A stretch of 64,000 nt of DNA. It comes from Caldilineales bacterium. GTDB taxonomy: Bacteria > Chloroflexota > Anaerolineae > J102. The DNA is taken from contig JAGFJG010000016.1 in NCBI GenBank assembly GCA_024102915.1, positions 22,263 through 86,262 of the forward strand, in the 5' to 3' direction. Numbering within the stretch: position 1 is the stretch's first letter; each line of letters opens with the position of its first letter. Positions 1-64,000 of this stretch are shown here, piece by piece. The notes under the pieces are model-generated. The model was given only the letters and a program-made list of their open reading frames with translations. It was not told where the DNA came from and did no database searches. The position numbers and the translations under genes were made by a program.

Positions 1-147
1 GAGTCGAGGCAGTTGCCGGGGCGAGTAATAGCGGTATCCGGTCCAGCGGTCGACTTCGTCGGGCTGGAACAGACCAATGTTGTCGTAGTATCGCAGGGTT
101 TTGACCGAGACCTGGCTGAGTTTTGAGAATTCGCCGATCTTGAACAT
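1..147 (-). CDS. MerR-family transcriptional regulator, N-terminal HTH portion (gene runs off the left edge)
   Basis: Not in the ORF track (<60 aa). The reverse complement from ATG (147-145) translates to MFKIGEFSKLSQVSVKTLRYYDNIGLFQPDEVDRWTGYRYYSPRQLPRL. This is the classic MerR/TipA/BmrR winged-HTH signature. GGAG lies about 9 nt upstream. Confidence 0.8.
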   Translation of the reverse strand, partial: MFKIGEFSKLSQVSVKTLRYYDNIGLFQPDEVDRWTGYRYYSPRQLPRL

Positions 148-191
148 GGGAGCGCTCCGGGGCGGTGCAGGCGCGGCGCACCGATAAAGCC

Positions 192-222
192 ATTGTATAC
201 CTTCCTGCAAGGGGAGAGTCAA
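192..222 (-). promoter_or_regulatory. MerR-type promoter candidate: TTGACT, 19-bp spacer, TACAAT, reading toward the merR-like gene
   Basis: The minus strand reads TTGACT(222-217) ctccccttgcaggaaggta (19 nt) TACAAT(197-192). An over-long 19-bp spacer is the hallmark of MerR-family-controlled promoters. The spacer contains CCTT..AAGG dyad symmetry. Confidence 0.45.
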
Positions 223-400
223 GGGTTATTCCAGACGTTGAAAAACCGAGGTTCATTGTTTGAAGCGGAGGTATTAAACATCGGGATGGCTCGCCTTCTA
301 CCTTGCTCATTTCGGTGTGGGCACATACAATTCCACCCGTTTCCGGCCACGATCTCTTAACAGAACGCATCCGATCTTCCCACACAACGGACTAACCATC

Positions 401-2692
401 ATGACCACAGAGCAAACGCATCTCCGTCGCGAATTGGGTTTCTGGTCGGCGCTCACCATAGGCTCCGGCACCATGATCGGCGCCGGCATCTTCTTGCTGT
501 CCGGTCTTGCCGTCTCGCTGGCCGGGCCGTCGGCAATCTTCAGCTATCTGATCGCAGGCGTGGTCTGCATCATCACCGCAGCCAGCGCCGCCGAACTCGC
601 CACCGGCATGCCCACCTCCGGCGGCGATTACTTCTTCGTCTCCCGCTCACTCGGCCCGGCCTTTGGCGCAATCTCCGGCATCGGCATCTGGCTGAGCCTG
701 ACCTTCGCCATCGCCTTCTATCTTTTCGGCATGGGCGAATATCTGCACACTTTCCTGCCCATTTCGCCCTTTTGGGGCGCGATTTTGGGCGGCGTCATCT
801 TCACGCTGTTGAATGTGATCGGGGCCAAAGAATCGGGAGGGACGCAGGTGGTCGTCGTCCTCACGCTGCTGGTTATCCTCATCCTTTTCATTCTGGCCGG
901 GATCGGATTGATCGACCCCGCCAACTACAGCCCGTTTGCGCCATTTGGCAGCACCCCCATCTTCACCACCACCGCCCTGGTCTTCATCTCCTTTCTCGGC
1001 TTCGTCAAAATCGCCGCCGTTTCCGAGGAAATCAAAGAGCCTTCAAAAAATCTGCCCAGAGCGCTGATTGGCTCGGTGGCGCTGGTGACTACGCTCTATG
1101 TGTTGATCGTGCTCGTGCTCGCTGGCGTTTTTTCCACCGAAGAATTGACCACGATCAAGACCCCGTTGACGCTCGTCGCCGAAATGCGATTTGGGGCCGT
1201 GGGAGCAGCCATCTTGATTTTCGCCGGACTGCTGGCCACGCTTTCATCGGCCAACGCCAGCATCATGGCCGCCTCGCGCATCAATCTGGCCATGTCGCGT
1301 GATCGCATGATCCCGCACTGGCTGAGCGAGATTCATCCCAAACGCCTCACGCCCTATCGCGCCATCCTGCTTACGGGTATTCTGGCTATGGGCTTCCTCC
1401 TGGTGGAAAGCCTGGAAACCCTGGCCGAGATCGCCAGCGTTCTGCAACTTTATAGCTACGCCGCCTTGAACATCGGCTGTATTGTGCTGCGCGTGGCCAA
1501 CCCCGATTGGTATCGCCCCACCTTTCGCGTACCCCTGACGCCCTACTTGCAGATCGTCGCCGCCATCGGCTGCCTGCTGATCGTGCTCGTGGCCGGGCCT
1601 ATCGCTCAGGCGATCATCGTCGGCCTGATCATCATCAGCCTCGCCTGGTACTTCATTTGGGGACGGTCAAGGGTGGATATACGCTATGGCCTACCCCTGT
1701 TCCGCCAGAACGTAGCCGAGAAAGGTTGGGGCGTTGTGGCGGCAAAGCCAATCCTTTATGCGCCCGAACCGGAGCTTGCCCCCGCGCCGTCGGTGCGACT
1801 GATCGACGCCAACACACGTCGGCGGATCATGGTGGCGCTGGCCAACCCTGAACACGAAGTCGATCTGCTGCGATTGGGCCGCTATCTGGCGGTTGGCCAC
1901 GCCGAGGCCGGCGAGGTATTGGGAATCCACTTTGTCGTCGTGCCTTTGCAGACGCCGCTCGAATCTGCGCGTGGGCGCTTTGCGGAGAAACATACCCTCG
2001 AAGAAAGCATCGCCAGCGTCGCCGCCGAGGGGATGCGAGCCGAGGCTGCCGCCGGTAATGGCAATTTATTACTCGCCCAGACCGGTTTTACAGCCATCAC
2101 CGATGTGGCCCATGATGTCTTCGGCAGTCTGATCGGCGAGGTGCAGCAAAGACAGGCGGACCTGCTCTTGATGGGCTGGCAAGGCGGATTCAACGTTAGC
2201 CACATCTACAACAGCCCCGTGCAACGCGTGCTGGCGAATGCGCCATCCGACGTGGTCGTGCTCAAGAATCGGGGGATGGACAAAATCGCTTCGATCCTGA
2301 TCCCCTGGGGTGGCGGGCCGCACGCACAATTGGGATTAGAACTGGCCGTGCGCGTGGGGCGTTCCACCGGCGCCGCCATTCATTTGCTGCGGGTTCTGCG
2401 AACCAACCAGGATCCCGTCAGGGAACAGGAATCACTGAGATCGGCGGTGCAGAACATCATCGGCGACTACGCCAGCGTGCAATATCATGTTCCGCAAGGC
2501 GATGATATCTCGGATGTGATGATGGCCAGCATCGATGAAATCTCGCCCCGTCTACTCATCGTCGGCGCATCGCATGAATGGCGGCTTCGCAGCTTCCTGT
2601 TCGGTTCCATTCCCGATGTGGTGGCCGACCATGCCAGTTGTTCGGTGCTCATGGTTCGCCGCCACCTCATTTCTCGGCCCCGCGGCAATTGA
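401..2692 (+). CDS. APC-family amino-acid permease fused to two C-terminal universal stress protein (UspA) domains
   Basis: Start trimmed to ATG 401 (MTTEQTHLRRELGFWSALTIGSGTMIGAGIFLLSG, the APC permease signature). About 12 hydrophobic helices follow. Two Usp-like modules then end in ...SPVQRVLANAPSDVVVLKNRG and ...GSIPDVVADHASCSVLMVRR. Confidence 0.85.
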   Translation: MTTEQTHLRRELGFWSALTIGSGTMIGAGIFLLSGLAVSLAGPSAIFSYLIAGVVCIITAASAAELATGMPTSGGDYFFVSRSLGPAFGAISGIGIWLSLTFAIAFYLFGMGEYLHTFLPISPFWGAILGGVIFTLLNVIGAKESGGTQVVVVLTLLVILILFILAGIGLIDPANYSPFAPFGSTPIFTTTALVFISFLGFVKIAAVSEEIKEPSKNLPRALIGSVALVTTLYVLIVLVLAGVFSTEELTTIKTPLTLVAEMRFGAVGAAILIFAGLLATLSSANASIMAASRINLAMSRDRMIPHWLSEIHPKRLTPYRAILLTGILAMGFLLVESLETLAEIASVLQLYSYAALNIGCIVLRVANPDWYRPTFRVPLTPYLQIVAAIGCLLIVLVAGPIAQAIIVGLIIISLAWYFIWGRSRVDIRYGLPLFRQNVAEKGWGVVAAKPILYAPEPELAPAPSVRLIDANTRRRIMVALANPEHEVDLLRLGRYLAVGHAEAGEVLGIHFVVVPLQTPLESARGRFAEKHTLEESIASVAAEGMRAEAAAGNGNLLLAQTGFTAITDVAHDVFGSLIGEVQQRQADLLLMGWQGGFNVSHIYNSPVQRVLANAPSDVVVLKNRGMDKIASILIPWGGGPHAQLGLELAVRVGRSTGAAIHLLRVLRTNQDPVREQESLRSAVQNIIGDYASVQYHVPQGDDISDVMMASIDEISPRLLIVGASHEWRLRSFLFGSIPDVVADHASCSVLMVRRHLISRPRGN

Positions 2693-2728
2693 CCCCTGCG
2701 GTTTGTAGACTGCGTAAGGTTATTCCAA

Positions 2729-3406
2729 TTAGCGGATCAGCGCCACATGCACTTCTTTCGGGCCGTGCGCGCCTAAAGTCAACGTCTGGGCGATGTCGGC
2801 GCTGCGGCTCGGCCCGGTGATCAACACCGTATTGCTGCTTTCGGCGATCCGATCAGCCACTCCCGCCGCCCGGATCCAATCGCCGATGTCGGCGTAAATC
2901 TGGCTGGCGCGCAGGACTGCGTAATGCACCGGCGGCATCAGGGAAGCCAGCCGCCCATGATAGCGGTCGCTGTGCAAGACAAGCGTGCCGGTGCGCGCCA
3001 ATCCGGCTGCGGCCCCGGTCAAGCCCACCTCGATCTCGGCCAGGTCGGTCAGGCTGGCCTGGCGCATGGGTGAGTCCAGGCGGCTGGGCGTGATTTCAAT
3101 CCCCTGGGAGCGCAGACCCTCGGCCAACCCAGGGATGCCGATGATACCGGGTTCCCAGCACAGCAGGCGGTTGATTTGACGCTGCTCGAATTCGGACAGC
3201 AGAAAATCACGGGCTTCGTCCATCGAATCCATTTCGTACACGCGACCCTGCACTGCCCGCAACGCCTTCGCAAAGACTTCAGGCAGGGGTCTGTCGAAGC
3301 TAGGGGGCGTAGGCGCAAGGGGCGACGTTTCCGTTGTCGCCGGCAGATACGCTTGTTTCAAGCTCTGGCGGATGCGATCGAGGACTTCGCTGCGGGCATC
3401 AGACAT
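2729..3406 (-). CDS. lutC: Lactate utilization protein C (LutC/YkgG family)
   Basis: Only the C-terminal 225 aa of the 387-aa track ORF look real (MSDARSEVLDRIRQSLKQ...). ATG 3406 overlaps the lutB stop by 8 nt. It shows LUD-domain-type sequence and sits last in the lutA-lutB-lutC order. Confidence 0.8.
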   Translation of the reverse strand: MSDARSEVLDRIRQSLKQAYLPATTETSPLAPTPPSFDRPLPEVFAKALRAVQGRVYEMDSMDEARDFLLSEFEQRQINRLLCWEPGIIGIPGLAEGLRSQGIEITPSRLDSPMRQASLTDLAEIEVGLTGAAAGLARTGTLVLHSDRYHGRLASLMPPVHYAVLRASQIYADIGDWIRAAGVADRIAESSNTVLITGPSRSADIAQTLTLGAHGPKEVHVALIR

Positions 3407-4832
3407 CGGTGGTCTCCCCGCCGTTTTTCCTGGCAGCGCCATTCTGTTTCTGCCAGCGCTCGCTGAAACTCTCCCCGGCCAGCGGCGGGAAAGCGCGCGT
3501 GTCAGTCCACCCCGCCAGCGGGCCGGGTAAGCTCTTGTTCCAATGCTCCTGCGTCTTGGGCATGAGGCGTTGGCCGATGCGGGCGAACTTGCGACCCCAG
3601 CGAAACATGCCGGGACGCGTGGCCGCCCAGGCAAAAAGGCGGATGCCATTTCGCAGCCAGGCCGGGGCATGGCTCTCGGCCACGCTCTGCGCTCGCAGCT
3701 TGAGCAGCATGCGAGGAATGTCGATGCGGACGGGGCAGGCCTCGGTGCAGGCCCCGCACAGGCTGGATGCTTGCGGCAACTCTTGCCACGGGTCGAGGCC
3801 GCCGATGGCCGGGGTGACGACGATGCCGATGGGGCCAGGATAGACCGAATCATAGGCATGGCCGCCCACGCTGCGATAGACAGGGCACACATTCAAACAG
3901 GCGCCGCAACGAATGCAATAGAGGATTTCGGCCAAGTCGCCGGCCAGCGCTTTGGTGCGCCCATTGTCCACCAGGATGATATGCACCTGTTCCGGGCCGT
4001 CTTCATCGGGCGCTCGCCGCGGGCCAGTGACAATCGACGTGTAAACGCTCATCGCCTGGCCGGTGGCGCTGCGCGCCAAAACCTGCAACAACGTCCCCAG
4101 ATCGGACAGGGTGGGAGCGATGCGCTCCATCCCGGCAACGGCGATGTGGATGCGAGGCGCGGTGGTGACGAAACGCCCATTCCCTTCGTTGGTGACCAAC
4201 ACGACGCTGCCGGTTTCGGCCACAATAAAATTAGCGCCGCTGATGCCCAAATCCGCCTCGATGAATCCCTTGCGCAGCGCCGCTCTGGCTGCTTCCTGCA
4301 TGGTGGGGATATCGGAGTCGAGAGGCGTGCCCAGATGTTCGTTGAAGAGGGCGGCGCAATCCTCCTGCCGCCAATGCACCACCGGGGCGATGATGTGGCT
4401 GGGGTGATCGCCGGAAAGCTGGGCGATGTATTCCCCCAGGTCGGTTTCCAGCACGTCGATCCCGGCCCGCTCCATCACCTGGTTGAGCTCGATCTCTTCG
4501 CTGAGCATCGATTTGCTTTTGACCACGCGCTGCACACCCTCCTGGCGGATGATGCGCAAAATGATCTGGCGGGCTTCGGCGGCATCACGCGCCCAGTGAA
4601 CCTGGCTGCCATTGGCCTGGGCATTGCGCTCGAACGTCAGCAAGTGCTGGTCGAGATTGGCAATGGCGTTGGCTCGAATCGCCCGCGCATGGTCGCGCAA
4701 GGCTTCGCCGTGGGGCAACTGGGCAAAAGCATTCTCGCGGCCATGCACAAAGTGGTGCATCGCTTTGTCCAGCGCTTGTTGCAAAGGCGCATCCTGCAGG
4801 GCGATTTCCGCCCGCTGGTTGAGGGTAGTCAT
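3399..4832 (-). CDS. lutB: Lactate utilization iron-sulfur protein B (LutB/YkgF)
   Basis: Two 4Fe-4S motifs (CIRCGACLNVCPVY and CGACTEACPV) plus an LUD/DUF162-type N-terminal region. Positioned between lutA and lutC. Confidence 0.9.
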   Translation of the reverse strand: MTTLNQRAEIALQDAPLQQALDKAMHHFVHGRENAFAQLPHGEALRDHARAIRANAIANLDQHLLTFERNAQANGSQVHWARDAAEARQIILRIIRQEGVQRVVKSKSMLSEEIELNQVMERAGIDVLETDLGEYIAQLSGDHPSHIIAPVVHWRQEDCAALFNEHLGTPLDSDIPTMQEAARAALRKGFIEADLGISGANFIVAETGSVVLVTNEGNGRFVTTAPRIHIAVAGMERIAPTLSDLGTLLQVLARSATGQAMSVYTSIVTGPRRAPDEDGPEQVHIILVDNGRTKALAGDLAEILYCIRCGACLNVCPVYRSVGGHAYDSVYPGPIGIVVTPAIGGLDPWQELPQASSLCGACTEACPVRIDIPRMLLKLRAQSVAESHAPAWLRNGIRLFAWAATRPGMFRWGRKFARIGQRLMPKTQEHWNKSLPGPLAGWTDTRAFPPLAGESFSERWQKQNGAARKNGGETTDV

Positions 4833-4833
4833 C

Positions 4834-5559
4834 TCAGCCCTCGCCCTCAGCCAAAACCTGCGCCAGATGCCTGACGATGGGCGGCTTGCCCTGCTTGATC
4901 AGCCCGCCATTCAGATGCGTCATGCAAGATGCGTCACAAACGACGCATGTCTCGGCTCCGCTGGCGGCGATGTACCTCAATTTGCGCTGCATCATCGCCC
5001 CCGACATGGCCGGCATTTTCACGGAAAACAGGCCGCCAAAGCCGCAACAATCCTGCGATTCCGGCAGGGGCGAACGCTGGCCGCCGGGGATAGCGTCCAA
5101 CAGGGTTTCGGCGCAGCCGCGCACACCCAGGTCTCGTGTCAGATGGCAGGAGGGGTGATAGGTATAGCTGCCGGGTGTTCCCCCCGCGCTGTTCACCCCC
5201 AAATCCTCGACTAAAAACTGGCTGAATTCTCGCACGCGGCTGGCGACAGCCTGAGCGCGAGCCATTTGGTCGGGGTCATTGGCGAAGAGATCGGCGTAAT
5301 GATGAGCGACCATCGCCGCACAAGAACCGGAGGGGCAGACGATCAGTCCCTCGGTGTCGGCGAACAGATCGAGGAACCGCACCGCCATCTCCCGCGCTTC
5401 ATCCCAAAAGCCGCCATTGAAAGCAGGCTGGCCGCAACAGGTCTGCCCGGAGGGCACAGATACTTCTACGTCCTGGCGCTCCAGGACTTTCACCACATCT
5501 TCGGCTATTTCGGGATAAAGGTAATCGAGCAGGCAGGTGACGAAAAGCTGGACTCGCAA
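4834..5559 (-). CDS. lutA: Lactate utilization protein A (LutA/YkgE, CCG-domain Fe-S oxidoreductase)
   Basis: Two Cys-rich CCG motifs (GQTCCGQP and QDCCGFGG). Start moved to TTG 5559 (LRVQLFVTCLLD...), preceded by GGAG 8 nt upstream. The longer track ORF would run into fabF. Confidence 0.8.
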   Translation of the reverse strand: MRVQLFVTCLLDYLYPEIAEDVVKVLERQDVEVSVPSGQTCCGQPAFNGGFWDEAREMAVRFLDLFADTEGLIVCPSGSCAAMVAHHYADLFANDPDQMARAQAVASRVREFSQFLVEDLGVNSAGGTPGSYTYHPSCHLTRDLGVRGCAETLLDAIPGGQRSPLPESQDCCGFGGLFSVKMPAMSGAMMQRKLRYIAASGAETCVVCDASCMTHLNGGLIKQGKPPIVRHLAQVLAEGEG

Positions 5560-5564
5560 CCCGG

Positions 5565-6821
5565 CTACTCCTGATATCGCTTGATCACGATAGCGCCGTT
5601 CTGCCCGCCGAAGCCGAATGCGTTGGCAACGCCGGCATTCACGTTGACCTGCCTGGGCTGATTGGGCACATAATCCAGATCGCATTCGGGATCGGGCACG
5701 GAGTAGTTGATGGTGGGCGGAACCCAGCCCGTGCGGATCGCCTGCACGATGGTCAGGGCATTGAAAGCCCCGGCAGCGCCCATCGCATGGCCGATCATCG
5801 GTTTATTCGAAACAACCGGAATGCCATATGCGTGCTCGCCCAGCGCTTTCTTCAGCGCCCGCGTCTCCGAGATGTCATTTAGTTGGGTTCCGGTTCCGTG
5901 CGCAGCGACATAATCGAGCTGTTCCGGCTCGATGGCGGAATCGGCCAGCGCCAGTTTGATGGCGCGGCTGGCGCCCTGCCCGTCTGGATCCGGCGCCGCC
6001 ATGTTGTGACCATCCACGGTGAAACCCATGCCGCCGTACTCGGCCAGGATCGTAGCCCCGCGCGCCTGGGCATGCTCCAGCGATTCCAAGACCATCGTCA
6101 CTGCGCCCTCACCCATGATCATACCATCTCGCTCGGCGTCGAAGGGGCGACAGGCGGTTTCGGGATCGTCATTGCGGGTCGACATAGCGCCAAGACGGCT
6201 GAATGAAGCGATCAGCAGGGGCGTATAATAGGAATCGGTTCCCCCTGCCAACATCACGTCCACCTCGCCGCGCTGGATGCGCCGGGCTGCCTCGCCCAGG
6301 CTGACGACGCCGGTGGCGCAGGCGGCGACGGGCGAGTTAGCTACCCCCTGGATGCCGTAACGAATAGCCATATAACAGGGAGTGGTCGTAATCAAAACCG
6401 CCGGAGCCAGGGCAGGATTGATAGCCCGGAAACCCTGTTCTTTCACAAGAAGGGAATATTCTTCTACGATGCTGAGAGCGCCAAAAGCGCTGCCCATTTC
6501 GATGCCGACGCGTTCAGGGTCTTCTTGCGATAAATCGAGCCCGGCTTCATTGATAGCTTCGTCGGTGGCATCGATGGCCAGATGAGTGAGACGACCCAGA
6601 CGGCGCGCCTCTCGCCGATTCAGCCGCTTCTCCGCATCAAAATCCTTGATGGTTGCGGCAATTCGGGTTGGCAGTTCACTGGCATCATAAGTTGTGATTG
6701 GCGCCGCGCCAGACCGCCCGGCCAACATCCCTTCCCAGGTCGACGGAACATCCAACCCCAGCGGGCTGACCGTTCCCATTCCGGTAATGACAACGCGGCG
6801 ATGCGTATTATTGGTAGTCAA
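5565..6821 (-). CDS. fabF: Beta-ketoacyl-ACP synthase II
   Basis: Active-site contexts VAACATGVVSLG (Cys), AHGTGTQLND and IGHAMGAAG (two His). Length 418 aa, with a typical KAS II C-terminus FGFGGQNGAIVI. Confidence 0.9.
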   Translation of the reverse strand: MTTNNTHRRVVITGMGTVSPLGLDVPSTWEGMLAGRSGAAPITTYDASELPTRIAATIKDFDAEKRLNRREARRLGRLTHLAIDATDEAINEAGLDLSQEDPERVGIEMGSAFGALSIVEEYSLLVKEQGFRAINPALAPAVLITTTPCYMAIRYGIQGVANSPVAACATGVVSLGEAARRIQRGEVDVMLAGGTDSYYTPLLIASFSRLGAMSTRNDDPETACRPFDAERDGMIMGEGAVTMVLESLEHAQARGATILAEYGGMGFTVDGHNMAAPDPDGQGASRAIKLALADSAIEPEQLDYVAAHGTGTQLNDISETRALKKALGEHAYGIPVVSNKPMIGHAMGAAGAFNALTIVQAIRTGWVPPTINYSVPDPECDLDYVPNQPRQVNVNAGVANAFGFGGQNGAIVIKRYQE

Positions 6822-7228
6822 TGTGATCTCCTTCGTACCCGACCATTGGATCAGCCGATTTGATTCTGTTTATTAAAATCCAATTGGTTCAGGTGAAACA
6901 CGATGAAATCGTGCGCAATACTCGTTTGAGTTTAGGGAAAATGTGGATAGTCTACTTTGGTAAGGACTATTGCTAAATCGTCGGCACAGCATAGCATAAG
7001 CGGAAATGGTTGACAATGCTTTGCCTGCCATTTGGCGCGATGCTAAAATGAAAAATCGGCGTATGCTGCCGCACCTGATTGTCATTCGCCAAACCCCTGG
7101 CTCATACGTTTCCGCACCCTGGCGATGGACGTCCGCCAGCATCCGCACTCAAACAACCACTCGCAACCATTACTCACTAACGGTGTTCTATTTAGAGCAA
7201 CGTTGGACTGCCCCGGCAAGGTTCCTGC

Positions 7229-7786
7229 GTGCAACTAGACCAACTGGACGAAGCGGCCCTTATAGAACGCGCCAGACACGATCCCGAAGCTTTTGGCGAA
7301 CTCTACGAGCGTCATGTCGACAGAATTTACAATTATATTTATTACCGGGTTGGAAGCCAGGAAGATGCCGAAGATCTCACCGCTCATACCTTTTTTCAGG
7401 CGCTCGACAATATCGGACGCTACGAAGACCGGGGAGCGCCCTTTTCCGCCTGGCTTTACCGGATTGCCCACAACACAGTCGCCAACCTGCACCGGCATCG
7501 CTCGCGGCACAAAGCGATCCCTCTGGACGATGCCGCAACCACGCGAGAGAAACGACCGACTCCAGGCGTTGCAGTCGAACAGAAAGAATCCAAAGCCGAA
7601 TTGCTCGATGCCATCCAGCGCCTGCCTGAAGAAAGACAGCAATTATTGATCCTCAAATTCGTGGACCGTTTACCCAATGCCCAGATAGGCCAGATCATGG
7701 GGCGCAGCGAATCGTCGATCAAGTCCCTTTATCATCGCACCCTGATCGCCTTACGGGATGACTTCGAGCAGCGAGATTTACTTTAG
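7229..7786 (+). CDS. ECF-type RNA polymerase sigma-70 family factor
   Basis: GTG start. Region 2 reads (F)GELYERHVDRIYNYIYYRVGSQEDAEDLTAHTFFQAL...WLYRIAHN. The region 4 HTH reads RQQLLILKFVDRLPNAQIGQIMGRSESSIKSLYHRTL. Confidence 0.85.
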   Translation: MQLDQLDEAALIERARHDPEAFGELYERHVDRIYNYIYYRVGSQEDAEDLTAHTFFQALDNIGRYEDRGAPFSAWLYRIAHNTVANLHRHRSRHKAIPLDDAATTREKRPTPGVAVEQKESKAELLDAIQRLPEERQQLLILKFVDRLPNAQIGQIMGRSESSIKSLYHRTLIALRDDFEQRDLL

Positions 7787-7789
7787 GCC

Positions 7790-8638
7790 ATGACGAACAT
7801 CGCTGTCGTCACCGATAGCACCTGTGATATGCCTGCCTCGTGGCCCGGATGGCAACGAGGCCACACCATCCCCATCCACATCCGTTTTGGCGACGAGAGC
7901 TTTCGCGAGGGCATCGATATCGATGAAGCGATCTTTTATGCTCGTGTCGCCTCTGAACATGCCATCCCGCAGACCTCACAACCCAGCCCCGGCGAATTCG
8001 CCGAACTCTACCGTCGTCTCAGCGATGAGTACGATGCCATCATCTCCATGCATGTCACCGGCGCTCTCAGCGGCACTTATCAATCCGCTGTATTGGCCGC
8101 CGAAATGGTGAAAGACGTGATTGAAGTCCACCCGGTCGATTCTTCGTGCGGCTCCATGGGTCTGGGCTTCATGGCCGATGAAGCCTTCGCCTTGATCGAC
8201 GAAAACCAGCCCGTTTCCCAGATATTGGCCCGGATGGATGTCATTCGCAAGAGCATGAACATCTTCCTCAGCCCCGACACCCTGGAATATGCCCACCTCA
8301 GCGGTCGGGTCAGCACCCTCGGTTCCGCCGTCGCTTCGCTCTTGCAATTGAAGCCGATCATCGTCCTGCATGACGGCAAGCTTTCGGCGGATGAACGTGT
8401 TCGCACCCGCAAGCGCGCCATGCTGCGCATGGTGGAGATGATGCGAGAGCGTGTGGGCGATTTTCCGGCCAGGGTTGGCGTCGCCCACGCCCAGGCCGAT
8501 GCCGATGCCGAGCAACTGGCGGCGTTGGCGGAAGAATCTCTGCATTGCCTGGGCGGCGTGCAGGTTGCGCCGCTGGCAACCTCGGTCGCCGTTCATCTCG
8601 GGCCGGGCACGATAGGCCTGGTGGCCTACGCCGCTTGA
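7790..8638 (+). CDS. DegV-family fatty-acid-binding protein
   Basis: N-terminal IAVVTDSTCDMP motif and overall DegV length and organisation. It starts 3 nt after the sigma-factor stop. Confidence 0.85.
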   Translation: MTNIAVVTDSTCDMPASWPGWQRGHTIPIHIRFGDESFREGIDIDEAIFYARVASEHAIPQTSQPSPGEFAELYRRLSDEYDAIISMHVTGALSGTYQSAVLAAEMVKDVIEVHPVDSSCGSMGLGFMADEAFALIDENQPVSQILARMDVIRKSMNIFLSPDTLEYAHLSGRVSTLGSAVASLLQLKPIIVLHDGKLSADERVRTRKRAMLRMVEMMRERVGDFPARVGVAHAQADADAEQLAALAEESLHCLGGVQVAPLATSVAVHLGPGTIGLVAYAA

Positions 8639-8690
8639 AACATTCCACAATCCAGAATTACCCTTTTTTATCCCCCGCATAGGTTCATCC

Positions 8691-9074
8691 ATGAAGACAC
8701 CGAACGATCCAGATAGACTCGACGCACATTTCCAGGCTTTGCGCCAGGGCGAGGCAAAGGCGCGCCTGATCGAAGGCGCCCCGGACAATTCTGTGGACTT
8801 GATAAGCCTGTTCGCCATTGTCGATATGCTCTGGCGCATCCTAAGACCGGTTGCAATCGCCCCCGCCTTTCGCGATGAACTCAAACTGCAACTGATGACC
8901 GAAGCGCAAAGACGCGAGACTCGCAAAGTCCTCGGGCTTTATCCCCAGCGCCAGGGGCTCAATCCCATCTGGTTGGTGCCGTTCGCCGCTCTGGGCACGG
9001 CATCCCTGGTTGGGGCGCTGGTCTGGCGGCGCGCTCGACACCAGGTCGAACCGGACACAGCGCTTGCCGCCTGA
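8691..9074 (+). CDS. Hypothetical single-pass membrane protein (possible anti-sigma-like partner, unproven)
   Basis: 127-aa ORF with one C-terminal hydrophobic helix (IWLVPFAALGTASLVGALVW). I recognise no family. Confidence 0.45.
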   Translation: MKTPNDPDRLDAHFQALRQGEAKARLIEGAPDNSVDLISLFAIVDMLWRILRPVAIAPAFRDELKLQLMTEAQRRETRKVLGLYPQRQGLNPIWLVPFAALGTASLVGALVWRRARHQVEPDTALAA

Positions 9075-9393
9075 AAGAGCGCGGTCGCTTACAATAATTT
9101 TCGCGCTCAGTGGTTGTTTGGTTTATACTCCCTTAATCTGAGTGACCGAAGCTTGATGATCAATGCTCAAGCTGGATGCTGCGAAAGTAGATCGGGCTTC
9201 GAGCTATAATCTTCAGCTATTGACTTACCTCTGCCAATACCGTCAGATTTCTCAATTCACAAATCATATTATTCTTCCGGTTCGCCTCTTCAGCGAGCGA
9301 ACAGCCTTCTTTATCCGAGAAATCTACGAGTTGGTCCAAACGGGATACTCTGATAATTCAATAACCGCCGCACTTATTTCGAGGATATGATTT

Positions 9394-10611
9394 ATGTCAA
9401 TGTATCATAGCCGCATCACCGGTTGGGGCTCTTACTCGCCCGCACGCATTCTGACCAACGCCGAACTGGAAGGAATGGTGGACACCAGCGACGAGTGGAT
9501 CGTTTCACGCACAGGCATTCGGGAAAGACATCTGGCCGCCGCGGACGAGACGACCGCCGACATGGCCGTCGTCGCCTGTGAAAAGGCGTTGGCGCGGGCG
9601 GAGATCGACGCCTCCGAGATCGACCTCATCATCCTGGCCACATCCACGCCCGACCATTTGTGCCCGCCCTCGTCTAGCATCATCCAACATCGTTTGGGCG
9701 CAACCAGAGCCGGGGCGATGTCGGTCGTCACGGGTTGCACGGGATTCGTCTATGGGTTGGTGACGGCGACGCAGTTCATTCAGACTGGCGCTTATAAGAA
9801 TATTCTGGTCGTGGGTTCCGAGAAATTGAGCTACGCCATCGATTGGGAAGACCGCAACACTTGCGTGCTGTTCGGTGATGGCGCCGGCGCGGTAGTCGTC
9901 AGCCAGAGCGAACAGCCGGGCGGCATGTTGAGCATGCTCCTGGGCTCGGACGGCTCGGATTGGGACGCTCTCATCGTCCCCGGCATCGGCAGCGCCTCGG
10001 AACTGACCAACGAAGCGCTGGCACGCAAGGAACACAAATTGCGCATGGACGGCCAGCGCGTCTTCAAATTCGCCGCGCGCACCATGATCGATTCGGTCAC
10101 GCAGGTCGTGGTGGACGCCGGTATGACGCTGAACGACATCCAACTGGTGATCCCGCATCAGGCCAATCAACGCATCATCGATCTGGCGGCGAAACGGCTG
10201 GGCATCGATCAGGACAAGATCGTGTCGAACATCGCCCGCTATGGCAACACCTCGGCGGCGTCCATCCCCCTGGCTTTGTGCGAGGCCCTGGATGACGGGC
10301 GACTTAAGCCGGGCGACCGCGCCGTTTTCGTCGCCTTTGGCGCAGGGCTGACCAACGCCGCCTGCGTTTGGGAATTCCAGCCGGAGCATGTGGAAGAACA
10401 GCCGATCCTGGTCACCAACTGGCCCGTCTCCGAAGCTTTTCGGGAACGCGCATTGCAGATGAAGGCGGCAGCCTGGCGAGCCCAGGTGCAGGCCAGAACG
10501 ATGGCCTCGGATGCGGCCATGTCGGTGATGCTGCCGCTGTACACATTCCGCAAGGGCGTAAAGAAACGCCTGCAGGAACTCGACCTGACGCAGCCGAACG
10601 ACGAGTCATGA
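9394..10611 (+). CDS. fabH: Beta-ketoacyl-ACP synthase III with a ~77-aa C-terminal extension
   Basis: FabH catalytic triad contexts GCTGFVYGL (Cys), IPHQANQRI (His) and YGNTSAASIP (Asn). The conserved core ends near ...AACVWEF, and an unrelated tail follows. Confidence 0.85.
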   Translation: MSMYHSRITGWGSYSPARILTNAELEGMVDTSDEWIVSRTGIRERHLAAADETTADMAVVACEKALARAEIDASEIDLIILATSTPDHLCPPSSSIIQHRLGATRAGAMSVVTGCTGFVYGLVTATQFIQTGAYKNILVVGSEKLSYAIDWEDRNTCVLFGDGAGAVVVSQSEQPGGMLSMLLGSDGSDWDALIVPGIGSASELTNEALARKEHKLRMDGQRVFKFAARTMIDSVTQVVVDAGMTLNDIQLVIPHQANQRIIDLAAKRLGIDQDKIVSNIARYGNTSAASIPLALCEALDDGRLKPGDRAVFVAFGAGLTNAACVWEFQPEHVEEQPILVTNWPVSEAFRERALQMKAAAWRAQVQARTMASDAAMSVMLPLYTFRKGVKKRLQELDLTQPNDES

Positions 10612-10618
10612 TTTCAAC

Positions 10619-10662
10619 GCCCGGATGATGCAAGAACCGCCATCCGGGCGATTTGTTTTTTT
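10619..10662 (+). terminator. Rho-independent terminator after fabH
   Basis: Stem GCCCGGATG / CATCCGGGC with a 13-nt loop, followed by GATTTGTTTTTTT. Confidence 0.65.
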
Positions 10663-10829
10663 AAGCTGACGTCAATTTGAGACCGTTACTTTTGATCGAC
10701 TGTTGACGATAGACCATTGACGATGGACAATGGCGGTTGCACTGACAAAACAAGTCCAATCGTCTATCGTCTGTCGTCCATCGTCGAGCCAAAAAACTAC
10801 TGTTTTTGTTGTGACTTCAGTTTAGGTTT
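10659..10829. repeat. MITE-like ~170-bp palindromic repeat element, copy A
   Basis: About 88% identical over ~157 aligned nt to the reverse complement of 46301-46470. The ends resemble each other in inverted orientation (AACCTAAACTGA(A/C)GTC). The interior is made of heptamer arrays: NNNNGAC x5 at 10694-10728 and CGTCNNN x4 at 10761-10788. Confidence 0.75.
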
Positions 10830-10864
10830 CGATAGCCTTGCGGTGGAGTGATGGGACGGCTCGT

Positions 10865-12388
10865 ATGAGATTGGCGTTGCAGGTTCCTGAGCAGGCGCTT
10901 GACGAAATCGTGGCCGGAGCCTTGCGCATCCTGGCCGAGGTCGGCGTCGAAGTGGGCAGCGAGGCCCTGCGCAACGAATTGATGGCGCGAGGTTTGCGCC
11001 CGGACAGAACCAGCGGACGAATCCTGTTCCCGCCCGACCTCGTGCATTCGGCCATTTCCTCCACCCCCAACAGCTTCAACCTTTTCGATTCCGAAGGCCG
11101 ACCGCATGCCGAGATCGGCGGCGACCGCACCCATTTCACGCCCGGCTCCAGCGCTCTCCACATCCTCGACCATCGCACAGGCGTCACCCGCCCGGCCACA
11201 ACCGTAGACTTCGTCGAATTCGTGCGGCTTGCCGACGGGCTGCCCCATCTCAGCTATCTGGCCACCGCCTTCTCCACCAACGACGTGCCGGTCGAGATCG
11301 CCGATGCCTGGCGGCTGTTCCTCTGCCTGACAAACTCGCACAAGCCGGTTGTGAGCGGAGCCTTCACCGCCCGCGGCATCCAGCGCATGGCCGAGATGAT
11401 GGCGCTGTTTCGCAACGATAAACTCGACCTCGCCGCCCGTCCCCTGGCGATCATGACGATCACAGCCACAGGCCATTTCCGCTACGGCGAGGATTCCTGC
11501 CAAAACCTGCTCGATTGCCTGGATTGGGGCATTCCCATCGAGATCGTGCCCGTCACGCTCATGGGGTTGATTGCGCCTGTGACGCCGGTCGCGGCGGCGG
11601 CTTTTCACGTGGCCGATGTGTTGGCCGGTGTGACTATGGCCCAAACGCTGCGCCCCGGCCATCCTCTGCTTTTCGGCGGCGCCCCGGCAGCCTTTCACAT
11701 GCGCACGACCGCCTCGCCCATGGCCGCCATCGAAGCCATGCAATTGACGACGCTCTATGTGGCCGCGGCGAAACGGCTGGGTTTTCCCACGCAGGCGTAT
11801 CTGGCCCTGGGCGACGGCAAGGGGATCGACGCCCAGGCCGGGGCTGAGACTTTCGCCGGGGCGTTGTTGGCGACGCTGACCGGGGTCAATTCCGTGTCCG
11901 GGCCGGGGATGCTGGACTATGTGTTGGTTTTCAGCCTCGCCAAGCTGGCTCTGGACGACGAGCTTTGCGGTCAGGCATTGCACTTCGCCCGGGAATGGCA
12001 GGCTGATGGCGCAGACTCGGCGGTCGAGTTGGCGAAAGTCATTTTGTCGGGTGGGCATCTGCTCACGCACTCACACACCCGCTCGCACTGGCCCGAAGCC
12101 CTGTATCTGCCAGGCGATGTGATCGACCGCCTCAATCGAGACGCCTGGGAACGCGCCGGCGCGCCTGGCCTTATTGCACGCGCCGCAGCCGAAGTGAACA
12201 GGCGTCTGGCCGCCTATCAGCCTATTTCGCTTGATAATCGCCTGGAAACCGAACTACGCAAAATCCTGATTTCTGGATTGGCTCCTGCGCCCCACCTGCC
12301 GGAGACGCCCCAACCGCAGACGTTCATCCTCAATCCCCGCAGCGCAACGGCACGTCGCCAGCGACCACGCGTTCGCAACCAATCATAG
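10865..12388 (+). CDS. MttB-superfamily (trimethylamine methyltransferase-like) protein, non-pyrrolysine type
   Basis: Overall resemblance to MttB/MtgB-family TIM-barrel methyltransferases, judged from memory. About 500 aa with no in-frame TAG. Start placed at ATG 10865; the track begins at TTG 10838. Confidence 0.65.
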   Translation: MRLALQVPEQALDEIVAGALRILAEVGVEVGSEALRNELMARGLRPDRTSGRILFPPDLVHSAISSTPNSFNLFDSEGRPHAEIGGDRTHFTPGSSALHILDHRTGVTRPATTVDFVEFVRLADGLPHLSYLATAFSTNDVPVEIADAWRLFLCLTNSHKPVVSGAFTARGIQRMAEMMALFRNDKLDLAARPLAIMTITATGHFRYGEDSCQNLLDCLDWGIPIEIVPVTLMGLIAPVTPVAAAAFHVADVLAGVTMAQTLRPGHPLLFGGAPAAFHMRTTASPMAAIEAMQLTTLYVAAAKRLGFPTQAYLALGDGKGIDAQAGAETFAGALLATLTGVNSVSGPGMLDYVLVFSLAKLALDDELCGQALHFAREWQADGADSAVELAKVILSGGHLLTHSHTRSHWPEALYLPGDVIDRLNRDAWERAGAPGLIARAAAEVNRRLAAYQPISLDNRLETELRKILISGLAPAPHLPETPQPQTFILNPRSATARRQRPRVRNQS

Positions 12389-12458
12389 CCGCCTCCCAAA
12401 CGCGACACAGCCGCCTGGCGGCAGACGGCTGCGATTCATTTTGCGAATAAGCGCTGGT

Positions 12459-13157
12459 TCAGTCGCGGCGGCCAAAGAGTAAAAACGCGTAATAGAGCAC
12501 CTGCCCGATGGCGGCGATGGCGGCGGCCACATAAGTCAGGGCCGCGGCATCGAGGGTCTTGTTCACGCCGACCATTTCATCCTTGGTCAGGATGTTCATG
12601 GTAACCAGTTCTTTCTTGGCCCGGCGCGTGGCGTCGAACTCGACCGGCAGCGTGATCACGGTGAAAAGGGCGGTGATGCCAAACAGGATTAGGCCGACCA
12701 GAGCCAGGTTGAAGCCAATGCCGCTGAACGCCTGGAGTAAGAATCCGGCCATGAACAGGATCGGGCCGAGGAAAGAGCCGAACTGCACAGCCGGGACAAT
12801 GGCCGAACGCAGTTGCAACGGCTTGTAGCCTTTGGCATGTTGCAGGGCGTGGCCCGATTCGTGGGCGGCGATGCCGACAGCAGCAATCGAGGGCGTGCGG
12901 CTCACATCGGGGGACAGGCGCAATGTGCGGCTGCGCGGATCGTAATGGTCGCTGAGGAAGCCCTTGGTCTCCTCCACCTTCACATCGTAAAGCGCGTAAT
13001 GGTCGAGAATGGCACGGGCGGTCTGGGCTCCGGTCATGCCGCGCGAGTTGCCGACTTTGCTATACTTATTGAAGGCGCCCTTGACTCGCATCTGCGCCCA
13101 AATACCCAGAATGAGACCGGGCAGAGCCAGGATAATCCAGATAGGACTGATGAACAT
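12459..13157 (-). CDS. Membrane zinc metallopeptidase (YugP / Zn_peptidase_2 family)
   Basis: HExxH motif (AHESGHALQH) in a protein with an N-terminal and several C-terminal hydrophobic helices. 232 aa. Confidence 0.8.
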   Translation of the reverse strand: MFISPIWIILALPGLILGIWAQMRVKGAFNKYSKVGNSRGMTGAQTARAILDHYALYDVKVEETKGFLSDHYDPRSRTLRLSPDVSRTPSIAAVGIAAHESGHALQHAKGYKPLQLRSAIVPAVQFGSFLGPILFMAGFLLQAFSGIGFNLALVGLILFGITALFTVITLPVEFDATRRAKKELVTMNILTKDEMVGVNKTLDAAALTYVAAAIAAIGQVLYYAFLLFGRRD

Positions 13158-13394
13158 AGGTTGAAAATCCTCTTAGGGAGTGGTGCGAAGTAAGAGAAGT
13201 TTGGAGATTGATGATTACGACGAAACGATTGCAAATCCATCGTGCGATTGGCGACAGTGAACCATCATGACTCCATTTAAGCCGATGGACGTATGCAGTA
13301 CATAAGATTCAAGTGTGCGGAACATTAAGTCAGCCCCATCATACCGGATTCGCTGCTCGGAAGTTTGACGCCTGGCTGACATTTTGGCGTCAGT

Positions 13395-13895
13395 TCAGGC
13401 ATAGAATGCCTGCCAGATGAAAATCACGACCAGGATCACGCCGACGCTGAATTTCGTCACCATCGCCAGAAGATATCCGATCAACACGCCGCGGCTGGCG
13501 CGCCAGGCCGCCCGCCAATCTCCCTGTCGGTGATAGGTCTCCCAGGCAAGCATGCCCGCCGCCGCGCCGATCAACGCGCCGATTAAGTTGAATACCAGGA
13601 AGCCGATCAGGGCGGCAACGCCGGCAATGATCAGGCCACGCCACGAGGCCCCGCCCTGTCTCGCTCCCAGTGACGCCAGCGCCACATCAGCAAGCTCGAC
13701 TGCAATCACCAGTAGCCCCATCACAAGCAACGTAGGCCAGCCGATCTGCTCAAAGCCATCTGCCCAGGCCCAAAGTAGGGCGCTCAGCCAGATCAGAATC
13801 GTGCCCGGTATCAGCGGTAAAATTGTGCCCAACAGGCCCAAGCCCAGGCCGATGTAAGCGATGAATTGCAGGGCTGCGCTCAAGTCGGGATTCAT
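13395..13895 (-). CDS. DUF456-family membrane protein
   Basis: Small four-helix membrane protein (GTILPLIPGTILIWLSALLW...). It overlaps the upstream nnrE-like stop by 4 nt. Confidence 0.6.
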   Translation of the reverse strand: MNPDLSAALQFIAYIGLGLGLLGTILPLIPGTILIWLSALLWAWADGFEQIGWPTLLVMGLLVIAVELADVALASLGARQGGASWRGLIIAGVAALIGFLVFNLIGALIGAAAGMLAWETYHRQGDWRAAWRASRGVLIGYLLAMVTKFSVGVILVVIFIWQAFYA

Positions 13896-14653
13896 GACGG
13901 ATCGACCACGCGTTGCAAGTACAGGATGGAACTGTTGGCGAACAGGGGCGGCACATCGAATCCGATTGCCTGGTACAGTTGCGGCGGCACGCTGATGTCG
14001 GCCAGATAGAGGTCGCCGACCGCCGTTTGGGGAGCGGCGAGCAATCCTTGTTTGGGCAGGGCCAGGGTCATCGTCGCTGCGGGACGAATGACGGGATCAT
14101 AGGCCTGGCCGGTGGCGGCGTCGAGACCAGATGGTGTGTCCAACGAAAGGATGGGAGCGGGATGGCTGTTTGCCAGACGGATGAGATCGGCCATTTCGCC
14201 GCGCGGGTTTCCACGCAAACCATAGCCGATCAGAGCATCGAGCGCCAGATCGGCGGCAGGCAATTCCCACCCGTCGCCGGAAAGCGAGACCGAAACGCCC
14301 ATCGCCAACAGGGTTTGCAACTGCCGCGCCGGGACGCCCGCAAAAGTATCGAAGGGGTACGGCGTGATCACCTGGATGTCAGCTCCCCGGTTTGCCAGGT
14401 GCCGGGCGGCGACCAGACCCCCGCCGCCGTTCGCACCCCGGCCGCAGAGCGTCAGAACGGGCCGATCAGCGATTTCGCCGCCCAACATCGTCTGGGCCAG
14501 GTCGGCCAGATTCCGTCCGGCGTTCTCCATCATTTGCAACAGCGCGATGCCATATTCCGCTTCCATAAGCCGATCCACCTCGCGCATCTGTGCGGCGGAG
14601 AGCGAAGGCAGGGCGGATATCGAGAGGAAGGGATAGGGCGATGGTGGGGTCAT
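13892..14653 (-). CDS. nnrE: NAD(P)H-hydrate epimerase (YjeF N-terminal domain)
   Basis: YjeF_N signature ...MENAGRNLADL...VLTLCGRGANGGGGLVAARHLANRG.... Start trimmed to ATG 14653 (MTPPSPYPFL...). Confidence 0.75.
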   Translation of the reverse strand: MTPPSPYPFLSISALPSLSAAQMREVDRLMEAEYGIALLQMMENAGRNLADLAQTMLGGEIADRPVLTLCGRGANGGGGLVAARHLANRGADIQVITPYPFDTFAGVPARQLQTLLAMGVSVSLSGDGWELPAADLALDALIGYGLRGNPRGEMADLIRLANSHPAPILSLDTPSGLDAATGQAYDPVIRPAATMTLALPKQGLLAAPQTAVGDLYLADISVPPQLYQAIGFDVPPLFANSSILYLQRVVDPS

Positions 14654-15116
14654 GGCGAAAATGGGTAGGGAACTGGGCTGGGCGCATCTGCCATCTATCA
14701 TACACGCTTTTTTGCAGGCGCTGAAGAGTGGGGATGATGCGCGGGAGGACATCCGAGAGGGAGGCGCAAACATTGACTCTCGGCAGCGTCTTCATGCACA
14801 CCTCGCCGGAGATATGCACCGTAGTCCCGCGAGTCGCCGACGAACCGATTGAAGGTTTGGCGGCTGGCAGACTTCACGAAATTTCGTTTGGAATTTGCGA
14901 AGTTATTGTCTATTGATTGCGCTTTGCAGCCGTGATACGCTCTTTTTGCAGGGACATCAGGGTTTTCACTGCAAGTTCTTGGCGCAACCGCCACCCTGCC
15001 AATCCTGGCACTGCAAGATTGGCAGCCCTCATCGGCGTATCCACAGAGGTTCCGAAACAATTTGCAGCGCCGCCTGCCGTGAACGAATGGCGTTCAAGGT
15101 GCAACATGGAGGGAAA

Positions 15117-15383
15117 ATGAAAAGCGCACAAAAGCTGTTCCTGCTCTGCCTGATCGTGGTGGCGGCCTTATTGTGGGGAGTTGGCGTCGTCCAGGCCGCA
15201 GCGCCTCCGCCACCCACTCAACAACCGGATATCGATCCCTGCGACCGTATGTTCTTCACCGCCGGATACATCCTCGTCCCCGCCGCTGCACAACCAGTCC
15301 AGGCTGACCATGCCGCCGACATCGATCCTTGCGACCGCAAATTCTTCACCGCCGGATACCTTTCAAACGAGACTTTGCAGTAA
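15117..15383 (+). CDS. Small secreted protein (88 aa) with a tandem 30-aa repeat containing DIDPCDRxFFTAGY
   Basis: ATG 15117 is preceded by GGAGGG. A signal-peptide-like N-terminus (MKSAQKLFLLCLIVVAALLWGVGVVQAAA) is followed by two copies of DIDPCDR(M/K)FFTAGY. At the DNA level these lie at 15228-15269 and 15318-15359. Confidence 0.6.
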   Translation: MKSAQKLFLLCLIVVAALLWGVGVVQAAAPPPPTQQPDIDPCDRMFFTAGYILVPAAAQPVQADHAADIDPCDRKFFTAGYLSNETLQ

Positions 15384-15531
15384 TCAGAAACAGTCGATGA
15401 TCTAAACGCCTCCCGAACAATATCTGACATCGATCCCTTCGTCGGACGCGGGCAAGTATGGCAGGCGTCGGGCTATGCAAGTATAATGACGGACATCTTT
15501 GCATGGCTACATCGCAGCCAAACGAGTCCGT

Positions 15532-16443
15532 ATGCAGTACACCCGCGCCCGCACCACAAACAAACTTGATCCGCAACGATTGGCCCTGGTCACCCTCACG
15601 ATCGGCATCGGGGCCATTGCATTTTCTCCTATCTTCGTCCGCCTGAGCGATGTCGGCGCCAATGCCGTGGCCTTTTGGCGACTGACCCTGGCCATCCCGC
15701 TGCTGTGGCTATGGTCTTGGAACAGTGAGACGCCCAAACGAATCCACCGAACCAGGCCGCACAGTCTGGTCGATTTCGCGCCACTGGTCGCCATGGGCGT
15801 CGTCTTCGCTCTTGACCTGATCGCCTGGCATCAGGCTATCCGCCTCACCTCTGTGGCCAACGCCACCTTTTTCCCCAACATGGCCCCGCTGCTGGTCAGC
15901 ATCGTCGCCTGGCGTTTCATGGGCGAGAAATTGCGGCCTATCTTCGTCATGGGGTTGTTGATGGCGATTCTCGGCATCGCCTTTATGGTCAGGGCCAGCG
16001 CCGCCGGCGGGGAGAGCAATATCATCGGTGACGCGCTTGGTTTGCTCACCGCCTTTTTCTACGCCAGTTATATCTTGTTGGTGAAGAAAATGCGCGCCCA
16101 TTTCGATGCCGGGACGATTCTGCTGGTCGTTGCGATTACAGGCGGCTCGTTGCTCTTCGTCGTCACGCAACTGACCGGTGAGCAGCTTTTCCCGGCCGCT
16201 CTGGCCGGATGGGCGGTGCTGCTGGCATTGGCATGGTTCTCGCACGCTGGCGGCCAGGGCCTGATCGCTCATTCCCTGGCGCATCTGCCCGCATCTTTCT
16301 CCTCGGTCAGCCTCCTCGGTCAGCCGGTGTTGGCCGCGGTCATCGCCTGGCTGCTTTTGGGCGAGGTGCTGCCGCCGTTGCAGGTAGCGGGCGGGGTTTT
16401 GGTTTTGGTGGGGATCATCCTGGCGCGCAAGGGGAGCGTTTGA
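15532..16443 (+). CDS. EamA/DMT-family transporter
   Basis: About 10 hydrophobic helices in two EamA-like halves. ATG 15532 is preferred over the TTG at 15499 because a TATAAT box sits at 15482-15487. Confidence 0.75.
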   Translation: MQYTRARTTNKLDPQRLALVTLTIGIGAIAFSPIFVRLSDVGANAVAFWRLTLAIPLLWLWSWNSETPKRIHRTRPHSLVDFAPLVAMGVVFALDLIAWHQAIRLTSVANATFFPNMAPLLVSIVAWRFMGEKLRPIFVMGLLMAILGIAFMVRASAAGGESNIIGDALGLLTAFFYASYILLVKKMRAHFDAGTILLVVAITGGSLLFVVTQLTGEQLFPAALAGWAVLLALAWFSHAGGQGLIAHSLAHLPASFSSVSLLGQPVLAAVIAWLLLGEVLPPLQVAGGVLVLVGIILARKGSV

Positions 16444-17681
16444 TGGCGGAATTCTTCAAGGTGCTCACCCCGAACGACGCCTGGCGGAAATTCAGCGAAC
16501 ATTACAATCCCACGCCCATTCCCGAAGCGGTGGCGGTGGTCGATGCCCTCGACCGCTTTCTGGCCGTCGCCCCCGTCGCCCCCCACGACCTGCCTGAATT
16601 TCCCCGCTCGACCGTCGATGGTTATGCCGTGCGCGCCGCCGACACCTTTGGCGCTTCGGGCAGCCTGCCCGCTTTTCTGGATGTGGTCGGCGAAGTGGCG
16701 ATGGGCCGGGCGGCGGATGTGGCTCTCACCCCTGGTCAGACCGCCATCGTTCACACCGGCGGCATGATCCCGCCCGGAGCCGATGCCGTGGTCATGGTCG
16801 AAAACACCCAGCGTGCGGATGAAATCAGCATCGAGGTATTGAAAGCGGCGGCGGTGGGCGAGAATGTGATCCAGGTGGGTGAAGATGTGCGCGCGGGCGA
16901 GCAAATCCTCCCTATCGGGCATCGCCTGCGCCCACAGGATGTCGGCGGCTTGCTGGCTGTGGGCATCGTCACGGTCGAGGCGGCGCGGCGCCCGCGCATA
17001 GCCATTATTTCCACCGGCGACGAAGTGATCCCGCCCGACCAGCGCCCTGGCCCCGGCCAGATTCGCGACATCAACAGCTATACCCTCTCGTTGCTGGCCC
17101 AACGCGCCGGGGCCGACCCCGTGCCATTCGGCATCATCCCAGACCGCCGCGCCGCCCTGGAAGGGGCCTGCAAACGCGCGGTCGAAACCTGTGACATCGT
17201 CGTGCTCAGCGCTGGTTCATCGGTCAGCTATCGCGACATGAGTTTCGACGTGATCTCGGAGCTCGGCCAGCCCGGCGTGCTCGCCCACGGCATCTCGATC
17301 CGGCCCGGCAAGCCCACGATCATCGGCGTCGCCCAGGGCAAAGCCATCTTCGGCCTGCCCGGCAATCCCGTCAGCGCCATGGTGCTTTTCGATCTGCTTG
17401 TCGCCCCGGCCATCCGTCTGCACCTCGGCGCGGAGCCAATGGGCGCGTTCAAGCCGCAAGTGCAGGCGCGTCTTTCTCGCCAGATCCCCAGCGCCGCCGG
17501 CCGCGAGGATCATATCCAGGTGCGGCTGGAAACCCGCACGGGCGAGCTTTGGGCTGTGCCCATCTTCGGCAAATCCAACCTGATCTACACCCTCGTGCGC
17601 GCCGACGGCGTCGTCCGCATCCCGCTCGATAGCCTCGGCATCGAGCAAGGCGCGTGGGTGACGGTGACGCTGCACCAGTAG
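16443..17681 (+). CDS. moeA: Molybdopterin molybdenumtransferase MoeA
   Basis: Start at ATG 16443 (MAEFFKVLTPNDAW...) overlaps the EamA stop (ATGA). It has MoeA N-terminal, MPT-binding (IVVLSAGSSVSYRD) and C-terminal domains. The 5' part of the 490-aa track ORF is read-through of the upstream gene. Confidence 0.85.
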   Translation: MAEFFKVLTPNDAWRKFSEHYNPTPIPEAVAVVDALDRFLAVAPVAPHDLPEFPRSTVDGYAVRAADTFGASGSLPAFLDVVGEVAMGRAADVALTPGQTAIVHTGGMIPPGADAVVMVENTQRADEISIEVLKAAAVGENVIQVGEDVRAGEQILPIGHRLRPQDVGGLLAVGIVTVEAARRPRIAIISTGDEVIPPDQRPGPGQIRDINSYTLSLLAQRAGADPVPFGIIPDRRAALEGACKRAVETCDIVVLSAGSSVSYRDMSFDVISELGQPGVLAHGISIRPGKPTIIGVAQGKAIFGLPGNPVSAMVLFDLLVAPAIRLHLGAEPMGAFKPQVQARLSRQIPSAAGREDHIQVRLETRTGELWAVPIFGKSNLIYTLVRADGVVRIPLDSLGIEQGAWVTVTLHQ

Positions 17682-17761
17682 TGAGTAAGCAGTATTCAGT
17701 GAGCAGTGAAAATCTGAATACTGAATACTGATCACTGATTACTCCATCACTGACCACTGAG
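17682..17761. repeat. Heptanucleotide tandem-repeat hairpin (CAGTnnn / nnnACTG type) filling the moeA-moeA spacer
   Basis: Read in register: GCAGTAT TCAGTGA GCAGTGA ... AATACTG AATACTG ATCACTG ATTACTC CATCACTG ACCACTG. CAGTATTCAG pairs with CTGAATACTG. Confidence 0.7.
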
Positions 17762-19702
17762 ATGACTTACCTCCATGACATCCCGCTCGACGAAGCGATC
17801 GCTGCCTGGCATGGGGCGCTGCTCGAAATTGGGGCGCTGCGGCGGCTATCGTCCGAATCTCTGCCGGTGGCGGAAGCCAATGGCCGCATCACGGCGGCGC
17901 CGGTGTGGGCGCGCATCTCGGTTCCGCATTATCACGCGGCGGCGATGGACGGCTATGCCGTGCGGGCGACCGAAACGGTGGGGGCCACGCTCACGCGTCC
18001 CCTGCGGCTGGAATTGGGAACTCAGGCCGCCTATGTCGATACCGGCGACCCGATCCCCGCCCAGTTCGACGCCGTCATCCCGATCGAAGAAGCGCAACGG
18101 CTGGAAACTGAACCCGGCCCGGTGATCGAAATCCTGGCCGCCGTCACGCCCTGGAATCATGTGCGCACCATGGGCGAAGATATCGTCGCCACCGAACTGG
18201 TCGTGCCCGCCAACCATCGCCTGCGCCCGCAAGATTTGGGGGCGATTGCGGGCAGCGGCCACAGCGAGGTGCAGGTTTATCGTCGCCCTCGCATTGCCAT
18301 CCTGCCCACCGGCACCGAACTGGTCGCGCCGGGCTCCGACCTGAAACCGGGCGATATCATCGAATTCAACTCCATCATCCTCTCGGCCATGGCCCAGGAT
18401 TGGAACGCTTGCGCCAATCGTCTGCCCATGCTGGCCGACGATTACGAGGCGATCAAAAAAACCGTGATCGCCGCTCTGGAAGACCATGATCTGGTGGTGG
18501 TCAACGCCGGATCGTCAGCCGGTTCCGAGGATTACACGGCTCGCATTATCGCCGAATTGGGCGAGGTGCAGGTGCATGGCATCGCCATCCGCCCCGGCCA
18601 TCCCGTCGTTTTGGGTCACGCTCGCGGCAAACCGGTGGTGGGCATCCCCGGCTATCCGGTCAGCGCCATGATCACATTCGAATTGCTGGTCAAGCCGCTC
18701 TTGCAGCAATGGATGGGCCAGGAGCCACAAGCCTGGCCCACCGTGCAGGCGACGATCACACGCAAGGTGCTGTCGCCCATGGGCCAGGATGAGTACATGC
18801 GCGTGACGCTGGGCCGCGTGGAGAATGCGGCGGGTGATGCCCGCATCGTGGCCACGCCCCTTTCGCGCGGGGCTGGCGTGATCATGTCGATGGTGAGGGC
18901 CGACGGCATCGCCCACATCCCCCGCTTTTCGGAGGGACTGAACGCCGGTGACCCGGTGACGGTGGAATTGCTGCGCCCGCCCGGCGTCATCGACCAGACT
19001 ATCGTGCATCTGGGTAGCCACGATCTCACCCTCGACCTGTTGGCGGATCAACTGCGCCGACTGCACCCCAACCGTTCGTTTAGCTCCGGCAACGTGGGAT
19101 CGCTCAGCGGTCTGCTGGCGTTGCGCCGGGGAGAAGCGCATCTGGCCGGGTCGCATCTGCTGGATGCCGAGACCGGGGAATACAACCTCAGCTACATTCG
19201 CCGTTATTTGTCGGATGAGCCGGTCGTCGTCCTGGGGTTTGTGGGGCGCACTCAGGGACTGATCACGCCGCCGGGGAACCCGAAGGCGCTGGCCGGGTTG
19301 GCAGACCTTGTGCGATCAGATATCGTTTATGTCAATCGCCAGCGCGGGGCAGGTACGCGGGTGTTGCTCGATTATCATCTACAAAATCTGGGGATCGATC
19401 CAGCCGGGATACAGGGCTATGATCGGGTGGAGTTCACACATCTGGCCGTGGCCGCCGCCGTCGCCAGCGGAGCCGCCGATTGCGGTTTGGGCATCCTGGC
19501 CGCAGCCCGGGCTTTGCATCTGGATTTCATCCCGCTGTTCGAGGAACAATACCAGTTGATTATCCCCCGCCGCTTTTACGAATCCGACCTGCTGGCCCCC
19601 CTGCTGGAGATCATCCGCAGCGAGGGCTTCCGGCAGGCCGTCTCGGCATTGGGCGGGTATGACGTTGGGCATATGGGCGAGATTCTGGCCAGCATTGATT
19701 AG
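17762..19702 (+). CDS. MoeA-family protein fused to a C-terminal periplasmic-binding-protein-like (PBP-like) domain
   Basis: The first ~410 aa are a second MoeA (LVVVNAGSSAGSEDY...). The last ~235 aa (TIVHLGSHDLTLDLLADQL...YVNRQRGAGTRVLLD...) resemble a type-2 PBP / LysR-substrate-like fold. Confidence 0.75.
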   Translation: MTYLHDIPLDEAIAAWHGALLEIGALRRLSSESLPVAEANGRITAAPVWARISVPHYHAAAMDGYAVRATETVGATLTRPLRLELGTQAAYVDTGDPIPAQFDAVIPIEEAQRLETEPGPVIEILAAVTPWNHVRTMGEDIVATELVVPANHRLRPQDLGAIAGSGHSEVQVYRRPRIAILPTGTELVAPGSDLKPGDIIEFNSIILSAMAQDWNACANRLPMLADDYEAIKKTVIAALEDHDLVVVNAGSSAGSEDYTARIIAELGEVQVHGIAIRPGHPVVLGHARGKPVVGIPGYPVSAMITFELLVKPLLQQWMGQEPQAWPTVQATITRKVLSPMGQDEYMRVTLGRVENAAGDARIVATPLSRGAGVIMSMVRADGIAHIPRFSEGLNAGDPVTVELLRPPGVIDQTIVHLGSHDLTLDLLADQLRRLHPNRSFSSGNVGSLSGLLALRRGEAHLAGSHLLDAETGEYNLSYIRRYLSDEPVVVLGFVGRTQGLITPPGNPKALAGLADLVRSDIVYVNRQRGAGTRVLLDYHLQNLGIDPAGIQGYDRVEFTHLAVAAAVASGAADCGLGILAAARALHLDFIPLFEEQYQLIIPRRFYESDLLAPLLEIIRSEGFRQAVSALGGYDVGHMGEILASID

Positions 19703-19761
19703 TACGATGAATCGTGCTATCATTGCCCTGTCAATCGTACTCTTTTTATGTGAGATAAACT

Positions 19762-20031
19762 ATGACTGTGATGACGGCCAACGAGTTGAAAACCAAGGGA
19801 GTCTCCGGCATCGAAGAATCCTTGCGTGAGGCGCGCGAGGTCATTGTCAGCGTCAGGGGCAAGCCCCGCTACGTGGTGATGGAGATCGAACAATATGAGC
19901 TGATGCGCGAGAGTGAAATCGAAGCGGCGTGGTATCAGGCCAAGGCTGATATAAAAGCGGGTCGATTTCAGCGAGAAACAGCAGAGGCGCACGCGAATCG
20001 AATAATCGCCGAGCTAGATGATGACGTATGA
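19762..20031 (+). CDS. Type II antitoxin (Phd/YefM-like)
   Basis: 89-aa acidic protein immediately upstream of a RelE-like toxin gene and overlapping it by 14 nt. The N-terminus ...VIVSVRGKPRYVVMEIEQYE is typical of Phd/YefM-type antitoxins. Confidence 0.65.
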   Translation: MTVMTANELKTKGVSGIEESLREAREVIVSVRGKPRYVVMEIEQYELMRESEIEAAWYQAKADIKAGRFQRETAEAHANRIIAELDDDV

Positions 20032-20296
20032 GCTTATTTTCACCGAACAGTATGAGAAGATAGAAAAACGTTTTCTAAAACGTCACCCCGCTCTGCAAGA
20101 TCGATATGTAAAGACGCTCATCCTTCTCGAACAAGATCCATTCCACCCATCCTTGAGACTCCACGCACTCAAGGGTCGATTAACCGGTTTGCACTCAGCG
20201 TCCATCAATTTGCAATACCGCATCACCCTCGAATTGGAATTGCGAGAGCAGGAAATTATCCTCGTCAGTATCGGCAGTCACGGCGAAGTGTACTAA
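20018..20296 (+). CDS. Type II toxin, RelE/ParE/YafQ superfamily
   Basis: 92 aa. The pattern ...DPFHPSLRLHALKGRLTGLHSASINLQYRITLE...IILVSIGSHGEVY is characteristic of RelE/YafQ-type mRNA interferases. Confidence 0.75.
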   Translation: MMTYELIFTEQYEKIEKRFLKRHPALQDRYVKTLILLEQDPFHPSLRLHALKGRLTGLHSASINLQYRITLELELREQEIILVSIGSHGEVY

Positions 20297-20341
20297 AACG
20301 AGTTTCGTGTCCCCTAGGCCCGCTCAATTAATCTCCGACCT

Positions 20342-20656
20342 ATGACCTACACCTTCACAAAATGGAACTGGGGCGCCGATGTGCGTGAAGACGAGTTGCG
20401 CGCCCAAATGAATTCCGAGGGCCTGCGCCCGTATGTGTGGAGCAACGGCCCCGATTATGAGTACAGCGCCCACACGCATTCATACACCAAAGTGATCTAC
20501 GTCGTGCGAGGTTCGATCACTTTCATCCTGCCCGCCGCCAATGAAGAAATCGCCATGGCCGCGGGCGATCGTCTGGAATTGCCGGCGCGGGTCCTGCACG
20601 CGGCTATCGTCGGGCCGGAAGGGGTATCCTGCCTGGAAGCGGCGAAACGGGACTAG
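20342..20656 (+). CDS. Cupin-domain protein
   Basis: 104 aa with cupin motifs (AHTHSYTKVIYVVRGS ... GDRLELPARVLHAA). Confidence 0.7.
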   Translation: MTYTFTKWNWGADVREDELRAQMNSEGLRPYVWSNGPDYEYSAHTHSYTKVIYVVRGSITFILPAANEEIAMAAGDRLELPARVLHAAIVGPEGVSCLEAAKRD

Positions 20657-20665
20657 TTGAGTGGG

Positions 20666-20728
20666 CAGTATTCAGTAATCAGTGGTCAGTCATCGGTCTG
20701 CTGAATACTGATTACTGAATACTGGAAA
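20666..20728. repeat. Heptanucleotide tandem-repeat hairpin between convergent genes (probable bidirectional terminator)
   Basis: CAGTATT CAGTAAT CAGTGGT CAGTCAT CGGTCTG CTGAATA CTGATTA CTGAATA CTGGAAA. CAGTATTCAGTAATCAG (20666-20682) is perfectly complementary to CTGATTACTGAATACTG (20708-20724). Confidence 0.75.
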
Positions 20729-20733
20729 CCAAA

Positions 20734-21693
20734 CTACAGCTTCGCTTTGGCGGCGGCAGTGAGAGCAGGGACAACCTCAAACAGGTCGCCGACGATGCCG
20801 TAATTGGCGACGCTGAAGATGGGCGATTCGCTGTCTTTGTTGATGGCGACGATCACCTTGCTGGAACCCATGCCCGCCAGATGCTGCACCGCCCCGCTGA
20901 TGCCGCAGGCGATGTAGAGATCAGGGCGGACAACCTTGCCGGTCTGGCCGACCTGGTGCTTGTAGGGGATGAATCCGGCATCGACCGCGGCGCGGGATGC
21001 GCCGACCGCAGCGCCCAGGGTGTCGGCCAGTTCGCCGATCAGCTTGAAGCCGAGTTCGGGGTCCTTGGCCACGCCGCGCCCGCCGGAGACGATGATGCTG
21101 GCGTCGGTGAGGCTGATCTCGCCGGTCTCGGCTCGCTCGACGTTTTCGACGACGACCGGGCTGGCTCCGGCGGTCGGGGTCACCGCCGCCACTTCGGCGC
21201 TGCCGCCAATGTTCGGGGCGGGCGAAGCCGCGCGGGGCCGGATGGTGGCGATCTGTACCGGGCCGCTGGCCGTCGCATCCGCCAGGATGCTGCCGGAATA
21301 GATCGGGCGGACGCCCTTGAGTTTGCCGCCATCCGCGCTCAATGCCAGACAGTCGGCGATCACGCCTGCGCTCAGGTCAAAGCCCACGGCAGCGGCCAGG
21401 TCGCGGCCATTGCCGGTGTGCGAGGCCAGGAAAGCGTCCGCGCCGCTCTGCGATAAAACGGCTTTGACATCGGCGGCATAGAAGTCAAGGTCGAATAGGG
21501 CGCGGCTGGCATCGTCGATACTGTAGACTTTGCCCGCGCCGCGTGCGCCCGCTTCCGCCGCCACATCGGCCACGCCGGCGCCGATCACCAACGCTGCCAC
21601 TTCCCCGCCCAAAGTCAGGCCAGCGCCCAGAGCTTCCCAACTGCTGGCGACTGCTGCGCCGTTATCGGTTTCGATGAATACGAGGGTTTTCAT
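20734..21693 (-). CDS. etfA: Electron transfer flavoprotein alpha subunit
   Basis: C-terminal FAD-binding signature PDLYIACGISGAVQHLAGM. 319 aa, downstream of etfB. Confidence 0.9.
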   Translation of the reverse strand: MKTLVFIETDNGAAVASSWEALGAGLTLGGEVAALVIGAGVADVAAEAGARGAGKVYSIDDASRALFDLDFYAADVKAVLSQSGADAFLASHTGNGRDLAAAVGFDLSAGVIADCLALSADGGKLKGVRPIYSGSILADATASGPVQIATIRPRAASPAPNIGGSAEVAAVTPTAGASPVVVENVERAETGEISLTDASIIVSGGRGVAKDPELGFKLIGELADTLGAAVGASRAAVDAGFIPYKHQVGQTGKVVRPDLYIACGISGAVQHLAGMGSSKVIVAINKDSESPIFSVANYGIVGDLFEVVPALTAAAKAKL

Positions 21694-21720
21694 GATAGTT
21701 TCTCCATATTGGGCAATGGT

Positions 21721-21790
21721 CAGTATCCAGTATTCAGTGGTCAGTATTCAGTGAATGACCTACTGATTACTGCCAACTGTTCACTGATCA
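21721..21790. repeat. Heptanucleotide tandem-repeat hairpin in the etfB-etfA spacer
   Basis: CAGTATC CAGTATT CAGTGGT CAGTATT CAGTGAA TGACCTA CTGATTA CTGCCAA CTGTTCA CTGATCA. The last unit contains the etfB stop codon. Confidence 0.7.
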
Positions 21791-22540
21791 AAGCACCTTC
21801 TCTGCCAGCAGGGCGTCGATGAGGTCGGCGGCGTTGTCGAAAAGCTGTACGTGGGCATCGCGGGCCGGCGGCTTGCGGAAGTTCGTCATCTCCACCACCG
21901 GAGCCGGCGCACTCACGCCCAGATCGGAGGCGGTGAGAACCGGGATTTCCACTTTGGCGGCTTTGCGGATATTGATGAACGTGGGATAGCGCGGCTCGCC
22001 GATCTCTTTAATCACCGAGATCACCGCCGGGGTCGGGGCTTTGACCGTCTGACGGCTCTGCCCGACCACGCGCTCCACTGTCACGCTGCTTTCGTCGGCG
22101 GCGATGATCTTGGCGACGCCGGTGAGGACGGGCCAGCCCAGCTTGCGGGCGACCGCCACCGGCACCATGCCGCTGTTGCCGTCCACCGTCATCTGGCCGG
22201 TGACGATCAGCGTGACATCGCCGGATTTCTGCGCGGCGGCGGCCAATAGATCAGCCACGCCCCAGGCGTCCGCCGCGGCATCCTTAACCAGAGTGGCGTC
22301 CTTGCAGCCCATAGCCAGGGCGCTGCGCAGGGCTTCGACCGCACTATCGCCGCCGACGGTGATGGCGCTGGCCGTGCCGCCAAAATTCTCGCCCATTTGC
22401 AGCCCGGCTTCCAGCGCGTGCTCATCCCAGGGATTGACCACCAGTTGGATGCTGAGATCGCCGCTGGCCGCCTCTTCCGGCTTCACCTTGGGCAGCTCGG
22501 CCGTGTCTGGCGTTTGTTTGATACAAACAAGAAAGCGCAT
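21788..22540 (-). CDS. etfB: Electron transfer flavoprotein beta subunit
   Basis: 250 aa with a typical EtfB N-terminus (MRFLVCIKQTPDT...) and gene order acd-etfB-etfA. Confidence 0.9.
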   Translation of the reverse strand: MRFLVCIKQTPDTAELPKVKPEEAASGDLSIQLVVNPWDEHALEAGLQMGENFGGTASAITVGGDSAVEALRSALAMGCKDATLVKDAAADAWGVADLLAAAAQKSGDVTLIVTGQMTVDGNSGMVPVAVARKLGWPVLTGVAKIIAADESSVTVERVVGQSRQTVKAPTPAVISVIKEIGEPRYPTFINIRKAAKVEIPVLTASDLGVSAPAPVVEMTNFRKPPARDAHVQLFDNAADLIDALLAEKVL

Positions 22541-22642
22541 AGAAATATCTCCTTATGTTTGTAGGTGGGATGGTGGGATGGTTGGTTAGTTGGTTGGGAG
22601 GTCACCCAATCGATCATCTATCCAACGAACCAACTTCCAATC

Positions 22643-23857
22643 CTATTCTTCAGCTTGCCAATAGTCGGCATCATACGCGGGCAATTCGCAGCGCAGGGGC
22701 TTGTCTTCGCGATAGCCCAGCTCGTAATCCGCCTGGATGAGTTGCTGCAATTCACGCGTGCCCTCGTAGATCACCGCGCCCTTGCTATTGCGCAGGAAGC
22801 GCTCCGGATCGTATTCGTCCGAGAAGCCGTAAGCGCCGTGGATCTGGATGGCGTCGGAGGCGGAGTCGAAGCTGGCGTCGGTGCAGAACCATTTTGCCAG
22901 CGTAGTCTCGCGGGTGTTGCGCAGGCCCTGGTTCTTCATCCAACCGGCGCGGTAAACCAGCAATCGTCCGGCCTCCACCCGTTGCACCATCAGCGAGATC
23001 ATGCGCTTGACCAACTGATGCTCGCCGATCTCGACGCCAAAGGTTTTGCGCTGATGGGCATAGGCGACCGAGGCGTCCAACGAGGCCCGGGTGAGGCCCA
23101 GCGCCCCGGCGGCCACGGTGTAACGGCCATTGTCCAGGCAGGACATGGCGATCTTGAAACCCTCGCCCTCGTTGCCAATGCGATGGCTGGCCGGGACCCG
23201 CACTTCGTCGCAGTGCACCCAGCCGGTGTTGCCGGCCCGCACGCCCAGCTTGCCGTGGATGGGGCCGCTGGTCACGCCTGGCATATCGCGGGTGACCATG
23301 AAGGCGGTCATGCCCTTGTGCGCGGGTTTGGCCTGCGGGTCGGTCTTGGCGAACCACAGGAAATGGTCAGCCACGTCGGACAGGCTGATCCACATCTTTT
23401 CGCCGGAGATGATGTAATCGTCGCCATCCTTTTTGGCGCTGGAACGCAGGGCCACCACATCGGTGCCCGCGCCCGGCTCGGTCAGACAGAAGGCGGCGTA
23501 CTTTTCGCCGCGGGCCTGCGGGGCCAGGAACATCTGCTTCTGTTCTTCCGTGCCCCATTGGAACACGCCCAGCGAGTTGAGACCGTTGTGCACGGAGATG
23601 ATGACGCGAGCGCTGGTGTCGGCGTATTCCAGTTCCTCGGCCACGATGCCCAGGCTGATGTAGTCGAACCCGGCCCCGCCATAGCGCACCGGCACCGAGA
23701 TGCCCAGCAAGCCCGCCTCGGCCATCTTCGGCAACAATGTTTTGTCGAAGGTCTGATTGCGGTCGTTTTCTTTGATGTTGGGGATGATCTCGCGGGCGGC
23801 GAAGTCTCGTACGGCTTTGCGAACCTGTTCGTGTTCGGATGTGAAGGCGAAATCCAT
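22643..23857 (-). CDS. Acyl-CoA dehydrogenase (short/medium-chain type)
   Basis: Start trimmed to ATG 23857 ([20 protein letters not shown]...). ACAD motifs are present, including the C-terminal catalytic-Glu context AVIYEGT. Confidence 0.9.
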
Positions 23858-24228
23858 TGAACGCTCCGTTGCGTGTGTGCGATCAGGTGACTGGCACTTG
23901 ATTTTGACTACGAGGAATTGCTGAGAAAAGGGTGCTGCATCGACGCAAATGTCGTAGTGCCGGTCACCTTTTCTCAATTCATGACGCGCTGCATTATATC
24001 AGGCGGACGCGAGCGGCTGCAAAGAAATCCGCTTCCCTGTGGGGGTCGAGCTATTGGAAAATCGAGGTCTGCAACTGAATTCGCAGCTTCGCAATGAGTC
24101 TTGCGGGGGCGATCCCCCGCACCCCCCTTTTGGGGGATGTTACACTCCCCCAAACCCCCTCGAAAGGTCTGTGCGCAGGACAACACCTTACATGTCTACA
24201 GGGTTTACCTGAATTTTCAATTCGCAAT

Positions 24229-26937
24229 TCACGATTCCCCATTCCCCTCGTCCAGAGGTCCGGGGGCGACGACACGGAACCCGTAGGGGTCGAGCCCGTA
24301 GTGCGGGTGGTCCCAGTGACGGGCGGCGCAGCGCACGCCGTGACGGCTGTCGATGAACGAGCCGCCACGCACCACGCGACGTTCATCGCCTTTTGGTCGA
24401 TTATCCGGTTGGTAATCGGTATAGTCATTCGTCCACTCGGCCATTGTCCATTCCCACACATTCCCGCTCATATCCAGGCAGCCGTAAGGGCTGGCCCCGG
24501 CATCGAATAGGCCTACCGGGCTGACGCCGCCAATGCCGGTTTCGACCATGTTACACTTGCGGGGGTCGAATTGCTCGCCCCAGGGGTAGGCGCGGGCATC
24601 TTTTTCCCCGCGGGCAGCCTTCTCCCACTCCGCCTCGGTGGGCAGGCGGTATTCCCGGCCTTTTTGCTGGCTCACCCAATCGCAAAAGGCGCGGGCGTCG
24701 TGCCAGCGCACGTTCACCACCGGATGGTTGCGCAATTCCGGCGGCGGCTCCTGGCCCCGCCAGTGGCGAGGAGGTTCGTGGTCGGTGGCAGCGATGAAGA
24801 GGGCGTACTGGCTATTGGTGATGGGATATTTGCCGATGCGGAAGGTTTCGACCTGCTGGGTGTGTTGCGGGCGTTCGTCGTCGAATGAATCGGGCTCGCC
24901 CTCCTTGCTGCCCATCGTAAAGGGCCCGGCGGGCACGGGCAACATCTCGTCGAAGTCGCGGGGGTCGCCCAGCGCGGCCAGCACGCCGCCCGCCTCGGCC
25001 CGCTCGCGCGGTTCCAGCAGGTCGTGGGTGATGAGGGTGGTGAGATGCATTTGCAGGCGCGGCAGCAATTCGCCGCTCAAATCACGGCGTTGCGCCCGTT
25101 TCAGGCCAATCTCGCGCAGGCAGGCTCCCGACAGCCATATCTTGCGCCAGGCGATGGCGTCGTCGAAAGCGGGCGCCTCTTTGGGACAAAGCTCGTGGGC
25201 CAGCATCAACGGTTTGTCGATATTCTTATTCACGTGTACCAGCCGTCCCACCGCCAGCAAAATCACCACCCACCAGAACGCGCCTTCCCCGGCCAGTTCC
25301 TCCGCCCGCTCGATGAAATCCTCCTGGCCGCTGAGGTAGCATCCGGCCAGGTATTCCTGGAAAGTGCGATGGGGAAAACGATAGATGGCCGGGTGTTCGT
25401 CCGTGCGGGAGGTGGTCTCCACCAGCAAGCCCGCCCGCAAATTCATCAACTGGATCATGGCATCCACCCAGGTCTGGCTGCCGTCGGGGGCCAGCTTGCG
25501 AAGTTCATTTTGCAGGGCCGCTTCCGAGATATCGGCTGTGGCCTCACCGTCCTCATCATCCCGCACCTGGGCATGGGCATTAAAAGCCAGTTCCCACAGC
25601 GCCAACTGCACATCCACATCCTCCAGATCGGCCTGTTTCAGCAACATGCGCCAGTCGGTGTCCTCCCCTTCTTTGGTCTGCACCTTGCCTGCCTCCCAGC
25701 GCCACAGCAGCAACTCCACCGCATCTTCGTAGAGCAGGGCGCGAGCGTCGGGCAATTCGCCTTTGCGCGTGTGCACCAGCGCCATCACCGTCAGCAACAA
25801 TGGATTCTGCGCCAGCCGCCGCAGGTCTTCCTGGCGCACGGCCCGCTGCAATTTTCCGGCGCGGGCGTCGGCGTCAGGAACGACATTCATCGCCTTCAAC
25901 TGCCCGTACCAGGCAGCAATGAAGCCGTCGATTTTTCCTTCGTCCAGCCTGGCCAGTTCATAGCTCGGCCACTGCTCGGCTCGCAATTTCCAGCGCGGGT
26001 CCTGATAGCTGAGCACCCGGCAGGTGACAACCATCGGGCTTTTGTAGGCGTTGGGCAGATCGTCCAGCATCTCCCGCACCCGCCCGCAGGTGGCAGCATC
26101 GCCCGGCACCTCATCCAGCCCATCCAATAAAAGGATGGCGTCGCCGTCACGCAGGAAACCGCGCAGGGTTGGGTAGAAATCCGCCAGGCCCATGTCGGTG
26201 AGCCAGGCCAGCAAATAGCCTTCCAACAAACCGGTCTTGCGTGCGCTCGAACCGGACACATCCATCCAGGCGGCCAGCTCGCGCAATGCCACCGGTACAG
26301 GCAACAATCGATCCCATTTCTGCGGCCAGGCGTCCAATTGCCGCACCATGTGGCTGCGGCTATTCAGGGCGTCACTTGCCAGGCAATAGGCCAGGTGGTT
26401 GGCGAAGGTGGTCTTGCCGCCGCCGGGGTCGCCCAGGAGGACGATGCGATTGTCGTTGACCACTGCCTCCAGCGCCGGCAACGGGCGCGTATCCCGACCG
26501 AATGGCTCCTTCTCCTCCCGCCTGAGCAAACCCTTCTTTTCCTTCTCCACTTCGACGCTGGCGGTTGTATCCAGCTTGATGTAGACATCGGCCAGTCGCA
26601 TTCGTTCGCTCTCGCCGGTGCTGGCGTCGGCGGCCTTGAAATCGACGGTGGCAAGCGTCAGGTATTGCGTATCGTCGAACACGCGTTTCAAGTAACGGTC
26701 GCGCTGGCTCTCGTACTCTTCCAGCACCTCAGGGACATCGATTTCACTATCATCGATCGAGACTTTGCGTTTGTACCAGATGCCGAGGACGGTTAATATC
26801 GCCAGAACCACGAACCCAACCCATGCCACTACTGATTTGAAGGGATCGTTGAGGAATGGGCTTATAAACAGAACTGCCACAGCAATAAGGGCAGGGATAA
26901 TCCAGGTTCGGCGTCTTCGTTTCGATTTCTGCGACAT
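24229..26937 (-). CDS. Membrane-anchored NACHT (STAND) NTPase fused to a C-terminal FGE-sulfatase (SUMF1-like) domain
   Basis: Two N-terminal hydrophobic helices. Walker A is LLGDPGGGKTTF and Walker B is AILLLDGLDEV. A helical middle region follows. The C-terminal ~250 aa match the FGE-sulfatase fold (FRIGKYPITNSQY...NHPVVNVRWHDARAFCDW...YRLPTEAEWEKAARG...GNVWEWT...RGGSF). Confidence 0.85.
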   Translation of the reverse strand: MSQKSKRRRRTWIIPALIAVAVLFISPFLNDPFKSVVAWVGFVVLAILTVLGIWYKRKVSIDDSEIDVPEVLEEYESQRDRYLKRVFDDTQYLTLATVDFKAADASTGESERMRLADVYIKLDTTASVEVEKEKKGLLRREEKEPFGRDTRPLPALEAVVNDNRIVLLGDPGGGKTTFANHLAYCLASDALNSRSHMVRQLDAWPQKWDRLLPVPVALRELAAWMDVSGSSARKTGLLEGYLLAWLTDMGLADFYPTLRGFLRDGDAILLLDGLDEVPGDAATCGRVREMLDDLPNAYKSPMVVTCRVLSYQDPRWKLRAEQWPSYELARLDEGKIDGFIAAWYGQLKAMNVVPDADARAGKLQRAVRQEDLRRLAQNPLLLTVMALVHTRKGELPDARALLYEDAVELLLWRWEAGKVQTKEGEDTDWRMLLKQADLEDVDVQLALWELAFNAHAQVRDDEDGEATADISEAALQNELRKLAPDGSQTWVDAMIQLMNLRAGLLVETTSRTDEHPAIYRFPHRTFQEYLAGCYLSGQEDFIERAEELAGEGAFWWVVILLAVGRLVHVNKNIDKPLMLAHELCPKEAPAFDDAIAWRKIWLSGACLREIGLKRAQRRDLSGELLPRLQMHLTTLITHDLLEPRERAEAGGVLAALGDPRDFDEMLPVPAGPFTMGSKEGEPDSFDDERPQHTQQVETFRIGKYPITNSQYALFIAATDHEPPRHWRGQEPPPELRNHPVVNVRWHDARAFCDWVSQQKGREYRLPTEAEWEKAARGEKDARAYPWGEQFDPRKCNMVETGIGGVSPVGLFDAGASPYGCLDMSGNVWEWTMAEWTNDYTDYQPDNRPKGDERRVVRGGSFIDSRHGVRCAARHWDHPHYGLDPYGFRVVAPGPLDEGNGES

Positions 26938-27162
26938 GATGTCCCGCCTTGAAAGAACGATGTCAGATCGATATGCGATTCGTAATCCAGTTTCCCAAGA
27001 TTATACGCGGTTGGGGTTGGCAGCGTCAAAGTGTTTTCCTGGGGCGGGCATAGGACTATGACCTTTGGGAGGCGGATGGCAGGACTTGCCGATCACGCGC
27101 TTTTACCTTTGCCTCCCGAAGGTCAAGCATGCGCAACCAACCACCCAACTTACCAACCCCCA

Positions 27163-30100
27163 TCACCCCGGCAAATCCACGCAATTCCCCGTGCCCTGCT
27201 CCACCGAATGATCCGAATTCGCTACCAGCGCGCAGATCTGCGTGGCCCGGCCTGGCCGGTCGCTGACCCGGAACAGGCGGAAGGGGCTTTCGCCCACCAC
27301 GCCCGCCTCGGTGGGATAAAGCTGCCAGGGGCCGCTGCCGGGCATGCCTGCCTGCTCCGGCGGAACCGTATTCCAAAAGAAATGCACGTGACGATTGCCG
27401 CCGCCCAACCGGGGTTCATAGCCCGAGGTGCGGAAATCGACCACATAACGGTTGTTGCCGCCGATCGTAATGCCCGTGATCTCCACCCAATCGCCGGGCG
27501 GGGTGGGCGTGACCGCGACGGTCGTGGGCGTCGGCGGCAGCGCCGTGGATGTCGGCGGCAGCGCCGTCGGCGTCGGCTCGATTTGCTGCTGCGGTTCCGG
27601 CCCGCCCGCATAGCCCTCTCCCCACGATGGCGCCCATTCCGAGCCTGGGAGCTCGATCAGCGGCGTGAGCAGGTTGTCGCTCAGCCGCAGCGCCCAGATG
27701 TCGGATTCGTCGGCGTCGGTCAACTCGCCGTCCCCGTCCACATCGACCCCGCGGGCGAACACGATCCATTCGCCATCGGGCGACCAGGCGGGGGTTGCGG
27801 CGAAGGCGTCGGTGAGGACGGTGGGCGTGCGTCCGTCCGGCGTGCCCAGCATCAACTGCCCGAAGGCGTCGGCGGCGTGTTCCTTGCGCACATAGACGAT
27901 CCACTGGCCGTCCGGCGACCACGAGGGCTGATTCTCGTCCGCCCCGCTGATATACAGCGCCCGCGGCTGCGACAGCGGCAGACCCACATCGACGGCATAG
28001 ATATCCATATCGCCATTGTGATCCGAACCGAACGCCAGCGACCGCCCATCCGGCGACCAGGAGGGCCATTCATCCCGCCCCGCGTTCGTGGTCTGGCGGA
28101 AGGACTCATTCTCGTTGCCCACAAAAATCTCGGCGTTCGCCACGCCCTCGGTGTCGGCGGTGCTGGAGAATGCGATCAGCACGCGCACAGCCGCCTGCGC
28201 CATGCGTGAGGCCAGACCGGCGGATCGGTCGCCCCCGGCATCGGCCACGATGCGACCGCCATTCGGCTCCCAGGCTGCATACTCATCCCAGGCTCCCGTG
28301 CTGACGAAAACCCGCTGGTTTGAGCCATCGCCATCCATCACCCAGATGTCATAAGCGCCGGGCACGCCCGACCGATTGCTGGTGAAAGCGATCTGGCTGC
28401 CATCGGGCGACCAGCGTGGAATGTGATCGTCGAACTCGTTGGAGGTCAAAAGCTCGAAGCTCAGGGTTTCCAGGTCATAGAGCGTGATCTCGTTCGTCTC
28501 TGGCCCGCCCTGGTTGTGGGTAAACACAATCTGGCCGGAGAGAGGCGGCGGGGCCACGGTGGCGGTGGGTTGAGTCGTCACTAGCTCATTCACAGGCTCA
28601 AGCGATCTGATCACCAGTTCATCGATAACGCCCTCGGCATAAAAATCGCCATTCTCATTGCCCGCGCCCACAAAGATCGAGCCGAGGCCAGCCACGTCGC
28701 CCAAATCCCATCCGCCCACAGCGCCGCCATTGTCCACCCGCTCACCGTTCAAATAGATAGCCATGGCGTCATCGCTGCGCGAATTGTCCCAGACCGCCCT
28801 GATCTGAATCCACTCGCCCGCCTCCCACAATGGCGTCAGCCAATCCGTTTCCACCGCGGTGTGATTGTAGTCGGCGTCCACGAAGGCCATGCCCAGGAAT
28901 CCGCCCTTTTCCAAAATGATGAAGGGTGGGTTGTAGATATCGCCGAGCGCCACGAAATAGTGATCGGTCTCGCTCGCGACCGCATCGTAATCGGGCCGAT
29001 ACCAGAATTCAATTTCGCCGGCGTCAAGCGAGAACGCAGATTCGCCTTGATGGACGACAGGGAAACGCGCCCATTTGCCGTGATCGTTGAAATACGCGCC
29101 GCTGCCCACCTTGCCCGGCACGAAGTTTTCCTCCGACAGACTGGTCTCGCCCGCGCCGCCTCGCTCCGGGCTGCGGATCGAGTCGAGATTGTCGAGACTG
29201 GAATAGAAGGAAACCCCATCGACGGCCACGAATTCGTGGGTGGGCGTCGGTTCCACGATCTCGACGGTCGCCGTCGGTGCGGGCGTTGCTTCCGCCTCGG
29301 CCACGGTCGCCGGCGTGGGCGTTGGTTTGACCTGCTCTGTCGGCTCGCTCTCCCTGCCGAAAAGCATCCAGCCCAGGCCCGCCACCGCCACAATGGCGAT
29401 GATCGCCAGGACGATGACCGGCAGCGACGACCGACCGCCATTCTCAGGCTGTGATCTTGGCTCGACCGGCGGGATGTCGGACGGCGGCTGGCCGCCCCCG
29501 GATGCTGGCGTGGCGGCTCGTTTGGTTGTCACCGCTGCCACCGCCACAGGTTTGACGACCGTTCCCGCCGGCGCGGTCGAAGCCTGTAAAGCATCGACAA
29601 ATGCCGCCGCCGAAGGATAACGATCCTGCGGTTCCTTCGCCATCGCTTTCAGGATCACATCCGAAGTGGCGGCAGGCAGGTCGGCGCGCAGTTCGCTGGG
29701 CGAGACCGCCTTCTTATTGAGATGCCCGTTGATCACCTGCACGGTGCTGCCGCTAAACGGAACCTGACCGGTCAGCATGTGATACGCTACCACGCCCAGG
29801 GCGTAAATGTCGGTGGCGGGGCCGATCTCATCCGCCCGCTCGAAATCGATCTGCTCGGGGGCCATGTATTCGACTGTGCCCAGGATGCTGTCGGAGCGGG
29901 TGAGATGCGAGCTGGCCGAGAGCGCTTTCACCAGCCCGAAATCGGTCAGCAGCGGGCGCTCTTGCTGGCGATACGCAGTCTTTAGCAGGATGTTGGCGGG
30001 CTTGACATCGCGATGGACTAAATCCTGGCTGTGGGCGTAATCGAGGGCGTCGGCGACGCTATCCAGCACCGCGACCGTCTCGTCCAACGACATCGCGCCG

Positions 30101-30408
30101 GTCGTTTGCAGGCGTTGCAACAGCGATCCCCCATCCACCAGTTCCATGGCGATGAAGAGTTGCCCGTCGAGATTCCCCACCTCGTAAACGGTGACGATGT
30201 TGGCGTGATCGAGATTGGCGACGGTCTTCGCTTCTTTGATGAAGCGCTCGGCCACCGCCGGATCGCCGCTGAACTGGGCGTGCAACAATTTGAGGGCGAC
30301 ATCACGGTCGAGCGTGGTGTCCCGCGCCTTGTAGACGACGGCAAAACCGCCGCGTCCCAACTCGGCGAACACCTCGTATTTTCCAAACTTGCGTGAAGAT
30401 GCGGTCAA
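27163..30408 (-). CDS. Receptor Ser/Thr protein kinase with extracellular LamG-like and TolB/PD40 beta-propeller domains
   Basis: Hanks kinase motifs: GRGGFAVVYKA, VALKLL, HRDVKPANILL, DFG and YMAPE. A Pro-rich linker and one TM helix (LPVIVLAIIAIVAVAGLGWMLF) follow. The ectodomain has a ConA/LamG-like segment and repeated WSPDG...(I/V)(A/V)F PD40 blades. Confidence 0.85.
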   Translation of the reverse strand: MTASSRKFGKYEVFAELGRGGFAVVYKARDTTLDRDVALKLLHAQFSGDPAVAERFIKEAKTVANLDHANIVTVYEVGNLDGQLFIAMELVDGGSLLQRLQTTGAMSLDETVAVLDSVADALDYAHSQDLVHRDVKPANILLKTAYRQQERPLLTDFGLVKALSASSHLTRSDSILGTVEYMAPEQIDFERADEIGPATDIYALGVVAYHMLTGQVPFSGSTVQVINGHLNKKAVSPSELRADLPAATSDVILKAMAKEPQDRYPSAAAFVDALQASTAPAGTVVKPVAVAAVTTKRAATPASGGGQPPSDIPPVEPRSQPENGGRSSLPVIVLAIIAIVAVAGLGWMLFGRESEPTEQVKPTPTPATVAEAEATPAPTATVEIVEPTPTHEFVAVDGVSFYSSLDNLDSIRSPERGGAGETSLSEENFVPGKVGSGAYFNDHGKWARFPVVHQGESAFSLDAGEIEFWYRPDYDAVASETDHYFVALGDIYNPPFIILEKGGFLGMAFVDADYNHTAVETDWLTPLWEAGEWIQIRAVWDNSRSDDAMAIYLNGERVDNGGAVGGWDLGDVAGLGSIFVGAGNENGDFYAEGVIDELVIRSLEPVNELVTTQPTATVAPPPLSGQIVFTHNQGGPETNEITLYDLETLSFELLTSNEFDDHIPRWSPDGSQIAFTSNRSGVPGAYDIWVMDGDGSNQRVFVSTGAWDEYAAWEPNGGRIVADAGGDRSAGLASRMAQAAVRVLIAFSSTADTEGVANAEIFVGNENESFRQTTNAGRDEWPSWSPDGRSLAFGSDHNGDMDIYAVDVGLPLSQPRALYISGADENQPSWSPDGQWIVYVRKEHAADAFGQLMLGTPDGRTPTVLTDAFAATPAWSPDGEWIVFARGVDVDGDGELTDADESDIWALRLSDNLLTPLIELPGSEWAPSWGEGYAGGPEPQQQIEPTPTALPPTSTALPPTPTTVAVTPTPPGDWVEITGITIGGNNRYVVDFRTSGYEPRLGGGNRHVHFFWNTVPPEQAGMPGSGPWQLYPTEAGVVGESPFRLFRVSDRPGRATQICALVANSDHSVEQGTGNCVDLPG

Positions 30409-30453
30409 TCGTTCACTCCTTCAGGGATTTTCACTCGACAACGTGCGTGTGAT

Positions 30454-30523
30454 TTAGTTCGATGTTCAGAGTTCGATGTTGTTAGTTGAACTTCGCACCT
30501 CGCACCCGGAACTTCGAACCCAG
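30454..30523. repeat. Heptanucleotide tandem-repeat hairpin (nnnGTTC / AACnnnG type)
   Basis: TTAGTTC GATGTTC AGAGTTC GATGTTG TTAGTTG | AACTTCG CACCTCG CACCCGG AACTTCG AACCCAG, in the spacer between the PQQ-propeller gene and the kinase gene. Confidence 0.6.
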
Positions 30524-30551
30524 ACAAGGTTAGCAGCCCTCACCCCTGCGG

Positions 30552-32723
30552 TCAAACCGATCCCCCGGCACCCTCTTTCGCATTCGATTCCGCGACGAGA
30601 TCGTCGAGCGTGCGTTTGATCTCCGCCTCGCGTTCCTTCAGCATGTCGATCTCGTTTTCCAGCCATAGCGGGGCGGCGATGCCATATTGGTCGCGTTGCA
30701 GTTCTCGCTTCGCCAGAGAGCGCTGCACGTTCTCCAACTGCTGGCGATAAATTTCGTCCTCCGAACGCCGGAAGGAGGAGCGTTCGATCACATCAAAACC
30801 TTCGTTGATCTGATCGGCCAGATCGGACGAGGACTGGCGATAATCCTCATGCGAAGCGACATCGACAAAAACCGAGAGGCTGACATCATGCGGCGCGCCG
30901 CGCAAGCCCAACAGAAACCCCACCTCCAGCGTCAGCGGCACTTTGCCGGCGCTGGTCGGGCGCAATCCCAGGGGCAAGTCCATGCTGTTGCCCGGCCCCA
31001 GGTTGCCCAGCTCGGTCGTCTGCATGTGCTCGCCGGAAAACCCGGTGCCGGTGGCGCGGGCGCTGACGGCGGCGGCGATCCCCTGGCCCTCGTTATGCAC
31101 CAGCAGGCGCAAAATATTGAACTGTTCCTTGACGAACCCTGCTTCGGGCACGGCCTCGATCCGCACAAAAGGATAGCGCAGCAGGCGGCATATCTCACGC
31201 CAGGAGGCAGCCGCTTCTTTGCTCATGCCCGCATCCAGATAGGCCTGCCGCGCCTGCTGCCACGCCTCGGCCGTATCCTGCAATTCCGCCACGCGGTGCA
31301 GCGCTACGGCCCTGGCGGTGAAATCTCCGGTGTTCTCTTGCAGAACGGCGATCTCCGCCCAACCTTCGACCGTATCCGCACTTTGGAACTGCTCGATAGC
31401 TTTAGCCACATCCCCCGACCGCAGCCACAGCCTGGCCGCGCCCAACGCATCGTCACGCTCCTCCAACATCTTCGCCGCCTTGACGACTTCGCCCTGCTGT
31501 TCCATCAGTTCCGCCGCCATACGCCAATCGCCCGCGGCCATGGCCTGCTGAGGCGAAAGTTGACGTTGCGGCAATTCCAGCAATGTCAGGGCGTCGCCCG
31601 CGTCCAGGATCGCAAGGCCGGTCGGGGTTGGCATCGGGTCGGCTTCGATACGGCGCTCGCCCTGCCACTGCCAGAGTTCGTCGCCGTCGAAGGGATCGAA
31701 CGCTCGCACCGTATGATCATGCCCAGCTACGATCAGGGCGTTTTCGTGCAAGAGCGGTTGCGCCGTCACCTTGCGCTCACTGGCATGCCGCCACCGCTCG
31801 GCTCCGTCCGCCAGATTCAGGGCCACGATCCCAGACTCGCAGCCCACAAAAAGGACCTCGCCATTGCTCGTCATGCTCGGCAACGATTTGCCCAAATCGG
31901 TTCGCGCCCAGCCCAGCTTGCCGGAATTGGCGTCGATCAATGCCAGGCTGCCATCGGTGAAAGGCGTGATCACGCAATTGCCGCACACCAACGGCGTGCT
32001 CGCCCAGGCGTCGGTCGCATGTCGATAACGCCATCGCACCGAACCTGTGCCGCCATCCACGGCGATCAGCGTGGCGTCGAGCGTAGGGATCAGTAGCGTC
32101 TGACCATGCACAGCCGCAGCCGCCACCTGCTGTGAGCCGCCGAGCTCGATTGGGCTGGAACCGGTTGGCTGGCCGGAATGCAGGTCGAGCGACCACACGC
32201 TGTTCTCGCTGCCCACCGTCCAGAGACGATCCATCGCCCAGGCCGGAGCCGAGAGCGCGCGCATGTCGGGTCGCCAGCGCCAGCGTGACGCGCCCGTCGC
32301 CGTGTCCAGGGCATACAGGCTGGCATTCAGGGCCAGAGCGCTGGCCGTACGTGTGGCGACGATCACCAGATCGTTGATGACAAGTATGGGCGGATTGATC
32401 AGTTCATCCGGAAAGTCCTGCTGCCAGCGTATCTTCATCTGCGCCGGGTCGATGGCGAGCACGCGGCCAAATCGACTGCCCATCGCTTCGCCTTTCACCG
32501 AAACCGGCACAAACAAAACCCCGTACTGCTGCGCTATCCCGCCCTGCACATCCCCTTCCAGTTGCATAGAACCCTTTGCCCTCGGCTCATCCCCGGCGCC
32601 CTGTTGGCGCGTAAAACCGCAGTGCGGGCACACATCTGCATCACCCATCAAGCCGGAACAATTCGGGCAGCTATCATTCATAAGCGCAACCGGCTGCTGT
32701 ACCTGAGGCGAGGCCGATTGCAT
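30552..32723 (-). CDS. Zinc-ribbon / PQQ-like beta-propeller repeat protein with TPR-like and Ig-like C-terminal regions
   Basis: N-terminal CPNCSG...CPHCGF zinc ribbon. A BamB/PQQ-like repeat propeller follows (repeated W(R/Q)... motifs), then a helical region, and a coiled-coil tail. Confidence 0.65.
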   Translation of the reverse strand: MQSASPQVQQPVALMNDSCPNCSGLMGDADVCPHCGFTRQQGAGDEPRAKGSMQLEGDVQGGIAQQYGVLFVPVSVKGEAMGSRFGRVLAIDPAQMKIRWQQDFPDELINPPILVINDLVIVATRTASALALNASLYALDTATGASRWRWRPDMRALSAPAWAMDRLWTVGSENSVWSLDLHSGQPTGSSPIELGGSQQVAAAAVHGQTLLIPTLDATLIAVDGGTGSVRWRYRHATDAWASTPLVCGNCVITPFTDGSLALIDANSGKLGWARTDLGKSLPSMTSNGEVLFVGCESGIVALNLADGAERWRHASERKVTAQPLLHENALIVAGHDHTVRAFDPFDGDELWQWQGERRIEADPMPTPTGLAILDAGDALTLLELPQRQLSPQQAMAAGDWRMAAELMEQQGEVVKAAKMLEERDDALGAARLWLRSGDVAKAIEQFQSADTVEGWAEIAVLQENTGDFTARAVALHRVAELQDTAEAWQQARQAYLDAGMSKEAAASWREICRLLRYPFVRIEAVPEAGFVKEQFNILRLLVHNEGQGIAAAVSARATGTGFSGEHMQTTELGNLGPGNSMDLPLGLRPTSAGKVPLTLEVGFLLGLRGAPHDVSLSVFVDVASHEDYRQSSSDLADQINEGFDVIERSSFRRSEDEIYRQQLENVQRSLAKRELQRDQYGIAAPLWLENEIDMLKEREAEIKRTLDDLVAESNAKEGAGGSV

Positions 32724-32868
32724 GTCACCCCAGCGCGCAACCGGGCAGCATTATAGCTTTCCGCAAGTGCTCGCGCCAACTGTCCATCAACCGAGGGGTT
32801 TGGTATAATTCGTTTCGATTTGGCTTCCAAAGCGATGCCATTGTTTCCTGGAGGACTCGAGAAGATTT

Positions 32869-33624
32869 ATGTCTGGTCACAGCAAATGGTCTACCATCAA
32901 ACGCAAAAAATCGGCGGTTGACGCCAAGAGGGGTCAGGTCTTCACGAAGATCGCGCGTGAATTGCAAATTGCGGCGCGCGAAGGCGGGCCGGACCCCGAT
33001 ATGAACATACGCTTGCGCCTGGTATTAGATAAAGCTCGCGCGGCGAACATGCCCAAAGATAATATAGAACGAGCCATCGCTCGCGGCTCGGGATTGGAAA
33101 AAGGCGATGAATTGGAGGAAACGACCTACGAAGGTTATGGCCCGCATGGCATCGCCATTATGATCGAGACCCTGACCGATAATCGCAACCGCACTGTGTC
33201 GGAAGTCCGCCACGCATTGACCAAATCGGGCGGGAACATGGCCAGCGCCGGCGCGGTTGCCTGGCAATTCGACCGCAAAGGTCAAATCATCGTCACGACA
33301 AATGGCATGGATCAGGACGAGATATTCTTGCTCGCGGTCGATGCCGGAGCCGAGGATGTCGTGCCTAACGACGACGGCACCACCGAAATCATCACCGCTG
33401 ATGTCGATCTGGCCGCGGTGCGCGATAGCCTGATCGCATCCGGCGTCAAGCTGGAAAGCGCCGAACTCACCCTGGTCGCCCAAAACGAAATCGACCTGCC
33501 CCTCGACGCAGCCGCCAGTGTGATGGCTCTGCTGGAGCGGCTCGAAGACCTCGATGACGTACAGCAAGTCTACTCGAACCTGGCCATCAGCGATGAATTG
33601 GTCAGCCAGATGGAAGCTGTGTGA
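32869..33624 (+). CDS. yebC: YebC/PmpR-family transcriptional regulator
   Basis: MSGHSKWSTIKRKKSAVDAKRG... is the invariant YebC N-terminus. 251 aa. Confidence 0.9.
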   Translation: MSGHSKWSTIKRKKSAVDAKRGQVFTKIARELQIAAREGGPDPDMNIRLRLVLDKARAANMPKDNIERAIARGSGLEKGDELEETTYEGYGPHGIAIMIETLTDNRNRTVSEVRHALTKSGGNMASAGAVAWQFDRKGQIIVTTNGMDQDEIFLLAVDAGAEDVVPNDDGTTEIITADVDLAAVRDSLIASGVKLESAELTLVAQNEIDLPLDAAASVMALLERLEDLDDVQQVYSNLAISDELVSQMEAV

Positions 33625-34127
33625 GCCGGGAATCCAGCGTCGTTATCGGCATCGATCCGGGGACGGCCATCACCGGTTTTGGCGTCCTGGCGACCTCAGG
33701 CCCCGATCTGCGAGCGCTAGATTATGGCGTAATTCGCACATCATCCAACGACCCTTTACAACGCCGACTGGTCATCCTCTACGATGAATTGACCAGTTTG
33801 TTCGCACGGCATCAGCCGCAGGCAATCGCCGTCGAGGAATTATTCTTCGCCAAGAACGCTCGCACCGCCCTCACTGTCGGACACGCCAGAGGCGTCGTGT
33901 TGTTGGCCGTCGCTCAGACAGGCGCACACTTCGCCCAATTCAAGCCATCCGAAGTCAAACAGGCCGTAACCGGCTATGGCGCCGCCGACAAAAAGCAAAT
34001 GCAGGACATGGTGCGTTTGCTGCTCGGCCTGGAAGAAACACCGCAGCCGGATGACGCAGCCGACGCACTGGCGGTGGCGATCTGTTATCAGAACTCAGCC
34101 GCTCTTCAACAACTCTATGTAGGGTAA
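33621..34127 (+). CDS. ruvC: Holliday junction resolvase RuvC
   Basis: VIGIDPGTAITGFGV... and ...PQPDDAADALAVAICY motifs carry the catalytic acidic residues. It overlaps the yebC stop by 4 nt. Confidence 0.9.
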   Translation: MSRESSVVIGIDPGTAITGFGVLATSGPDLRALDYGVIRTSSNDPLQRRLVILYDELTSLFARHQPQAIAVEELFFAKNARTALTVGHARGVVLLAVAQTGAHFAQFKPSEVKQAVTGYGAADKKQMQDMVRLLLGLEETPQPDDAADALAVAICYQNSAALQQLYVG

Positions 34128-34131
34128 AGAC

Positions 34132-34872
<741 letters not shown>

Positions 34873-34874
34873 AG

Positions 34875-35453
34875 ATGCTGGCGCGCTTGAGAGGACGAAT
34901 CGAAGAGATCGACGAGAACCAGGTCATCGTTGACGTGGGCGCCTTCGGCATCATTGTAGCGATGCCGGTCTCGCAGATCGCACAAATGCACGAGGGGCAA
35001 ACGGTGGCGCTCTATACCCACCTGCACGTGCGAGAACAGGATATCTCACTCTTCGGCTTTACGACCGAGGAAGAACTGCAACTCTTCCAGCTTCTGCTGG
35101 GCGTGGATGGCGTCGGCCCCCGCCTGGCGCTCAATATCCTCTCGACATTGCCTCCCGATACCTTGCGGCTGGCCGTGGCGAATGAAGAACCCGGCATTCT
35201 CACGCGTGTTCCCGGCATCGGGGCCAAGAGCGCGCGCAAAATCCTTTTCCACCTGAAAGACAAACTGGCGCCGACCGATCTGGGAGCAGCCGGCATTCAT
35301 GCCATGAGCGATGATGACGCCGATGTGATCGAGGCATTGACCAGTCTGGGCTACAGTGTGGTGGAAGCGCAACGCGCGGTGCAGGCGCTGCCCAAGGATG
35401 TGAAAGGAGTCGAGGAGCGCCTGGTTTTGGCCCTGGCTCAGCTCGCCCCCTGA
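34875..35453 (+). CDS. ruvA: Holliday junction DNA helicase subunit RuvA
   Basis: MLARLRGRIEEIDENQVIVDVGAFGI..., HhH motifs (VDGVGPRLALNIL; VPGIGAKSARKI) and a C-terminal domain III. Confidence 0.9.
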   Translation: MLARLRGRIEEIDENQVIVDVGAFGIIVAMPVSQIAQMHEGQTVALYTHLHVREQDISLFGFTTEEELQLFQLLLGVDGVGPRLALNILSTLPPDTLRLAVANEEPGILTRVPGIGAKSARKILFHLKDKLAPTDLGAAGIHAMSDDDADVIEALTSLGYSVVEAQRAVQALPKDVKGVEERLVLALAQLAP

Positions 35454-35500
35454 CCATGAGAAAAGAGAGGCGTTGAATCGAACGCTCGAGCCCAGGCTGT

Positions 35501-35529
35501 TTGCCCGCGCCCCCTTTGCTTGCTATAAT
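35501..35529 (+). promoter_or_regulatory. Sigma-70-type promoter candidate for tRNA-Thr
   Basis: TTGCCC (35501-35506), a 17-nt spacer and TATAAT (35524-35529). The tRNA 5' end lies 14 nt downstream. Confidence 0.5.
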
Positions 35530-35542
35530 GCCTCCACACCGC

Positions 35543-35618
35543 GCCACCCTAGCTCAGTCGGTAGAGCAACGCACTCGTAATGCGTCGGTCATCGGTTCAA
35601 ATCCGATGGGTGGCTCCA
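35543..35618 (+). tRNA. tRNA-Thr (anticodon CGU), CCA encoded
   Basis: Acceptor stem GCCACCC/GGGTGGC, D-loop AGCTCAGTCGGTAGAGC, anticodon arm ACGCA-CTCGTAA-TGCGT, T-arm GGTTCAAATCC and 3' TCCA. Confidence 0.9.
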
Positions 35619-35669
35619 CCCTTCGCCCTGGCCCATTGGCTGGGGCGTTTTTGCGATGACGCTGGTTTG

Positions 35670-36965
35670 ATGTCCGTTCTCTATTCCGTTGAATCCGGCT
35701 CCAAAACCTGGCCGCTGCGGCTGTGGGGCGCATTGACGCATCCCTTGCTGCTCATCGTGTTGCTGGCGCTGGCGGGCGTGGCGTTGATCGGGCATAACGT
35801 CATACCCCAGTTGCCCACGCCCCTGGTCAACGATCCCATCGCCCGCAGCCAGTGGCTGGTCGCCAGCGCCGAGAATTCACTTGGCGGCCAGATTATCGCC
35901 GCGCTGGGCCTTTTTAATATCGCTGGCAACAGCGCCCTGCGCATCCTTCTGCCCTTCCTGGCGGCGGTTCTGATTTTGCGAGCGCTGGAGCGGCTCTACC
36001 TCGCCTGGCGCACTCGCACAGTGGCCCCGCCGCTGGAACTCCTCCCGACCGTGCAGACTATGGATATGCGGGTGGAGGCGGAGATCGAAGACGCAACGTG
36101 CCAGGATTTCGTGCAACGACTCTGCACCCGCTGGCGCGAGCCCGAAGAAACGAGCGGACTGGATGAATGGTATGGCGACCGCAATCATCGTGCGATCTGG
36201 TTCAGCCCCCTGTTGGAAGCCGGTTTGCTGTTGATGGTTCTGGCCTTGGCTCTGAACGTGCGCTTCGGCTGGCAAAGCGACTTGATCAGACTCGACCCGG
36301 ACACGCAGGCCAGTCTATCGCCGCTCAGCGCTGCATCCGTCCGGCTGGATGCGACGCCTTTGCCCGAACCTTGTTGCATGCCTGGTCAGTCAGCGCCGCT
36401 CATGCTTGAGCCAGAATCATGGCCGGGCAAAGCGATCCGTCAGCTTGCATTGAACCCGGCATTATCGGTATCGGTGAACGGCGGCGGCGATATGCTCGAC
36501 CTGCAGGCGATTGAACAGGGCGGGGCACAGGCCAAGGAACTGGCGTTGCGTTTCCCGCAGGCCCGCACCGAACGAGCCTTCGCCATCCCCCAACGCAATC
36601 TATTCGTGCGGATCGTCAACACCGGGGAGCAATCGTTCAATATCCAGGTTTTAGACGCGTCAGAAAATGTGCTGTTGGCGCAGGATATCGAAGCTGCTAT
36701 CGCCCTGCCGGTCGAAGACCTCACGTTGGATCTGCGTCCATCCTATTTCGCCACTTTCAGCGTCGTCAGCCGCCCCTGGAACTGGTTACTTATCCCGGCC
36801 TTCCTGCTCGCCCTGGCCGGATTACTTCTGCGCTGGCGGTTCCCGTATTCCAGGCTGGGATTGCGCAGTAACGAAGCGGGGCTTGCCGTGCGTCGTCAGG
36901 CGCAGTATGGCGCACGACCTTCCCAAGCAGACGTCGAACAATGGCTTGGAGGCCTTGCCTCATGA
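35670..36965 (+). CDS. ResB/Ccs1-like membrane protein (tentative cytochrome c biogenesis System II component)
   Basis: Start trimmed to ATG 35670; the track ORF begins inside the tRNA. The N-terminal helix ends ...LIGHNVIPQ and a second helix ends ...LILRALER, as in ResB. A large extracytoplasmic region and a final TM helix follow. The assignment rests on pattern memory only. Confidence 0.4.
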   Translation: MSVLYSVESGSKTWPLRLWGALTHPLLLIVLLALAGVALIGHNVIPQLPTPLVNDPIARSQWLVASAENSLGGQIIAALGLFNIAGNSALRILLPFLAAVLILRALERLYLAWRTRTVAPPLELLPTVQTMDMRVEAEIEDATCQDFVQRLCTRWREPEETSGLDEWYGDRNHRAIWFSPLLEAGLLLMVLALALNVRFGWQSDLIRLDPDTQASLSPLSAASVRLDATPLPEPCCMPGQSAPLMLEPESWPGKAIRQLALNPALSVSVNGGGDMLDLQAIEQGGAQAKELALRFPQARTERAFAIPQRNLFVRIVNTGEQSFNIQVLDASENVLLAQDIEAAIALPVEDLTLDLRPSYFATFSVVSRPWNWLLIPAFLLALAGLLLRWRFPYSRLGLRSNEAGLAVRRQAQYGARPSQADVEQWLGGLAS

Positions 36966-37642
36966 GCGATTCCGATCCAACCGCTCCGGTCGTAGTGGGC
37001 ATCGCCGGCGGCAGCGGCTCCGGCAAGACCACGGTCATCCAGCGCCTGCTGGAACGTGTCGGCTGGGATCGGATCGCCTATCTGCCGCACGATGCCTATT
37101 ACAAGGACGCGGCTCATCTCCCCGCCTACGAGCGCGTACATCTCAATTTCGACCATCCCAATTCGCTGGACAACAAACTGCTCATCGCCCAGATTCAGGC
37201 TTTGCTGCAAGGCCAGCCCGTCGATGTGCCGCTCTACGATTTCACCACGTACACGCGCCGGGCCGAAACGCGCCATGTGTCACCCAGCCCGGTCATCCTG
37301 GTCGAGGGCATCCTGGTGTTCGCTGACGAAGATCTACGGGATTTGATGGATATCAAAATCTATGTCGAAACCGATCCCGATATCCGCTTCATTCGCCGCC
37401 TGCGCCGGGACATCGAAGAGCGCGGGCGCTCCGTGCAATCTGTGATCGAGCAATATCTGAGCACTGTGCGCCCCATGCATCTGCAATTTGTCGAACCCAG
37501 CAAGCGCTACGCCGATCTGATCATTCCCGAAGGCGGGTACAACGACGTGGCGTTAGAGATGGTAATCAGCCGGATCGAGAATCTGTTGGCCGCGGGCGGC
37601 AGTGATCAGGATAGGGTCAATACCGGGTTGGACTCGGCATAG
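36962..37642 (+). CDS. udk: Uridine kinase
   Basis: Start ATG 36962 (MSDSDPTAPVVVGIAGGSGSGKTT P-loop), ...DHPNSLD..., ...ILVEGI.... It overlaps the upstream stop. Confidence 0.9.
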   Translation: MSDSDPTAPVVVGIAGGSGSGKTTVIQRLLERVGWDRIAYLPHDAYYKDAAHLPAYERVHLNFDHPNSLDNKLLIAQIQALLQGQPVDVPLYDFTTYTRRAETRHVSPSPVILVEGILVFADEDLRDLMDIKIYVETDPDIRFIRRLRRDIEERGRSVQSVIEQYLSTVRPMHLQFVEPSKRYADLIIPEGGYNDVALEMVISRIENLLAAGGSDQDRVNTGLDSA

Positions 37643-38106
37643 TCCGGGCCGCGGTCGATTTCCCAGGGATAGATGATCCATTTATCCGTGACCGCGCCAT
37701 AAAAATCGGGCCTGCGCTCGCGGAAGCGCGAGCGTTGGGGTTTATAGTGCAGTACACAGGTGCGCGGCTGCCCGACCACCGCTTCGACACGCCCCCGCAC
37801 CGTGTTGATGGTGCGCCCGCTATCCCATACGTCATCAATAACCAACACGCGGCGGCCGCGCAACAGCCGATCTTCGGGGAATTGCAAAAAGGTGGGCCAG
37901 GCCAGCCGTTCGAGGCCAGGGTCCTTGGGAAATTCCACAGCGGCGGTCAACACATCGGAAATTTGGAGCGCCTCGGCCAGCATGCCGCCGGGGATGATGC
38001 CCCCGCGCGTGATCATCAACAGCACATCAAAGCTGCCCGCCACTTGCGGCAGAATATGGTCAATCAGGGACTCAACATCACGCCAGGATAATTCTTCGCG
38101 CTGCAT
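37606..38106 (-). CDS. Phosphoribosyltransferase (purine PRTase-like)
   Basis: PRPP-binding motif RVLVIDDVWDSGRT. 166 aa. The 3' end overlaps the udk 3' end by 37 nt in convergent orientation. Confidence 0.75.
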   Translation of the reverse strand: MQREELSWRDVESLIDHILPQVAGSFDVLLMITRGGIIPGGMLAEALQISDVLTAAVEFPKDPGLERLAWPTFLQFPEDRLLRGRRVLVIDDVWDSGRTINTVRGRVEAVVGQPRTCVLHYKPQRSRFRERRPDFYGAVTDKWIIYPWEIDRGPDYAESNPVLTLS

Positions 38107-38129
38107 AGAATACGTCGCTTATGAGAATG

Positions 38130-38534
38130 TCAGCTTGGGTCGGCGTCAGTAGCTCTCCGCCGAGGATTGAGTTGCGCCATGCGGCTTGAGAAAATCGAGG
38201 CAAGAATGGCCATCAACAAAGTCAGGATGTTTGAAATGGGCGGGGCGGGAGTGGTCACGATGTAAAGCAAGCCCACGCCCAGGGCAATCAGCACGCCATT
38301 GAGCAAGTGGCCGGAGGGCAGGCTGCGGGTGGCTACGAACGCGCCCCAGGCGCAGGCCAGAGCGACCATAATGTTGCTGACGAATGAATAGCGAGGAAGC
38401 GCCTGCACGTCCTGGATGGTTTGGGCGGGACTGATGGCGATAAGCACAGCGACGAGCAAACCCATGCCCAGCACGGCCAGGATGACCCCAACCAGTATGC
38501 CCATGAGCACGCGCGACCAGCGGATGCCTTTCAT
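38130..38534 (-). CDS. Hypothetical four-helix membrane protein
   Basis: 134-aa hydrophobic ORF that overlaps the upstream TPR gene stop by 4 nt. I recognise no family. Confidence 0.5.
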   Translation of the reverse strand: MKGIRWSRVLMGILVGVILAVLGMGLLVAVLIAISPAQTIQDVQALPRYSFVSNIMVALACAWGAFVATRSLPSGHLLNGVLIALGVGLLYIVTTPAPPISNILTLLMAILASIFSSRMAQLNPRRRATDADPS

Positions 38535-39373
38535 CGGCGGCTGGCTTTCTGCGCCACTGCCAATTGCACGCGCAGGTCTTTCAATCCCTCCGCCTCAGGA
38601 TGATGTTCCATCACTTCGTCGAAATCCTCAAGGTGCTGCATCAGTTCGGCGTCACGACGATCCAGCCTGCGCGCCGTTTTATAAAGCTCGTCAGCGCGCT
38701 CCAGATCGCCTTGCAGCCACACCGATAGCGCCAGATTGTAACGTGCGCGCAAGAAGCTTTCGTCCTTGGCGATGCAATTCTCAAAATTCGGGTCAGCGGA
38801 TTCGTAGTCGCCCAGCAGCAGGTCGAGATAGCCGACATTGTTGTAGATTTCGGCGTAGTCCGGGTCCAGTTCCACAGCGCGGGCAAAGGCAGCGCGTGAA
38901 TCCTGCAAGCGCTTGGCGGCATAATAGAGATACCCCAGCGAAGCGAAGATGTCTTCATTCTCTACCCCGGCATCCGCCGCCGCCTGCAATGTCGTGATGG
39001 CCTCATCATTCTTGCCAGCTTTGTAGAAATTGAATCCGAGCGCAGCCTGATACTCGCCGTTATCAGGTTCGGCGTCCACGGCGACGCGCAGATTCTCTTC
39101 GCCTTGCGGCAGCAATCCCGTGTCGGTCTGCAAGGTTCCCAGATGGTAGCGCGCCAGCGGATAGTTCGGATCGAGTTCGACCGCGTGTTTGAACGCGCGC
39201 ATGGCATCGCGCGGCTGCTCCAACGCCATGTAAGTCAGCCCCAGGCCGGTCTGCGTCGTCGCGTCATCGGGCAGGTTGGGAGCGGTTGCGCGCAGGGCTT
39301 TGCGGGCGCTCTTGAGGTCAGCGCCTGCTTCGGCAATGATGGAATCGAGTTCGAGTACGTTTGTTTTCGTCAT
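38531..39373 (-). CDS. Tetratricopeptide repeat (TPR) protein
   Basis: At least 6 consecutive 34-aa TPR units (...A...F..A(V/I)ELDP(N/D)YA.A(Y/R)(Y/H)NLG...). Confidence 0.8.
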   Translation of the reverse strand: MTKTNVLELDSIIAEAGADLKSARKALRATAPNLPDDATTQTGLGLTYMALEQPRDAMRAFKHAVELDPNYPLARYHLGTLQTDTGLLPQGEENLRVAVDAEPDNGEYQAALGFNFYKAGKNDEAITTLQAAADAGVENEDIFASLGYLYYAAKRLQDSRAAFARAVELDPDYAEIYNNVGYLDLLLGDYESADPNFENCIAKDESFLRARYNLALSVWLQGDLERADELYKTARRLDRRDAELMQHLEDFDEVMEHHPEAEGLKDLRVQLAVAQKASRR

Positions 39374-39378
39374 GATAT

Positions 39379-40173
39379 TTAGTGGTTCGCCACCGTTTGT
39401 TCAGCGGCGGGCGGGGAAGGCGGCTGATCGTTGTAGAGGCCGCGCGCATGATTGATGCGAATGCGAATGACATCCCAAAACATCTGCCAGGTATCGTGTA
39501 GAGGGTCCACCCGGCTGTCGGCGTCGAAATACCAGTGGATCGGCACTTCCGCCACCTTCGCGCCACGCCGGATAGCGAGATAAAGCGCCTCGACATCGAA
39601 TGTCCAGCCGGTGATGCGTTGACGAGCAAAGACATCCTGGGCGACTTCGCGCTTGAACAGCTTGAACCCGCATTGAGTGTCATGGAAGCCAGGCACTGCC
39701 AACACCCGCACGATCAGATTAAAAACCCGACCCATGAGGTGACGATAGGGCGGTTCGTTGTAACGCACTGCGCCGGGCGCTTCACGGCTGCCAATAGCGA
39801 CATCGTAGCCCTGCAATTGCGGGGGCAGGAACTTCTCGACCTCGGTGATGGGCATGGAAAGGTCTGAATCGCAGATGAACAAGTAATCGCCGCGGCCCTT
39901 GAGCATGCCTTCGCGCACAGCTGCACCCTTGCCCTTGGCGCTGTGCAATACCCGCACATTCTGATTCGCCCGCGCGTATCCCTCCGCAATTTCGGTCGTG
40001 TGATCCTTGCTGCCATTTTCCACCACCACGACTTCGACTGCGTAGGGCACGGTGTCGATCCAGGCCAGAATCTTGTCGAGGGATTCGGGCAGGCGGCTTT
40101 CTTCGTTGTAGGCCGGGATAATGATGCTGAGGTAAGGCCGGCTCATTTCATCTTCGACGAGTGACTGGGGCAT
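39379..40173 (-). CDS. Family 2 glycosyltransferase (polyprenyl-phosphate glycosyltransferase-like)
   Basis: LSIIIPAYNEE N-terminus and a DxD context (FICDSDLS). GT-A fold length. Confidence 0.85.
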   Translation of the reverse strand: MPQSLVEDEMSRPYLSIIIPAYNEESRLPESLDKILAWIDTVPYAVEVVVVENGSKDHTTEIAEGYARANQNVRVLHSAKGKGAAVREGMLKGRGDYLFICDSDLSMPITEVEKFLPPQLQGYDVAIGSREAPGAVRYNEPPYRHLMGRVFNLIVRVLAVPGFHDTQCGFKLFKREVAQDVFARQRITGWTFDVEALYLAIRRGAKVAEVPIHWYFDADSRVDPLHDTWQMFWDVIRIRINHARGLYNDQPPSPPAAEQTVANH

Positions 40174-40176
40174 GGC

Positions 40177-41016
40177 TTAGAGAAACAGACGGCCCAAAAG
40201 AGCCGCCAGGATGGCTCCGAAAGCCGTTGCCAGAAAATTGACCCCATCATTGTCCAACCAGGAAAATCCGCTGATTCGACGCGCGATGGAGCCGCAAGAG
40301 TGAATTGCGCTTTCGGTCACGGTGTCACACTGCGGGCATTTGTAAAGCGTTTGCCAGCGAGCGCCAAGCAGAGAATCGAGGAGCGATCCGCCGAAACCAA
40401 CCGTTGCGCAAACAGGGATCAAAAACCAATCTTGCAGAAACCACGCTCCGGTCGTCATTAGCGATGCGATCTGGATGAGACCAAAAGCGCACAGACCGAG
40501 AAACGCGCCGCCTGCCAGACTGGCTAACAAACCGGCAGTCGTGATCCCGCCGGAACGGCCTGGAGGGACAGGCTGGCCGGTGGTCAATAGCCGGGGCTGT
40601 TGCCGGGAAAGCATGCCAAGTTCGGACGCCCAGGTGTCGGCCGTGGCGACACTGAGCGCTCCGAAATAGGCGATCGTCAGGAAAGGATACCAGGGACTTT
40701 CACGGGTGACAATTCCCACGGCCATCGCGAGAGAGGCGGCAACGCCGCCATTGGCGAGAACCTGCGCCAGGTCGCGACGCCGGCCTTTTGCGCCGATGTC
40801 TGCCCCGGTCTTGCGCTCCGCATGGTAGAAAGATAAGAGCGTGCTGCTGAGAAAAAACGCCACAAGCACAGCGCCCCAGGTCGGCCCGCCCAATCCGAAC
40901 ACCAGCCCGCCGACCAAGGTAGCGCCGAGTGCGCCGCTGTTCGTCAGTGCCTCCAGCCGCCAACCCGCGGCAGAGACCGCTGCTGCTAACAGAAACCCAA
41001 GTATGACCTGCGGCAT
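40177..41016 (-). CDS. DUF92 (TMEM19-like) integral membrane protein
   Basis: Polytopic, about 7 helices, with a ...RDLAQVLANGGVAASLA... motif reminiscent of DUF92. Assignment from memory. Confidence 0.55.
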   Translation of the reverse strand: MPQVILGFLLAAAVSAAGWRLEALTNSGALGATLVGGLVFGLGGPTWGAVLVAFFLSSTLLSFYHAERKTGADIGAKGRRRDLAQVLANGGVAASLAMAVGIVTRESPWYPFLTIAYFGALSVATADTWASELGMLSRQQPRLLTTGQPVPPGRSGGITTAGLLASLAGGAFLGLCAFGLIQIASLMTTGAWFLQDWFLIPVCATVGFGGSLLDSLLGARWQTLYKCPQCDTVTESAIHSCGSIARRISGFSWLDNDGVNFLATAFGAILAALLGRLFL

Positions 41017-41077
41017 CCTGAGGATTCAGCCCCTGGCCTGGCCTGGCCAAACGTAAAAGCGCTTCATCGTAAAGACG

Positions 41078-41974
41078 CTAAAAAGTCACCAGTTCCAGCA
41101 GTTTGCGCAGAACAAACAGCCCGGCCAACTGGATCAGGATGGCATTTCCCCACAACAGATAGGCCGCCAAACGCTGACCCCGATCGTAGAAAAAGATACC
41201 CAAAACGACGTTGAGCGCCCACATCAACAGTGTGATGATCGGCAAAATAAAAAGCGAACTTCTGGCGGCCATGCGGTCAGGCACGCCCGCGGCATTGAAG
41301 TGCAGAGGAATCTCGGCGGGGAGCATGGGAAAGCGCCAAATGATGTTAGCCAGCAACAACAAACCCAACAAAAGCCCGGCGACGATGAGCGCCTGGCCCA
41401 GACGTTCCTTGACAACCCAGTGCTGCCGCCAGAAGGGCGTTTCCACTTTCTCTTCCAGCTTACGCATCGCGCCGAACTGCTGCCGTTCCGCGATTGCCTG
41501 AGTGAAATCAGGTATGCTGTCCGGGGTGAGCAGATAGGATCGGCGGTTGGTGTTGACCAGCAAGCCCTCGGATGGGCCGTGCGATGCATAGGCCGCCAGA
41601 CGCACGCCCGCGTTGACCGGTTGCACCCAGCCCGCCGGCCATTTCCACCAACGATGGCTGAGATTCACGCCAACAGGTTGGGTGTCGAGGGATTGAATGG
41701 CGTCGAGGGGGATGATGACGGTTTCCCCCGCCCAAAGCACTCGCAAGGCATCCCGGTCGATCCAATAGTCCAGCGAACGCAGTTCCCACAACCGGTAAAG
41801 AAGCACCGCCAGCAGACCAAAACCCACGATGAGCAAGACGCCGATGATCACCGTCGATGGGCCGAGTGGATTGCGCAGAAAAATCAATGCAAACAGGGCG
41901 GCGACAATCGCCAGAACAACGGCGGCGATGACAGCGTAAAGATGATCCTTCGAGGTCAGTGGGTGGAATGACAC
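41078..41974 (-). CDS. Membrane protein with bacterial PH-like and DUF1648-like regions
   Basis: Two N-terminal TM helices are followed by a soluble segment. C-terminal helices are preceded by EIPLHFNAAGVPDRM, a DUF1648-like motif. Confidence 0.45.
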   Translation of the reverse strand: MSFHPLTSKDHLYAVIAAVVLAIVAALFALIFLRNPLGPSTVIIGVLLIVGFGLLAVLLYRLWELRSLDYWIDRDALRVLWAGETVIIPLDAIQSLDTQPVGVNLSHRWWKWPAGWVQPVNAGVRLAAYASHGPSEGLLVNTNRRSYLLTPDSIPDFTQAIAERQQFGAMRKLEEKVETPFWRQHWVVKERLGQALIVAGLLLGLLLLANIIWRFPMLPAEIPLHFNAAGVPDRMAARSSLFILPIITLLMWALNVVLGIFFYDRGQRLAAYLLWGNAILIQLAGLFVLRKLLELVTF

Positions 41975-42007
41975 GATTTATGTGCCCAAAATGTACAAAC
42001 GCTCGAA

Positions 42008-42787
42008 TCAACCGGCGCGCGGCTCTGCTTGCGAAAGCCACCCACGCACGGTTTCAAGCAAAGGTCGAAATGTCATGTCCATGTGCAAGGGCGTCACCGA
42101 CACATAGCCCTGGCTGACCGCTTCCAAATCGGTGCCCTCGTCGAGTTGGCCGCCGGGCGGGTCGCCGCCGATCCAATAATAGGGAACCCCGCGCGGATCG
42201 GATCGCTCCACCAGGACATCACGATAGACGCGATTGCCAAGCCGGGTGACGCGAATGCCGCGCAGTTCCGCCAAGGGAATGTTAGGAGCATTCAGGTTCA
42301 GGAGCGAATTCTCGGGAACCCCGAACTTCAATGCCTGCCGCGTGATCTCGACGGCGGCAGTCGCCGCTGTGTCCCAATGGCGCGGACCTTCATAATCATC
42401 CGACGAAACGGCGATGCCGGGCCAGCCGTTGATGGCGGCCTCCATGGCCGCGGCAACCGTACCCGAATAGGTGACGTCATAGCCGAGGTTTGGACCGTTG
42501 TTGATGCCGGAAACGACGATATCGACCGGCTTCTTCACCAGCCCCAGGCGGGCAAGCGCCACACAATCGGAAGGAGCGCCATCCGTGGTCATGGCCTGAG
42601 AACCATCTTCGAGCGACACGCTCCAAACCCGCAATGGTTTGTGCATGGTCTTGTTGTGGCCCGCTGCCGACCAATTGCGGTTGGGAGCAAAAACTGTCAC
42701 GTCGCCAATCGTCCGCAAAGCCTGGGCCAAGGCCAGCAGGCCGGGCGACTCGACGCCGTCATCGTTGGTTACGAGAATGTGAGGCAT
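42008..42787 (-). CDS. surE: 5'/3'-nucleotidase SurE
   Basis: MPHILVTNDDGVESPGLLAL... is the invariant SurE N-terminus. 259 aa. Confidence 0.9.
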   Translation of the reverse strand: MPHILVTNDDGVESPGLLALAQALRTIGDVTVFAPNRNWSAAGHNKTMHKPLRVWSVSLEDGSQAMTTDGAPSDCVALARLGLVKKPVDIVVSGINNGPNLGYDVTYSGTVAAAMEAAINGWPGIAVSSDDYEGPRHWDTAATAAVEITRQALKFGVPENSLLNLNAPNIPLAELRGIRVTRLGNRVYRDVLVERSDPRGVPYYWIGGDPPGGQLDEGTDLEAVSQGYVSVTPLHMDMTFRPLLETVRGWLSQAEPRAG

Positions 42788-42795
42788 GTTGGTGG

Positions 42796-42830
42796 TCGGA
42801 AGACAGAAGTCAGTGGTCAGAGGTCAGGTA
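42796..42830. repeat. Five tandem heptamers (GTCGGAA GACAGAA GTCAGTG GTCAGAG GTCAGGT)
   Basis: Read directly from the sequence in the surE-PBP spacer. I saw no clear inverted arm. Confidence 0.5.
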
Positions 42831-42860
42831 ATCGGATGTTGTTTGGCCCTCGCCTCGGCG

Positions 42861-45800
42861 TCAGAATGATCGTCGTTGGGGCAAAAGGGCTACTTTCGGC
42901 GGGTCGAGGGCGGCGCGGGGTTTGGGGCCTTTATCCTTCTCATGCTGCACAAAGATGCGCACTTCCTCGCTTTCCTGTTCATTGCCGGCCGTGTCGAAGG
43001 CGACAGCCTTGAACACGTGGGTTTCGGTATAACCGCCCGAATCGTGGATGATGCCAAAGCCGTTGTCGAATGTCTTGATCACTCGATTGGGTTCGTTGGG
43101 ATCGACCGTGACCGAACTGACGATCTTTTCCTGGGCGGTGACGGTTCCGTCGGCGTTTGTAATTATCTCGGTGGCGCGCACCTCGCCCTCGGCCAGGCTT
43201 GGCGGGCGGTCCACCATTTTGATCGTCCAGCGGGCGTTGTACGGAGCAACAGTGGTTGTGACGATGGGCGAGTCGTCGAGATAGAAGACCACCTTGTCCA
43301 TCGACCAGTCATCGGTAGCGAGGGCGTTGAGGTTCACCCATTCGTCATCCTCCATCACATACGTCCGGCCATTGGCAGGCCCGATCATGTTGACGGTGGG
43401 CGGATCATTATCCACGGTGAGGGGGATGGCGTTTTGGCGGACATTGCCGCTGTTCTCGATCACGCTCAGACGCAGGGTGAATGGCCCATTCAGCCCGGTC
43501 GTGTCCCAATATTCCAAGGGGCCACGATCCACCTGGTTGTAGTGGTCGGGGCCAATCTGCTGCCAGTTTTGCGGTTGCAGGCCCTGGCCGAAATGAAGCT
43601 GGTACAGCCGAAAATCGCCGTTGCGGGCATTGCCCAGGATGTCGAAGCCGCCTTTGACGTAGCTAAATGGCGCGGGCTGAGCGATTGCCACTTCCTCGCT
43701 GGTGAAGACGGCACCGTAGGTATCGTCGAATTCGCGCGGCGGCAATTCCAGATTCCCGGCCTCAGCCTGCTCGTTCGCCCAATCGGCGGCCACAGGCGGA
43801 TAAACGCGATAGACGCGGCGTTCGATCAATTCCGGCGGCGTATAGGGCGTGGCCAGCCGCCCATTTTCACGATTGATCTCGAACACCTGATACACATTGT
43901 CGTAAGTGGTGGGCTCGGTGCCGGCGATGAACAATTCGGTTTTGCGGCGCTGGCACAGATCGGTGGGCAAAAGCCCGCTGTCCACGCAAACTGTCTTGCG
44001 TACCATGCCCTCCGGCTCTTCCCATCCTTCCACCGGCATGCCCTCGTGGGCGGCCTCCATGATATCGTAGAAAATCGGCGCCGCCCCGACCGAACCGGAA
44101 ATGCGATCCATAGGGGCGTTATCGGCATTGCCGACCCACACACCCACAGCAATCTGCGGCGATGCGCCCAGCGTCCAGCTATCCCGATAATCATTGGTCG
44201 TGCCTGTCTTGGCGATGATAGGACGATCGGGCAGTTGCAGATACCGGGAGTAGATGCCGAACGCTGCCGGGCGCGGTGCGGGATCGCTCAGGATGTTATC
44301 CATCAAATAACCCAACTGCGGACTGATCACGCGCAGTTCGTCCGGGCCATCATATTTATAGAGGATGGAACCCGTGCGGTCGCGCACTTCCAGCACCGAA
44401 ACCGGGTCGAGCGTGCGGTAACCTGGGCGCAGATTCTCTTCCGCGATCGCCTCGCCTTTCATAACGCCATTGTTTGCCAGAGTGGCGAAGACATAGGCCA
44501 TATCCAGCAACTTGACTTCACCGCCGCCTAGCGTCAGGCTCAGGCCATAATAATCCTTGTTCAGACTGGTGATGCCCATGCGGTGCGCCATATTGACCAC
44601 GTTCTTAACCCCGACCTGATTCATCACCCACACGGCTGGGATGTTGTACGAACGCTGCAAGGCGTCACGCAGGCTGACGACTCCGTGATAATTGCGGTCG
44701 TAGTTTTCGGGCGTGTAGGGCTCGACGGCGTCGGGGAAGACCTGGCGCACATCCATCACTGCGGTGGCTGCGTTCAAGCCCTGGCTGAATCCGGTGAGGT
44801 AGGTCAGCGGCTTGAAGGAGGAGCCGGGCTGGCGGTCGGCCAGGGCGATATTCACTTCGCCATCGATCTCAGCATTGTTGTAGTCCAGGGACCCCAGCAT
44901 TGCCAATATCTCGCCGGTCTTGGCATCAAGCACCACGGCGGCGGCATTCGACACCTTGGCCTCGTCATCATTTTTGATCACTCGAATGCCCTCTGCCGGT
45001 TCCAACTTCTCGCAACCGGGCAGGTCGGGGTTTTCGCCGTTGACATGAGCGATGCGCTGGCGGGCGATGCAGGCGACTTTCTCCTGCATGTCTACGTCCA
45101 GCGTTGTGATCACCGTGAGACCGTTGCGCCAGATAAAGAAGGGATCTTCGGGCGTATTGAACTTGCGCTTGACCTCTTCCAGGGCATACAGGGCGAAATG
45201 CGGGGCGATATCGATGTCGAAGCGTTCCAATGCGGATTCTCGCACCTGGAGTTCCTCGGCGAATGCGGCATCAGCCTGCTCCTGGGTGATGTAGCCCGCC
45301 TCGACCATCGAGGTGAGCACTTTGCCCTGCCGCCGCTTGGCATCCTCAGGCGCTTGAATCGGGTTCAGGCCGGGGAACTGGGGCAGCGCCGCCAGCATGG
45401 AAGCTTCAGCCAGGTCAATCTCGCTGGCTGATTTTCCAAAGTAGATCTGCGAAGCCGACTCGATCCCATAGCTGAAATTACCGTAGAAATTGTTGTTTAA
45501 ATACCATTCCAGAATCTGTTCTTTGGAGAACTGATTGGTCAGTTCCACGGCCATGAGCGCTTCCTTAATTTTGCGAGTATAGGAACGCTCATATTGCTCT
45601 TCCAGCGTGAAGAAATTCTGCTTGATCAGCTGTTGCGTGATGCTGGACGCGCCCTGAATCTGGCCGCCCTGAACATTCTGGACAAAGGCGCGGGCGATAC
45701 CGCGCGGATTGACGCCGGGGTTGGTCCAGAACGAGCGATCTTCCAGCGCCACGGTGGCGTTGATCAGGTAAGGGCTGATCTCGTCCAGGGCCATATAGGT

Positions 45801-46115
45801 GCGGTCGCCACGGAAGGGCCGGGGATCGATGCTCTCGAACAACAGGTGCTGGCCCGTGCGATCGTAAATTTTGACCGTCTCGAAATGTTCCTGTTCGGTG
45901 ACGATGCTGCTGGGGTCTGGCAGGTCACGCGTGAAGTAAACATAGACGCCGCCCGCCACAGCGGCGGCAGCGGCTGTCGATACAAGTGTGAGAATCAAAG
46001 CTGCCACCAGGGCGATCGCCGTAATGCGGGCGACAGTCACCCAGCCTGGGGTGCGGCTGGCTTCCGCCCGGCGACGAATACGCCTGGTGATCATGATGCG
46101 AGTTGAACGATTCAT
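42861..46115 (-). CDS. Class A penicillin-binding protein (PBP1A: glycosyltransferase plus transpeptidase) with a long C-terminal Ig-like extension
   Basis: GT51 motifs EDRSFWTNPGVNPRG, GASSITQQL and RKIKEAL. Transpeptidase motifs SSFKP (SxxK), SYN (SxN) and KTGTT. One N-terminal TM helix. Start placed at ATG 46115; the track begins at TTG 46136. Confidence 0.85.
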   Translation of the reverse strand: MNRSTRIMITRRIRRRAEASRTPGWVTVARITAIALVAALILTLVSTAAAAAVAGGVYVYFTRDLPDPSSIVTEQEHFETVKIYDRTGQHLLFESIDPRPFRGDRTYMALDEISPYLINATVALEDRSFWTNPGVNPRGIARAFVQNVQGGQIQGASSITQQLIKQNFFTLEEQYERSYTRKIKEALMAVELTNQFSKEQILEWYLNNNFYGNFSYGIESASQIYFGKSASEIDLAEASMLAALPQFPGLNPIQAPEDAKRRQGKVLTSMVEAGYITQEQADAAFAEELQVRESALERFDIDIAPHFALYALEEVKRKFNTPEDPFFIWRNGLTVITTLDVDMQEKVACIARQRIAHVNGENPDLPGCEKLEPAEGIRVIKNDDEAKVSNAAAVVLDAKTGEILAMLGSLDYNNAEIDGEVNIALADRQPGSSFKPLTYLTGFSQGLNAATAVMDVRQVFPDAVEPYTPENYDRNYHGVVSLRDALQRSYNIPAVWVMNQVGVKNVVNMAHRMGITSLNKDYYGLSLTLGGGEVKLLDMAYVFATLANNGVMKGEAIAEENLRPGYRTLDPVSVLEVRDRTGSILYKYDGPDELRVISPQLGYLMDNILSDPAPRPAAFGIYSRYLQLPDRPIIAKTGTTNDYRDSWTLGASPQIAVGVWVGNADNAPMDRISGSVGAAPIFYDIMEAAHEGMPVEGWEEPEGMVRKTVCVDSGLLPTDLCQRRKTELFIAGTEPTTYDNVYQVFEINRENGRLATPYTPPELIERRVYRVYPPVAADWANEQAEAGNLELPPREFDDTYGAVFTSEEVAIAQPAPFSYVKGGFDILGNARNGDFRLYQLHFGQGLQPQNWQQIGPDHYNQVDRGPLEYWDTTGLNGPFTLRLSVIENSGNVRQNAIPLTVDNDPPTVNMIGPANGRTYVMEDDEWVNLNALATDDWSMDKVVFYLDDSPIVTTTVAPYNARWTIKMVDRPPSLAEGEVRATEIITNADGTVTAQEKIVSSVTVDPNEPNRVIKTFDNGFGIIHDSGGYTETHVFKAVAFDTAGNEQESEEVRIFVQHEKDKGPKPRAALDPPKVALLPQRRSF

Positions 46116-46249
46116 TCGTAGGTGATATCCGGACAAGGTTAAGGGCGGTGGTAAGACCGCCCTTTTGATGCGAACGCTTATTCTAGCACGGCGCTCGCGT
46201 CGGCGGCAAAGCCGATCTCAATACGCTGCGACCGATGTCGGGGTTCCCC

Positions 46250-46292
46250 GGCAACAACAAAGCCCCCGGTACGGGTGCATCACCGGGGGCTT
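46250..46292 (-). terminator. Terminator-like hairpin downstream of the minus-strand cytochrome operon
   Basis: AAGCCCCCGGT (46260-46270) pairs with ACCGGGGGCTT (46282-46292) around an 11-nt loop. TTGTTGTTG follows on the minus strand. Confidence 0.5.
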
Positions 46293-46300
46293 GAATAACA

Positions 46301-46470
46301 AACTAGGCTGAAGTCACAACAAGAACAGTAGTTTTTTACTCGACGATGGACGACCGACGATAGACGATGGAACTCGCTTTGTCAGTGCTTCCGCCATCGT
46401 CCATCGTCAATGGTCTATCGTCAACGATTGGTCAAAGGTAGCGGTCTCAAACTAACGTCAGTTTAGGTTA
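46301..46470. repeat. MITE-like ~170-bp palindromic repeat element, copy B (inverted relative to copy A)
   Basis: Its reverse complement aligns with 10666-10822 at about 88% identity (19 differences in ~157 nt, hand alignment). The right end abuts the stop codon (46471-46473) of the NapC/NirT-like gene. Confidence 0.75.
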
Positions 46471-48054
46471 TTAGTTGGTCAGCACAGGCGCCAGCTTGTG
46501 GCATTCCGTACAGGCTTCCGCCGGAAATCCCTCGGTCACATGGAATTCGGTGTAGGGGCGCAGACCGTCGGGGCCATGACAGTTGAGACATTGGCCGATG
46601 CGCTGATCATCCAGCGGGTGCGGGATGCGCGGCACGAATTCGGCATCCGGCGTTGGCGCTTCGATCACCGGCTCCGACGACTCTGTCGGTTCGGGCAAAT
46701 AGCTACGCAAACCCGGCGCATTCAATCCGGCGTAAACCCATTTGGTGCCATGACAAGCGCTGTTGGCGCAGAAGGAACTATTATCGGAGCCGCCGCGATT
46801 GTACGTGCTGTGACAGCCCACGCAGGTCTCATCGAACTCTTCGCGGTGGCGGGCCAACCAGTTGCTGTCCATGTGCGATTCTGGCTCCGTACCGCTTTCC
46901 AGGGCGATGACAGGGGCGGGCAGACCAGGACCGGCCACGCGCGGGATCGAATGGCAGATGTTGCATTCCAGGCGGATGGTTTCGCCCTCGGGGCTGACAT
47001 GTTTGCCGTCGTGGCAGCGGAAACAGCCGGGGTCTTCAAGATGCCCGACATTGTTGGGATGCGTCTCCCAACCGACCTGCATCTCCGGGAAGAAGGACTC
47101 CCCGGCCTGTCGCTTGATCTCCTCGATTGCTTTGGCGATCAGCGCTCGGTTTTGCTCGTAGTATTCAGGATAAGTCGTCTTGTACCACGTATCCAGATTC
47201 TCGACAGCGGCATTGAGAGTCTCATGGCTTTCATGTTTACTGGTGAGGATGTTGACTGCCTGGGCCCGGATAAAGGGAATGCTAGGGTCGATGATGCCCT
47301 TGGAAATCGCCTCATCGATGGAACGGTTGGGGTGTTCGAATTTGTGAGAGATGCGGTTATGGCAGTCGATACAATCCATCCGTCGCAGGTTTTGCTCATT
47401 CTCGGCCACATACTCAGGCGTGATATCCGATTCCAGATCGTAGTATTCGGTGACGCGCCCCTCAGCATCCACCTCGCGCACATAGGGGATATCCTGCTTG
47501 AGAGGATCGTTGGGCAGGAACCAGACCTCATTTTCGACATGCCAGTGGATGCCACGGCCCAGGCCCTCGCGGGAGCTGCCGCCGCCCGTTTTCAGGGCGA
47601 GAATCGTACGGCGTTCGGTGTTTCTTTCGTCATTGCCAAAACTTTGGATTTCCTTAACCGAATCATTGGAAAACTTGTCTGGGTTGTGACACTGTTCGCA
47701 GGTATCGCGGGCAGGGCGAAGATTCCTCACATAGATCGGGATCTCATAATCCTGGGTCAGTGCGTAGACAACGTGCCGCACTTCCATCGCCTTGCGCGGC
47801 AACGCCCGCAATACCGATTCCTGGCCCAGATGGCAATCGACGCAGGCCACGCGGGCGTGCGGCGAATGTTGGTAGGCGACATATTCTGGCGGCATCGTGT
47901 GACAGGTGGTGCCGCAAAACTCCGTGCTATTGGTGTATTCCCAGGCCGTCACGCCGCCCGCGAAGACGGCCATGCCTATGAGCAAGAGAATGAAGAGCGA
48001 GACGAGAGTGAGTTTCCAGTGTTCTCTCACCCAGCGGAAGAATCGGCGGATCAT
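46471..48054 (-). CDS. NapC/NirT-family membrane-anchored multihaem cytochrome c, extended (10 haem motifs)
   Basis: An N-terminal TM helix is followed by the NapC/NirT-like tetrahaem spacing. Eight CxxCH motifs are present (CVDCH, CEQCH, CIDCH, CFRCH, CNICH, CVGCH, CLNCH, CTECH). Two variants are also present: CGTTCH (Cx3CH) and CANSACH (Cx4CH). Confidence 0.8.
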   Translation of the reverse strand: MIRRFFRWVREHWKLTLVSLFILLLIGMAVFAGGVTAWEYTNSTEFCGTTCHTMPPEYVAYQHSPHARVACVDCHLGQESVLRALPRKAMEVRHVVYALTQDYEIPIYVRNLRPARDTCEQCHNPDKFSNDSVKEIQSFGNDERNTERRTILALKTGGGSSREGLGRGIHWHVENEVWFLPNDPLKQDIPYVREVDAEGRVTEYYDLESDITPEYVAENEQNLRRMDCIDCHNRISHKFEHPNRSIDEAISKGIIDPSIPFIRAQAVNILTSKHESHETLNAAVENLDTWYKTTYPEYYEQNRALIAKAIEEIKRQAGESFFPEMQVGWETHPNNVGHLEDPGCFRCHDGKHVSPEGETIRLECNICHSIPRVAGPGLPAPVIALESGTEPESHMDSNWLARHREEFDETCVGCHSTYNRGGSDNSSFCANSACHGTKWVYAGLNAPGLRSYLPEPTESSEPVIEAPTPDAEFVPRIPHPLDDQRIGQCLNCHGPDGLRPYTEFHVTEGFPAEACTECHKLAPVLTN

Positions 48055-48176
48055 ACGGAAGGATTACCTCGGAGGGATAGTCAGACATCGGGCGACAATA
48101 GCGCCCTGATAATGCTGATAATAACTCAAATTCAATGCAAGCCGCCAATCCAAATCTGGAGCGTTCGGAACGGAAC

Positions 48177-49541
48177 CTAGTTGTTGGGCGCACCGGCGGC
48201 AATCCACAATCGAACACGTTCCAGTTGTTCAGGCGTAAGACGGGTGGGATGCGCTTCGACGGGCATAGACTGTACAAGCAACAGGCGGCTGTGATCAGGA
48301 TCGCCGGGAATAATGACAGGCCCGGAAGCTCCGCCCTGCATCAGGCTGCGATAGCTGATCAGGTTGAGTGAACTGCTGGTACCGTGGCAGGCGACGCACT
48401 TGGCATTGATGATGGGACGGATCGAGGATGCAAAACTGGGAATGTCCAACGCCTCGACAGTGGGGAGTTCGCCATTGTTCGTTTCGAGCAATACATGACA
48501 ACTCAGGCAGGTCTCATTCCCCAAAGCCAACTCGTCATGGAAAGGCGTAAAGGGTTGGATGGCGCCCAGGCCGTGACAGGAAAGACAGTCCTCGCGTCCT
48601 TCGCTGATGGCATGGGGAATTGGCGGCGCTGCTGACCGCCGAGCCGTCATTGCCTGCTCTGGATCAGGCGTGGGCGTGGGCGTCGGCGTCGCTCGCACGA
48701 ATGCCTCGCCTTGCTCCGGCAGAGGCGGCACGGTGGCAATGGCAGTCTGCTCGTAAGTGATGAAAAAGTAAAGGACGACGACGAAAATCAGGGTCGAGAC
48801 AAAAGCGAAGGGCAGATAAATGCGTTCACGGCGGCGGATCACCTCTCGCGGCGGCTCCGGTCGGACATCCCCGGCCTCGATTCGTTCCAGCTCGCGGCCA
48901 TGTTCGTGCTCCATTTGCTCGCGCGTGAGCTTGCCGGTGAAGATGCTGCGATTGAAGGTCTTGAGATGGACGTTGTACATATGCCAGACCACAATCGCCA
49001 GAAAAGCCAGGAGGGCTTCGCCGCCATGGGCGGCCTTCGCCGCCGGAATCCAACTGCCTGGGAAAAACCGGGTGATTGAGATCGGGTTCCAGAGCATGAA
49101 CCCAGTCAACACCATCACCCCTGTGCCCCAGACCACCGCCCAGTACTCCAGCTTTTCCTCAAAGCTATAGCGATCGTACTTGGGGCGATTACGGGCCAAC
49201 CCCAGATTGTAACGGATGGCATCGATGAAATCGATCACGTCCTGGAACGAAGGCAGCATAGCGGGCGAGACGCGGCGGACATAGAGCTTGTATCCCACAG
49301 CTAGAATGTGATAGGCGCTTTCGATGATCATGATGATGGCGGCGAGGCGATGGATGATCCGCACAGTCTCGACCCCGCCCATCCAATTGATCATCGTCAT
49401 CGCCCAGGGCGCGGGCGCGTATTTCTGGGGGATGCCGGTGATGACCAGAACCGTAAACGAAACCAACAGCAGCAGGTGTTCCACCCGATCCATGCGGGCG
49501 AAACGCACATAATACTCCTTCACTTTAGAATTGGCGCTCAT
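48177..49541 (-). CDS. FdnI/HydC-like b-type cytochrome membrane subunit fused to a C-terminal trihaem c domain
   Basis: N-terminal RFARMDRVEHLLLLVSFTVLVITG plus 4-5 helices with conserved His (IIH, AHGGE..WHMY), as in formate-dehydrogenase-gamma / Ni-Fe hydrogenase cytochrome b. The tail has CLSCH, CLSCH and CVACHG...GGASGPVIIPGDPDHSRLL, which resembles the Planctomycete-type cytochrome c domain. Confidence 0.75.
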   Translation of the reverse strand: MSANSKVKEYYVRFARMDRVEHLLLLVSFTVLVITGIPQKYAPAPWAMTMINWMGGVETVRIIHRLAAIIMIIESAYHILAVGYKLYVRRVSPAMLPSFQDVIDFIDAIRYNLGLARNRPKYDRYSFEEKLEYWAVVWGTGVMVLTGFMLWNPISITRFFPGSWIPAAKAAHGGEALLAFLAIVVWHMYNVHLKTFNRSIFTGKLTREQMEHEHGRELERIEAGDVRPEPPREVIRRRERIYLPFAFVSTLIFVVVLYFFITYEQTAIATVPPLPEQGEAFVRATPTPTPTPDPEQAMTARRSAAPPIPHAISEGREDCLSCHGLGAIQPFTPFHDELALGNETCLSCHVLLETNNGELPTVEALDIPSFASSIRPIINAKCVACHGTSSSLNLISYRSLMQGGASGPVIIPGDPDHSRLLLVQSMPVEAHPTRLTPEQLERVRLWIAAGAPNN

Positions 49542-50668
49542 GCTCCCTCCCCTCCGTGTCCCTGGTCATGTCCCCGACCAAAGATGCGGCCCACGATGCG
49601 CCGGATGGCATCGAGTGAGACGAATGCGATCATGAAACCGATCGTGCCGGGAATGATCAGCAGATAGAACAGGTTGATGTAGTAGACCAGGGGGTTGTGT
49701 TCTTTGTCCGGGATATAGTGGCTGGTCCAGGAGGTGGGGAAGTTGGCGTCGGCATCGGGATGGCAGCGCTGGCATGTCACCAGCAGATTCTCTTTGACGA
49801 CCAAGGCATTCGGATCATCGATCGCCTTGATATTGTGGATGCCATGACAGTCATAACAGACTGCCTTGTTGGTTAGCTGATCGGGTGACTGCCGCTCGAA
49901 TAGCGTGACCGTCGTGCCGTGGAAATCAGCCACATAGGTATTGAACACATCGGTCGAAATCCCATACTTCGACATCAATGCTTCATCGGCATGGCATTCG
50001 CCGCACAACTCCGGCGATTTGATGCGGAATTCGGCTGTGCGCGGGTCTTCCATGCTGTGCACCCCATGACAATCCACGCAAGTGGGCACATCCGGATTGC
50101 TCTCATCGAACAAAGCGGCGCCATGAACGCTTTCTTTATAATTATCGAAGATCGTGGCGTGGCACTGGCTGCAAGTGGCCGAAACCTGCTGGCGAGGTTC
50201 GTGGGGATTGCTTATATCATGGCTGCCATGACAATCGGTGCAAATGGCCGCATCGCGGTTGCCGCCCGCCAGCAACTTGGCATGCATCGAGTCCAGGGTG
50301 GCGTCGTATTGCTCGGAATGGCAGTTACGACAGGCCTCATAACGGTCGATCTGGAAGTCGCGGCGGCTGTTCGCATTGAGCGGCGGATGCGGATAACCGG
50401 AGATATTTGTATGGCAGGCGGTGCAGGTCAGGTGCTCTTGCCCGTGAACCGAATCACTGAAAACTTCGGCATCGACATAGAGCGACATCACCTCGCCATT
50501 CGCCAGTTCGATCTCGCGGTCGGGAATGCCATGACAGGCAAGACATGTATTGTTGGGATCGCCGCTCTGGGCTGGCGGGGCGGCTTGCGTTGTTGGAATT
50601 CCGGCAAGAAAAAGGAGCGCCAGGGCCAGGGTGAGGGCCGCGATGGGCAGGCGGGAAAGGAAGGGCAT
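49538..50668 (-). CDS. Nonahaem c-type cytochrome with signal peptide and C-terminal membrane anchor
   Basis: Nine CxxCH motifs (CLACH, CTACH, CRNCH, CTDCH, CSQCH, CVDCH, CGECH, CYDCH, CQRCH). Signal peptide ...AGIPTTQA. C-terminal helix LFYLLIIPGTIGFMIAFVSL. The stop overlaps the cytochrome b start by 4 nt. Confidence 0.85.
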   Translation of the reverse strand: MPFLSRLPIAALTLALALLFLAGIPTTQAAPPAQSGDPNNTCLACHGIPDREIELANGEVMSLYVDAEVFSDSVHGQEHLTCTACHTNISGYPHPPLNANSRRDFQIDRYEACRNCHSEQYDATLDSMHAKLLAGGNRDAAICTDCHGSHDISNPHEPRQQVSATCSQCHATIFDNYKESVHGAALFDESNPDVPTCVDCHGVHSMEDPRTAEFRIKSPELCGECHADEALMSKYGISTDVFNTYVADFHGTTVTLFERQSPDQLTNKAVCYDCHGIHNIKAIDDPNALVVKENLLVTCQRCHPDADANFPTSWTSHYIPDKEHNPLVYYINLFYLLIIPGTIGFMIAFVSLDAIRRIVGRIFGRGHDQGHGGEGA

Positions 50669-50693
50669 TGAAGTGAGTCAGCGGGAGGGGTAA

Positions 50694-50754
50694 AGGTATT
50701 GGTAAATTGGGTATCGGATATTAGGGGCTATCGGCCAAATACCCAATACCCAAT
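50694..50754. repeat. Heptamer-based hairpin inside the cytochrome operon (28-haem / 9-haem spacer)
   Basis: ATTGGGTAT (50706-50714) is perfectly complementary to ATACCCAAT (50739-50747). The flanks read GGTATTG GTAAATT GGGTATC GGATATT ... ACCCAAT ACCCAAT. Confidence 0.55.
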
Positions 50755-50765
50755 CAGTTTTCAAC

Positions 50766-53700
50766 TTACTGTGGCCGGTAATACTTGATGCCGGCGCTGG
50801 GGTGGCAGGTGTTGCAGCGGTTGGTGTAACCCGTCTTCGTAACCTGACCGAAGGCGCCGGTGGCGTCCTGACCATGGGTGATGCCTATGTCGGCATAGGT
50901 CATGGCCGGATAATTGACGCCGTCAGCCGTCGATTTGACGCCGTGCGGATCGTGGCAGGTGACGCAGCTTGGCTTCGATTCTTTCGTGCCGTCGCCGTCG
51001 CTATCCCAGGCCAGTTGGTTCATGTCGAGATGATCCCAATGGATGTTGGCAGGCACATTACCGAAGTAAAAGCCCTGCGCCGACTCGTTTCGGAAACTCG
51101 TGATGACGGGATCGACCTGAAGAGGATATCCGGCAGGCGGCGGATTGGAATGCGTAAACAACGCGTTGCTGTATCCTGGCCCCATCCCCACCTGGTTGGG
51201 TTCCAGATGGCAGGTGTAGCACAGTGCGTAATTCGACTTCTGATAGGATTCAGAATCGGTGATTGGCACGTTCAGCCCGCCGAAATTAAGCCAGAGAGCC
51301 TGCTGGTAATTATCAGCAGCGGCCTTATAAGTTTGGGCTACGCCATCGAAATGGATGCTGTTCTGCCCCTTCTGATGGCAGGTTATGCAGGCGAAACCCT
51401 TACTGCCGTGGCCGGTGACGGCGAAGCCGTAAGTCGAACCATCGCCTACCACGTTGGGAGCGGGAACGCCCTTGACCATGGCCGGAGCGTTATCGTGGCA
51501 GCCTTCGCAGCTTAAAGCGCCGCCGCTCGACCACTTGCTCTTCGCCTCGGCCACGCCATTCACAGCGCCGCCAGCGCTATGGCAATCATTACAGACGGCA
51601 GTGCTCGACAACGTCTTGCCGTCGGCAAAATTGACCTTGCCGTTGACGTGATCTTCGCTGGGGTAGTTGCTGTGGCAGGTATTGCAAGACTGAATACCGG
51701 GGCCCTGGTTGGAGCTGTCGAAGTGGCGGGCGTGCGCGCCGCTGGTCAAATCCTGCGCATTGACGCCGTGACAGGTTCCGCATGTGCCGCTGGCCGCATT
51801 GCCCCAGAGCGGGGTGCTGAACTTCGGCGTGCCGGGTTGTTCCCGGCTGGCCGCGCCGTCGGAATGGCACAGGCTGTTGGCGCAGGTCAGATCATTCGAT
51901 CGGAAGGCCGAATTATCGATGCGCCCGAAAACGTCCTTGACATTCATCGCCACCTGTTTCTGGAAGTCAACATGATTGTCGATATTCGCCACGGCATCGT
52001 TATTGTTGTTCTGCGCCGTCACGCTATGGCATTCGAAACACCCGATGGAATCATCGCCCCGGTCTTTGTAGTTGGGCGTCAGGTGTTTTCCATGGCTGCC
52101 TGTGGTGAGATTGGTCTGATCATTATGGCATCCGGCACAGGTCAATGTTGCGCCTTCCGCCCAAACCGGATTCTTGTACACCAGTTGACCAGTGCTGGGT
52201 GCGCCGTTGCTGTGGCAACCCACCGTAGCACAGGTGCGCGACGTGCGATCATAGCTGCCGCCGGGATTCAGCGAATCGAAGAATACATCCTGGAACGAAG
52301 GCGGCGAGGTGATGTGACCGCTGTAACCGGGGGCGGCATCATTGTGGCAGGCGCTGCATTCCAGCCCATATTGGCCGGGATCATCACCCGCATGGATGAG
52401 ATGAGGAGTCAGATTTTCGTTGAGGGGATAATCATTGCGGCTGGCCGGCGGCGGCGGCGTGCCATGACAGGCGTCGCATCCGCCCACAGGCATAAACGCA
52501 TCCGCCGTTCCCGGAACGCCATCCGTTTCGTGCCTGTGGCAAGAGGTGCAGTCGGCGCCCTCGAAGTGGGGGTTCTCATTCCAATTGCTGGGATTGCGGT
52601 TGTGCGCAGTCGTGGTATGGCAGGTGGCGCAGAGATCGTTGGCGTTGTTGTCGCCCGGCGGATCAAAGCTGAACTCACCGGTCCGGGCCAGGAAAGCCAC
52701 CGGATTGTTGCGAATCTGAGGGCGAATGGCGCTCAGATTGCTGCTGCCATGCGCGTTGTGGCAATTGACGCATGTCTCCACAAAGGGGTCTTGTGTGGCG
52801 GCGTCGAAAGCCTGATTGCCGTGGGCGCTGACATCCATGCCCGCGCGGCTGGAGTCGGCATGACAGCGAGCGCACAATTCGTTTGGCGGAGCCAGCAGTC
52901 GAGGGTTGGACGCATCCGTAAAGTGGGGGGCGTCAGGATTGTGGCAGCTCTGGCAATCAACGCCAGACGCTGCGCCATGTCCATTGACCGCCCAGAACTG
53001 ATCGACCGCCGGTGCGGTCTTGCCGTGCAACACGCCGGGTTTGATGCTGTTATGGCAACCTGTGCAATCCTCGATCTCGCGGTTCGCTCGCCACGCCGAC
53101 TTGGCTTCCAATACGCCCTGCGGCGTGCCGTGGCAGTCATTGCAAACGGCAGTCTGATTCAAGTCCTTGTTGTCCGCCATGTTGACCCAGCCGTTGTAAT
53201 GGCCCTTGTCGGTCCAGTTCTTGACTTTGGGATGACAGGCGGTGCAATTATCCAGGCCAATGTCGGCCTGTTCGTGGCGGCTGTGGGCGCTATTCCCCGG
53301 CGGCGTACCATGACAAGCGCGGCAACTCTGCGGGTTGACGTAGAATCCATCCGTATGCGGATGACACCTGGTGCAATCCTGATCTTCGTAATGGGTCTTA
53401 TTGGCCGATGTGCTGTGATAATTGGTCGTCGTATGACAGGTCTCACAGATAGCCCATGATCCGCCGTCAAAGCGACGGCCATCAAATCGCACCTCTTTGC
53501 CAAAGATCGCCTTCTGGATAAGGGCGGCGTTGTCGGTTTTGGCGTGCGGTTCATGGCACGTTGCGCACTCATTCTGCTTATGCGTCAGAGCCGTGGGATG
53601 GCAGGAGTAGCAGGCGGTTTCCGGGTCGGTCACCAACACATGCGGCTGATGACAGGTCATGCAACTGCTGGTCGATGCACTGTAATTGCCATGCGGATTG

Positions 53701-53837
53701 AACGGAGCCCCTTGCAGCGCGGTGACGCGCCACAAATTACTGCTGCCGGCGTTCAACAATAGCAACAGCACAACGGTGAGGATCAGCAAAGGTGCGAACC
53801 TCAGTAGCTTGCTCACGAATCTAGGCATCGACTTCAT
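50766..53837 (-). CDS. Giant multihaem c-type cytochrome (28 haem motifs, 1023 aa), N-terminal membrane/signal anchor
   Basis: I count 26 CxxCH motifs plus 2 Cx4CH motifs (CATVGCH, CANSLCH). Each Cx4CH is followed by a CxxCH, as in the Geobacter CxxxxCH...CxxCH repeat family. Hydrophobic N-terminus LLRFAPLLILTVVLLLLL. Confidence 0.85.
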   Translation of the reverse strand: MKSMPRFVSKLLRFAPLLILTVVLLLLLNAGSSNLWRVTALQGAPFNPHGNYSASTSSCMTCHQPHVLVTDPETACYSCHPTALTHKQNECATCHEPHAKTDNAALIQKAIFGKEVRFDGRRFDGGSWAICETCHTTTNYHSTSANKTHYEDQDCTRCHPHTDGFYVNPQSCRACHGTPPGNSAHSRHEQADIGLDNCTACHPKVKNWTDKGHYNGWVNMADNKDLNQTAVCNDCHGTPQGVLEAKSAWRANREIEDCTGCHNSIKPGVLHGKTAPAVDQFWAVNGHGAASGVDCQSCHNPDAPHFTDASNPRLLAPPNELCARCHADSSRAGMDVSAHGNQAFDAATQDPFVETCVNCHNAHGSSNLSAIRPQIRNNPVAFLARTGEFSFDPPGDNNANDLCATCHTTTAHNRNPSNWNENPHFEGADCTSCHRHETDGVPGTADAFMPVGGCDACHGTPPPPASRNDYPLNENLTPHLIHAGDDPGQYGLECSACHNDAAPGYSGHITSPPSFQDVFFDSLNPGGSYDRTSRTCATVGCHSNGAPSTGQLVYKNPVWAEGATLTCAGCHNDQTNLTTGSHGKHLTPNYKDRGDDSIGCFECHSVTAQNNNNDAVANIDNHVDFQKQVAMNVKDVFGRIDNSAFRSNDLTCANSLCHSDGAASREQPGTPKFSTPLWGNAASGTCGTCHGVNAQDLTSGAHARHFDSSNQGPGIQSCNTCHSNYPSEDHVNGKVNFADGKTLSSTAVCNDCHSAGGAVNGVAEAKSKWSSGGALSCEGCHDNAPAMVKGVPAPNVVGDGSTYGFAVTGHGSKGFACITCHQKGQNSIHFDGVAQTYKAAADNYQQALWLNFGGLNVPITDSESYQKSNYALCYTCHLEPNQVGMGPGYSNALFTHSNPPPAGYPLQVDPVITSFRNESAQGFYFGNVPANIHWDHLDMNQLAWDSDGDGTKESKPSCVTCHDPHGVKSTADGVNYPAMTYADIGITHGQDATGAFGQVTKTGYTNRCNTCHPSAGIKYYRPQ

Positions 53838-53843
53838 CGTGGG

Positions 53844-55604
53844 CTATCTCCGTGCGGTGGGTGGGGAGGAGGGAGCCTGGAATGAGTGGCACTCGATACA
53901 GAGGGCGTCGCCCGCTGCTCTCAGGTCAAAGTCATGCTGCGTGCCGTGCGGGCTGTGGCAGCTTACACAGGACAGTCCCTCTCCGATGACGGGATGGAAA
54001 CCGTGCGGCAAACCGCTATGGCAGGATTCGCAGAGGGCGTTGGTGCGATTTTTCAGCAGGCCATCGATGTTGCCGCTATGGGCGTTGTGGCAGGCGGCGC
54101 ATTGCTCGCGCAATTGGGTGGAATGTTTGCTGTTGGCGAATGTGGCGGCCTGGCCGCTATGGCATTCGCCGCACAACTGCCGCGCCGAAGTCTGCAACAA
54201 ATCCGGGTGACTGCTGCTGTGCGATACATGGCAGGATGTACAATCCCCGGAAGCGACCGGCTGATGTTTGATAGCGCCCTGTTGCAAGTCATGGCAGTCG
54301 GTGCAGATATTGCTTGCCACCGCCGCCAGGGTCGTTCTGCTCTTGCCGTGGAATTCGGTGTGGCACTGTGCGCAATCGCCCGCGGCCACCGGTTCGTGCG
54401 TGCTGCCGGATGAAGCCAGCACGATATCGCTATGACATTCGACGCAGGTCTCGGCCAACTGCGTTCCCGAAGTTTTCGGCTCGTGCGGCGAATGGCAGGA
54501 GGTGCAGGATGGCAGTTTGTCGGCGGAATGATTGGCGAACGTATGCTGCGTGTCGAACTGCTCGGTGTGGCAGGTCTTGCAGATCGCATCCTCCGACTGC
54601 ACCAGGAGGTTGGCGTTGTTGCTGCCATGCCCATCGTGGCAAAGCAGACATTCACCCACGGCCAGGCTGGGATGCGGTTGGCTCACCATCTGCCCGTGAT
54701 CTTGATGGCATTCGTTACAAGATGCCGCCTGGGTCTCGGCCAGCAAGGGTGCATCCGGCCCCTGGTGGAATCCGCCATGACAATCAGAGCACTTGCCTTC
54801 GGCAAATGGCTGGTGCGGATGACTGAAGCTGTCCGGCTCCGGCAGATCGGTATGGCATTGTTCGCAGGCTTCCCGGTCCAGCGTCATCTCTGAGGGTGGA
54901 TGGGGGTCGTGCGGATCATGGCATAGGCTGCACTGGATGTTTTCATCCTGGGCATGGCTGGCGAAGCTAATGGACGGATCCGTCTGATCGGTATGGCAGG
55001 TTCCGCACAATTTCTGCTGAGGCTGGCGCAGGATAGCGGCATTGTCGGAACCATGCGACACATGGCAAAGATTACACTCGCCCGCGGCCAGGTCGGGATG
55101 CGGTTGATCGATCTCGCCACCCAAATCCTTGTGACACTCATTGCAAGCGTCATTGACATTCGTGACCATGAGCGCGGGATAGGCGCTGGCGTGGGGATTA
55201 TGGCAGGAGGTGCAATCCCCGCGGGCGAATGGCTGGTGCGGGTGACTGACCGGCGATTCGGGATCGGGCAAATCCTGCCAGTGACAATCCCGGCAAACAG
55301 CATCCTGCGTCCCCCACAACTGTTTTGGATCCGACCCGCTGAGATCATGGCACGCGCCACAGGCCCCATCCCCAAACGGCGGATGCACGTAATCCAGGCT
55401 ATCCAAAGGCGCTGGACCCAAACCCGCCGCGATCGCATCAGCTGGCGGCGTGGGCGTGAAAAAGGGCGTCGGCGTGGGTGTGGGCGTCCCTTCCGGCCCG
55501 GAATCGCGACGACAGCTATTGAGGACGAGGATCGCCAGGATTAATAGCGCTGTCAGAGCTGCAATAGGAAGAAGGCGGCGCCAGCGCTGCGAGTGCAATG
55601 TCAT
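53844..55604 (-). CDS. 22-haem c-type cytochrome, probable lipoprotein with Pro/Thr linker (polymer of c7/c3-like modules)
   Basis: 22 CxxCH motifs. N-terminal LLILAILVLNSC is a lipobox-like Cys, followed by GTPTPTPTPFFTPTPP. The unit HP(H/D)xP(F/L)AxGxCxxCHxxH...CxxCH recurs about 7-8 times. Confidence 0.85.
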   Translation of the reverse strand: MTLHSQRWRRLLPIAALTALLILAILVLNSCRRDSGPEGTPTPTPTPFFTPTPPADAIAAGLGPAPLDSLDYVHPPFGDGACGACHDLSGSDPKQLWGTQDAVCRDCHWQDLPDPESPVSHPHQPFARGDCTSCHNPHASAYPALMVTNVNDACNECHKDLGGEIDQPHPDLAAGECNLCHVSHGSDNAAILRQPQQKLCGTCHTDQTDPSISFASHAQDENIQCSLCHDPHDPHPPSEMTLDREACEQCHTDLPEPDSFSHPHQPFAEGKCSDCHGGFHQGPDAPLLAETQAASCNECHQDHGQMVSQPHPSLAVGECLLCHDGHGSNNANLLVQSEDAICKTCHTEQFDTQHTFANHSADKLPSCTSCHSPHEPKTSGTQLAETCVECHSDIVLASSGSTHEPVAAGDCAQCHTEFHGKSRTTLAAVASNICTDCHDLQQGAIKHQPVASGDCTSCHVSHSSSHPDLLQTSARQLCGECHSGQAATFANSKHSTQLREQCAACHNAHSGNIDGLLKNRTNALCESCHSGLPHGFHPVIGEGLSCVSCHSPHGTQHDFDLRAAGDALCIECHSFQAPSSPPTARR

Positions 55605-55948
55605 GCTTTACAAAGAATCCAGGGAATGATTAGGGCATTATAACGCAGAATGAGAAATGTGAATATGATATTAATCAGGTTCCTAGTGCGCAAATTGTGA
55701 CACATGGATCGGACAGACCCTTCATCATGGAGGATAATCTGCCGCGCGTGCATCCGAATATGCCTTGTTGCATCAAGAAATAGTCCATCGAAGTCGAAAC
55801 AAGTGCAAAAATTACCTCCAATTATGACAAAGATCATGTCGCAACTTAGAAACGAGTGCTATTCTATTTTAACGTGTCAGTTCAGGCTGACAGTCGGGAA
55901 TAGTTTATAAGGCCAAACTTGCCACTATCTTGAACGGAGGCGACTCAC
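55605..55948. promoter_or_regulatory. AT-rich divergent control region between the two cytochrome operons
   Basis: A 344-bp non-coding, visibly AT-rich spacer between the divergent starts at 55604 (-) and 55949 (+). It contains the palindrome TGTGACACA (~55696-55704) and the hairpin TGTCAG-ttcagg-CTGACA (~55875-55892). Confidence 0.4.
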
Positions 55949-56416
55949 GTGAAAGACCCAGTTCAGATTTTCAACAACGAGCAGAAAACCGATCGTCGTG
56001 GATTCCTGAAGCTTTTGTTGGGTTTTTCCGGGCTGGTCACAGCCGTTGGCGTTCTCACGCCCGTGATCGGCTATTTGTGGCCGCCTAAGCAGGCGTCGAC
56101 AGTAGGCGCTGGCCGGGTGCCGGTAGGATCGACCGAAGAATTTCCTGTGGGGCAGGGCAAGGTTGTGCCGGTGGATGGCAAACCAGTGATAATTGTAAAC
56201 ACAGATCAAGGCGGATTAACCGCCTACTCAGCCGTCTGCACGCATTTGGGCTGCGTTGTGGAATGGGACGATAGAAGGCAATTCATTCTTTGCCCCTGCC
56301 ATGATGGACGATTCAACGCCATCAATGGCGCTGTAATCTCTGGCCCGCCACCCACGCCTCTGCCTGAATTGCCCCTCGTCGTGGAGCAGGATACCGTTTA
56401 CGTCTCACCCGCCTAA
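55949..56416 (+). CDS. Rieske [2Fe-2S] subunit with twin-arginine signal
   Basis: GTG start with GGAGG 8 nt upstream. Tat motif DRRGFLKLLLG. Cluster boxes CTHLGC and CPCHDGRF. Confidence 0.9.
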   Translation: MKDPVQIFNNEQKTDRRGFLKLLLGFSGLVTAVGVLTPVIGYLWPPKQASTVGAGRVPVGSTEEFPVGQGKVVPVDGKPVIIVNTDQGGLTAYSAVCTHLGCVVEWDDRRQFILCPCHDGRFNAINGAVISGPPPTPLPELPLVVEQDTVYVSPA

Positions 56417-56445
56417 ATCTCATCGATCAATTCGCAGGAGGCGAC

Positions 56446-57507
56446 ATGGAGGCTAAGAAATCGAGCTTTAACCGGATGTGGGATTGGGTGGATACACGTT
56501 ACCGTGCCAATGAACTGATCCAGGCGCTGCTTCACGTCGAGATCCCGCGCTCGGCCAAAACTTTCTATTTCGGCGGGATCACACTCTTCTTTTTCATCGT
56601 CCAAGCCGCAACCGGCATCCTGCTGTCTATTTACTATCAGCCATCGCCCGATTCAGCTTTTAACAGCATTCTTTTCATTATGAATAACGTGCGCTTCGGC
56701 TGGCTGATCCGCAGCATTCACGCCTGGAGCGCCAATCTCATGGTGCTGTTCTGCGTACTGCATCTGCTGCGCATTTTCTTCCAGGCAGCTTATAAGAAGC
56801 CCAGAGAGATGACGTGGGTATTTGGCGTAGTCCTGTTGGGCGTAACCCTGGTGTTCGGTTTCACAGGCTATCTCTTGCCCTGGGACCAACGGGCTTACTG
56901 GGCGACAGTGGTAGGAAGCGAGATCGCCGGGGCGTTGCCCATCGTGGGCGGGCAACTGCTCACCTTCCTGCGCGGCGGCGCTGACATCACCGCAGCAACC
57001 CTGACCCGATTTTTCGGCATCCATGTACTCATACTCCCGGTTACTCTGGCGCTGGTGCTGGTCATCCATATCACGATGGTGCACCAACAGGGCCTTGCTG
57101 ACCCCAAACGTGAAAAAGTGGATGACCAGTCGCGCAAAAAGAGGCTCCTGCCTTTCTTCCCGAATTATGTACTCGATGAAATGATCGCCTGGTATCTGAT
57201 GCTGGCCGGATTAATCGTACTGGCATCCGTTTTCCCCGGCGGATTGGAGGAACCGGCCGACCCCCTGCGTACGCCCGAACACACAAAACCGGAATGGTAT
57301 TTTCTTTTCCTCTACCAGGCCTTGAAAGTAGTGCCTCGCATCATCGGCGTCACTTTGCCCATCATCGGCGGCATTCTCTTGTTATTACTGCCATTCATCG
57401 ATCGCAGCCCCTATGTCGAACTCAGGAAACGTCCTGTGGCTCTGGCGGTGGGCGTTATCTGCGTGGCTGGCATTGTCGGATTCACGATATGGGGCTGGCT
57501 AAGCTAG
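56446..57507 (+). CDS. Cytochrome b, fused b6 plus subunit-IV type
   Basis: AGGAGG RBS. Haem ligands are spaced H-x13-H (IHAWSANLMVLFCVLH) and H-x14-H (IHVLILPVTLALVLVIH), which is the b6 pattern. The PEWY motif (KPEWYFLFLYQ) sits in the subunit-IV-like C-terminal part. Confidence 0.9.
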   Translation: MEAKKSSFNRMWDWVDTRYRANELIQALLHVEIPRSAKTFYFGGITLFFFIVQAATGILLSIYYQPSPDSAFNSILFIMNNVRFGWLIRSIHAWSANLMVLFCVLHLLRIFFQAAYKKPREMTWVFGVVLLGVTLVFGFTGYLLPWDQRAYWATVVGSEIAGALPIVGGQLLTFLRGGADITAATLTRFFGIHVLILPVTLALVLVIHITMVHQQGLADPKREKVDDQSRKKRLLPFFPNYVLDEMIAWYLMLAGLIVLASVFPGGLEEPADPLRTPEHTKPEWYFLFLYQALKVVPRIIGVTLPIIGGILLLLLPFIDRSPYVELRKRPVALAVGVICVAGIVGFTIWGWLS

Positions 57508-57523
57508 CACAGGGAGCAATGTC

Positions 57524-59476
57524 ATGAACCATCGGCTTCGCACTCGCCTGCTTATCCTATCGGTGCTGCTGATTGCCGCCGGTATCGCATCGACCCTGAC
57601 GCTGGCGCAAGGCACGCCCCCAACGATCCCGCATCCGCTCAAGAATTACCGCGGCTGCCTGGTTTGCCACGGCACGGGATTGGCCAGCGCGCCCCAGGTC
57701 CCCGACAGCCATGATGGCTTCGAAAATGAAATCTGCACTTCGTGTCACCTGACCGGCGAAGAGGCGGCCGAGCAAAGCGGCGCTGCGGCTGCGGGCCCAG
57801 GCCCAGAGCAGATTCCGCATCCCATTGAGGGGCGCGAGAACTGTGTGCAGTGCCATCAACCTGCCGAGGGCGGTGAAATCATCCCCGCCGCCGCGGGTGC
57901 GCCTGCGATACCACACACTTTGGAAGGTCACGATAAATGCCTGGCCTGCCATCAGGAAGGCGTGGGCGGCGCACCTCAAATGCCTGACGACCACGCCGGG
58001 CGCACAGAAGAGATTTGTCAGGCCTGTCATCAGCCTGGTGGCACGATGACAGTTGGTGGAAGCGGTGAAGGCGGAGCGCCCAACATCCCTCACACACTGG
58101 TGGGGCGAGATGATTGTTTGGGTTGCCACGAACAGGGGTTCGGCGGCGCACCCCAAATCCCTGACGACCATGCCGGGCGCAGCAATGACATCTGCCAGGC
58201 CTGTCACCAATCCACCGAAGCAGCGCCTGAGGCAGCGGAACCGATCGCCAGCGGCCCCATCCCCACGCCCATTCCCCACCCGCCGGTACAGGACACGGAT
58301 TCCTGCGTAGCCTGCCACGAGGCATTGGAAGGAGCGCAGGGGCAGGTGACCGCCGATTGGGCGATGAGCATCCATGCCGAGCGTGATGTCTCTTGCGCGG
58401 ATTGCCACGGCGGCGACCCCACTGCCTCTACCGTCAATGAATCAATGGACCCGGCAGCGGGTTATATCGGCGCTCCTGATAAAGCTGACATTCCAGCACT
58501 GTGCGCCAGTTGTCACGCCGACGTGAATTTAATGCGCCAATATGATCTGCCCACCGACCAGTGGGCCAAGTATCAGGAAAGCATCCACGGCATCCAGCTT
58601 GCCCGCGGCGATGAGAAGGTCACGACCTGTTACGATTGCCACGGCGGGCATAAAATCCTCAAGGCCAATGACCCGGCTTCCACGGTTTATGCCAGTAATG
58701 TGCCAGCATTGTGCGCCGGATGCCATTCTGATCAGGAATTGATGCGGCCTTATGGCATCCCCACCGACCAGTATGACCTCTACCGTGAAAGTGTGCACGG
58801 CATCGCTCTGCTCGATCATCAGGATTTCCGGGCGCCCAATTGCGCCACCTGTCATGGCACCCACGGGGCTGCGCCTCCGGGTTTCAATGAGGTGAGCAAT
58901 GTCTGCGGAAGCTGCCATTCCGCCACGCAAGAACATTATCTGCAAAGCGCCCACGCCAATGTCGAGGGCGGCCCTGAATGCGTGACCTGCCATGGCCGCT
59001 ATGATGTGGGCGTGCCCGACGACTCGATGTATCTGGGTTCAGAGCCGCGACACTGTGGTTCGTGTCATCCCGAAGACAGCCCGGAAGGCCAGATCGTTCA
59101 ATCAATCTATGACAATATCACGCAAGCGGACGCAGCTTACGAGGAAGCAGAAAACCGGGTGGAAGGGGTGAAACGCCTGGGCATGCTTGTATTGGACGAG
59201 GAGGGCCGCTTGCAGGAATCGAATACAAAACTGATCACGGCGCGGGCTTTGCAGCATACCACCGACCTGGCAACGGTGAAGGAAAAGACCGACGAAGCGG
59301 CAAGCCTGGCGAATGAGGCCAAACAAGGCGCTGACTCCGCCGCCGCTGAAAACCTGTTCCGGCGGCAAGCGATGGTGGTCGCCGTCATCGCCATCGCCTT
59401 CGCCATCGGCGCTCTCTATCTATTGAAGCGAGAGCTAGATCGGCGGTTGGAACGCGAGGATGCCCAGGAGCAGTAA
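57524..59476 (+). CDS. 16-haem c-type cytochrome with signal peptide, coiled-coil and C-terminal membrane anchor (c subunit of the Rieske/cyt b complex by position)
   Basis: 16 CxxCH motifs. The N-terminal half holds about five IPHx(5-7)CxxCH modules, three of them in near-identical dihaem units (...IPHTL(E/V)G(H/R)D(K/D)CL(A/G)CH(Q/E)(E/Q)G(V/F)GGAPQ(M/I)PDDHAGR...ICQACHQ). C-terminal helix AMVVAVIAIAFAIGALYLL. Confidence 0.85.
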   Translation: MNHRLRTRLLILSVLLIAAGIASTLTLAQGTPPTIPHPLKNYRGCLVCHGTGLASAPQVPDSHDGFENEICTSCHLTGEEAAEQSGAAAAGPGPEQIPHPIEGRENCVQCHQPAEGGEIIPAAAGAPAIPHTLEGHDKCLACHQEGVGGAPQMPDDHAGRTEEICQACHQPGGTMTVGGSGEGGAPNIPHTLVGRDDCLGCHEQGFGGAPQIPDDHAGRSNDICQACHQSTEAAPEAAEPIASGPIPTPIPHPPVQDTDSCVACHEALEGAQGQVTADWAMSIHAERDVSCADCHGGDPTASTVNESMDPAAGYIGAPDKADIPALCASCHADVNLMRQYDLPTDQWAKYQESIHGIQLARGDEKVTTCYDCHGGHKILKANDPASTVYASNVPALCAGCHSDQELMRPYGIPTDQYDLYRESVHGIALLDHQDFRAPNCATCHGTHGAAPPGFNEVSNVCGSCHSATQEHYLQSAHANVEGGPECVTCHGRYDVGVPDDSMYLGSEPRHCGSCHPEDSPEGQIVQSIYDNITQADAAYEEAENRVEGVKRLGMLVLDEEGRLQESNTKLITARALQHTTDLATVKEKTDEAASLANEAKQGADSAAAENLFRRQAMVVAVIAIAFAIGALYLLKRELDRRLEREDAQEQ

Positions 59477-59530
59477 GATTGGATCATCGAAAGATTGCAC
59501 TCCCACATCGCTTCATAGGACAGGAGAAAA

Positions 59531-60343
59531 GTGAGAGTCAAAAATAAAATCATCGTGGTTACGGGCGGCGGGAATGGCATGGGGCGCGAGCTTGTCTTGA
59601 ACTTGCTTGTCAGAGGCGCCAGCGTAGCAGCCGTCGACATCAGTGAAGCTGCACTGCAGGAAACAATCGAACTGGCAGGCGACAAAAGGGGCAGCCTTTC
59701 AACCTATGTGGTAGACATCACCAACAGAGATGCGGTGGCGTCGCTCCCCGAACAGGTCATTGCCAGGCATGGAGCCGTAGATGGCCTCATCAACAATGCC
59801 GGGATCATCCAACCCTTCGTTCGTGTCAACGATCTGGATTATGCCGCCATCGAGCAGGTGATGAATGTCAATTTCTATGGAACTCTTTACATGACCAAAA
59901 CATTCTTACCCCACCTTCTAAAGAGACCCGAAGCGCATATTTCAAACACATCCAGCATGGGCGGATACCTGCCTGTCCCCGGACAGACGATCTACGGAGC
60001 CACGAAAGCGGCCATCAAGTTATTCACCGAGGGATTGCACTCCGAACTCCTGAATACCAACGTCAAAGTCACCGTCGTATTTCCCGGCGCTATTGGCACC
60101 AATATTGCCGCCAATTCGGGCGTCGGGGACTCGCTAAATGTTTCCAGTGAAGACAGCCAGAGGTCGTTTCGGCCATTGGCCGCCAGTAAAGCGGCGCAAA
60201 TCATCCTCGATGGCATCGAGAAAGATCGGTACAGCATTTTCGTGGGGCGGGACGCACGATTCATGGACTTATTGGTCAGGATCAGCCCAAAACGAGCCGC
60301 GAATTATATTTTCAAGCAGATGCAATCGCTCTTGCCAGCCTAA
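59531..60343 (+). CDS. Short-chain dehydrogenase/reductase (SDR)
   Basis: GTG start with AGGAGA upstream. TGGGNGMG cofactor motif, NNAG, and the catalytic Y-x3-K (YGATKAA). Confidence 0.85.
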   Translation: MRVKNKIIVVTGGGNGMGRELVLNLLVRGASVAAVDISEAALQETIELAGDKRGSLSTYVVDITNRDAVASLPEQVIARHGAVDGLINNAGIIQPFVRVNDLDYAAIEQVMNVNFYGTLYMTKTFLPHLLKRPEAHISNTSSMGGYLPVPGQTIYGATKAAIKLFTEGLHSELLNTNVKVTVVFPGAIGTNIAANSGVGDSLNVSSEDSQRSFRPLAASKAAQIILDGIEKDRYSIFVGRDARFMDLLVRISPKRAANYIFKQMQSLLPA

Positions 60344-60420
60344 CATGATGGTGATTTTAGAGGTTCGTCTTTCCTGATTATAGCGATTGAATATCAGGTT
60401 TTCCTGGTCGCAACAAAATC

Positions 60421-60460
60421 GCATAAACAACAATCGGGCGCTCCAGGTGGAGCGCCCGAT
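60421..60460 (-). terminator. Strong hairpin terminator after the decahaem gene (between convergent genes)
   Basis: Perfect 12-bp stem ATCGGGCGCTCC (60433-60444) / GGAGCGCCCGAT (60449-60460) with loop AGGT. On the minus strand, TTGTTGTTTATGCGATTTTG follows. Confidence 0.65.
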
Positions 60461-60492
60461 CGTACGGTGTAGACAGGGGTGATGGATGTGTT

Positions 60493-62694
60493 TTACTGGG
60501 GTCGGGTCTTGCCAGTGGTCAATCCATCGGCGTAGTCGGACATCTCCAGATCTTCGAGATTGTCGAAGAGAGCCTGACCGACGTACTTGTTGTTGTGAGC
60601 GAAAGCGCCTGGATCCTTCAGGAAGTACTGGTAATTGTAGGCTGCGCGCAGCAGGCGAGGCGTCCAGGTGCTATAGCGAGCGCCCGAACCATTGAACCAG
60701 TAAGGATAGCGGCTGCCATCGTAGACGATGTCGTCGGAAACCGGGTTGGCGGTGGCGTAGGTCTGCATGCCCGCGTAGAGTGCTGCTGCAAGTCCTTCCA
60801 ATTCGCCATTGACGCCTTCAGCGGTGTTGCCATCGCCATCGTAGTCAGGTGTGGTGGCCCAACGGATGTTCTTGAGATCATCGGGGCTGCCGAGCGGGCC
60901 GTGGCAGGCGGTGCAAGCCTGGTACTCGACCTCAAGTTCGTGCACATTGTGGCAGTCTTCGCAGGTTGCAAACATACTGCCGCCGAACGGATGCTTGTTC
61001 TGGCCGACGTAGGTCTTGCCTTCGAACTCGTAGATGCCGTTGGTGACATTGCCGAAGAGCGTAGCGCCCGCAGCGAAGTAGTGGACGTTGATGAAGCCCT
61101 GACCAGTGTCAAGATCATCATCACCGACACCGGCTGTGGCATCGTCGATCTGGCCGCCATAGGCGCGACCCTGGTGGCACTGGATACACAGGTTATTGTC
61201 CTTGTCGCCGCCCTTCTCCAGACTGACATCAGCGCCGTTCGGGAAGGTCACTTCATCGAACACCCAGCGGTCCGGCCAGGATTCGCCGTTATGACAGGTG
61301 GTGCACATCATGCCGTTGGCGGCTTCCTGGGTGATGCTGACGCCTTCTTTGACCAGGAAGGGAATGCCGTCGGCGCTATGGCATTTGCTGCAGCTTCCGG
61401 GCACTTCGTAGTCATCCCCGTCCCAATGCCGCCATGCTTCCTCGGAACCGGCGAAGTGGCCGGGGTCGATGCGATGGGCATTGCTCATGTCCACCTTATT
61501 GGTGATGGCCTCATTCAGATCGCCGATCGAATCATGCAGCAATTGGATGACGTACTTGCCATTGTGGGCGAACTTGCCGGGGTCCTTCTGACCAACCTGA
61601 TAGTTAAATGTCGCTTTCATCAGGCGAGCAGTATAGGCATTGTAGTTTACGGCGGGATCATCCTTTACGTTATCGCAGTTTGCATCGACGAACCAATAGG
61701 GATGGCTACTCGAATCGTAAACGATGCATTTCTGAGACACTTCCTCTGCATAATCCTGAATTGCTCCGTAAAGAAGCGCCTGTAAACCTGCGATCTCTTC
61801 GCCCACGCCTTCCTCGTCATTACCATCGCCGTCATAATCGGCCAGCGAGCCCATCATGCGCACCATATCGAAATCATCTGCTGATTCGACATCGGCGTGG
61901 CATTCCTGGCACTCCGTGAGCTTCAGTTCCAGCGTGTGCATGTCATGGCACTCGTAACACTGATCGTATTGTTCGACATGGCGGAAGTTGATATCGTAGC
62001 TCATGCCTTCATATTCATAGCCGCCATGCACCAGTGCGCCGTATTGCGTCGCCGCCGCAGCGAAGTAATGTATATTCTGGAAGGAAGCGGTTGGCTCGAC
62101 TGCGTCCACATCAGCAGTCATGCCCTTCCCTTCCAGATAGGTGTCAACCTGCGGTCCAGACGAACGTCCTTGATGGCATTCCATACAGCGGGATTCATCG
62201 CCCAGGTTCTCGATAGTAACGCCAGAGGGGAATTTGACGCTTGTCTTGTGCAGGGTGACGTCGTTGTGGCAGGCCACACATTCGACTGTAGACCCCACAG
62301 GAGGCGCTACTTCAACAGAGCCAGCGGCGCTGCCATCCGCGCCCAAGAAGTCCAGGTAGCCTGGCGTGCTGTGGCACTTGGCGCAGCTCGTTTGAACGAC
62401 GCCGGCATCATCCCAGTGCCGGAAAGCTTCAGCGTCATGGTCATTGTGCGGAGAATTCGCCCAACGATCCAGGAACGGCACTTCTACGGCCACACCCGTG
62501 CACGGTGATAACTGGTAGGGCATGAATAGTTTGACCGGCAGTTCTCCGCCTTGCAACGCCGGCCCTATCAGCGATGCTTGCGGACAAACTGGGTTGAGGT
62601 CAGGCGCAGCCGCTTGCGCAGAACCGCCGCTCACCACGAGCAGCAGGGCCAATGCAAGCGCCAAAGCGCCCAAAATCGTGTATCTTCCTTTCAT
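60493..62694 (-). CDS. Secreted decahaem c-type cytochrome built from two tandem pentahaem halves
   Basis: Start ATG 62694 (MKGRYTILGALALALALLLVVSGGSAQA) with AGGAGG upstream. There are 10 CxxCH motifs, 5 + 5. Both halves share WRHWD, SC(A/S)KCHS, CxxCHQGR, N(I/V)HYFAA, DYDGDGN, PYWF and KDPGxFAHNxKYV. Confidence 0.85.
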   Translation of the reverse strand: MKGRYTILGALALALALLLVVSGGSAQAAAPDLNPVCPQASLIGPALQGGELPVKLFMPYQLSPCTGVAVEVPFLDRWANSPHNDHDAEAFRHWDDAGVVQTSCAKCHSTPGYLDFLGADGSAAGSVEVAPPVGSTVECVACHNDVTLHKTSVKFPSGVTIENLGDESRCMECHQGRSSGPQVDTYLEGKGMTADVDAVEPTASFQNIHYFAAAATQYGALVHGGYEYEGMSYDINFRHVEQYDQCYECHDMHTLELKLTECQECHADVESADDFDMVRMMGSLADYDGDGNDEEGVGEEIAGLQALLYGAIQDYAEEVSQKCIVYDSSSHPYWFVDANCDNVKDDPAVNYNAYTARLMKATFNYQVGQKDPGKFAHNGKYVIQLLHDSIGDLNEAITNKVDMSNAHRIDPGHFAGSEEAWRHWDGDDYEVPGSCSKCHSADGIPFLVKEGVSITQEAANGMMCTTCHNGESWPDRWVFDEVTFPNGADVSLEKGGDKDNNLCIQCHQGRAYGGQIDDATAGVGDDDLDTGQGFINVHYFAAGATLFGNVTNGIYEFEGKTYVGQNKHPFGGSMFATCEDCHNVHELEVEYQACTACHGPLGSPDDLKNIRWATTPDYDGDGNTAEGVNGELEGLAAALYAGMQTYATANPVSDDIVYDGSRYPYWFNGSGARYSTWTPRLLRAAYNYQYFLKDPGAFAHNNKYVGQALFDNLEDLEMSDYADGLTTGKTRPQ

Positions 62695-63274
62695 TGCTAT
62701 TCCTCCTCTAAGTGAAAAAAGCAATGCAGCGATGGGGTGGATGCGGGGTGATTACCAATTGTGCAGCAGATGCAGCAAATACATCTTAGTGCACATCTCG
62801 TACTCCCCTTGTACAAATGTATACTAACATGATAGCAAGATTAATGGAAATCCGATATGATCTATGTCAGGTTAATCAAAAATAAATTTGGGTTCGTGGG
62901 ATGAGAGGACGACGATCGGGGGGCCGCAGGTCGGGAAACAGGGTGATGCCGAGTCGGGCAGGGTAGCGATGAACATTTAGCGAAAAATCACGCAATAGTC
63001 CGACAAAAAAGTGAATTCGTTCACCAAAACTGATCTAAGTCATATTCAAACCGCATTTGCAGCGCGAAAATAGAAGCGCTTGAAGTGTCGCAATCTCGCA
63101 TGGACGCTTTCTTCGCACGACCTTCTGGCATACCAACACCGGCCGGGCTGCGCCACAACGCTGGGGCTAACATCGCATCAGCCTAGCTGGATCATCATGG
63201 AGATGGATTGACGATCACCGGCTTCGGTCAGAGATTGGCAATCTGTCATTGCCGTGTTCAAAGGAGCAAACGTT

Positions 63275-63880
63275 ATGGTCGCACAAGGCAGTGCATCAAG
63301 GGCGTCGCCTCCCATCTTCATTGATGAGGTGATCGCCAGGACGCCGGGGGGTAACCCCCATCTGGAGTCATGCGTGCAATGCGGCACCTGCGGCGGTTCC
63401 TGTCCCTCCGGCCCGGACATGGAGCACACGCCGCGCCAACTCTTCGCCATGATCGAGGCGGGGATGAAGGAGGAAGTACTGCGCAGCAACACGCCCTGGT
63501 ATTGCGTATCCTGCTATTACTGCATGGTGCGCTGTCCCCAGGACGTGCACATCACCGACCTCATGTACACGCTCAAGCGCATGGCCATCCGCGAGGGGCT
63601 GTACCATGAGTCCACCGCCGCGGATGCACCCGACTTCTCCGAAACCTTTATCGATTTCGTGGAGAACTATGGGCGCAGCTTCGAGTTGGGGCTGGCCACC
63701 CGCTACCATCTCAAACACCATCCCTTGGGCGCAGTGAAAATGGCCGGGTTCGGATTGAGCATGTTACGGCGGGGGCGCATGGATATCACGCCCAAACGCA
63801 TCGAGGGGATCGGCCAACTCAAAGCGATTCTCAGCAAAGCCAAAGAACTAAGCGCAGCCGCCGACGGAGGCAGACTATGA
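63275..63880 (+). CDS. HdrC-like 4Fe-4S dicluster protein (heterodisulfide reductase subunit C family)
   Basis: ATG 63275 with AAGGAG 7 nt upstream. Cluster motifs CVQCGTCGGSCP and CVSCYYCMVRCP. Directly followed by an HdrB-like gene. Confidence 0.75.
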   Translation: MVAQGSASRASPPIFIDEVIARTPGGNPHLESCVQCGTCGGSCPSGPDMEHTPRQLFAMIEAGMKEEVLRSNTPWYCVSCYYCMVRCPQDVHITDLMYTLKRMAIREGLYHESTAADAPDFSETFIDFVENYGRSFELGLATRYHLKHHPLGAVKMAGFGLSMLRRGRMDITPKRIEGIGQLKAILSKAKELSAAADGGRL

Positions 63881-64000
63881 AATATGGTTACTATCCCGGC
63901 TGCTCACTGGAACGAAACGCCAGCGCTTATCAAGATTCGGCGCTCGCCGTGGCCGAGAAGCTCGATGTCGATCTGGTGGAAACGCCGGACTGGAACTGTT
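63877..64000 (+). CDS. HdrB-like CCG-domain protein, N-terminal fragment (runs off the right edge)
   Basis: Not in the track. ATG 63877 overlaps the hdrC-like stop. It translates to MKYGYYPGCSLERNASAYQDSALAVAEKLDVDLVETPDWNC, the typical HdrB/CCG-domain start (YYPGCSL...WNCCG). Confidence 0.7.
   Translation, partial: MKYGYYPGCSLERNASAYQDSALAVAEKLDVDLVETPDWNC

What the first reader, a model, noticed from the sequence alone, without database searches (positions are those of the whole stretch)
24229..26937. Membrane-anchored NACHT NTPase fused to an apparently non-catalytic FGE-sulfatase domain: candidate NLR-like conflict or defence sensor
The architecture read from the sequence has four parts. 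Two N-terminal TM helices come first. A NACHT module follows (GDPGGGKTT; ILLLDGLDEV). Next is a ~250-aa helical array, and last a full FGE-sulfatase fold. In canonical FGE the copper-binding catalytic Cys pair sits between GGS and RCAAR; from memory, human SUMF1 reads GGSYMCHRSYCYRYRCAAR. Here the corresponding stretch is RGGSFIDSRHGVRCAARH, with no Cys pair. The domain therefore more likely binds a ligand than makes formylglycine. Bacterial NACHT/STAND proteins have been shown to act in anti-phage defence. FGE-sulfatase-like modules have been noted as sensor-type domains in STAND conflict systems of multicellular bacteria. No recognisable effector domain (nuclease, TIR, protease) is present, so the TM helices may themselves be the effector. 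A membrane-tethered NACHT-FGS protein has, to my knowledge, no experimental characterisation.
Basis: partly seen in the sequence, partly recalled or inferred. Interest (0 to 1): 0.62.

Follow-up and report, generated by a model that had tools for sequence, protein, structure and literature searches.

The report
Membrane NLR-like sensor, orphaned from retroelement
This gene encodes a membrane-anchored, NLR-like ATPase whose lectin-fold tip was once rewritten by a diversity-generating retroelement that this genome has since lost; the kind is already described by computation, so it is a clear example rather than a new thing.

Summary
ORF 24229-26937 (-) encodes 902 aa: a two-helix membrane hairpin, a NACHT NTPase with intact Walker A and B motifs, the NLRC4-like helical and winged-helix modules, and a complete FGE-sulfatase (C-type-lectin) fold that lacks the catalytic Cys pair.

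The closest orthologue (71% identity, syntenic) is followed by a reverse transcriptase, Avd and a template repeat. Its variable region is exactly the "missing Cys pair" stretch.

The window lacks this ~2-kb cassette at the same site, and the assembly has no DGR reverse transcriptase or template. The gene still carries the adenine-mutagenesis scar: 20 of 31 template-A positions differ against 8 of 89 others, and 12 of 12 AAC-derived codons are NNC.

In this clade, 2 lineages keep an intact DGR, 4 keep wrecks and about 5 have none nearby. NACHT-FGS "antigen-receptor-type" proteins and their DGR link were described by computation in 2020-2026, but I found no experimental test in the papers read. 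The defence role and the membrane-effector role of the hairpin are inferences. The local neighbourhood is housekeeping.

Verdict: a new member of a known kind, of moderate interest.

The parts
24229..26937 (-). Gene for the 902-aa 2TM-NACHT-FGS protein (P0001)
   Evidence: ORF and translation. Pfam, NCBIfam and PDB matches. AF2 model with mean pLDDT 89.5 and pTM 0.84.
27000..27029 (-). Promoter-like site (TTGACG, 18 nt, TATAAT; 11 of 12), about 63 nt upstream of the ATG
   Evidence: Consensus scan. It suggests the gene has its own promoter. This is a consensus match only.
26779..26907 (-). N-terminal membrane hairpin: TM1 aa 11-29 and TM2 aa 35-53, with basic residues on both cytoplasmic sides
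   Evidence: Hydropathy. Model helices 13-25 and 34-59. The same layout occurs in about 35 closest relatives.
26572..26760 (-). Acidic linker and pre-NACHT helix with the conserved motif LADVYIKLDTT
   Evidence: Alignments A1 and the N-terminal alignment.
25948..26571 (-). NACHT nucleotide-binding domain. Walker A GDPGGGKTT is at 26407-26433, Walker B ILLLDGLDEV at 26107-26136 and TCR (R307) at 26014-26031.
   Evidence: G169, G172, G174, K175, D272, G273, D275, E276 and R307 are invariant in 117 relatives. Pfam NACHT. Foldseek matches to NLRC4 and NLRP3.
24970..25941 (-). Helical and winged-helix region (aa 333-656), read as the HD1-WHD-HD2 part of the NACHT module plus a helical linker
   Evidence: Secondary structure of the model. 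The NLRC4 alignment spans more than 520 columns.
24268..24951 (-). FGE-sulfatase / C-type-lectin-fold (FGS) domain, aa 663-890, without the catalytic Cys pair
   Evidence: Pfam E 4.7e-59. Alignment to T. curvata FGE. Foldseek matches to ToxD, FGE and PvdO.
24263..24382 (-). Former DGR variable region (aa 853-892), now without a template
   Evidence: It is 77% identical to the template repeat of the syntenic orthologue L008. 20 of 31 TR-adenine positions differ against 8 of 89 others, Fisher p 3.6e-9. 12 of 12 AAC-equivalent codons are NNC. The same 17 codons are hypervariable across 117 relatives.
24212..24246 (-). Run of five heptamers (nnnGAAT) across the stop codon, where relatives carry about five CTCTG(A) repeats. 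Only one CTCTG is left, and the ORF runs 10 codons past the usual stop.
Evidence: Comparison of sequences after the VR.
24102..24154 (-). Two G/C-rich hairpins downstream of the gene. They resemble the GGGGG-N3-GGGGGAG...CTCCCCC hairpin that follows the VR in relatives.
   Evidence: DNA fold with z -3.96. Comparison with L008, L018, L028 and L035. Whether this is a terminator or a DGR target hairpin is not resolved.
23880..24252 (-). Empty site: 373 bp where the orthologous locus carries the 2,036-bp stretch that holds RT, Avd and TR
   Evidence: L008 1758-4213 matches window 26715-24253, and L008 6250-6680 matches window 23879-23450. No RT, Avd or TR remnant in this interval.

Best explanation
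The gene encodes a stand-alone bacterial NLR-like (NACHT-clade STAND) protein of the 'antigen-receptor type'.

Shown:
- A 2-TM hairpin anchors the protein in the membrane. NACHT and sensor are predicted to face the cytoplasm (positive-inside rule).
- The NACHT ATPase has all family-invariant catalytic residues.
- The C-terminal FGE-sulfatase/C-type-lectin (FGS) domain is not an enzyme. The loop that holds the copper-binding Cys pair in true FGEs is, in this family, the variable region of a diversity-generating retroelement (DGR).
- The nearest orthologues still have RT-Avd-TR next to the gene.
- This genome has lost the cassette cleanly at the syntenic site and has no DGR RT or TR elsewhere in the assembly. 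The variable tip keeps the adenine-mutagenesis signature. It is therefore a 'locked' receptor specificity that can now change only by ordinary mutation.

Inferred:
- The tip binds a protein or other molecule of an invader (phage or mobile element) at the inner face of the membrane.
- Binding releases NACHT autoinhibition. ATP-dependent oligomerisation then clusters the N-terminal hairpins.
- The clustered hairpins perturb or permeabilise the membrane. This stops the infected cell (abortive infection) and so protects the other cells.
For: - Architecture and motifs.
- The N-terminal slot is swapped among relatives that share 40-47% identity over NACHT and FGS. It holds TIR_2, CHAT, NNH2, a ParA-like AAA_31, a Zn-ribbon or the 2TM hairpin. 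That is the usual effector position of bacterial NACHT proteins (10.1101/2022.07.19.500537).
- DGR in orthologues: in L008, the gene is followed by RVT_1 (with the IGNLTSQ motif), bAvd and a TR. VR/TR mismatches are 20 of 31 at A and 1 of 89 elsewhere. In L131 they are 25 of 32 at A and 0 of 92 elsewhere.
- Synteny and the empty site in the window.
- No RT in the genome: the RVT_1 HMM finds nothing, and the L008 RT protein gives a best E of 0.048. There is no second copy of the gene's 3' end.
- Scar in the window: 20 of 31 against 8 of 89, p 3.6e-9, and 12 of 12 NNC codons.
- Family-wide hypervariability of exactly the TR-adenine codons: 3.12 bits against 0.95 bits.
- Recurrent decay: RT fragments in L011, L012, L132 and L134.
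- Own promoter-like site. Neighbours are not conserved among relatives, so this is a single-gene system.
- Literature: STAND-FGS conflict systems with a DGR link (PMC8195603, PMC7159879), DGR clade 5D targets (PMC10907252) and FGE-sulfatase sensors in STANDs (PMC13581612).
Against: - There is no experimental evidence for defence in any NACHT-FGS protein.
- PADLOC finds nothing. The NCBIfam hit to the antiphage NACHT protein EruA scores only 50 bits against a cut-off of 1000.
- The window neighbourhood is housekeeping: ETF, acyl-CoA dehydrogenase, MoeA, YebC/RuvA. It is not a defence island.
- The TM helices carry almost no conserved polar residues or motifs and have low model confidence. They may be a plain anchor.
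- The genome is a 198-contig MAG (97.9% complete, 6.8% contamination). A DGR acting in trans from unassembled sequence cannot be fully excluded.
Confidence: 0.6

Rival explanations
1. The sensor and switch are as above, but the 2-TM hairpin is only a tether. It places the receptor under the membrane to meet incoming invader components. The output would be sequestration ('neutralising binder') or the recruitment of an unlinked effector, not membrane damage by the hairpin itself.
For: The TM helices are conserved only in hydrophobicity and in their flanking charges. Kaur et al. (PMC7159879) propose FGS domains as neutralising binders and membrane-associated versions as devices that intercept invaders at entry. 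Some relatives carry only a Zn-ribbon or a helical NNH2 head, which are not obvious killers.
Against: The hairpin sits in the slot that holds TIR or CHAT in relatives. No conserved partner gene was seen in the loci examined.
Confidence: 0.22
2. The protein is no longer, or never was, a defence gene. It could be a relic drifting after DGR loss, or it could serve self/kin recognition or developmental signalling.
For: The neighbourhood is housekeeping and there is no PADLOC hit. The post-VR repeat array has decayed and the stop codon has moved 10 codons downstream. Distribution is patchy, with no close orthologue in 40 related genomes.
Against: The 902-codon ORF is intact. Every family-invariant residue is retained. 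A promoter-like site is present. Patchy distribution also fits a defence gene.
Confidence: 0.12
3. The variable region is still being diversified by a DGR that acts in trans from a part of the genome missing from the assembly.
For: Trans-acting or remote DGRs for FGS genes are reported (PMC8195603). A GC hairpin is retained downstream of the VR. The MAG is fragmented.
Against: No RVT_1 or DGR-RT match and no TR-like copy in an assembly estimated at 97.9% complete. The post-VR CTCTG array that is typical of active and recent targets has degenerated.
Confidence: 0.05
4. The C-terminal domain is catalytic: an FGE, or a 'SUMF1/EgtB/PvdO family nonheme iron enzyme' as NCBI names the homologues.
For: Strong Pfam FGE-sulfatase match. 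Partial NCBIfam hits to EgtB, SenA, OvoA and PvdO. NCBI naming of homologues.
Against: Both FGE cysteines are absent. The EgtB, SenA and OvoA hits cover only the C-terminal lectin-fold part and score 75-108 bits against cut-offs of 360-420, so the DinB-type iron-binding domain is absent. The loop is hypervariable and DGR-targeted in the family. Sulfatase context was seen in 1 of 11 homologue loci (L011) and not in the annotated part of the window.
Confidence: 0.01

Closest known systems
DGR clade 5D targets: STAND (NACHT or nSTAND1)-CLec 'putative antigen sensors' of multicellular bacteria, e.g. Thiohalocapsa PB-PSB1 DGR 3 (Dore et al., PNAS 2024, PMC10907252)
   Same: A central NACHT and a C-terminal FGE-type C-lectin domain that carries the VR. 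N-terminal extensions include TM segments. Targets are often duplicated. Filamentous Chloroflexi are among the hosts. In orthologues the RT, Avd and TR lie adjacent.
   Different: This locus has no RT, Avd or TR, and the genome has none. The VR is a fossil. I did not place the RT of the orthologues in the published RT phylogeny.
STAND NTPase-FGS conflict systems (Kaur, Burroughs, Iyer, Aravind; eLife 2020 PMC7159879 and 2021 PMC8195603) and 'antigen receptor-type' bacterial NACHT proteins (Kibby et al., bioRxiv 10.1101/2022.07.19.500537)
   Same: The architecture: effector or EAD, then STAND, then FGS. The FGS domain is seen as an intracellular lectin-like invader sensor. The N-terminal heads are variable. 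The DGR link is either neighbouring or remote.
   Different: The head here is a bare 2-TM hairpin rather than an enzyme or EAD. The NACHT proteins tested by Kibby et al. had other sensor types, so there is no functional precedent.
STAND clades with FGE-sulfatase-like sensors in 'Diverse bacterial pattern recognition receptors sense the core phage proteome' (Nature 2026, PMC13581612)
   Same: FGE-sulfatase-like domains are listed and modelled as STAND sensor domains.
   Different: That paper does not mention DGRs and reports no experiments on FGE-type sensors. I could not check whether this clade is in its tables.
Classical DGR variable proteins with C-lectin/FGE fold: Bordetella phage BPP-1 Mtd and Treponema denticola TvpA
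   Same: A C-terminal VR on a CLec/FGE-type fold, AAC-rich template codons and adenine-specific mutagenesis. A GC hairpin lies downstream of the VR (from my own knowledge of Guo et al. 2011).
   Different: Those are extracellular or phage-tail binders. This one is predicted to be cytoplasmic and coupled to a NACHT switch, and it is no longer served by a DGR.
Catalytic FGEs (human SUMF1, T. curvata FGE) and the closest solved structure, ToxD of Burkholderia glumae (7spq)
   Same: The same fold: phmmer E 3.9e-36 to ToxD and about 1e-25 to FGEs, and Foldseek target-normalised TM-score 0.63-0.76 for the single-domain matches.
   Different: No Cys pair, no sulfatase context, and fusion to NACHT and TM segments.
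Plant CC-NLR resistosome (ZAR1), as a functional analogy only, from my own knowledge
   Same: NLR oligomerisation brings N-terminal helices together at a membrane to form a channel. This is the model I propose for the 2-TM head.
   Different: No sequence or structural relation was tested. Here the helices are predicted to be membrane-inserted all the time.

Membership tests
NACHT-clade STAND NTPase (bacterial NLR-related protein) | Walker A GxxxxGK[ST] and the NACHT-type Walker B hhhhDGhDE | tested here: met
   GDPGGGKTT at aa 169-177 and ILLLDGLDEV at aa 268-277. G169, G172, G174, K175, D272, G273, D275 and E276 are invariant in 117 relatives.
NACHT-clade STAND NTPase (bacterial NLR-related protein) | Match to the Pfam NACHT profile (PF05729) above the gathering score | tested here: met
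   27.9 bits against 26.7, aligned over the P-loop only, so marginal for this protein. Relatives match profile positions 1-166 at E 1e-10 to 1e-7.
NACHT-clade STAND NTPase (bacterial NLR-related protein) | NBD-HD1-WHD-HD2 fold like animal NLRs | tested here: met
   After the FGE-fold hits, Foldseek's best hits are NLRC4 4kxf (E 2e-11, more than 520 columns) and NLRP3 9gu4 (E 1e-10). Model pLDDT is above 90 over this region.
NACHT-clade STAND NTPase (bacterial NLR-related protein) | ATP-dependent oligomerisation on ligand binding | not testable with these tools
   Needs biochemistry.
Catalytic formylglycine-generating enzyme (FGE/SUMF1) | FGE-sulfatase fold | tested here: met
   PF03781, E 4.7e-59, profile positions 3-254 of 255. 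Foldseek matches to FGEs.
Catalytic formylglycine-generating enzyme (FGE/SUMF1) | Copper-binding Cys pair in the loop between GGS and R(C/V)AAR | tested here: not met
   Aligned to T. curvata FGE GGSFLCHESYCNRYRVAAR, the query reads GGSFIDSR---HGVRCAAR.
Catalytic formylglycine-generating enzyme (FGE/SUMF1) | Genomic association with sulfatases | tested here: not met
   No sulfatase among the neighbours annotated over window 9394-46136. Homologue loci are not sulfatase operons; one sulfatase gene lies 6.5 kb away in 1 of 11 loci (L011).
EgtB/OvoA/SenA sulfoxide or selenoxide synthases | N-terminal DinB-like domain with the iron-binding His triad, plus the FGE-like domain | tested here: not met
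   NCBIfam hits cover only the last ~110-145 profile positions and score 75-108 bits against cut-offs of 360-420.
DGR target (variable protein) | C-terminal VR on a CLec/FGE-type fold, homologous to proven VRs | tested here: met
   Window 24263-24382 aligns without gaps to the VR and TR of L008.
DGR target (variable protein) | Cognate template repeat in the genome, with mismatches confined to TR adenines | tested here: not met
   No second copy in the 5.33-Mb assembly. The adenine-specific pattern is seen only against the orthologue's TR.
DGR target (variable protein) | DGR reverse transcriptase (and usually Avd) in the genome | tested here: not met
   The RVT_1 HMM gives no match. The L008 RT protein gives a best E of 0.048. 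Only a generic Avd-like four-helix protein at 28% identity.
DGR target (variable protein) | Target-recognition elements after the VR (IMH and a GC hairpin) | tested here: inconclusive
   GC hairpins are present at 24102-24154 and resemble those of relatives. They could be plain terminators. The CTCTG array has degenerated.
Experimentally validated anti-phage systems (PADLOC models; NCBIfam antiphage EruA) | Profile match at family level | tested here: not met
   PADLOC gives only P-loop noise, E above 1e-3. EruA scores 50.5 bits against a cut-off of 1000.
Membrane-disrupting TM effectors of defence systems (e.g. CBASS Cap14/15, PycTM, SLATT) | Sequence or profile similarity of the TM module; membrane damage on activation | tested here: inconclusive
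   No Pfam or PADLOC family matches aa 1-60. Short TM hairpins are hard to relate by sequence. Activity cannot be tested here.

The most novel reading that the evidence does not exclude
'Diversify, then lock.' In this clade of membrane-anchored NACHT-FGS receptors, the DGR may be used only transiently. Once a useful specificity has been generated, the RT-Avd-TR cassette is repeatedly deleted. An adaptive-like receptor thus becomes a germline-fixed innate one.

The locked receptor would kill through a resistosome-like mechanism. NACHT oligomerisation would gather the N-terminal 2-TM hairpins into a membrane channel.

If so, the window's protein is a fixed-specificity receptor whose ligand could be identified. 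It would also be a bacterial counterpart of plant CC-NLR channels.
Probability: 0.15. Interest if true: 0.65.

Novelty: new member of a known kind. Interest (0 to 1): 0.36.

Why it matters
NACHT-FGS proteins are the proposed bacterial analogue of hypermutating antigen receptors. In the papers I read, none had been tested.

A DGR-less orthologue with a frozen tip sits next to close relatives that still diversify: 71% and 57% identity, with RTs 75% identical to each other. This is a natural locked-versus-live pair.

- It offers a fixed sequence for ligand hunting and for structural work.
- It gives a simple single-gene construct for asking whether an N-terminal TM hairpin can be an NLR effector.
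- It adds a case, with the deletion interval mapped by synteny, to the question of why DGRs are lost so often from their targets.

For annotation, it shows that the NCBI name 'SUMF1/EgtB/PvdO family nonheme iron enzyme' is misleading for this family.

Tried and rejected
- PADLOC scan: only P-loop noise.
- Search of the genome for a TR copy, a DGR RT and Avd: nothing convincing.
- Search of the 373-bp empty site and the whole window for RT, Avd or TR remnants: none.
- A functional unit with the upstream Ser/Thr kinase-PD40 gene and the PQQ-propeller gene: rejected. The upstream gene of the syntenic orthologue does not match, and neighbours differ in every relative.
- Sulfatase-maturation or EgtB-type enzyme: rejected.
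- The other three FGE-domain genes of the genome are not canonical FGEs either. They are a lipoprotein-like protein, a 280-aa protein with an atypical Cys arrangement, and a caspase-FGS fusion.
- The metagenome-contig scan with the single protein gave few close relatives, so I used exact-protein look-ups instead.
I scanned nine representatives instead.
Both were repeated correctly.
Full report

Yes. The minus-strand ORF 24229..26937 is 902 codons long. It contains the quoted motifs at aa 169-177 (GDPGGGKTT), aa 268-277 (ILLLDGLDEV) and aa 857-874 (RGGSFIDSRHGVRCAARH).

- Pfam gives FGE-sulfatase at E 4.7e-59 over profile positions 3-254 of 255.
- Pfam gives NACHT only just above the gathering score (27.9 bits against 26.7, P-loop only).
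- The NACHT assignment is firmer from three other results. Relatives match the whole NACHT profile. The Walker A and B residues and R307 are invariant in 117 relatives. A confident AF2 model (pLDDT 89.5, pTM 0.84) has NLRC4 (E 2e-11) and NLRP3 as its best non-FGE Foldseek hits.
- Two hydrophobic helices lie at aa 11-29 and 35-53. They are flanked by KSKRRRR and KRK, which predicts an N-in/C-in hairpin with the rest of the protein in the cytoplasm.
- The 'helical array' is aa 333-656. It is helices with two small beta-hairpins, which I read as the HD1-WHD-HD2 part of the NACHT module plus a linker, not a repeat array.
- Against T. curvata FGE (GGSFLCHESYCNRYRVAAR) the query reads GGSFIDSR---HGVRCAAR. 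Both catalytic cysteines are missing.
- The NCBIfam hits to EgtB, SenA and OvoA cover only the lectin-fold end and fall far below their cut-offs.

**2. What family is it?**

A protein search returned at least 936 relatives. The top 120 all have NACHT plus FGE-sulfatase, and NCBI names them 'SUMF1/EgtB/PvdO family nonheme iron enzyme'. They come mostly from Chloroflexota: Ca. Amarolinea, Caldilineaceae and Anaerolineae. Full-length relatives also occur in Nitrospirales, Verrucomicrobiota, Pseudomonadota and Acidobacteria.

The roughly 35 closest proteins (46-71% identity) share the 2-TM head. More distant ones (40-47% identity over NACHT and FGS) instead carry TIR_2, CHAT, NNH2, a ParA-like AAA_31, a zinc ribbon or unassigned heads. 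The N-terminus is therefore a swappable slot, as is usual for effectors of bacterial NACHT proteins (10.1101/2022.07.19.500537).

**3. The decisive context: a DGR in the orthologues**

The closest relative is P0005, at 71% identity. In two independent assemblies (L008 and L009) its gene is followed by a 352-aa RVT_1 reverse transcriptase and a bAvd gene. The RT carries the IGNLTSQ motif.

- A 120-nt direct repeat links the gene's 3' end (VR, L008 4085-4204) with a copy just after avd (TR, 5790-5909). VR/TR mismatches fall at 20 of 31 TR adenines and 1 of 89 other positions.
- The next relative, P0006 (57% identity, L131), has the same cassette. Its RT is 75% identical to that of L008. Its mismatches are 25 of 32 at A and 0 of 92 elsewhere.
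- The VR covers aa 853-892.
- Across 117 relatives, the 17 codons that carry an A at codon position 1 or 2 in the TR have a mean entropy of 3.12 bits. The interleaved constant codons have 0.95 bits and the rest of the domain 1.64 bits.

**4. What happened in this window**

L008 is syntenic with the window on both sides. L008 1758-4213 matches window 26715-24253 at 77% nt identity. L008 6250-6680 matches window 23879-23450 at 83% nt identity (the acyl-CoA dehydrogenase gene and its promoter region).

Between these anchors L008 has 2,036 bp holding RT, Avd and TR. The window has 373 bp with no trace of them.

The whole 5.33-Mb assembly (97.9% complete) lacks the cassette parts:
- no RVT_1 match;
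- no match to the L008 RT (best E 0.048);
- only a generic Avd-like four-helix protein at 28% identity;
- no second copy of the gene's 3' end.

Yet the window's 3' end still looks like a homed VR. Against the L008 TR it differs at 20 of 31 adenine positions and at only 8 of 89 others (Fisher p 3.6e-9). All 12 AAC-equivalent codons read NNC: ATC, GAC, GGC, CAC, GAC, CAC, CAC, TAC, CTC, GAC, CCC and TAC.

The gene is thus a former DGR target whose tip is now fixed. I reached this reading before consulting the scan's earlier notes, which describe similar cases in other genomes.

**5. How common is the loss?**

Counting window and locus lineages of the 2-TM clade with usable flanks:
- Intact DGR: L008 and L131.
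- Wrecks: L011 (RT fragments), L012 (an RT fragment between tandem paralogues), L132 (RT aa 1-144 joined to Avd aa 80-116, plus a drifting TR with 13 of 92 non-A mismatches) and L134 (RT aa 1-215).
- No DGR within the flanks: L005/L007 (Amarolinea), L133, the P0034 locus and the window.

In the wider family, 9 of 24 full-length loci had a TR-like or second VR copy in their flanks. Several loci had RTs 55-67% identical to the L008 RT. Cassette decay is therefore recurrent. I cannot tell whether it is selected.

**6. Cis elements after the VR**

In most relatives the stop codon lies inside the first of about five CTCTG(A) repeats spaced 7-10 nt apart. These are followed by a GC hairpin of the type GGGGG-N3-GGGGGAG...CTCCCCC.

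Of 131 FGE-domain 3' ends in the fetched loci, 36% have three or more (C/T)TCTG motifs in the next 90 nt. The figure for random windows is 0.3%.

The window keeps one CTCTG and has lost the usual stop, so the ORF runs 10 codons further. It then has five nnnGAAT heptamers (24212-24246) and two GC hairpins (24102-24154; z -3.96). This fits relaxed constraint on the array after DGR loss. The hairpins may simply be terminators.

**7. Context and distribution**

- The neighbours within about 15 kb are ETF alpha and beta, acyl-CoA dehydrogenase, two MoeA genes, YebC, RuvA, a response regulator and similar genes. This is not a defence island.
- The two large co-oriented genes upstream encode a Hanks kinase with a TM segment and PD40 propeller, and a zinc-ribbon PQQ-propeller protein. 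They are not conserved next to any relative.
- A strong promoter-like site lies 63 nt upstream of the ATG. I therefore treat the gene as a single-gene system.
- Relatives sit beside toxin-antitoxin genes in several loci: MNT/HepT in L005, ParE in L012 and PIN at the P0034 locus. This is a weak defence-type signal.
- Among 40 genomes of the same family or class, none has a close full-length orthologue (best 45%). The distribution is therefore patchy.

**8. Mechanism**

Shown:
- the architecture, and the predicted topology;
- intact NTPase motifs;
- a non-catalytic lectin-fold tip;
- the DGR origin of the tip and the loss of the cassette.

Inferred, from the published model for NACHT and STAND receptors and from the swappable N-terminal slot:
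- the tip binds an invader molecule;
- the NACHT domain oligomerises with ATP;
- the clustered hairpins damage the membrane.

The main rival is that the hairpin is only a tether. The helices show no conserved polar motifs.

**9. Comparison with what is known**

The class is described in four places:
- STAND-FGS systems with variable N-terminal heads and a DGR link (PMC7159879, PMC8195603);
- 'antigen receptor-type' NACHT proteins (10.1101/2022.07.19.500537);
- DGR clade 5D targets with NACHT-CLec and TM segments (PMC10907252), where the authors state that none has been characterised experimentally;
- FGE-sulfatase-like sensors in a STAND census (PMC13581612), which reports no experiments on them and does not mention DGRs.

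This gene is therefore a new member of a known kind. Its particular point of interest is the cleanly orphaned, locked variable region with live relatives for comparison.

**10. Limits**

- The source is a fragmented MAG.
- The organism is called Chloroflexota only from the names of the best hits and an earlier scan note.
- No biochemical claim was tested.

Noticed in passing
L008 4205-4250; also L005, L007, L013, L014, L018, L024, L026, L131, L133 just after the stop codon; window 24212-24260: A run of about five CTCTG(A) repeats at 7-10 nt spacing starts at or in the stop codon right after the variable region, usually followed by a GC hairpin. 36% of 131 FGE-domain 3' ends have three or more (C/T)TCTG motifs in the next 90 nt, against 0.3% of random windows. 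L133 has 14 copies. The array was not seen after the TR in L008. The window keeps only one copy.
   Followed up: partly
L132 188-912: A decayed DGR upstream of a 2TM-NACHT-FGS gene. RT residues 1-144 run directly into Avd residues 80-116 (an internal deletion). A template repeat follows that has started to drift, with 13 of 92 non-adenine mismatches to the VR.
   Followed up: partly
L012 2687-8636: Two tandem NACHT-FGS paralogues whose 3' ends are 84% identical over 219 nt. An 89-codon fragment of a DGR reverse transcriptase lies between them, and a ParE toxin gene lies downstream.
   Followed up: partly
own genome, G000:C82:11090-12960 (locus L105, minus strand): A caspase-like (YSGHG / DCCHSG) protein fused to an FGE-sulfatase domain with a Tyr/Asp-rich C-terminal loop. 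This is a second conflict-type FGS protein in a genome that has no DGR reverse transcriptase.
   Followed up: no
window 27163-30408 and 30552-32723, minus strand: A Hanks-type Ser/Thr kinase with one TM segment and a PD40/TolB-like propeller, and a zinc-ribbon plus PQQ/BamB-like propeller protein. Both are co-oriented upstream of the NACHT gene. They are not conserved next to any relative examined.
   Followed up: partly
L008 1329-1413 and 6673-6757: An 85-nt direct repeat (98% identical) joins the end of the upstream gene to the point where homology with the window's acyl-CoA dehydrogenase stops. It may be an assembly join or a rearrangement in that metagenome contig.
   Followed up: no
L011 13334-15202: A group II intron-type reverse transcriptase (RVT_1, intron maturase, HNH) lies right downstream of a 2TM-NACHT-FGS gene that also has DGR-RT fragments upstream. 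The two kinds of RT at one locus are easy to confuse.
   Followed up: no
window 23990-24020 (minus strand) and L008 6157-6179: The conserved stretch ...TATAATGC.GCGCGTCATGA.TT upstream of the acyl-CoA dehydrogenase gene marks the far edge of the cassette-free interval. It is probably that gene's -10 promoter region.
   Followed up: no

Follow-up and report, generated by a model that had tools for sequence, protein, structure and literature searches.

What might a block of seven multihaem cytochrome genes, gathered around a Rieske/cytochrome b operon, do for its host? A sequence-only reading of this locus had proposed a long-range or extracellular electron-transfer (EET) system. The resemblance of its parts to EET proteins and the lack of another catalytic subunit were borne out by the analysis, while the outward direction of flow is something we infer.

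Composition of the cytochrome block

All positions refer to the window, i.e. the whole stretch of 64,000 nucleotides analysed. Motif counting in the translations of the seven cytochrome genes (g1-g5, g8 and g10) gave 94 CxxCH motifs and four Cx3-4CH variants, exactly the number reported earlier. In a six-frame count, 46471-62724 contained 95 CxxCH motifs; 1-46470 had 2 and 62725-64000 had none. The only further gene besides the cytochromes and the Rieske/cytochrome b genes is the short-chain dehydrogenase g9. Inspection of open reading frames and profile searches identified no genes for a porin or for molybdopterin, Ni-Fe or haem-copper oxidase subunits in the block, as had been stated before.

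Table 1. Features of the block, with positions in the window.
Feature	Position	Strand	Length (aa)	Haem motifs	Description
g1	46471-48054	-	527	8 CxxCH + CGTTCH + CANSACH	module M2
g2	48177-49541	-	454	3	module M2
g3	49538-50668	-	376	9	module M2
g4	50766-53837	-	1023	26 CxxCH + CATVGCH + CANSLCH	module M1
g5	53844-55604	-	586	22	module M1
Divergent intergenic region	55605-55948				separates the g5-g1 and Rieske/cytochrome b operons
g6	55949-56416	+			module M3; Rieske 2Fe-2S protein, Tat signal (RRGFLK), TM anchor
g7	56446-57507	+			module M3; cytochrome b, b6-like part fused to subunit-IV-like part
g8	57524-59476	+	650	16	module M3
g9	59531-60343	+			short-chain dehydrogenase (SDR), cytoplasmic; PF00106, E 5e-50
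GC-rich hairpin	60430-60463				between convergent g9 and g10; 15-bp stem, 10 G-C pairs
g10	60493-62694/62724	-	733/743	10	module M4

A signal peptide or membrane anchor was predicted on all seven cytochromes. The possibility that the CxxCH motifs are not conserved in homologues was also tested. In orthologues at 50-65% identity all motifs of g1-g5 are kept, including the Cx3CH and Cx4CH variants (10/10 for g1 in four relatives, 3/3 for g2, nine CxxCH for g3, 28/28 for g4, whose orthologues bear 34, and 22/22 for g5). Across 52 homologues the ten motifs of g10 do not vary, and 13 of the 16 in g8 are universal in seven orthologues, the present copy having an additional dihaem repeat. Conserved histidines outside the motifs equal or exceed the haem number in six of the seven cytochromes, the exception being g8 with 12 invariant His and three invariant Met for 13 universal motifs. 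This surplus is consistent with mostly bis-His transfer haems, a weak argument because OcwA, the cell-wall reductase of Thermincola, has open haems although its histidines suffice.

The block is made up of members of known families and can be divided into four modules, reshuffled among related genomes. M1 comprises the 22-haem MtrA/DmsE-like g5 and the 28-haem CxxxxCH-family giant g4. M2 includes a split CbcL-like pair (nonahaem c protein g3 and FdnI-type b protein g2 with three c haems) and the NrfH-like quinol dehydrogenase g1, while M3 combines the Rieske protein g6, the b6-type cytochrome b g7 and the anchored c subunit g8. M4 is the tandem-duplicated decahaem g10, with a predicted fold nearest to OcwA. 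The host, an uncultured bacterium of the Anaerolineae/Caldilineales type within the Chloroflexota, is presumably monoderm.

Quinone-interacting modules

Profile searches supported the earlier NapC/NirT, FdnI-type b and Rieske/cytochrome b assignments, and the claim of three distinct quinone-interacting modules was upheld by family models, the NrfH alignment and the Rieske/b residues. For g1, PF03264 was matched with 51.7 bits (cut-off 24.1), and residues 26-124 align with NrfH (2j7a_C, E 2.9e-8), with the CH-x-M methionine and the LPxKA lysine kept. Its first motif, CGTTCH, is followed by x-Met, and a single N-terminal TM helix spans residues 17-35. The protein is predicted to be a membrane-anchored quinol dehydrogenase of the NrfH/NapC type, enlarged to ten haem motifs. 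ImcH of Geobacter sulfurreducens is likewise a multihaem dehydrogenase of this type, but has three TM helices, seven haems and a His/Gln haem 1, where g1 has one helix, ten motifs and an NrfH-like CH-x-M haem 1.

The g2 product matched PF01292 (Ni_hydr_CYTB; 43.4 bits, cut-off 30.1), TIGR01583 (formate dehydrogenase gamma; E 7e-12, under its cut-off) and, over residues 382-421, PSCyt1. It is a predicted FdnI/HydC-type dihaem cytochrome b with a fifth TM helix and an outward-facing trihaem c domain. The start of g2 overlaps by 4 bp the stop of g3, a putative nonahaem cytochrome c that has a signal peptide and, at its C-terminus, a TM anchor (helices 7-25 and 333-351, the latter conserved among orthologues). 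The pair is retained in about 40 metagenome loci, and fused homologues of nonahaem c and b (716-726 aa) were found in L011, L013 and L018. Sequence features identify g3 and g2 as a putative split CbcL-like unit, as CbcL also combines a nonahaem c with an FdnI/HydC-type dihaem b; the unit here differs in its two genes and extra trihaem domain. Both Geobacter comparisons (GSU3259, GSU0274) are based on descriptions and family assignments.

In M3, g6 matched PF00355 (E 9e-14) as well as PetC-type models, and its cluster-binding boxes (CTHLGC, CPCHDGRF) are complete. For g7, PF00033 (E 3.6e-54) and PF00032 (E 4.9e-15) were matched; the four b-haem histidines are present with b6-type spacing (His92/106 and His193/208), PEWY is located at 282, and the haem-ci cysteine is absent. 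The C-terminal TM helix of g8, which starts 17 bp after g7, is conserved across five orthologues. This predicted 16-haem cytochrome c, with signal peptide and C-terminal anchor, would occupy the position of cytochrome c1/f. Unconventional Rieske/cytochrome b complexes include R/b-2 and R/b-3 of the anammox bacterium Kuenenia, with multihaem subunits, and that of Bacillus, in which QcrC is subunit IV fused to cytochrome c. M3 shares with such complexes a b6-type cytochrome b with multihaem instead of monohaem c partners, but has no HAO-like or flavoprotein subunit and no haem-ci cysteine, and its c subunit, anchored at the C-terminus, has 13-16 haems of presumed bis-His type.

The earlier reading knew of no characterised system with this gene combination. 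For Rieske/cytochrome b beside multihaem cytochromes a precedent is described: the Geobacter cluster extHIJKLMNOPQS encodes a Rieske protein (ExtO) and a b6-like cytochrome b (ExtP) beside 12-haem (ExtM) and 10-haem (ExtN) cytochromes and a lipoprotein cytochrome, together with ExtKL, ExtQ and ExtS. The function of its bc-like part is itself uncharacterised. The ExtP model matched g7 with 233.6 bits, under the equivalog cut-off of 290, and g7 has its b6 and subunit IV parts fused. The porin (ExtI), rhodanese and selenoprotein of the ext cluster are absent from the block, which in turn adds the NrfH-like and CbcL-like modules and the 22- and 28-haem proteins.

The intergenic region between the two divergent operons is presumed to be their shared control region. 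The divergent layout is repeated in L002, L004 and L079; promoter-like matches within the region showed no excess over chance.

Large cytochromes and the decahaem g10

The g5 product gave ten Paired_CXXCH_1 matches (E 1.3e-90), a match to the DmsE-family model TIGR03508 (222.6 bits, cut-off 192.2), and one to the 333-residue chain 6r2q_A (E 2.6e-13), which we take to be MtrA. The lipobox cysteine and the PT linker are kept in L002, L079 and L078. These features point to a 22-haem lipoprotein of about ten doubled-CxxCH units, resembling an MtrA/DmsE wire, with a Pro/Thr-rich linker. Doubled units are common to g5 and the wires of Shewanella MtrCAB, but MtrA/DmsE have 10 haems where g5 has 22, g5 is lipid-anchored through its linker, and an MtrB-type barrel that could serve as its sheath is missing. 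The g4 product exceeded the cut-offs of PF09698 and TIGR01904, and its approximately 25 close homologues all come from Chloroflexi MAGs. With a VTA/LQ-type cleavage site at the N-terminus, this 28-haem CxxxxCH/CxxCH-family giant is probably secreted after signal-peptide cleavage; its structure model (pLDDT 49) is too poor to support a wire-like shape. Of the two large cytochromes earlier described as tethered, only g5 thus appears to have a clear tether, whereas g4 looks secreted. Neither g4 nor g10 showed a sortase, S-layer or other signal for wall anchoring. Pairs of g5-like and g4-like genes also occur in L078 and L080.

The halves of g10 are 40% identical (E 3e-67), indicating tandem duplication of a pentahaem module of about 330 aa. 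More than 3865 homologues were found, with at least 45% identity over the best 120 matches. Besides the motifs, ten further histidines are invariant, as is an NxHY...DYDGDG pattern that occurs twice and looks like a structured site. For the AF2 model (pLDDT 84.8), the best PDB fold match was OcwA (6i5b; E 2.9e-3, prob 1.0, TM-score 0.33, 16% identity). The g10 product is a predicted secreted decahaem and a candidate terminal or peripheral cytochrome.

The earlier view of the cytochromes themselves as the end of the chain has to be set against the predicted structural nearness of g10 to NrfA and OcwA, the latter with open catalytic haems. One alternative is that g10, or a haem in g4 or g8, acts as an NrfA/OcwA/octahaem-type reductase or oxidase on a soluble substrate (nitrite, hydroxylamine, NO, sulfur oxyanions, selenite or similar), with the other cytochromes delivering electrons within the wall space. 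The tandem pentahaem pair with these fold neighbours, the reported reduction of nitrite and hydroxylamine by OcwA, the very large and strongly conserved g10 family with its doubled pattern, a weak NrfA match of g8 (3ubr, E 6e-5) and the likeness of g7 to ExtP, from a cluster tied to selenite/tellurite reduction, all speak for it. Yet the motif counts showed neither CxxCK nor another known catalytic haem motif in the block genes, the ten haems of g10 are matched by its ten extra histidines, NrfA followed OcwA in the fold search at a non-significant level (E >1), and profile searches gave no NrfA or OcwA sequence match. The extra 50 haems of g4 and g5 would also be hard to explain, and Ig-like surface domains are present in long relatives of g10. 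We regard soluble-substrate catalysis as unlikely.

Comparable in layout is the porin-free relay of Thermincola potens (ImdcA, CwcA, OcwA), which leads from the membrane through the wall to a surface reductase; OcwA acts as the terminal reductase in the cell wall of this Gram-positive, metal-reducing organism. OcwA is a nonahaem protein, g10 a duplicated decahaem, and the structural match is weak. The Thermincola pathway lacks both a Rieske/cytochrome b and a CbcL-like partner, and haem numbers in the block are far larger.

Recurrence and direction of electron flow

At least three further MAGs of Chloroflexota (L002, L004, L079) have the eight genes of M1, M2 and M3 (g1-g8) in identical order, and two more contigs (L081, L082) have them in part. 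The combination, earlier described as unfamiliar, is uncharacterised to date but not unique, and g9 and g10 lie outside this conserved core. Missing from the three syntenic loci, g9 is probably a passenger outside the system; the hairpin following it is likely a two-way terminator. M2 and M3, with or without M4, form a single operon in L009, L085, L098, L107, L113, L120, L122 and L128, and the three quinone modules together recur as an operon on many metagenome contigs, with a variant form in Verrucomicrobia and Ignavibacteriota. In about 20 loci a gene resembling g10 adjoins a g3-g2 or Rieske/cytochrome b module.

Such reshuffling could mean that independent respiratory modules of separate pathways are merely clustered, in a gene-rich neighbourhood or a horizontally acquired mosaic. 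Modules do occur apart or differently combined, in some loci joined by NrfCD-type or QcrABC-type modules, and g9 and g10 are not part of the core. Against this, distant lineages repeatedly show the same modules in one orientation within a single operon, several MAGs keep the eight-gene order with protein identities of 50-70%, the genes are closely spaced (7 bp from g5 to g4, the g3-g2 overlap, 17-30 bp in the Rieske operon) and the GC content is like that of the flanks. This explanation is considered very improbable.

Outward EET is the best reading of the block, with direction, substrate and localisation as its conjectural parts. Family assignments, export signals or anchors, motif conservation and recurrent gene linkage were established by direct analysis. 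The MtrA/DmsE-like g5, OcwA-like g10, NrfH-like g1 and CbcL-like g3 and g2 resemble known EET parts, and the M2/M3/M4 linkage and eight-gene synteny argue in the same direction, as does a homologous cluster in the diderm Ignavibacteriota locus L021, followed by a putative porin with multihaem cytochromes on either side. Large multihaem cytochromes without porins have been reported from anode Anaerolineales. Other observations point away from it. The high conservation of g10 would be unusual for a pure electron carrier, and of its modelled fold neighbours NrfA is an enzyme and OcwA a bifunctional reductase. The Rieske/b complex of the commoner operon variant has seven class-I cytochrome c domains, fused to subunit IV in related metagenome loci, which points to high-potential soluble partners. 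The neighbourhood may also be a plain respiratory gene cluster, because a conventional QcrABC-like complex directly follows the core in the three syntenic MAGs.

This second bc-type complex would also fit high-potential terminal acceptors if flow were inward, with Fe(II), a cathode-like mineral or a syntrophic partner as electron donor to the same cytochromes in a possibly bidirectional system. The CbcL-like and NrfH-like modules would then reduce menaquinone, and the Rieske/cytochrome b complex would run in reverse (uphill) or feed a high-potential branch. According to the literature, homologues of CbcL/MtoC/MtrH and CymA are known in Fe(III) reducers and Fe(II) oxidisers alike, and Ardenticatena, the only electroactive Chloroflexi isolate, produces both anodic and cathodic currents; sequence alone does not fix direction. 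On the other hand, profile searches found no Cyc2, MtoA/B-type or Fox-type iron-oxidation markers in the block, the best precedent for three parallel quinone modules is the set of Geobacter quinol oxidases, and the classical role of FdnI-type b and NrfH is in quinol/quinone turnover that has its acceptors at the outer side. Inward flow seems unlikely.

We give about an even chance to the island being an extracytoplasmic multihaem network that sends menaquinol electrons beyond the cytoplasmic membrane, its partners, direction, acceptor and potential tiers being part of that estimate. Under outward transfer, menaquinol would be oxidised by three membrane modules (g1, the g3-g2 unit and the g6-g8 complex), from which electrons would pass to the lipid-tethered g5, the secreted g4 and g10. 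These would take them through the wall; the acceptor, located beyond the cytoplasmic membrane, could be an Fe(III)/Mn(IV) mineral, humic matter, an electrode or a partner cell. In Geobacter, where quinol oxidases are tiered by potential, ImcH, CbcL and CbcBA are also parallel quinone modules feeding multihaem carriers, but are scattered in the genome, whereas the modules here are clustered and the third outlet is a Rieske/cytochrome b complex. By analogy, the three quinol outlets may serve acceptors differing in potential, with different energy yields, and the Q-cycle (Rieske/cytochrome b) complex would be the highest-yield route.

Haem motif content and setting of the island

Proteins were identified by profile searches, hydropathy and comparison to solved structures. 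Translation of the open reading frames of the island (46471-62724) reproduced the tally given in an earlier sequence-only reading of this DNA, i.e. 94 canonical CxxCH motifs and four Cx3-4CH variants. Counted in six frames, CxxCH occurs 95 times in the island, twice in the 46 kb upstream and not at all downstream, and a chance origin of the motifs is therefore excluded. The island has the same GC content as its flanks, which carry ordinary housekeeping genes. Promoter and terminator scans gave counts not above those of shuffled sequences, the sole notable element being a strong hairpin that divides g9 from g10. Two candidates were rejected. The open reading frame antisense to g1, although longer than g1, is unsupported and typical of spurious antisense frames in high-GC DNA, while the presumed cytochrome-maturation locus has a glycosyltransferase, DUF92, a phosphoribosyltransferase and others as neighbours. 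The window also contains tandem MoeA genes, with no molybdoenzyme gene seen in it, an MttB-family gene and a run of signalling/surface-type genes.

Coordinates of features in the window and in related loci (L-numbers, loci or contigs from metagenome-assembled genomes, MAGs, and metagenomes)
Feature	Position	Strand	Haem motifs	Description
MttB-family gene	10838-12388			uninterrupted, 516 aa; trimethylamine methyltransferase-like, presumably non-pyrrolysine type
MoeA, first	16209-17681			
MoeA, second	17762-19702			fused to PBP_like domain
Signalling/surface-type genes	24229-32723			three large consecutive genes: STAND NTPase-FGE-sulfatase (902 aa), Ser/Thr kinase-PD40 (1081 aa), PQQ-like beta-propeller (723 aa)
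Rejected maturation locus	38531-39373			TPR match to CcmH/CycH
Penicillin-binding protein (PBP)	42861-46136	-		1091 aa
g1	46471-48054	-	8 CxxCH + CGTTCH + CANSACH	NapC/NirT-type
Rejected antisense frame	46498-48180	+		560 aa
g2	48177-49541	-	3	FdnI/HydC-type cytochrome b
g3	49538-50668	-	9	nonahaem c
g4	50766-53837	-	26 CxxCH + CATVGCH + CANSLCH	giant cytochrome
g5	53844-55604	-	22	lipoprotein
g6		+		Rieske protein
g7		+		cytochrome b
g8	57524-59476	+	16	multihaem c
g9	59531-60343			short-chain dehydrogenase (SDR)
Hairpin	60430-60463			
g10	60493-62694	-	10	decahaem; frame open as far as TTG at 62724
bc-type complex	L002:19938-21746; L004:19814-21620; L079:18159-21777			QcrABC-like
Kinase/regulator pair	L006:2242-4370; L120:1057-3190 and 18390-19040			HisKA_3 and LuxR-type; also in L009, L029, L033, L062
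g10 relatives	L006:8322-10511; L029:6723-8930; L120:4928-7129			lipoproteins
EB_dh protein	L120:3357-4532			adjoins g10-like gene
EB_dh-containing cytochrome	L080:3383-8320			1645 aa, multihaem
SDR gene	L076:3449-4243			Candidatus Abyssobacteria
Split cytochrome b	L085:5303-7453			also in L098, L107, L113, L120, L122, L128

Loss of the motifs in homologues, which the sequence-only reading had named as counter-evidence, was not observed for g1-g5, all motifs of which, including the four variants in g1 and g4, are kept in orthologues of 50-65% identity. In g10, all ten motifs and ten further His are invariant among 52 homologues, and 13 of the 16 motifs of g8 are universal among its orthologues. 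The latter have 13-14 motifs, the g8 of the window carrying an extra dihaem repeat (residues ~107-165), while the orthologues of g4 have 34 motifs instead of 28 and are ~230 aa longer. In both proteins, haem number varies as repeat units are gained or lost.

In the six cytochromes other than g8, conserved His outside the motifs are at least as numerous as the haems, and g8 has 12 invariant His and three invariant Met for 13 universal motifs. Such numbers fit cytochromes with mainly bis-His transfer haems, bearing in mind that OcwA shows a His count to be unable to exclude open haems. The unit 'PxIPH...CxxCH...H...CxxCH', which g8 has at its start and g1 and g2 at their distal ends, was considered as a docking module and rejected, since it is a generic doubled-CxxCH unit that is present in g5 too.

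Quinone-facing modules

The earlier claim of three distinct modules facing the quinone pool was borne out by profiles and alignments. The first is g1, which matches PF03264 (NapC/NirT) with 51.7 bits (cut-off 24.1) and has a single N-terminal transmembrane (TM) helix by hydropathy (17-35). Its residues 26-124 align with NrfH (2j7a_C, E 2.9e-8). At haem 1, CGTTCH-T-M stands against CTSCH-I-M of NrfH, so that the Met of 'CH-x-M' is kept and a one-residue insertion makes the motif Cx3CH. The Lys of 'LPxKA' near the quinol site is also kept (LPRKA versus LPFKA), Asp89 of NrfH is not preserved, and six more haems follow the NrfH-like tetrahaem core. ImcH of Geobacter (GSU3259) has seven haems, three TM helices and a His/Gln haem 1, its homologues ranging from one to three helices and from five to ten haems. 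Compared by description, g1 with one helix and ten motifs lies inside this range, with an NrfH-like haem 1.

The second module consists of g3 and g2, the stop of the former overlapping the start of the latter by 4 bp. The nonahaem c encoded by g3 starts with a signal peptide and is anchored at its C-terminus. The g2 product is a dihaem b (PF01292, 43.4 bits, cut-off 30.1) with His in TM1, TM2 and TM4 and a fifth helix, which is predicted to place its C-terminal trihaem c domain outside the membrane. Judged from these sequences, the pair has the CbcL architecture of Geobacter split into two genes: a multihaem c domain, nonahaem in CbcL, and a dihaem b with 5-6 TM helices form a single polypeptide in CbcL, MtoC and MtrH, whereas the island has two genes and an extra trihaem domain on g2. 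Fused homologues of 716-726 aa were found in L011, L013 and L018 (Verrucomicrobia and one unclassified MAG).

The third module, g6-g8, shows hallmarks of a b6-type Rieske/cytochrome b complex, i.e. Rieske boxes, four His, PEWY and a subunit-IV part. The Rieske protein, g6, has a Tat export signal, and its boxes, CTHLGC and CPCHDGRF, follow the patterns CxHxGC and CxCH. It lacks the Ser and Tyr by which the Rieske potential is raised in bc1/b6f complexes, and a low-potential, menaquinol-type centre is predicted on that ground. In g7 a b6-like cytochrome b is fused to a subunit-IV-like part (PF00032, E 4.9e-15), the b-haem His pairs 92/106 and 193/208 have the 13/14 spacing of b6, and the Qo-site PEWY at 282 is intact. 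The haem-ci cysteine of b6f and Firmicutes-type complexes is absent from g7, which reads FYFGG where b6 has FYCLGG. The nearest model is the equivalog of ExtP (NCBIfam NF040969), which g7 matches with 233.6 bits, under the cut-off of 290. No monohaem c1/f or dihaem c partner is encoded in this operon; g8 takes that position, as it starts 17 bp after g7 and its 16-haem product combines a signal peptide with a conserved anchor at the C-terminus. In the extHIJKLMNOPQS cluster of Geobacter, ExtO/ExtP/ExtQ (Rieske/b) are similarly paired with the 12-haem ExtM and 10-haem ExtN, the bc-like part of that cluster being itself uncharacterised. The molybdopterin-like/FeS subunit ActB and the NrfD-like subunits ActC/F of alternative complex III are absent from the island, and NrfCD-type modules occur in related loci only.

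Haem-rich carriers and the decahaem protein g10

The g5 product is a lipoprotein with conserved lipobox Cys and Pro/Thr linker and about ten doubled-CxxCH units. It matches TIGR03508 (DmsE/MtrA) with 222.6 bits in five stretches (cut-off 192.2) and chain A of 6r2q with E 2.6e-13. The PDB file labels this chain oddly; we take 6R2Q to be the Shewanella Mtr complex and the 333-residue chain A to be MtrA. Since the ten haems of MtrA span ~8 nm, the 22 haems of g5 could, if arranged linearly, span ~17 nm. DmsE/MtrA carries ten haems inside an MtrB-type porin, and in Mtr/Pcc conduits a beta-barrel gene lies between the cytochrome genes. As the sequence-only reading had stated, neither a porin nor a catalytic non-haem subunit is encoded in 46471-62724.

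That reading had also described two large envelope-tethered cytochromes. This holds for g5, while the tether of g4 is doubtful, its signal peptide being probably cleavable. The g4 product belongs to a CxxxxCH/CxxCH giant family, with 1077 clusters matching at E < 1e-3 in a representative library. Its residues ~700-1022 (NIHWDHLDMN...WDSDGDG) are the part most widely common to other giant cytochromes of up to ~4000 aa, and the C-terminal third may be a distinct terminal domain. An AF2 model of g4 built with 24 homologues had a pLDDT of 49, too low for its fold to be compared. No sequence match of g4, g5 or g10 to filament subunits in the PDB (OmcS/OmcE/OmcZ sought) was found, and sequence searches of g4 against the PDB, as well as sequence and profile searches of g10, gave no meaningful match.

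In g10 a pentahaem module of ~330 aa is present twice in tandem, the two copies being 40% identical (E 3e-67). With its AF2 model (pLDDT 84.8), the only meaningful PDB neighbour found by Foldseek was the terminal reductase of the Thermincola cell wall, OcwA (6i5b; E 2.9e-3, probability 1.0, TM-score 0.33 over 329 columns). The strong conservation of g10 and its putative NrfA/OcwA-like fold make it the prime suspect if the system has a catalytic end-point that converts a soluble compound of N, S or Se. We consider such an end-point unlikely; fold matches of g10 to NrfA were non-significant (E > 1), and the NrfA-type catalytic haem motif CxxCK is absent from every island protein.

Both halves of g10 contain an invariant NxHY(F)AAxAT followed by DYDGDGxxxEG, reminiscent of a Ca-binding loop, and by KDPGxFAHNxKY. 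This repeated pattern could mark a structured site and not a simple transfer haem. Several relatives of g10 are lipoproteins, with Cys-Pro repeats in the linkers of L006 and L029, e.g. CPECPACPEAQACPACPEAEPCPEP, and a Thr/Ala/Pro-rich linker free of such repeats in L120; g10 of the window has a plain signal peptide and one CP only. Longer relatives (1030-1300 aa) have extra Big_2/invasin-like Ig domains. In L120 the neighbour of the g10-like gene encodes an EB_dh protein (ethylbenzene-dehydrogenase gamma-like, haem-b-binding).

The cytoplasmic SDR encoded by g9 is missing from the syntenic loci and is probably a passenger. A partnership with g10 was considered, as an SDR gene is also convergent to a g10-family gene in L076, and was rejected: at 30% identity the likeness is that of generic SDRs, and the shared layout is probably coincidence.

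Related loci and proposed function

For g7, g4, g5 and the PBP next to the island, the closest relatives all come from MAGs of Chloroflexota that bear the labels Anaerolineae, Caldilineales or 'Chloroflexia'. The gene combination is not unique to the window, because a synteny search found an eight-gene core in other MAGs: Rieske, b and multihaem c and, divergently, 22-haem, giant, 9-haem, b/3-haem and NrfH-like genes. This core is syntenic in L002/L003 (GCA_041918515.1), L004 (ERZ13693045) and L079 (GCA_029782215.1), and partial in L081 and L082. In L002, L004 and L079 it is directly followed by a second, conventional bc-type complex, in which the Rieske protein has 278 aa, cytochrome b 537 aa and a multi-domain class-I cytochrome c 381 aa (PF00034 and PF13442 in the last, three stretches each). 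The PBP gene occupies the counterpart position in the window.

Smaller sets recur. About 15 loci from Anaerolineae MAGs carry the Rieske/b/13-16-haem c module; in ten of these a g10-like gene lies alongside, usually with a HisKA_3/LuxR two-component pair. No such pair adjoins the island in the window. A g10-like gene lies beside an NrfH-like/cytochrome/FdnI-b set in L077 and precedes a g5-like lipoprotein and a g4-like gene in L078, and in L080 the g5-like/g4-like pair has a multihaem cytochrome containing an EB_dh domain upstream. The g3-g2 pair is essentially invariant among the metagenome contigs examined, where a recurrent operon comprises [g10-like], 9-haem, FdnI-b, Rieske, b6, [subunit IV-seven class-I c] and NrfH-like genes, often near an octahaem/NrfC/NrfD set. 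In this version, commoner in metagenomes, cytochrome b is split and its subunit-IV part forms one protein of 627-728 aa with seven class-I (cbb3/c-type) cytochrome c domains, resembling Bacillus QcrC multiplied seven-fold. Many uncultured Anaerolineae share the trio of quinone modules, and variants of it occur in Verrucomicrobia (L011, L013) and Ignavibacteriota (L021). After the L021 cluster comes a putative porin with multihaem cytochromes on either side, predicted from its signal peptide, its amphipathic strands and a Phe at the C-terminus. All four modules, i.e. g5/g4, g3-g1, g6-g8 and g10, were found together in the window only, among the loci compared. The main argument for a joint function of the modules is their repeated, co-oriented linkage, and mere clustering of independent modules appears very improbable.

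The island is thus a genuine conserved quinone-linked multihaem network without a porin or conventional catalytic subunits, and is consistent with extracellular electron transfer (EET). It encodes outward-facing haem domains, one lipid-tethered MtrA-like wire and two haem-rich, probably secreted proteins. Menaquinol oxidation would take place at g1, an electroneutral reaction as in ImcH/NrfH, at g3/g2, or at the Rieske/b complex, whose Q cycle would give the highest H+/e-. Electrons would then pass from the anchored haem domains of g1, g2/g3 and g8 via g5, g4 and g10 to an acceptor beyond the membrane, in an envelope assumed to be monoderm from the literature on Anaerolineales and Ardenticatena. 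The three outlets would be matched to acceptors that differ in potential, as in Geobacter with ImcH, CbcL and CbcBA. We give this outward reading an even chance, while inward or bidirectional flow through the same network is regarded as quite unlikely. A further reading, possible but short of probable, is a previously undescribed three-gear, potential-graded EET outlet or inlet in porin-less Chloroflexota, in which a Rieske/b Q-cycle complex is hard-wired via its 16-haem subunit into a wall-spanning 22-/28-/10-haem relay alongside NrfH-like and CbcL-like dehydrogenases.

The nearest systems on record are ImcH, CbcL and CbcBA and the ext cluster of Geobacter, the Thermincola relay and the MtrA-type wires. 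The island would work like these yet belongs to none of them, because the defining features fail: the CbcL-like unit is split, there is no porin, g5 has 22 haems, the ExtP match is below cut-off and the fold match to OcwA, where the Gram-positive relay of Thermincola ends, is weak. A 2018 survey listed no CbcL homologue and one ImcH homologue for Chloroflexi, CbcB-CbcA fusions in Chloroflexi are mentioned in a paper on CbcBA, and large Anaerolineales cytochromes without porins were noted in anode communities. A literature search of incomplete coverage gave no account of such a Rieske and multihaem cluster in Chloroflexota, Caldilineales or Anaerolineae.

Sediments, aquifers, digesters and anodes all harbour Anaerolineae-type Chloroflexota among their most abundant bacteria, and the large cytochromes of these Chloroflexota had been noted earlier with no pathway defined. 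The island and its relatives provide a testable parts list with three quinol outlets, one wire tethered by a lipid, a giant cytochrome that is probably secreted and a highly conserved OcwA-like decahaem protein. The g10 family (>3800 homologues) and the g3-g2-Rieske-b-g1 operon are possible metagenome markers for EET capacity. If true, the outward reading would show how respiratory electrons are moved outward without a porin-bearing outer membrane, and would provide the first Rieske/cytochrome b Q-cycle complex dedicated to outward electron transfer, with a bearing on the energy yield of mineral respiration.

Follow-up and report, generated by a model that had tools for sequence, protein, structure and literature searches.

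Two adjacent genes of a Caldilineales bacterium, designated here C and D, probably encode a two-subunit homologue of the inner-membrane bc-cytochromes CbcL, MtoC and MtrH. In Geobacter, CbcL takes electrons of the respiratory chain out of the membrane quinone pool and sends them towards the outside of the cell; it is required for the reduction of low-potential extracellular acceptors. On the basis of sequence comparisons, we propose that the C/D pair acts as a menaquinol:multihaem-cytochrome oxidoreductase, which would feed the multihaem proteins encoded next to it. For this enzyme, we infer the cofactor loading, the association of the subunits, the position of the quinone site, the direction of electron flow and the downstream partners. 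What the analysis demonstrates directly is the structure of the two genes, their homology, the conservation of the haem ligands and of the gene pair, the predicted topology and the modular nature of the tail.

The genes are located in a window of 64,000 nucleotides (the whole stretch of DNA that was analysed), and the closest relatives of the host are Caldilineales and Anaerolineae MAGs. Both are encoded on the minus strand, with open reading frames lying exactly where a preliminary description of this DNA had placed them, and they form part of a cluster of five genes (A–E) with the following features.

53844..55604, minus strand: gene A, with which the cluster opens; a cytochrome of 586 aa that has 22 CxxCH motifs and a lipoprotein-like signal (LNSC)
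50766..53837, minus strand: gene B; a multihaem cytochrome of 1023 aa, with a hydrophobic anchor at its N-terminus, 26 CxxCH motifs and two more of the CxxxxCH type
50668..49538, minus strand: gene C; a nonahaem c-type cytochrome of 376 aa
49538..49541, minus strand: the C/D overlap (ATGA), comprising the stop codon of C and the start codon of D
49541..48177, minus strand: gene D; a cytochrome b with a c-haem tail, 454 aa
48855..49514, minus strand: FdnI/HydC-type dihaem b domain of D (aa 10–229)
48756..48848, minus strand: fifth membrane helix of D (aa 232–262)
48495..48620, minus strand: dihaem cassette of D (aa 308–349), with tail c haems 1 and 2
48180..48434, minus strand: PSCyt1-type monohaem domain of D (aa 370–454)
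46471..48054, minus strand: gene E; a membrane-anchored NapC/NirT/NrfH-type multihaem cytochrome of 527 aa, with 8 CxxCH plus CGTTCH and CANSACH

The five consecutive same-strand genes contain 68 CxxCH motifs altogether. A overlaps the start of B by 8 nt, B ends 97 nt upstream of C, and E begins 122 nt downstream of D. C and D had been described as separate genes with a 4-nt overlap, and the sequence ATGA is present at that point (49538–49541), being read as GCA TGA in the frame of C and as ATG AGC in the frame of D. The start of D is directly preceded by a GGAGG-rich, Shine-Dalgarno-like stretch, which, together with the overlap, suggests that the two genes are translationally coupled. A promoter and terminator scan of positions 45800–56200 yielded counts not above the shuffled expectation, i.e. 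it provided no operon boundaries.

The product of C contains exactly nine CxxCH motifs (at aa 42, 82, 113, 143, 166, 197, 222, 271 and 299), preceded by a hydrophobic Sec-type signal peptide (aa 7–25). As proposed in the preliminary description, it also has its own C-terminal anchor, i.e. a predicted hydrophobic membrane helix (approximately aa 326–351) with no His inside it, followed by an Arg-rich end predicted to be cytoplasmic. Nine further His residues (75, 94, 129, 150, 182, 204, 250, 278 and 317) are invariant and are candidates for the distal haem ligands. A PDB sequence search with C gave 28pb_A, a 278-aa 'Cytochrome c', as the best match (E 9e-5), followed by haem motifs of nitrite reductase and NrfB, and a profile search performed no better. 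Foldseek analysis of the C model returned weak matches to the haem packing of hydroxylamine oxidoreductase (E ~3e-3, TM-score ~0.3), which indicate nothing more specific than a generic multihaem fold.

The product of D had been recognised as a b-type membrane protein by the sequence RFARMDRVEH...ITG; it indeed carries VRFARMDRVEH...ITG and matches PF01292 (aa 14–196, E 4e-11, over the curated cut-off) as well as FdnI, the gamma subunit of E. coli formate dehydrogenase-N (1kqf chain C; E 4e-8, ~20% identity). The AlphaFold model of D has five membrane helices, and in a Foldseek search its best match was again 1kqf_C (E 3e-7, TM-score 0.78 on the target), followed by HyaC. With FdnI, D shares a four-helix fold (aa 16–40, 57–87, 127–151 and 164–194), an N-terminus inside the cell, a cytoplasmic amphipathic helical segment after helix IV and the four b-haem His ligands. 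His22 and His187 of D align with FdnI His18 and His169, which we take to be the ligands of the cytoplasmic-side haem, and His64 and His172 align with FdnI His57 and His155, presumably the ligands of the outer-side haem; all four are invariant across 30 homologues of D. The residues that we assume to line the quinone pocket of FdnI (Asn110, Gly112 and Gln113) are not conserved in D, and the position of the quinone site in D is therefore an assumed one; the E129-K130 motif is common to D and the CbcL homologue described below. D differs from FdnI in that its partner is a cytochrome and not FdnGH, and in the addition of a fifth helix and a c-haem tail. REVIRRRER forms the cytoplasmic start of this helix, which is modelled with a pLDDT above 90, and the invariant E264-x-T266-A267 comes after it, outside. 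The loops assigned to the cytoplasm contain 16 K+R in 91 aa, compared with 4 in 68 aa for those assigned to the outer side, and these positive-inside counts, together with the orientation of FdnI, place the predicted position of the c-haem tail outside the membrane; a cytoplasmic placement was not obtained.

As the CbcL reference we used a homologue from Desulfuromonas thiophila rebuilt from locus L081, and not GSU0274 itself. It was retrieved using machine-read fragments of G. sulfurreducens CbcL from the supplement of PMC9129911 as bait, which returned only three C-terminal CbcL fragments. The rebuilt D. thiophila homologue is near full length; its gene was called as two genes meeting at one point, in a frameshift-like manner. 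The joined C and D sequences were colinear with this homologue over 643 columns (28% identity, E 4e-71), in an alignment spanning the nine haem motifs, the linker helix, the four b-haem His residues and the last CbcL helix, which supports the earlier view that the two parts of CbcL are here encoded by separate genes. The similarity extends to each protein alone: C matches the haem domain of the homologue (E 3e-32, 30% identity, with the nine CxxCH motifs in order), and D matches its b domain plus last helix with an E value of 3e-34, i.e. it is far nearer to the CbcL homologue than to FdnI (4e-8). The identity values of C/D (28–30%) fall at the lower edge of the published range for the CbcL family (28.6–100%; PMC6295460).

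The pair shares with the CbcL (GSU0274) family (i) a nine-CxxCH domain, a linker helix, a dihaem b domain and a further helix, in the same order, (ii) the outer-loop motifs W-x-GG and LW-x-P...PG-x-W and the EK motif at the start of helix III, and (iii) the presence of c-cytochrome genes nearby, as is the case for many family members (PMC6295460). The c part and first helix of CbcL correspond to C, and its sixth and last helix corresponds to helix 5 of D; the anchor of C, helices I–IV of D and helix 5 of D add up to six membrane helices, which matches the count in the CbcL family. In contrast to CbcL, C and D are two polypeptides, separated at the junction of the linker helix and the b domain, and whereas CbcL stops after the last helix, D runs on. 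A survey of the CbcL family described haems only in the N-terminal part, and it contained no Chloroflexi member (PMC6295460). A further difference is that the host lineage of C and D is regarded as monoderm in the literature. The architecture and proposed energetics of CbcL are presented elsewhere (10.1101/2021.04.15.440034, 10.1101/2022.08.31.506072, PMC9129911, PMC6295460).

Quinol oxidoreductases with split b and c parts have been described before in Geobacter. CbcBA of G. sulfurreducens (GSU0593–0594) is a two-gene bc-type quinol oxidoreductase, in which a C-terminally anchored multihaem c subunit is encoded beside a separate four-helix dihaem b subunit (10.1101/2021.04.15.440034). According to the same paper, CbcA has seven haems, CbcB is hydrogenase/thiosulfate-reductase-like and contains three ligand His residues (the fourth coming from the CbcA anchor), and CbcBA has no sequence homology to CbcL (10.1101/2021.04.15.440034). 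This description sets CbcBA apart from C/D, since D has all four FdnI-type His residues, the anchor of C has none, and C has nine haems.

Past the fifth helix, D continues for ~190 aa. The preliminary description had noted CLSCH, CLSCH and a PSCyt1-like CVACHG domain in this tail, and the three c-haem motifs were located at aa 319 (CLSCH), 345 (CLSCH) and 382 (CVACH). The first two belong to a dihaem cassette with the pattern IPH-x6-C-xx-CH ... P-x-x-x-H ... C-xx-CH; this part of the AlphaFold model is of low confidence (pLDDT below 50). The same type of cassette recurs in E (aa 454–521, E 1e-8) and in the protein encoded at 57524–59476 (E 1e-5), which is the 16-haem subunit of a neighbouring Rieske/cytochrome b complex. 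Residues 382–421, containing CVACH, match PF07635 (PSCyt1) with 29.0 bits (Pfam gathering cut-off 22), and the PSCyt1-type domain was modelled as a small helical monohaem fold (pLDDT ~90–94), in which the invariant His431 is a candidate distal ligand. PSCyt1 ('Planctomycete cytochrome C') has been recognised chiefly in large, functionally uncharacterised proteins of Planctomycetes; in D, it terminates a cytochrome b. In another locus (L012), it also ends a cytochrome b subunit-IV/multihaem fusion of a Rieske/cytochrome b complex and an NrfH-like protein.

The number of tail haems varies from 0 to 12 across the D homologues, and, within the tail, it is the PSCyt1-type domain that is conserved most widely. 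Almost half of the complete pairs (33 of 68) have a single tail haem, and the one such member that was scanned (from Bellilinea, L051) gave a PF07635 match at that haem. Among the same 68 pairs, a partner with 8 or 9 haems was always accompanied by a tailed b subunit (61/61), and a partner with 14–15 haems by a tail-less one (7/7). Judging from these sequences, the trihaem tail of D is one state of a variable module of 0–12 haems.

The two genes consistently occur together. In all 80 best genome loci, 79 of which are labelled Chloroflexota, a C homologue is located directly upstream of the b gene, and in the related loci its stop codon is found at the b-gene start or only a few bases away from it. 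The split between C and D is thus real and conserved. Relatives of D were detected in at least 552 species genomes, including that of the fermentative anaerobe Bellilinea caldifistulae, and the D family comprises 407 clusters at 50% identity with E ≤ 1e-30. More than 5508 homologues of C and more than 3442 of D were obtained at E ≤ 1e-3 (among the 8000 candidates scored); these thousands of homologues, and the retention of the pair in 80/80 loci, indicate that the architecture has not arisen by chance. It is also not rare, but represents a large Chloroflexota family that is annotated only generically in databases. Fused c+b forms occur in the same family, i.e. P0291 (Anaerolineae), P0352 (Ca. 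Schekmanbacteria) and P0297, the last being a natural fusion of nine haems, the b domain and a four-haem tail. Literature searches on CbcL in the Chloroflexota classes, and separately on PSCyt1/PF07635 and on Ardenticatena, revealed no description of the gene pair in open-access papers and preprints, an absence that constitutes weak evidence. The three-haem tail on a CbcL-type split b subunit, i.e. a b+c fusion beside a nonahaem partner, seems not to have been described before, although the pair itself is common in the phylum.

In the proposed mechanism, whose path is modelled on FdnI and on the CbcL proposal, D would form the membrane core, a four-helix bundle with two b haems stacked across the membrane, while the exported C, tethered by its C-terminal helix, would hold nine bis-His c haems in a chain over the outer face of D. 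Menaquinol would be oxidised near the cytoplasmic-side b haem, and the electrons would traverse the membrane via the inner and then the outer b haem, from where they would pass to the c haems outside, to E, B and A (the 8-, 26- and 22-haem proteins) and finally to an external acceptor. Since protons would be released inside and electrons would move outward, little energy would be conserved, yet low-potential acceptors would be reachable. The fifth helix of D would return the chain to the outside, where the dihaem cassette and the PSCyt1 domain would add three c haems; this tail may be an accessory extension or an output branch of the wire, and not part of the catalytic core. Of the neighbouring proteins, B is a candidate outward electron conduit and E a candidate second quinol-interacting module or relay. 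In 48 of the 80 loci, an E homologue occurs no more than 7 kb away from the pair, often immediately downstream. A matches the DmsE-family model TIGR03508 in five stretches (score 222.6, cut-off 192.2).

A bolder and rather doubtful extension of this mechanism is that the tail serves as a standard 'output plug' on several unrelated quinol-oxidising modules of Chloroflexota (the CbcL-type b subunit, the Rieske/cytochrome b complex and the NrfH-type cytochrome), all of which would feed a common acceptor or wire outside. The tail haems and the nine haems of C would then form one continuous wire made of two polypeptides, which would explain the loss of the tail exactly when the partner gains six haems.

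It is conceivable, albeit with a fairly low probability, that the pair is instead a general quinol:cytochrome c oxidoreductase of an ordinary Chloroflexota chain, in which the PSCyt1 haem would deliver electrons to terminal reductases or oxidases, and the extracellular link would be specific to the window or absent. The wide distribution of D relatives fits this reading, as does the occurrence of A and B orthologues only in the closest relatives among the 80 loci. Because the pair is widespread, even in the fermentative Bellilinea, and A and B are so restricted, it would be unsafe to assume an extracellular acceptor for the whole family. In L008 and L012, the pair lies directly beside Rieske/cytochrome b complex genes (L027 was judged to be similar from the like position of its E homologue), and the PSCyt1 ends of the Rieske/cytochrome b subunit and the NrfH-like protein of L012 suggest a common acceptor. 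In the window, however, the pair sits among 22-, 26- and 8-haem proteins in a cluster without a terminal reductase, and the relatives that have been characterised all function in extracellular electron transfer (PMC6295460).

Operation in the reverse direction, i.e. as a quinone reductase, seems unlikely. Electrons from outside, supplied by Fe(II), a cathode or a syntrophic partner, would in this case flow through the c haems and b haems to menaquinone at the cytoplasmic side, with protons taken from the cytoplasm as in formate dehydrogenase-N, and proton-motive force would arise from this half redox loop, a scheme already put forward for MtoC of Fe(II) oxidisers. CbcL shares its family with MtoC and MtrH, the FdnI template works in that direction, the cultured Chloroflexota bacterium Ardenticatena maritima produces both anodic and cathodic current (PMC5808234), and a survey found no sequence feature that parts quinol oxidisers from quinone reducers (PMC6295460). 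The direction is not readable from the sequence. However, the midpoint potential of menaquinone is low, so that only quite reducing donors could drive the reduction, and the window holds no sign of a lithotrophic donor.

With the menaquinol-oxidising CbcL homologue as the preferred reading, two further explanations proved very improbable. The automatic annotation of D as a 'formate dehydrogenase gamma subunit', i.e. the gamma anchor of a periplasmic formate dehydrogenase or [NiFe] hydrogenase, is in line with the PF01292 match, with hits to NCBIfam FdnI models (all under the equivalog cut-offs; 45.7 vs 115.85 bits and similar) and with a fold nearest to FdnI and then HyaC, but it is effectively refuted by the gene context, since the cluster contains no FdnGH, molybdopterin, FeS or hydrogenase subunit genes and the adjacent partner is a nonahaem cytochrome in 80/80 loci; the closer similarity of D to the CbcL homologue, and the lack of a fifth helix and c-haem tail in FdnI, also speak against it. 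That one fused cbcL-like gene was merely broken up by a frameshift or by faulty assembly, as brought to mind by the fused forms in the family and by the two frameshift-like pieces of the D. thiophila homologue, is hardly credible and was rejected, because the two genes recur in 80/80 independent genome loci, where C terminates at the D start or overlaps it, a Shine-Dalgarno-like sequence precedes the D ATG, and the N-terminus of D lines up with those of its homologues.

Sediments, digesters and anode communities harbour abundant Chloroflexota, especially Anaerolineae, and these bacteria encode very large multihaem cytochromes. No CbcL-type protein was listed for this phylum in a published survey of the quinol oxidases that serve extracellular electron transfer (PMC6295460), whereas our analysis indicates that the phylum does contain a CbcL homologue and that it is widespread. 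The Chloroflexota form would escape a search for the fused protein, because it is encoded by two genes and its b subunit is lengthened by a variable tail. The C/D pair, which is also carried by the cultured Bellilinea caldifistulae and Litorilinea aerophila, is a concrete and testable candidate for the membrane step of electron exit from the Chloroflexota quinone pool. If the tail does act as an output plug, the C/D module would supply the inner-membrane entry point that has been missing for electron export in Chloroflexota. The natural series of tails with 0–12 haems and compensating changes in the partner could show how bc-cytochromes are wired to their acceptors.

The C-D pair lies within a run of five consecutive minus-strand genes encoding haem proteins, designated A to E.

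Haem-protein genes of the cluster (coordinates in the window)
Gene A: 55604..53844, minus strand, 586 aa, 22 CxxCH
Gene B: 53837..50766, minus strand, 1023 aa, 26 CxxCH plus two CxxxxCH-type motifs
Gene C: 50668..49538, minus strand, 376 aa, 9 CxxCH
Gene D: 49541..48177, minus strand, 454 aa, 3 CxxCH
Gene E: 48054..46471, minus strand, 527 aa, 8 CxxCH plus two variant motifs

Re-reading of the open reading frames of C and D confirmed the coordinates, motif counts and peptides of the preliminary description, as well as the 4-nt overlap of the two genes (ATGA, 49538-49541). A and B overlap by 8 nt, gaps of 97 nt and 122 nt separate B from C and D from E, respectively, and a GGAGG-rich stretch is situated just 5' of the D start codon. 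The cluster contains no gene for a formate dehydrogenase, a hydrogenase or a terminal reductase.

CbcL (GSU0274), the inner-membrane bc-cytochrome of Geobacter sulfurreducens, carries nine c haems in its N-terminal half, followed by six membrane helices; helices 1-3 each hold one candidate ligand histidine, and helix 5 holds an FdnI-like pair (PMC6295460; 10.1101/2021.04.15.440034; PMC9129911). The comparator used here in place of GSU0274 was the Desulfuromonas thiophila homologue: GSU0274 fragments from the machine-read supplement of PMC9129911 served as bait and retrieved three CbcL C-terminal fragments of Desulfuromonadales, one of which sits in a 2.9-Mb D. thiophila contig. The gene is called there as two pieces (locus L081, 2697-4001 and 4001-4540), which were joined and then compared with C, D and C+D by BLASTP. 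The junction of the 434-aa and 179-aa pieces, at nucleotide 4001, falls within the b domain and most likely reflects a frameshift, sequencing error or pseudogene rather than a natural split.

The proposed likeness to CbcL proved significant for both proteins when tested with this homologue. C aligned with it at 30% identity (E 3e-32), with all nine CxxCH motifs in order, and D at 29% identity over 278 residues (E 3e-34), from a YxRF motif through four b helices and a cytoplasmic helix to the final membrane helix. Concatenated C+D aligned as one colinear stretch of 643 columns (E 4e-71) at 28% identity; members of the CbcL/MtoC/MtrH family are reported to span 28.6-100% (PMC6295460), which puts this value at the bottom of that range. 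D and the Desulfuromonas homologue also share motifs that are absent from FdnI, the gamma subunit of E. coli formate dehydrogenase-N: W-x-GG (first outer loop), LW-x-P...PG-x-W (second outer loop) and E-K (start of helix III). The colinear alignment and these common motifs indicate that, at the sequence level, C+D is CbcL cut between helices 1 and 2, with a tail added: the Desulfuromonas protein ends a few residues past the final helix, whereas D extends for about 190 more.

The earlier assignment of an FdnI/HydC-type cytochrome b to D was borne out by several analyses. Residues 14-196 match PF01292 (E 4e-11), and D also matches the NCBIfam FdnI models, in all cases below the equivalog cut-offs. 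Sequence searches detected a single solved relative, E. coli FdnI (1kqf_C, E 4e-8), whose b-haem ligands His18, His57, His155 and His169 align with His22, His64, His172 and His187 of D, all four of them invariant in 30/30 diverse homologues. An AlphaFold2 model of D built on this 30-homologue alignment (mean pLDDT 80.6, and >90 through the membrane part) contains helices at residues 16-40, 57-87, 127-151, 164-194 and 232-262. Foldseek searches of the PDB with this model ranked FdnI first (E 3e-7, TM-score 0.78 on target, rmsd 3.7 angstroms, 224 columns) and hydrogenase-1 cytochrome b second.

Assuming that D is oriented like FdnI, N-terminus inside, 16 K+R fall in the 91 residues of the three inside segments and 4 in the 68 residues of the outside segments, and the fifth helix opens with REVIRRRER, inside. 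Since the number of helices is odd, everything past residue 262 is predicted to lie outside, which is where c-type haem attachment takes place. A cytoplasmic tail, the outcome that would have counted against the preliminary description, is therefore not what this orientation predicts.

C begins with a hydrophobic signal (ending ...TTQAAPP), carries its nine CxxCH motifs across residues 42-303, and ends with a hydrophobic helix (approximately residues 326-351) and an Arg-rich end. Only generic multihaem domains were recognized by Pfam. An alignment of 28 homologues revealed nine invariant histidines outside the CxxCH motifs, a number compatible with bis-His ligation of all nine haems, which has been measured in the haem domain of CbcL (PMC9129911). 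Among solved structures, PDB 28pb chain A ("Cytochrome c", 278 aa, E 9e-5) matches C best in sequence; the match spans the first six haem motifs, and the size of this protein is near that of the 250-aa CbcL haem domain.

The pair is widely distributed. Among 8000 candidates scored, more than 3442 database relatives of D were detected, and the best 120 of these all show the order b domain, fifth helix and C-terminal segment with 1-12 CxxCH. Databases label the relatives of D as "cytochrome b/b6 domain-containing", "formate dehydrogenase gamma subunit" or "c-type cytochrome domain-containing" proteins. A scan of one genome per species identified at least 552 genomes with a D relative. Since even the best match reached no more than 61% identity, the species of the window is not represented in this set. 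Of the best 80 loci, 79 are labelled Chloroflexota (Anaerolineae, Caldilineales), and the remaining one comes from a MAG with an Actinomycetota label. The 80 loci include those of Bellilinea caldifistulae, which is in culture, and of a MAG attributed to Litorilinea aerophila. The suggested co-occurrence of the two genes was found in 80/80 of these loci: a C homologue (46-74% identity) is located immediately upstream on the same strand, and its 3' end reaches or overlaps the start of the b gene.

HMMER was run exhaustively against 1.84 billion cluster representatives; 407 clusters scored E <= 1e-30 and 1887 scored E <= 1e-10. Among them were natural fusions of nine N-terminal haems with a b domain (P0291 from an Anaerolineae MAG, P0352 from Ca. 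Schekmanbacteria, P0340 and P0363) and one protein that joins all the parts, with nine haems, the b domain and a four-haem tail (P0297, 780 aa); the b domains of all five are 40-45% identical to D. Given the conservation of the pair in all 80 loci, the split is genuine and ancestral for a large clade; the family includes both fused and split states.

Past the fifth helix, D contains an invariant E-x-T-A motif, a Pro/Thr-rich linker and a dihaem cassette (residues 308-349; IPHAISEGREDCLSCH...PFTPFH...CLSCH). The C-terminal domain, with CVACH at residue 382, passed the Pfam threshold for PSCyt1 (PF07635), in agreement with the Planctomycete-type cytochrome c domain previously proposed. This part was modelled confidently (pLDDT 90-94); the dihaem part had pLDDT <50, a common outcome when segments dense in haems are modelled with no cofactors present. 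The cassette resembles the C-terminus of E (E 1e-8) and repeats of a 16-haem cytochrome c encoded at 57524-59476 (E about 1e-5).

Haem counts in the 68 loci with both genes complete revealed a perfect inverse relation between partner haem number and tail presence. A nine-haem partner (eight in one locus) accompanies a tailed b subunit in 61/61 pairs, with tails of one (33 loci), two (8), three (9), four (1, the locus with the eight-haem partner), five (1), six (3), eight (1), ten (4) or twelve (1) haems. In 7/7 pairs with a 14-15-haem partner, all from the Litorilinea/Caldilineaceae group (L038, L041, L064, L066, L068, L069, L074), the b subunit has no tail and is about 290 aa long; in the 15-haem partner of L041, the one examined, the additional haems lie at the N-terminus, distant from the membrane anchor. 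The commonest, single-haem tail has its haem in the PSCyt1 domain in the one such member scanned (Bellilinea), and the trihaem tail of the window and those of its closest relatives (L001-L007) correspond to this plus one dihaem cassette. In L012, PSCyt1 also ends a Rieske-complex cytochrome b subunit-IV/multihaem fusion and an NrfH-like E homologue. The domain thus forms the C-terminus of three unrelated membrane modules (examined in L012, 10207-12111 and 12131-13822, and L051, 6998-8179), which suggests a shared docking or output function. We infer that the D tail is an interchangeable extension, or output end, of a haem wire and does not belong to the core.

E is an anchored cytochrome with a NapC/NirT/NrfH-type N-terminus (PF03264; TIGR03153 below cut-off); its unusual first haem motif, CGTTCH-T-M, is a CX3CH version of the NrfH CxxCHxM signature, and about six more haems are present. 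An E homologue occurs within 7 kb of the pair in 48/80 of the best loci, often directly downstream, so the conserved module really consists of three genes. In these loci A and B orthologues are confined to the closest relatives (L003, L004 and L006 for A). A has a lipoprotein-like signal (LNSC) and 22 CxxCH spaced very regularly at ~23 residues; it scored 222.6 bits against the NCBIfam DmsE/MtrA decahaem family (cut-off 192.2), but in five partial stretches, and therefore looks like a repeated decahaem-type wire. B, with variant motifs CATVGCH and CANSLCH, matches the Geobacter CxxxxCH...CxxCH domain (PF09698/TIGR01904) and probably serves as the cluster's long conduit to the outside.

Divergently upstream (55949-59476, plus strand) are genes for a Rieske protein, a cytochrome b6-like protein and the 16-haem cytochrome c. 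A 743-aa cytochrome with 10 CxxCH (60493-62724, minus strand) is encoded 1 kb past them, and the 17-kb stretch from 46.4 to 62.8 kb contains 94 CxxCH motifs in seven proteins. In other Anaerolineae, Rieske and cytochrome b equivalents lie between the pair and the E homologue, as seen in L008 (8816-12123) and L012 (9019-12111), linking three different quinol-oxidising modules genomically; the E homologue of L027 has the corresponding place downstream.

In sequence, ligands and predicted fold and topology, the two co-encoded proteins C and D correspond to a split CbcL. By analogy with FdnI and with proposals for CbcL (10.1101/2022.08.31.506072), menaquinol would be oxidised near the cytoplasmic-side b haem, with protons released inside, and electrons would pass through two b haems across the membrane to the c haems outside, and then via E, B and A to an external acceptor. 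Such a path, aided by the membrane potential, would conserve little energy and suit low-potential acceptors. A more general quinol:cytochrome role is possible, because the pair is so widespread and occurs even in a fermentative anaerobe. Operation in reverse, as MtoC-like electron uptake, is a less probable alternative that would also be compatible with the sequence (PMC6295460).

CbcL-type fusions and split CbcBA have already been described for Geobacter (10.1101/2021.04.15.440034), and a survey of CbcL/MtoC/MtrH placed haems in the N-terminal part only, with no Chloroflexi member (PMC6295460). In the open-access papers and preprints searched, no nonahaem partner beside a CbcL-type b subunit with a c-haem tail was described, in line with the original impression of novelty. 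Of the split CbcL-like quinol oxidoreductase initially proposed, the split and the CbcL likeness held, and quinol oxidation is the activity the pair would presumably perform. The split CbcL with a tail is confirmed as an observation and supported as an interpretation, the architecture is not rare, and the pair is a useful starting point for studying how exported electrons pass the membrane in Chloroflexota.
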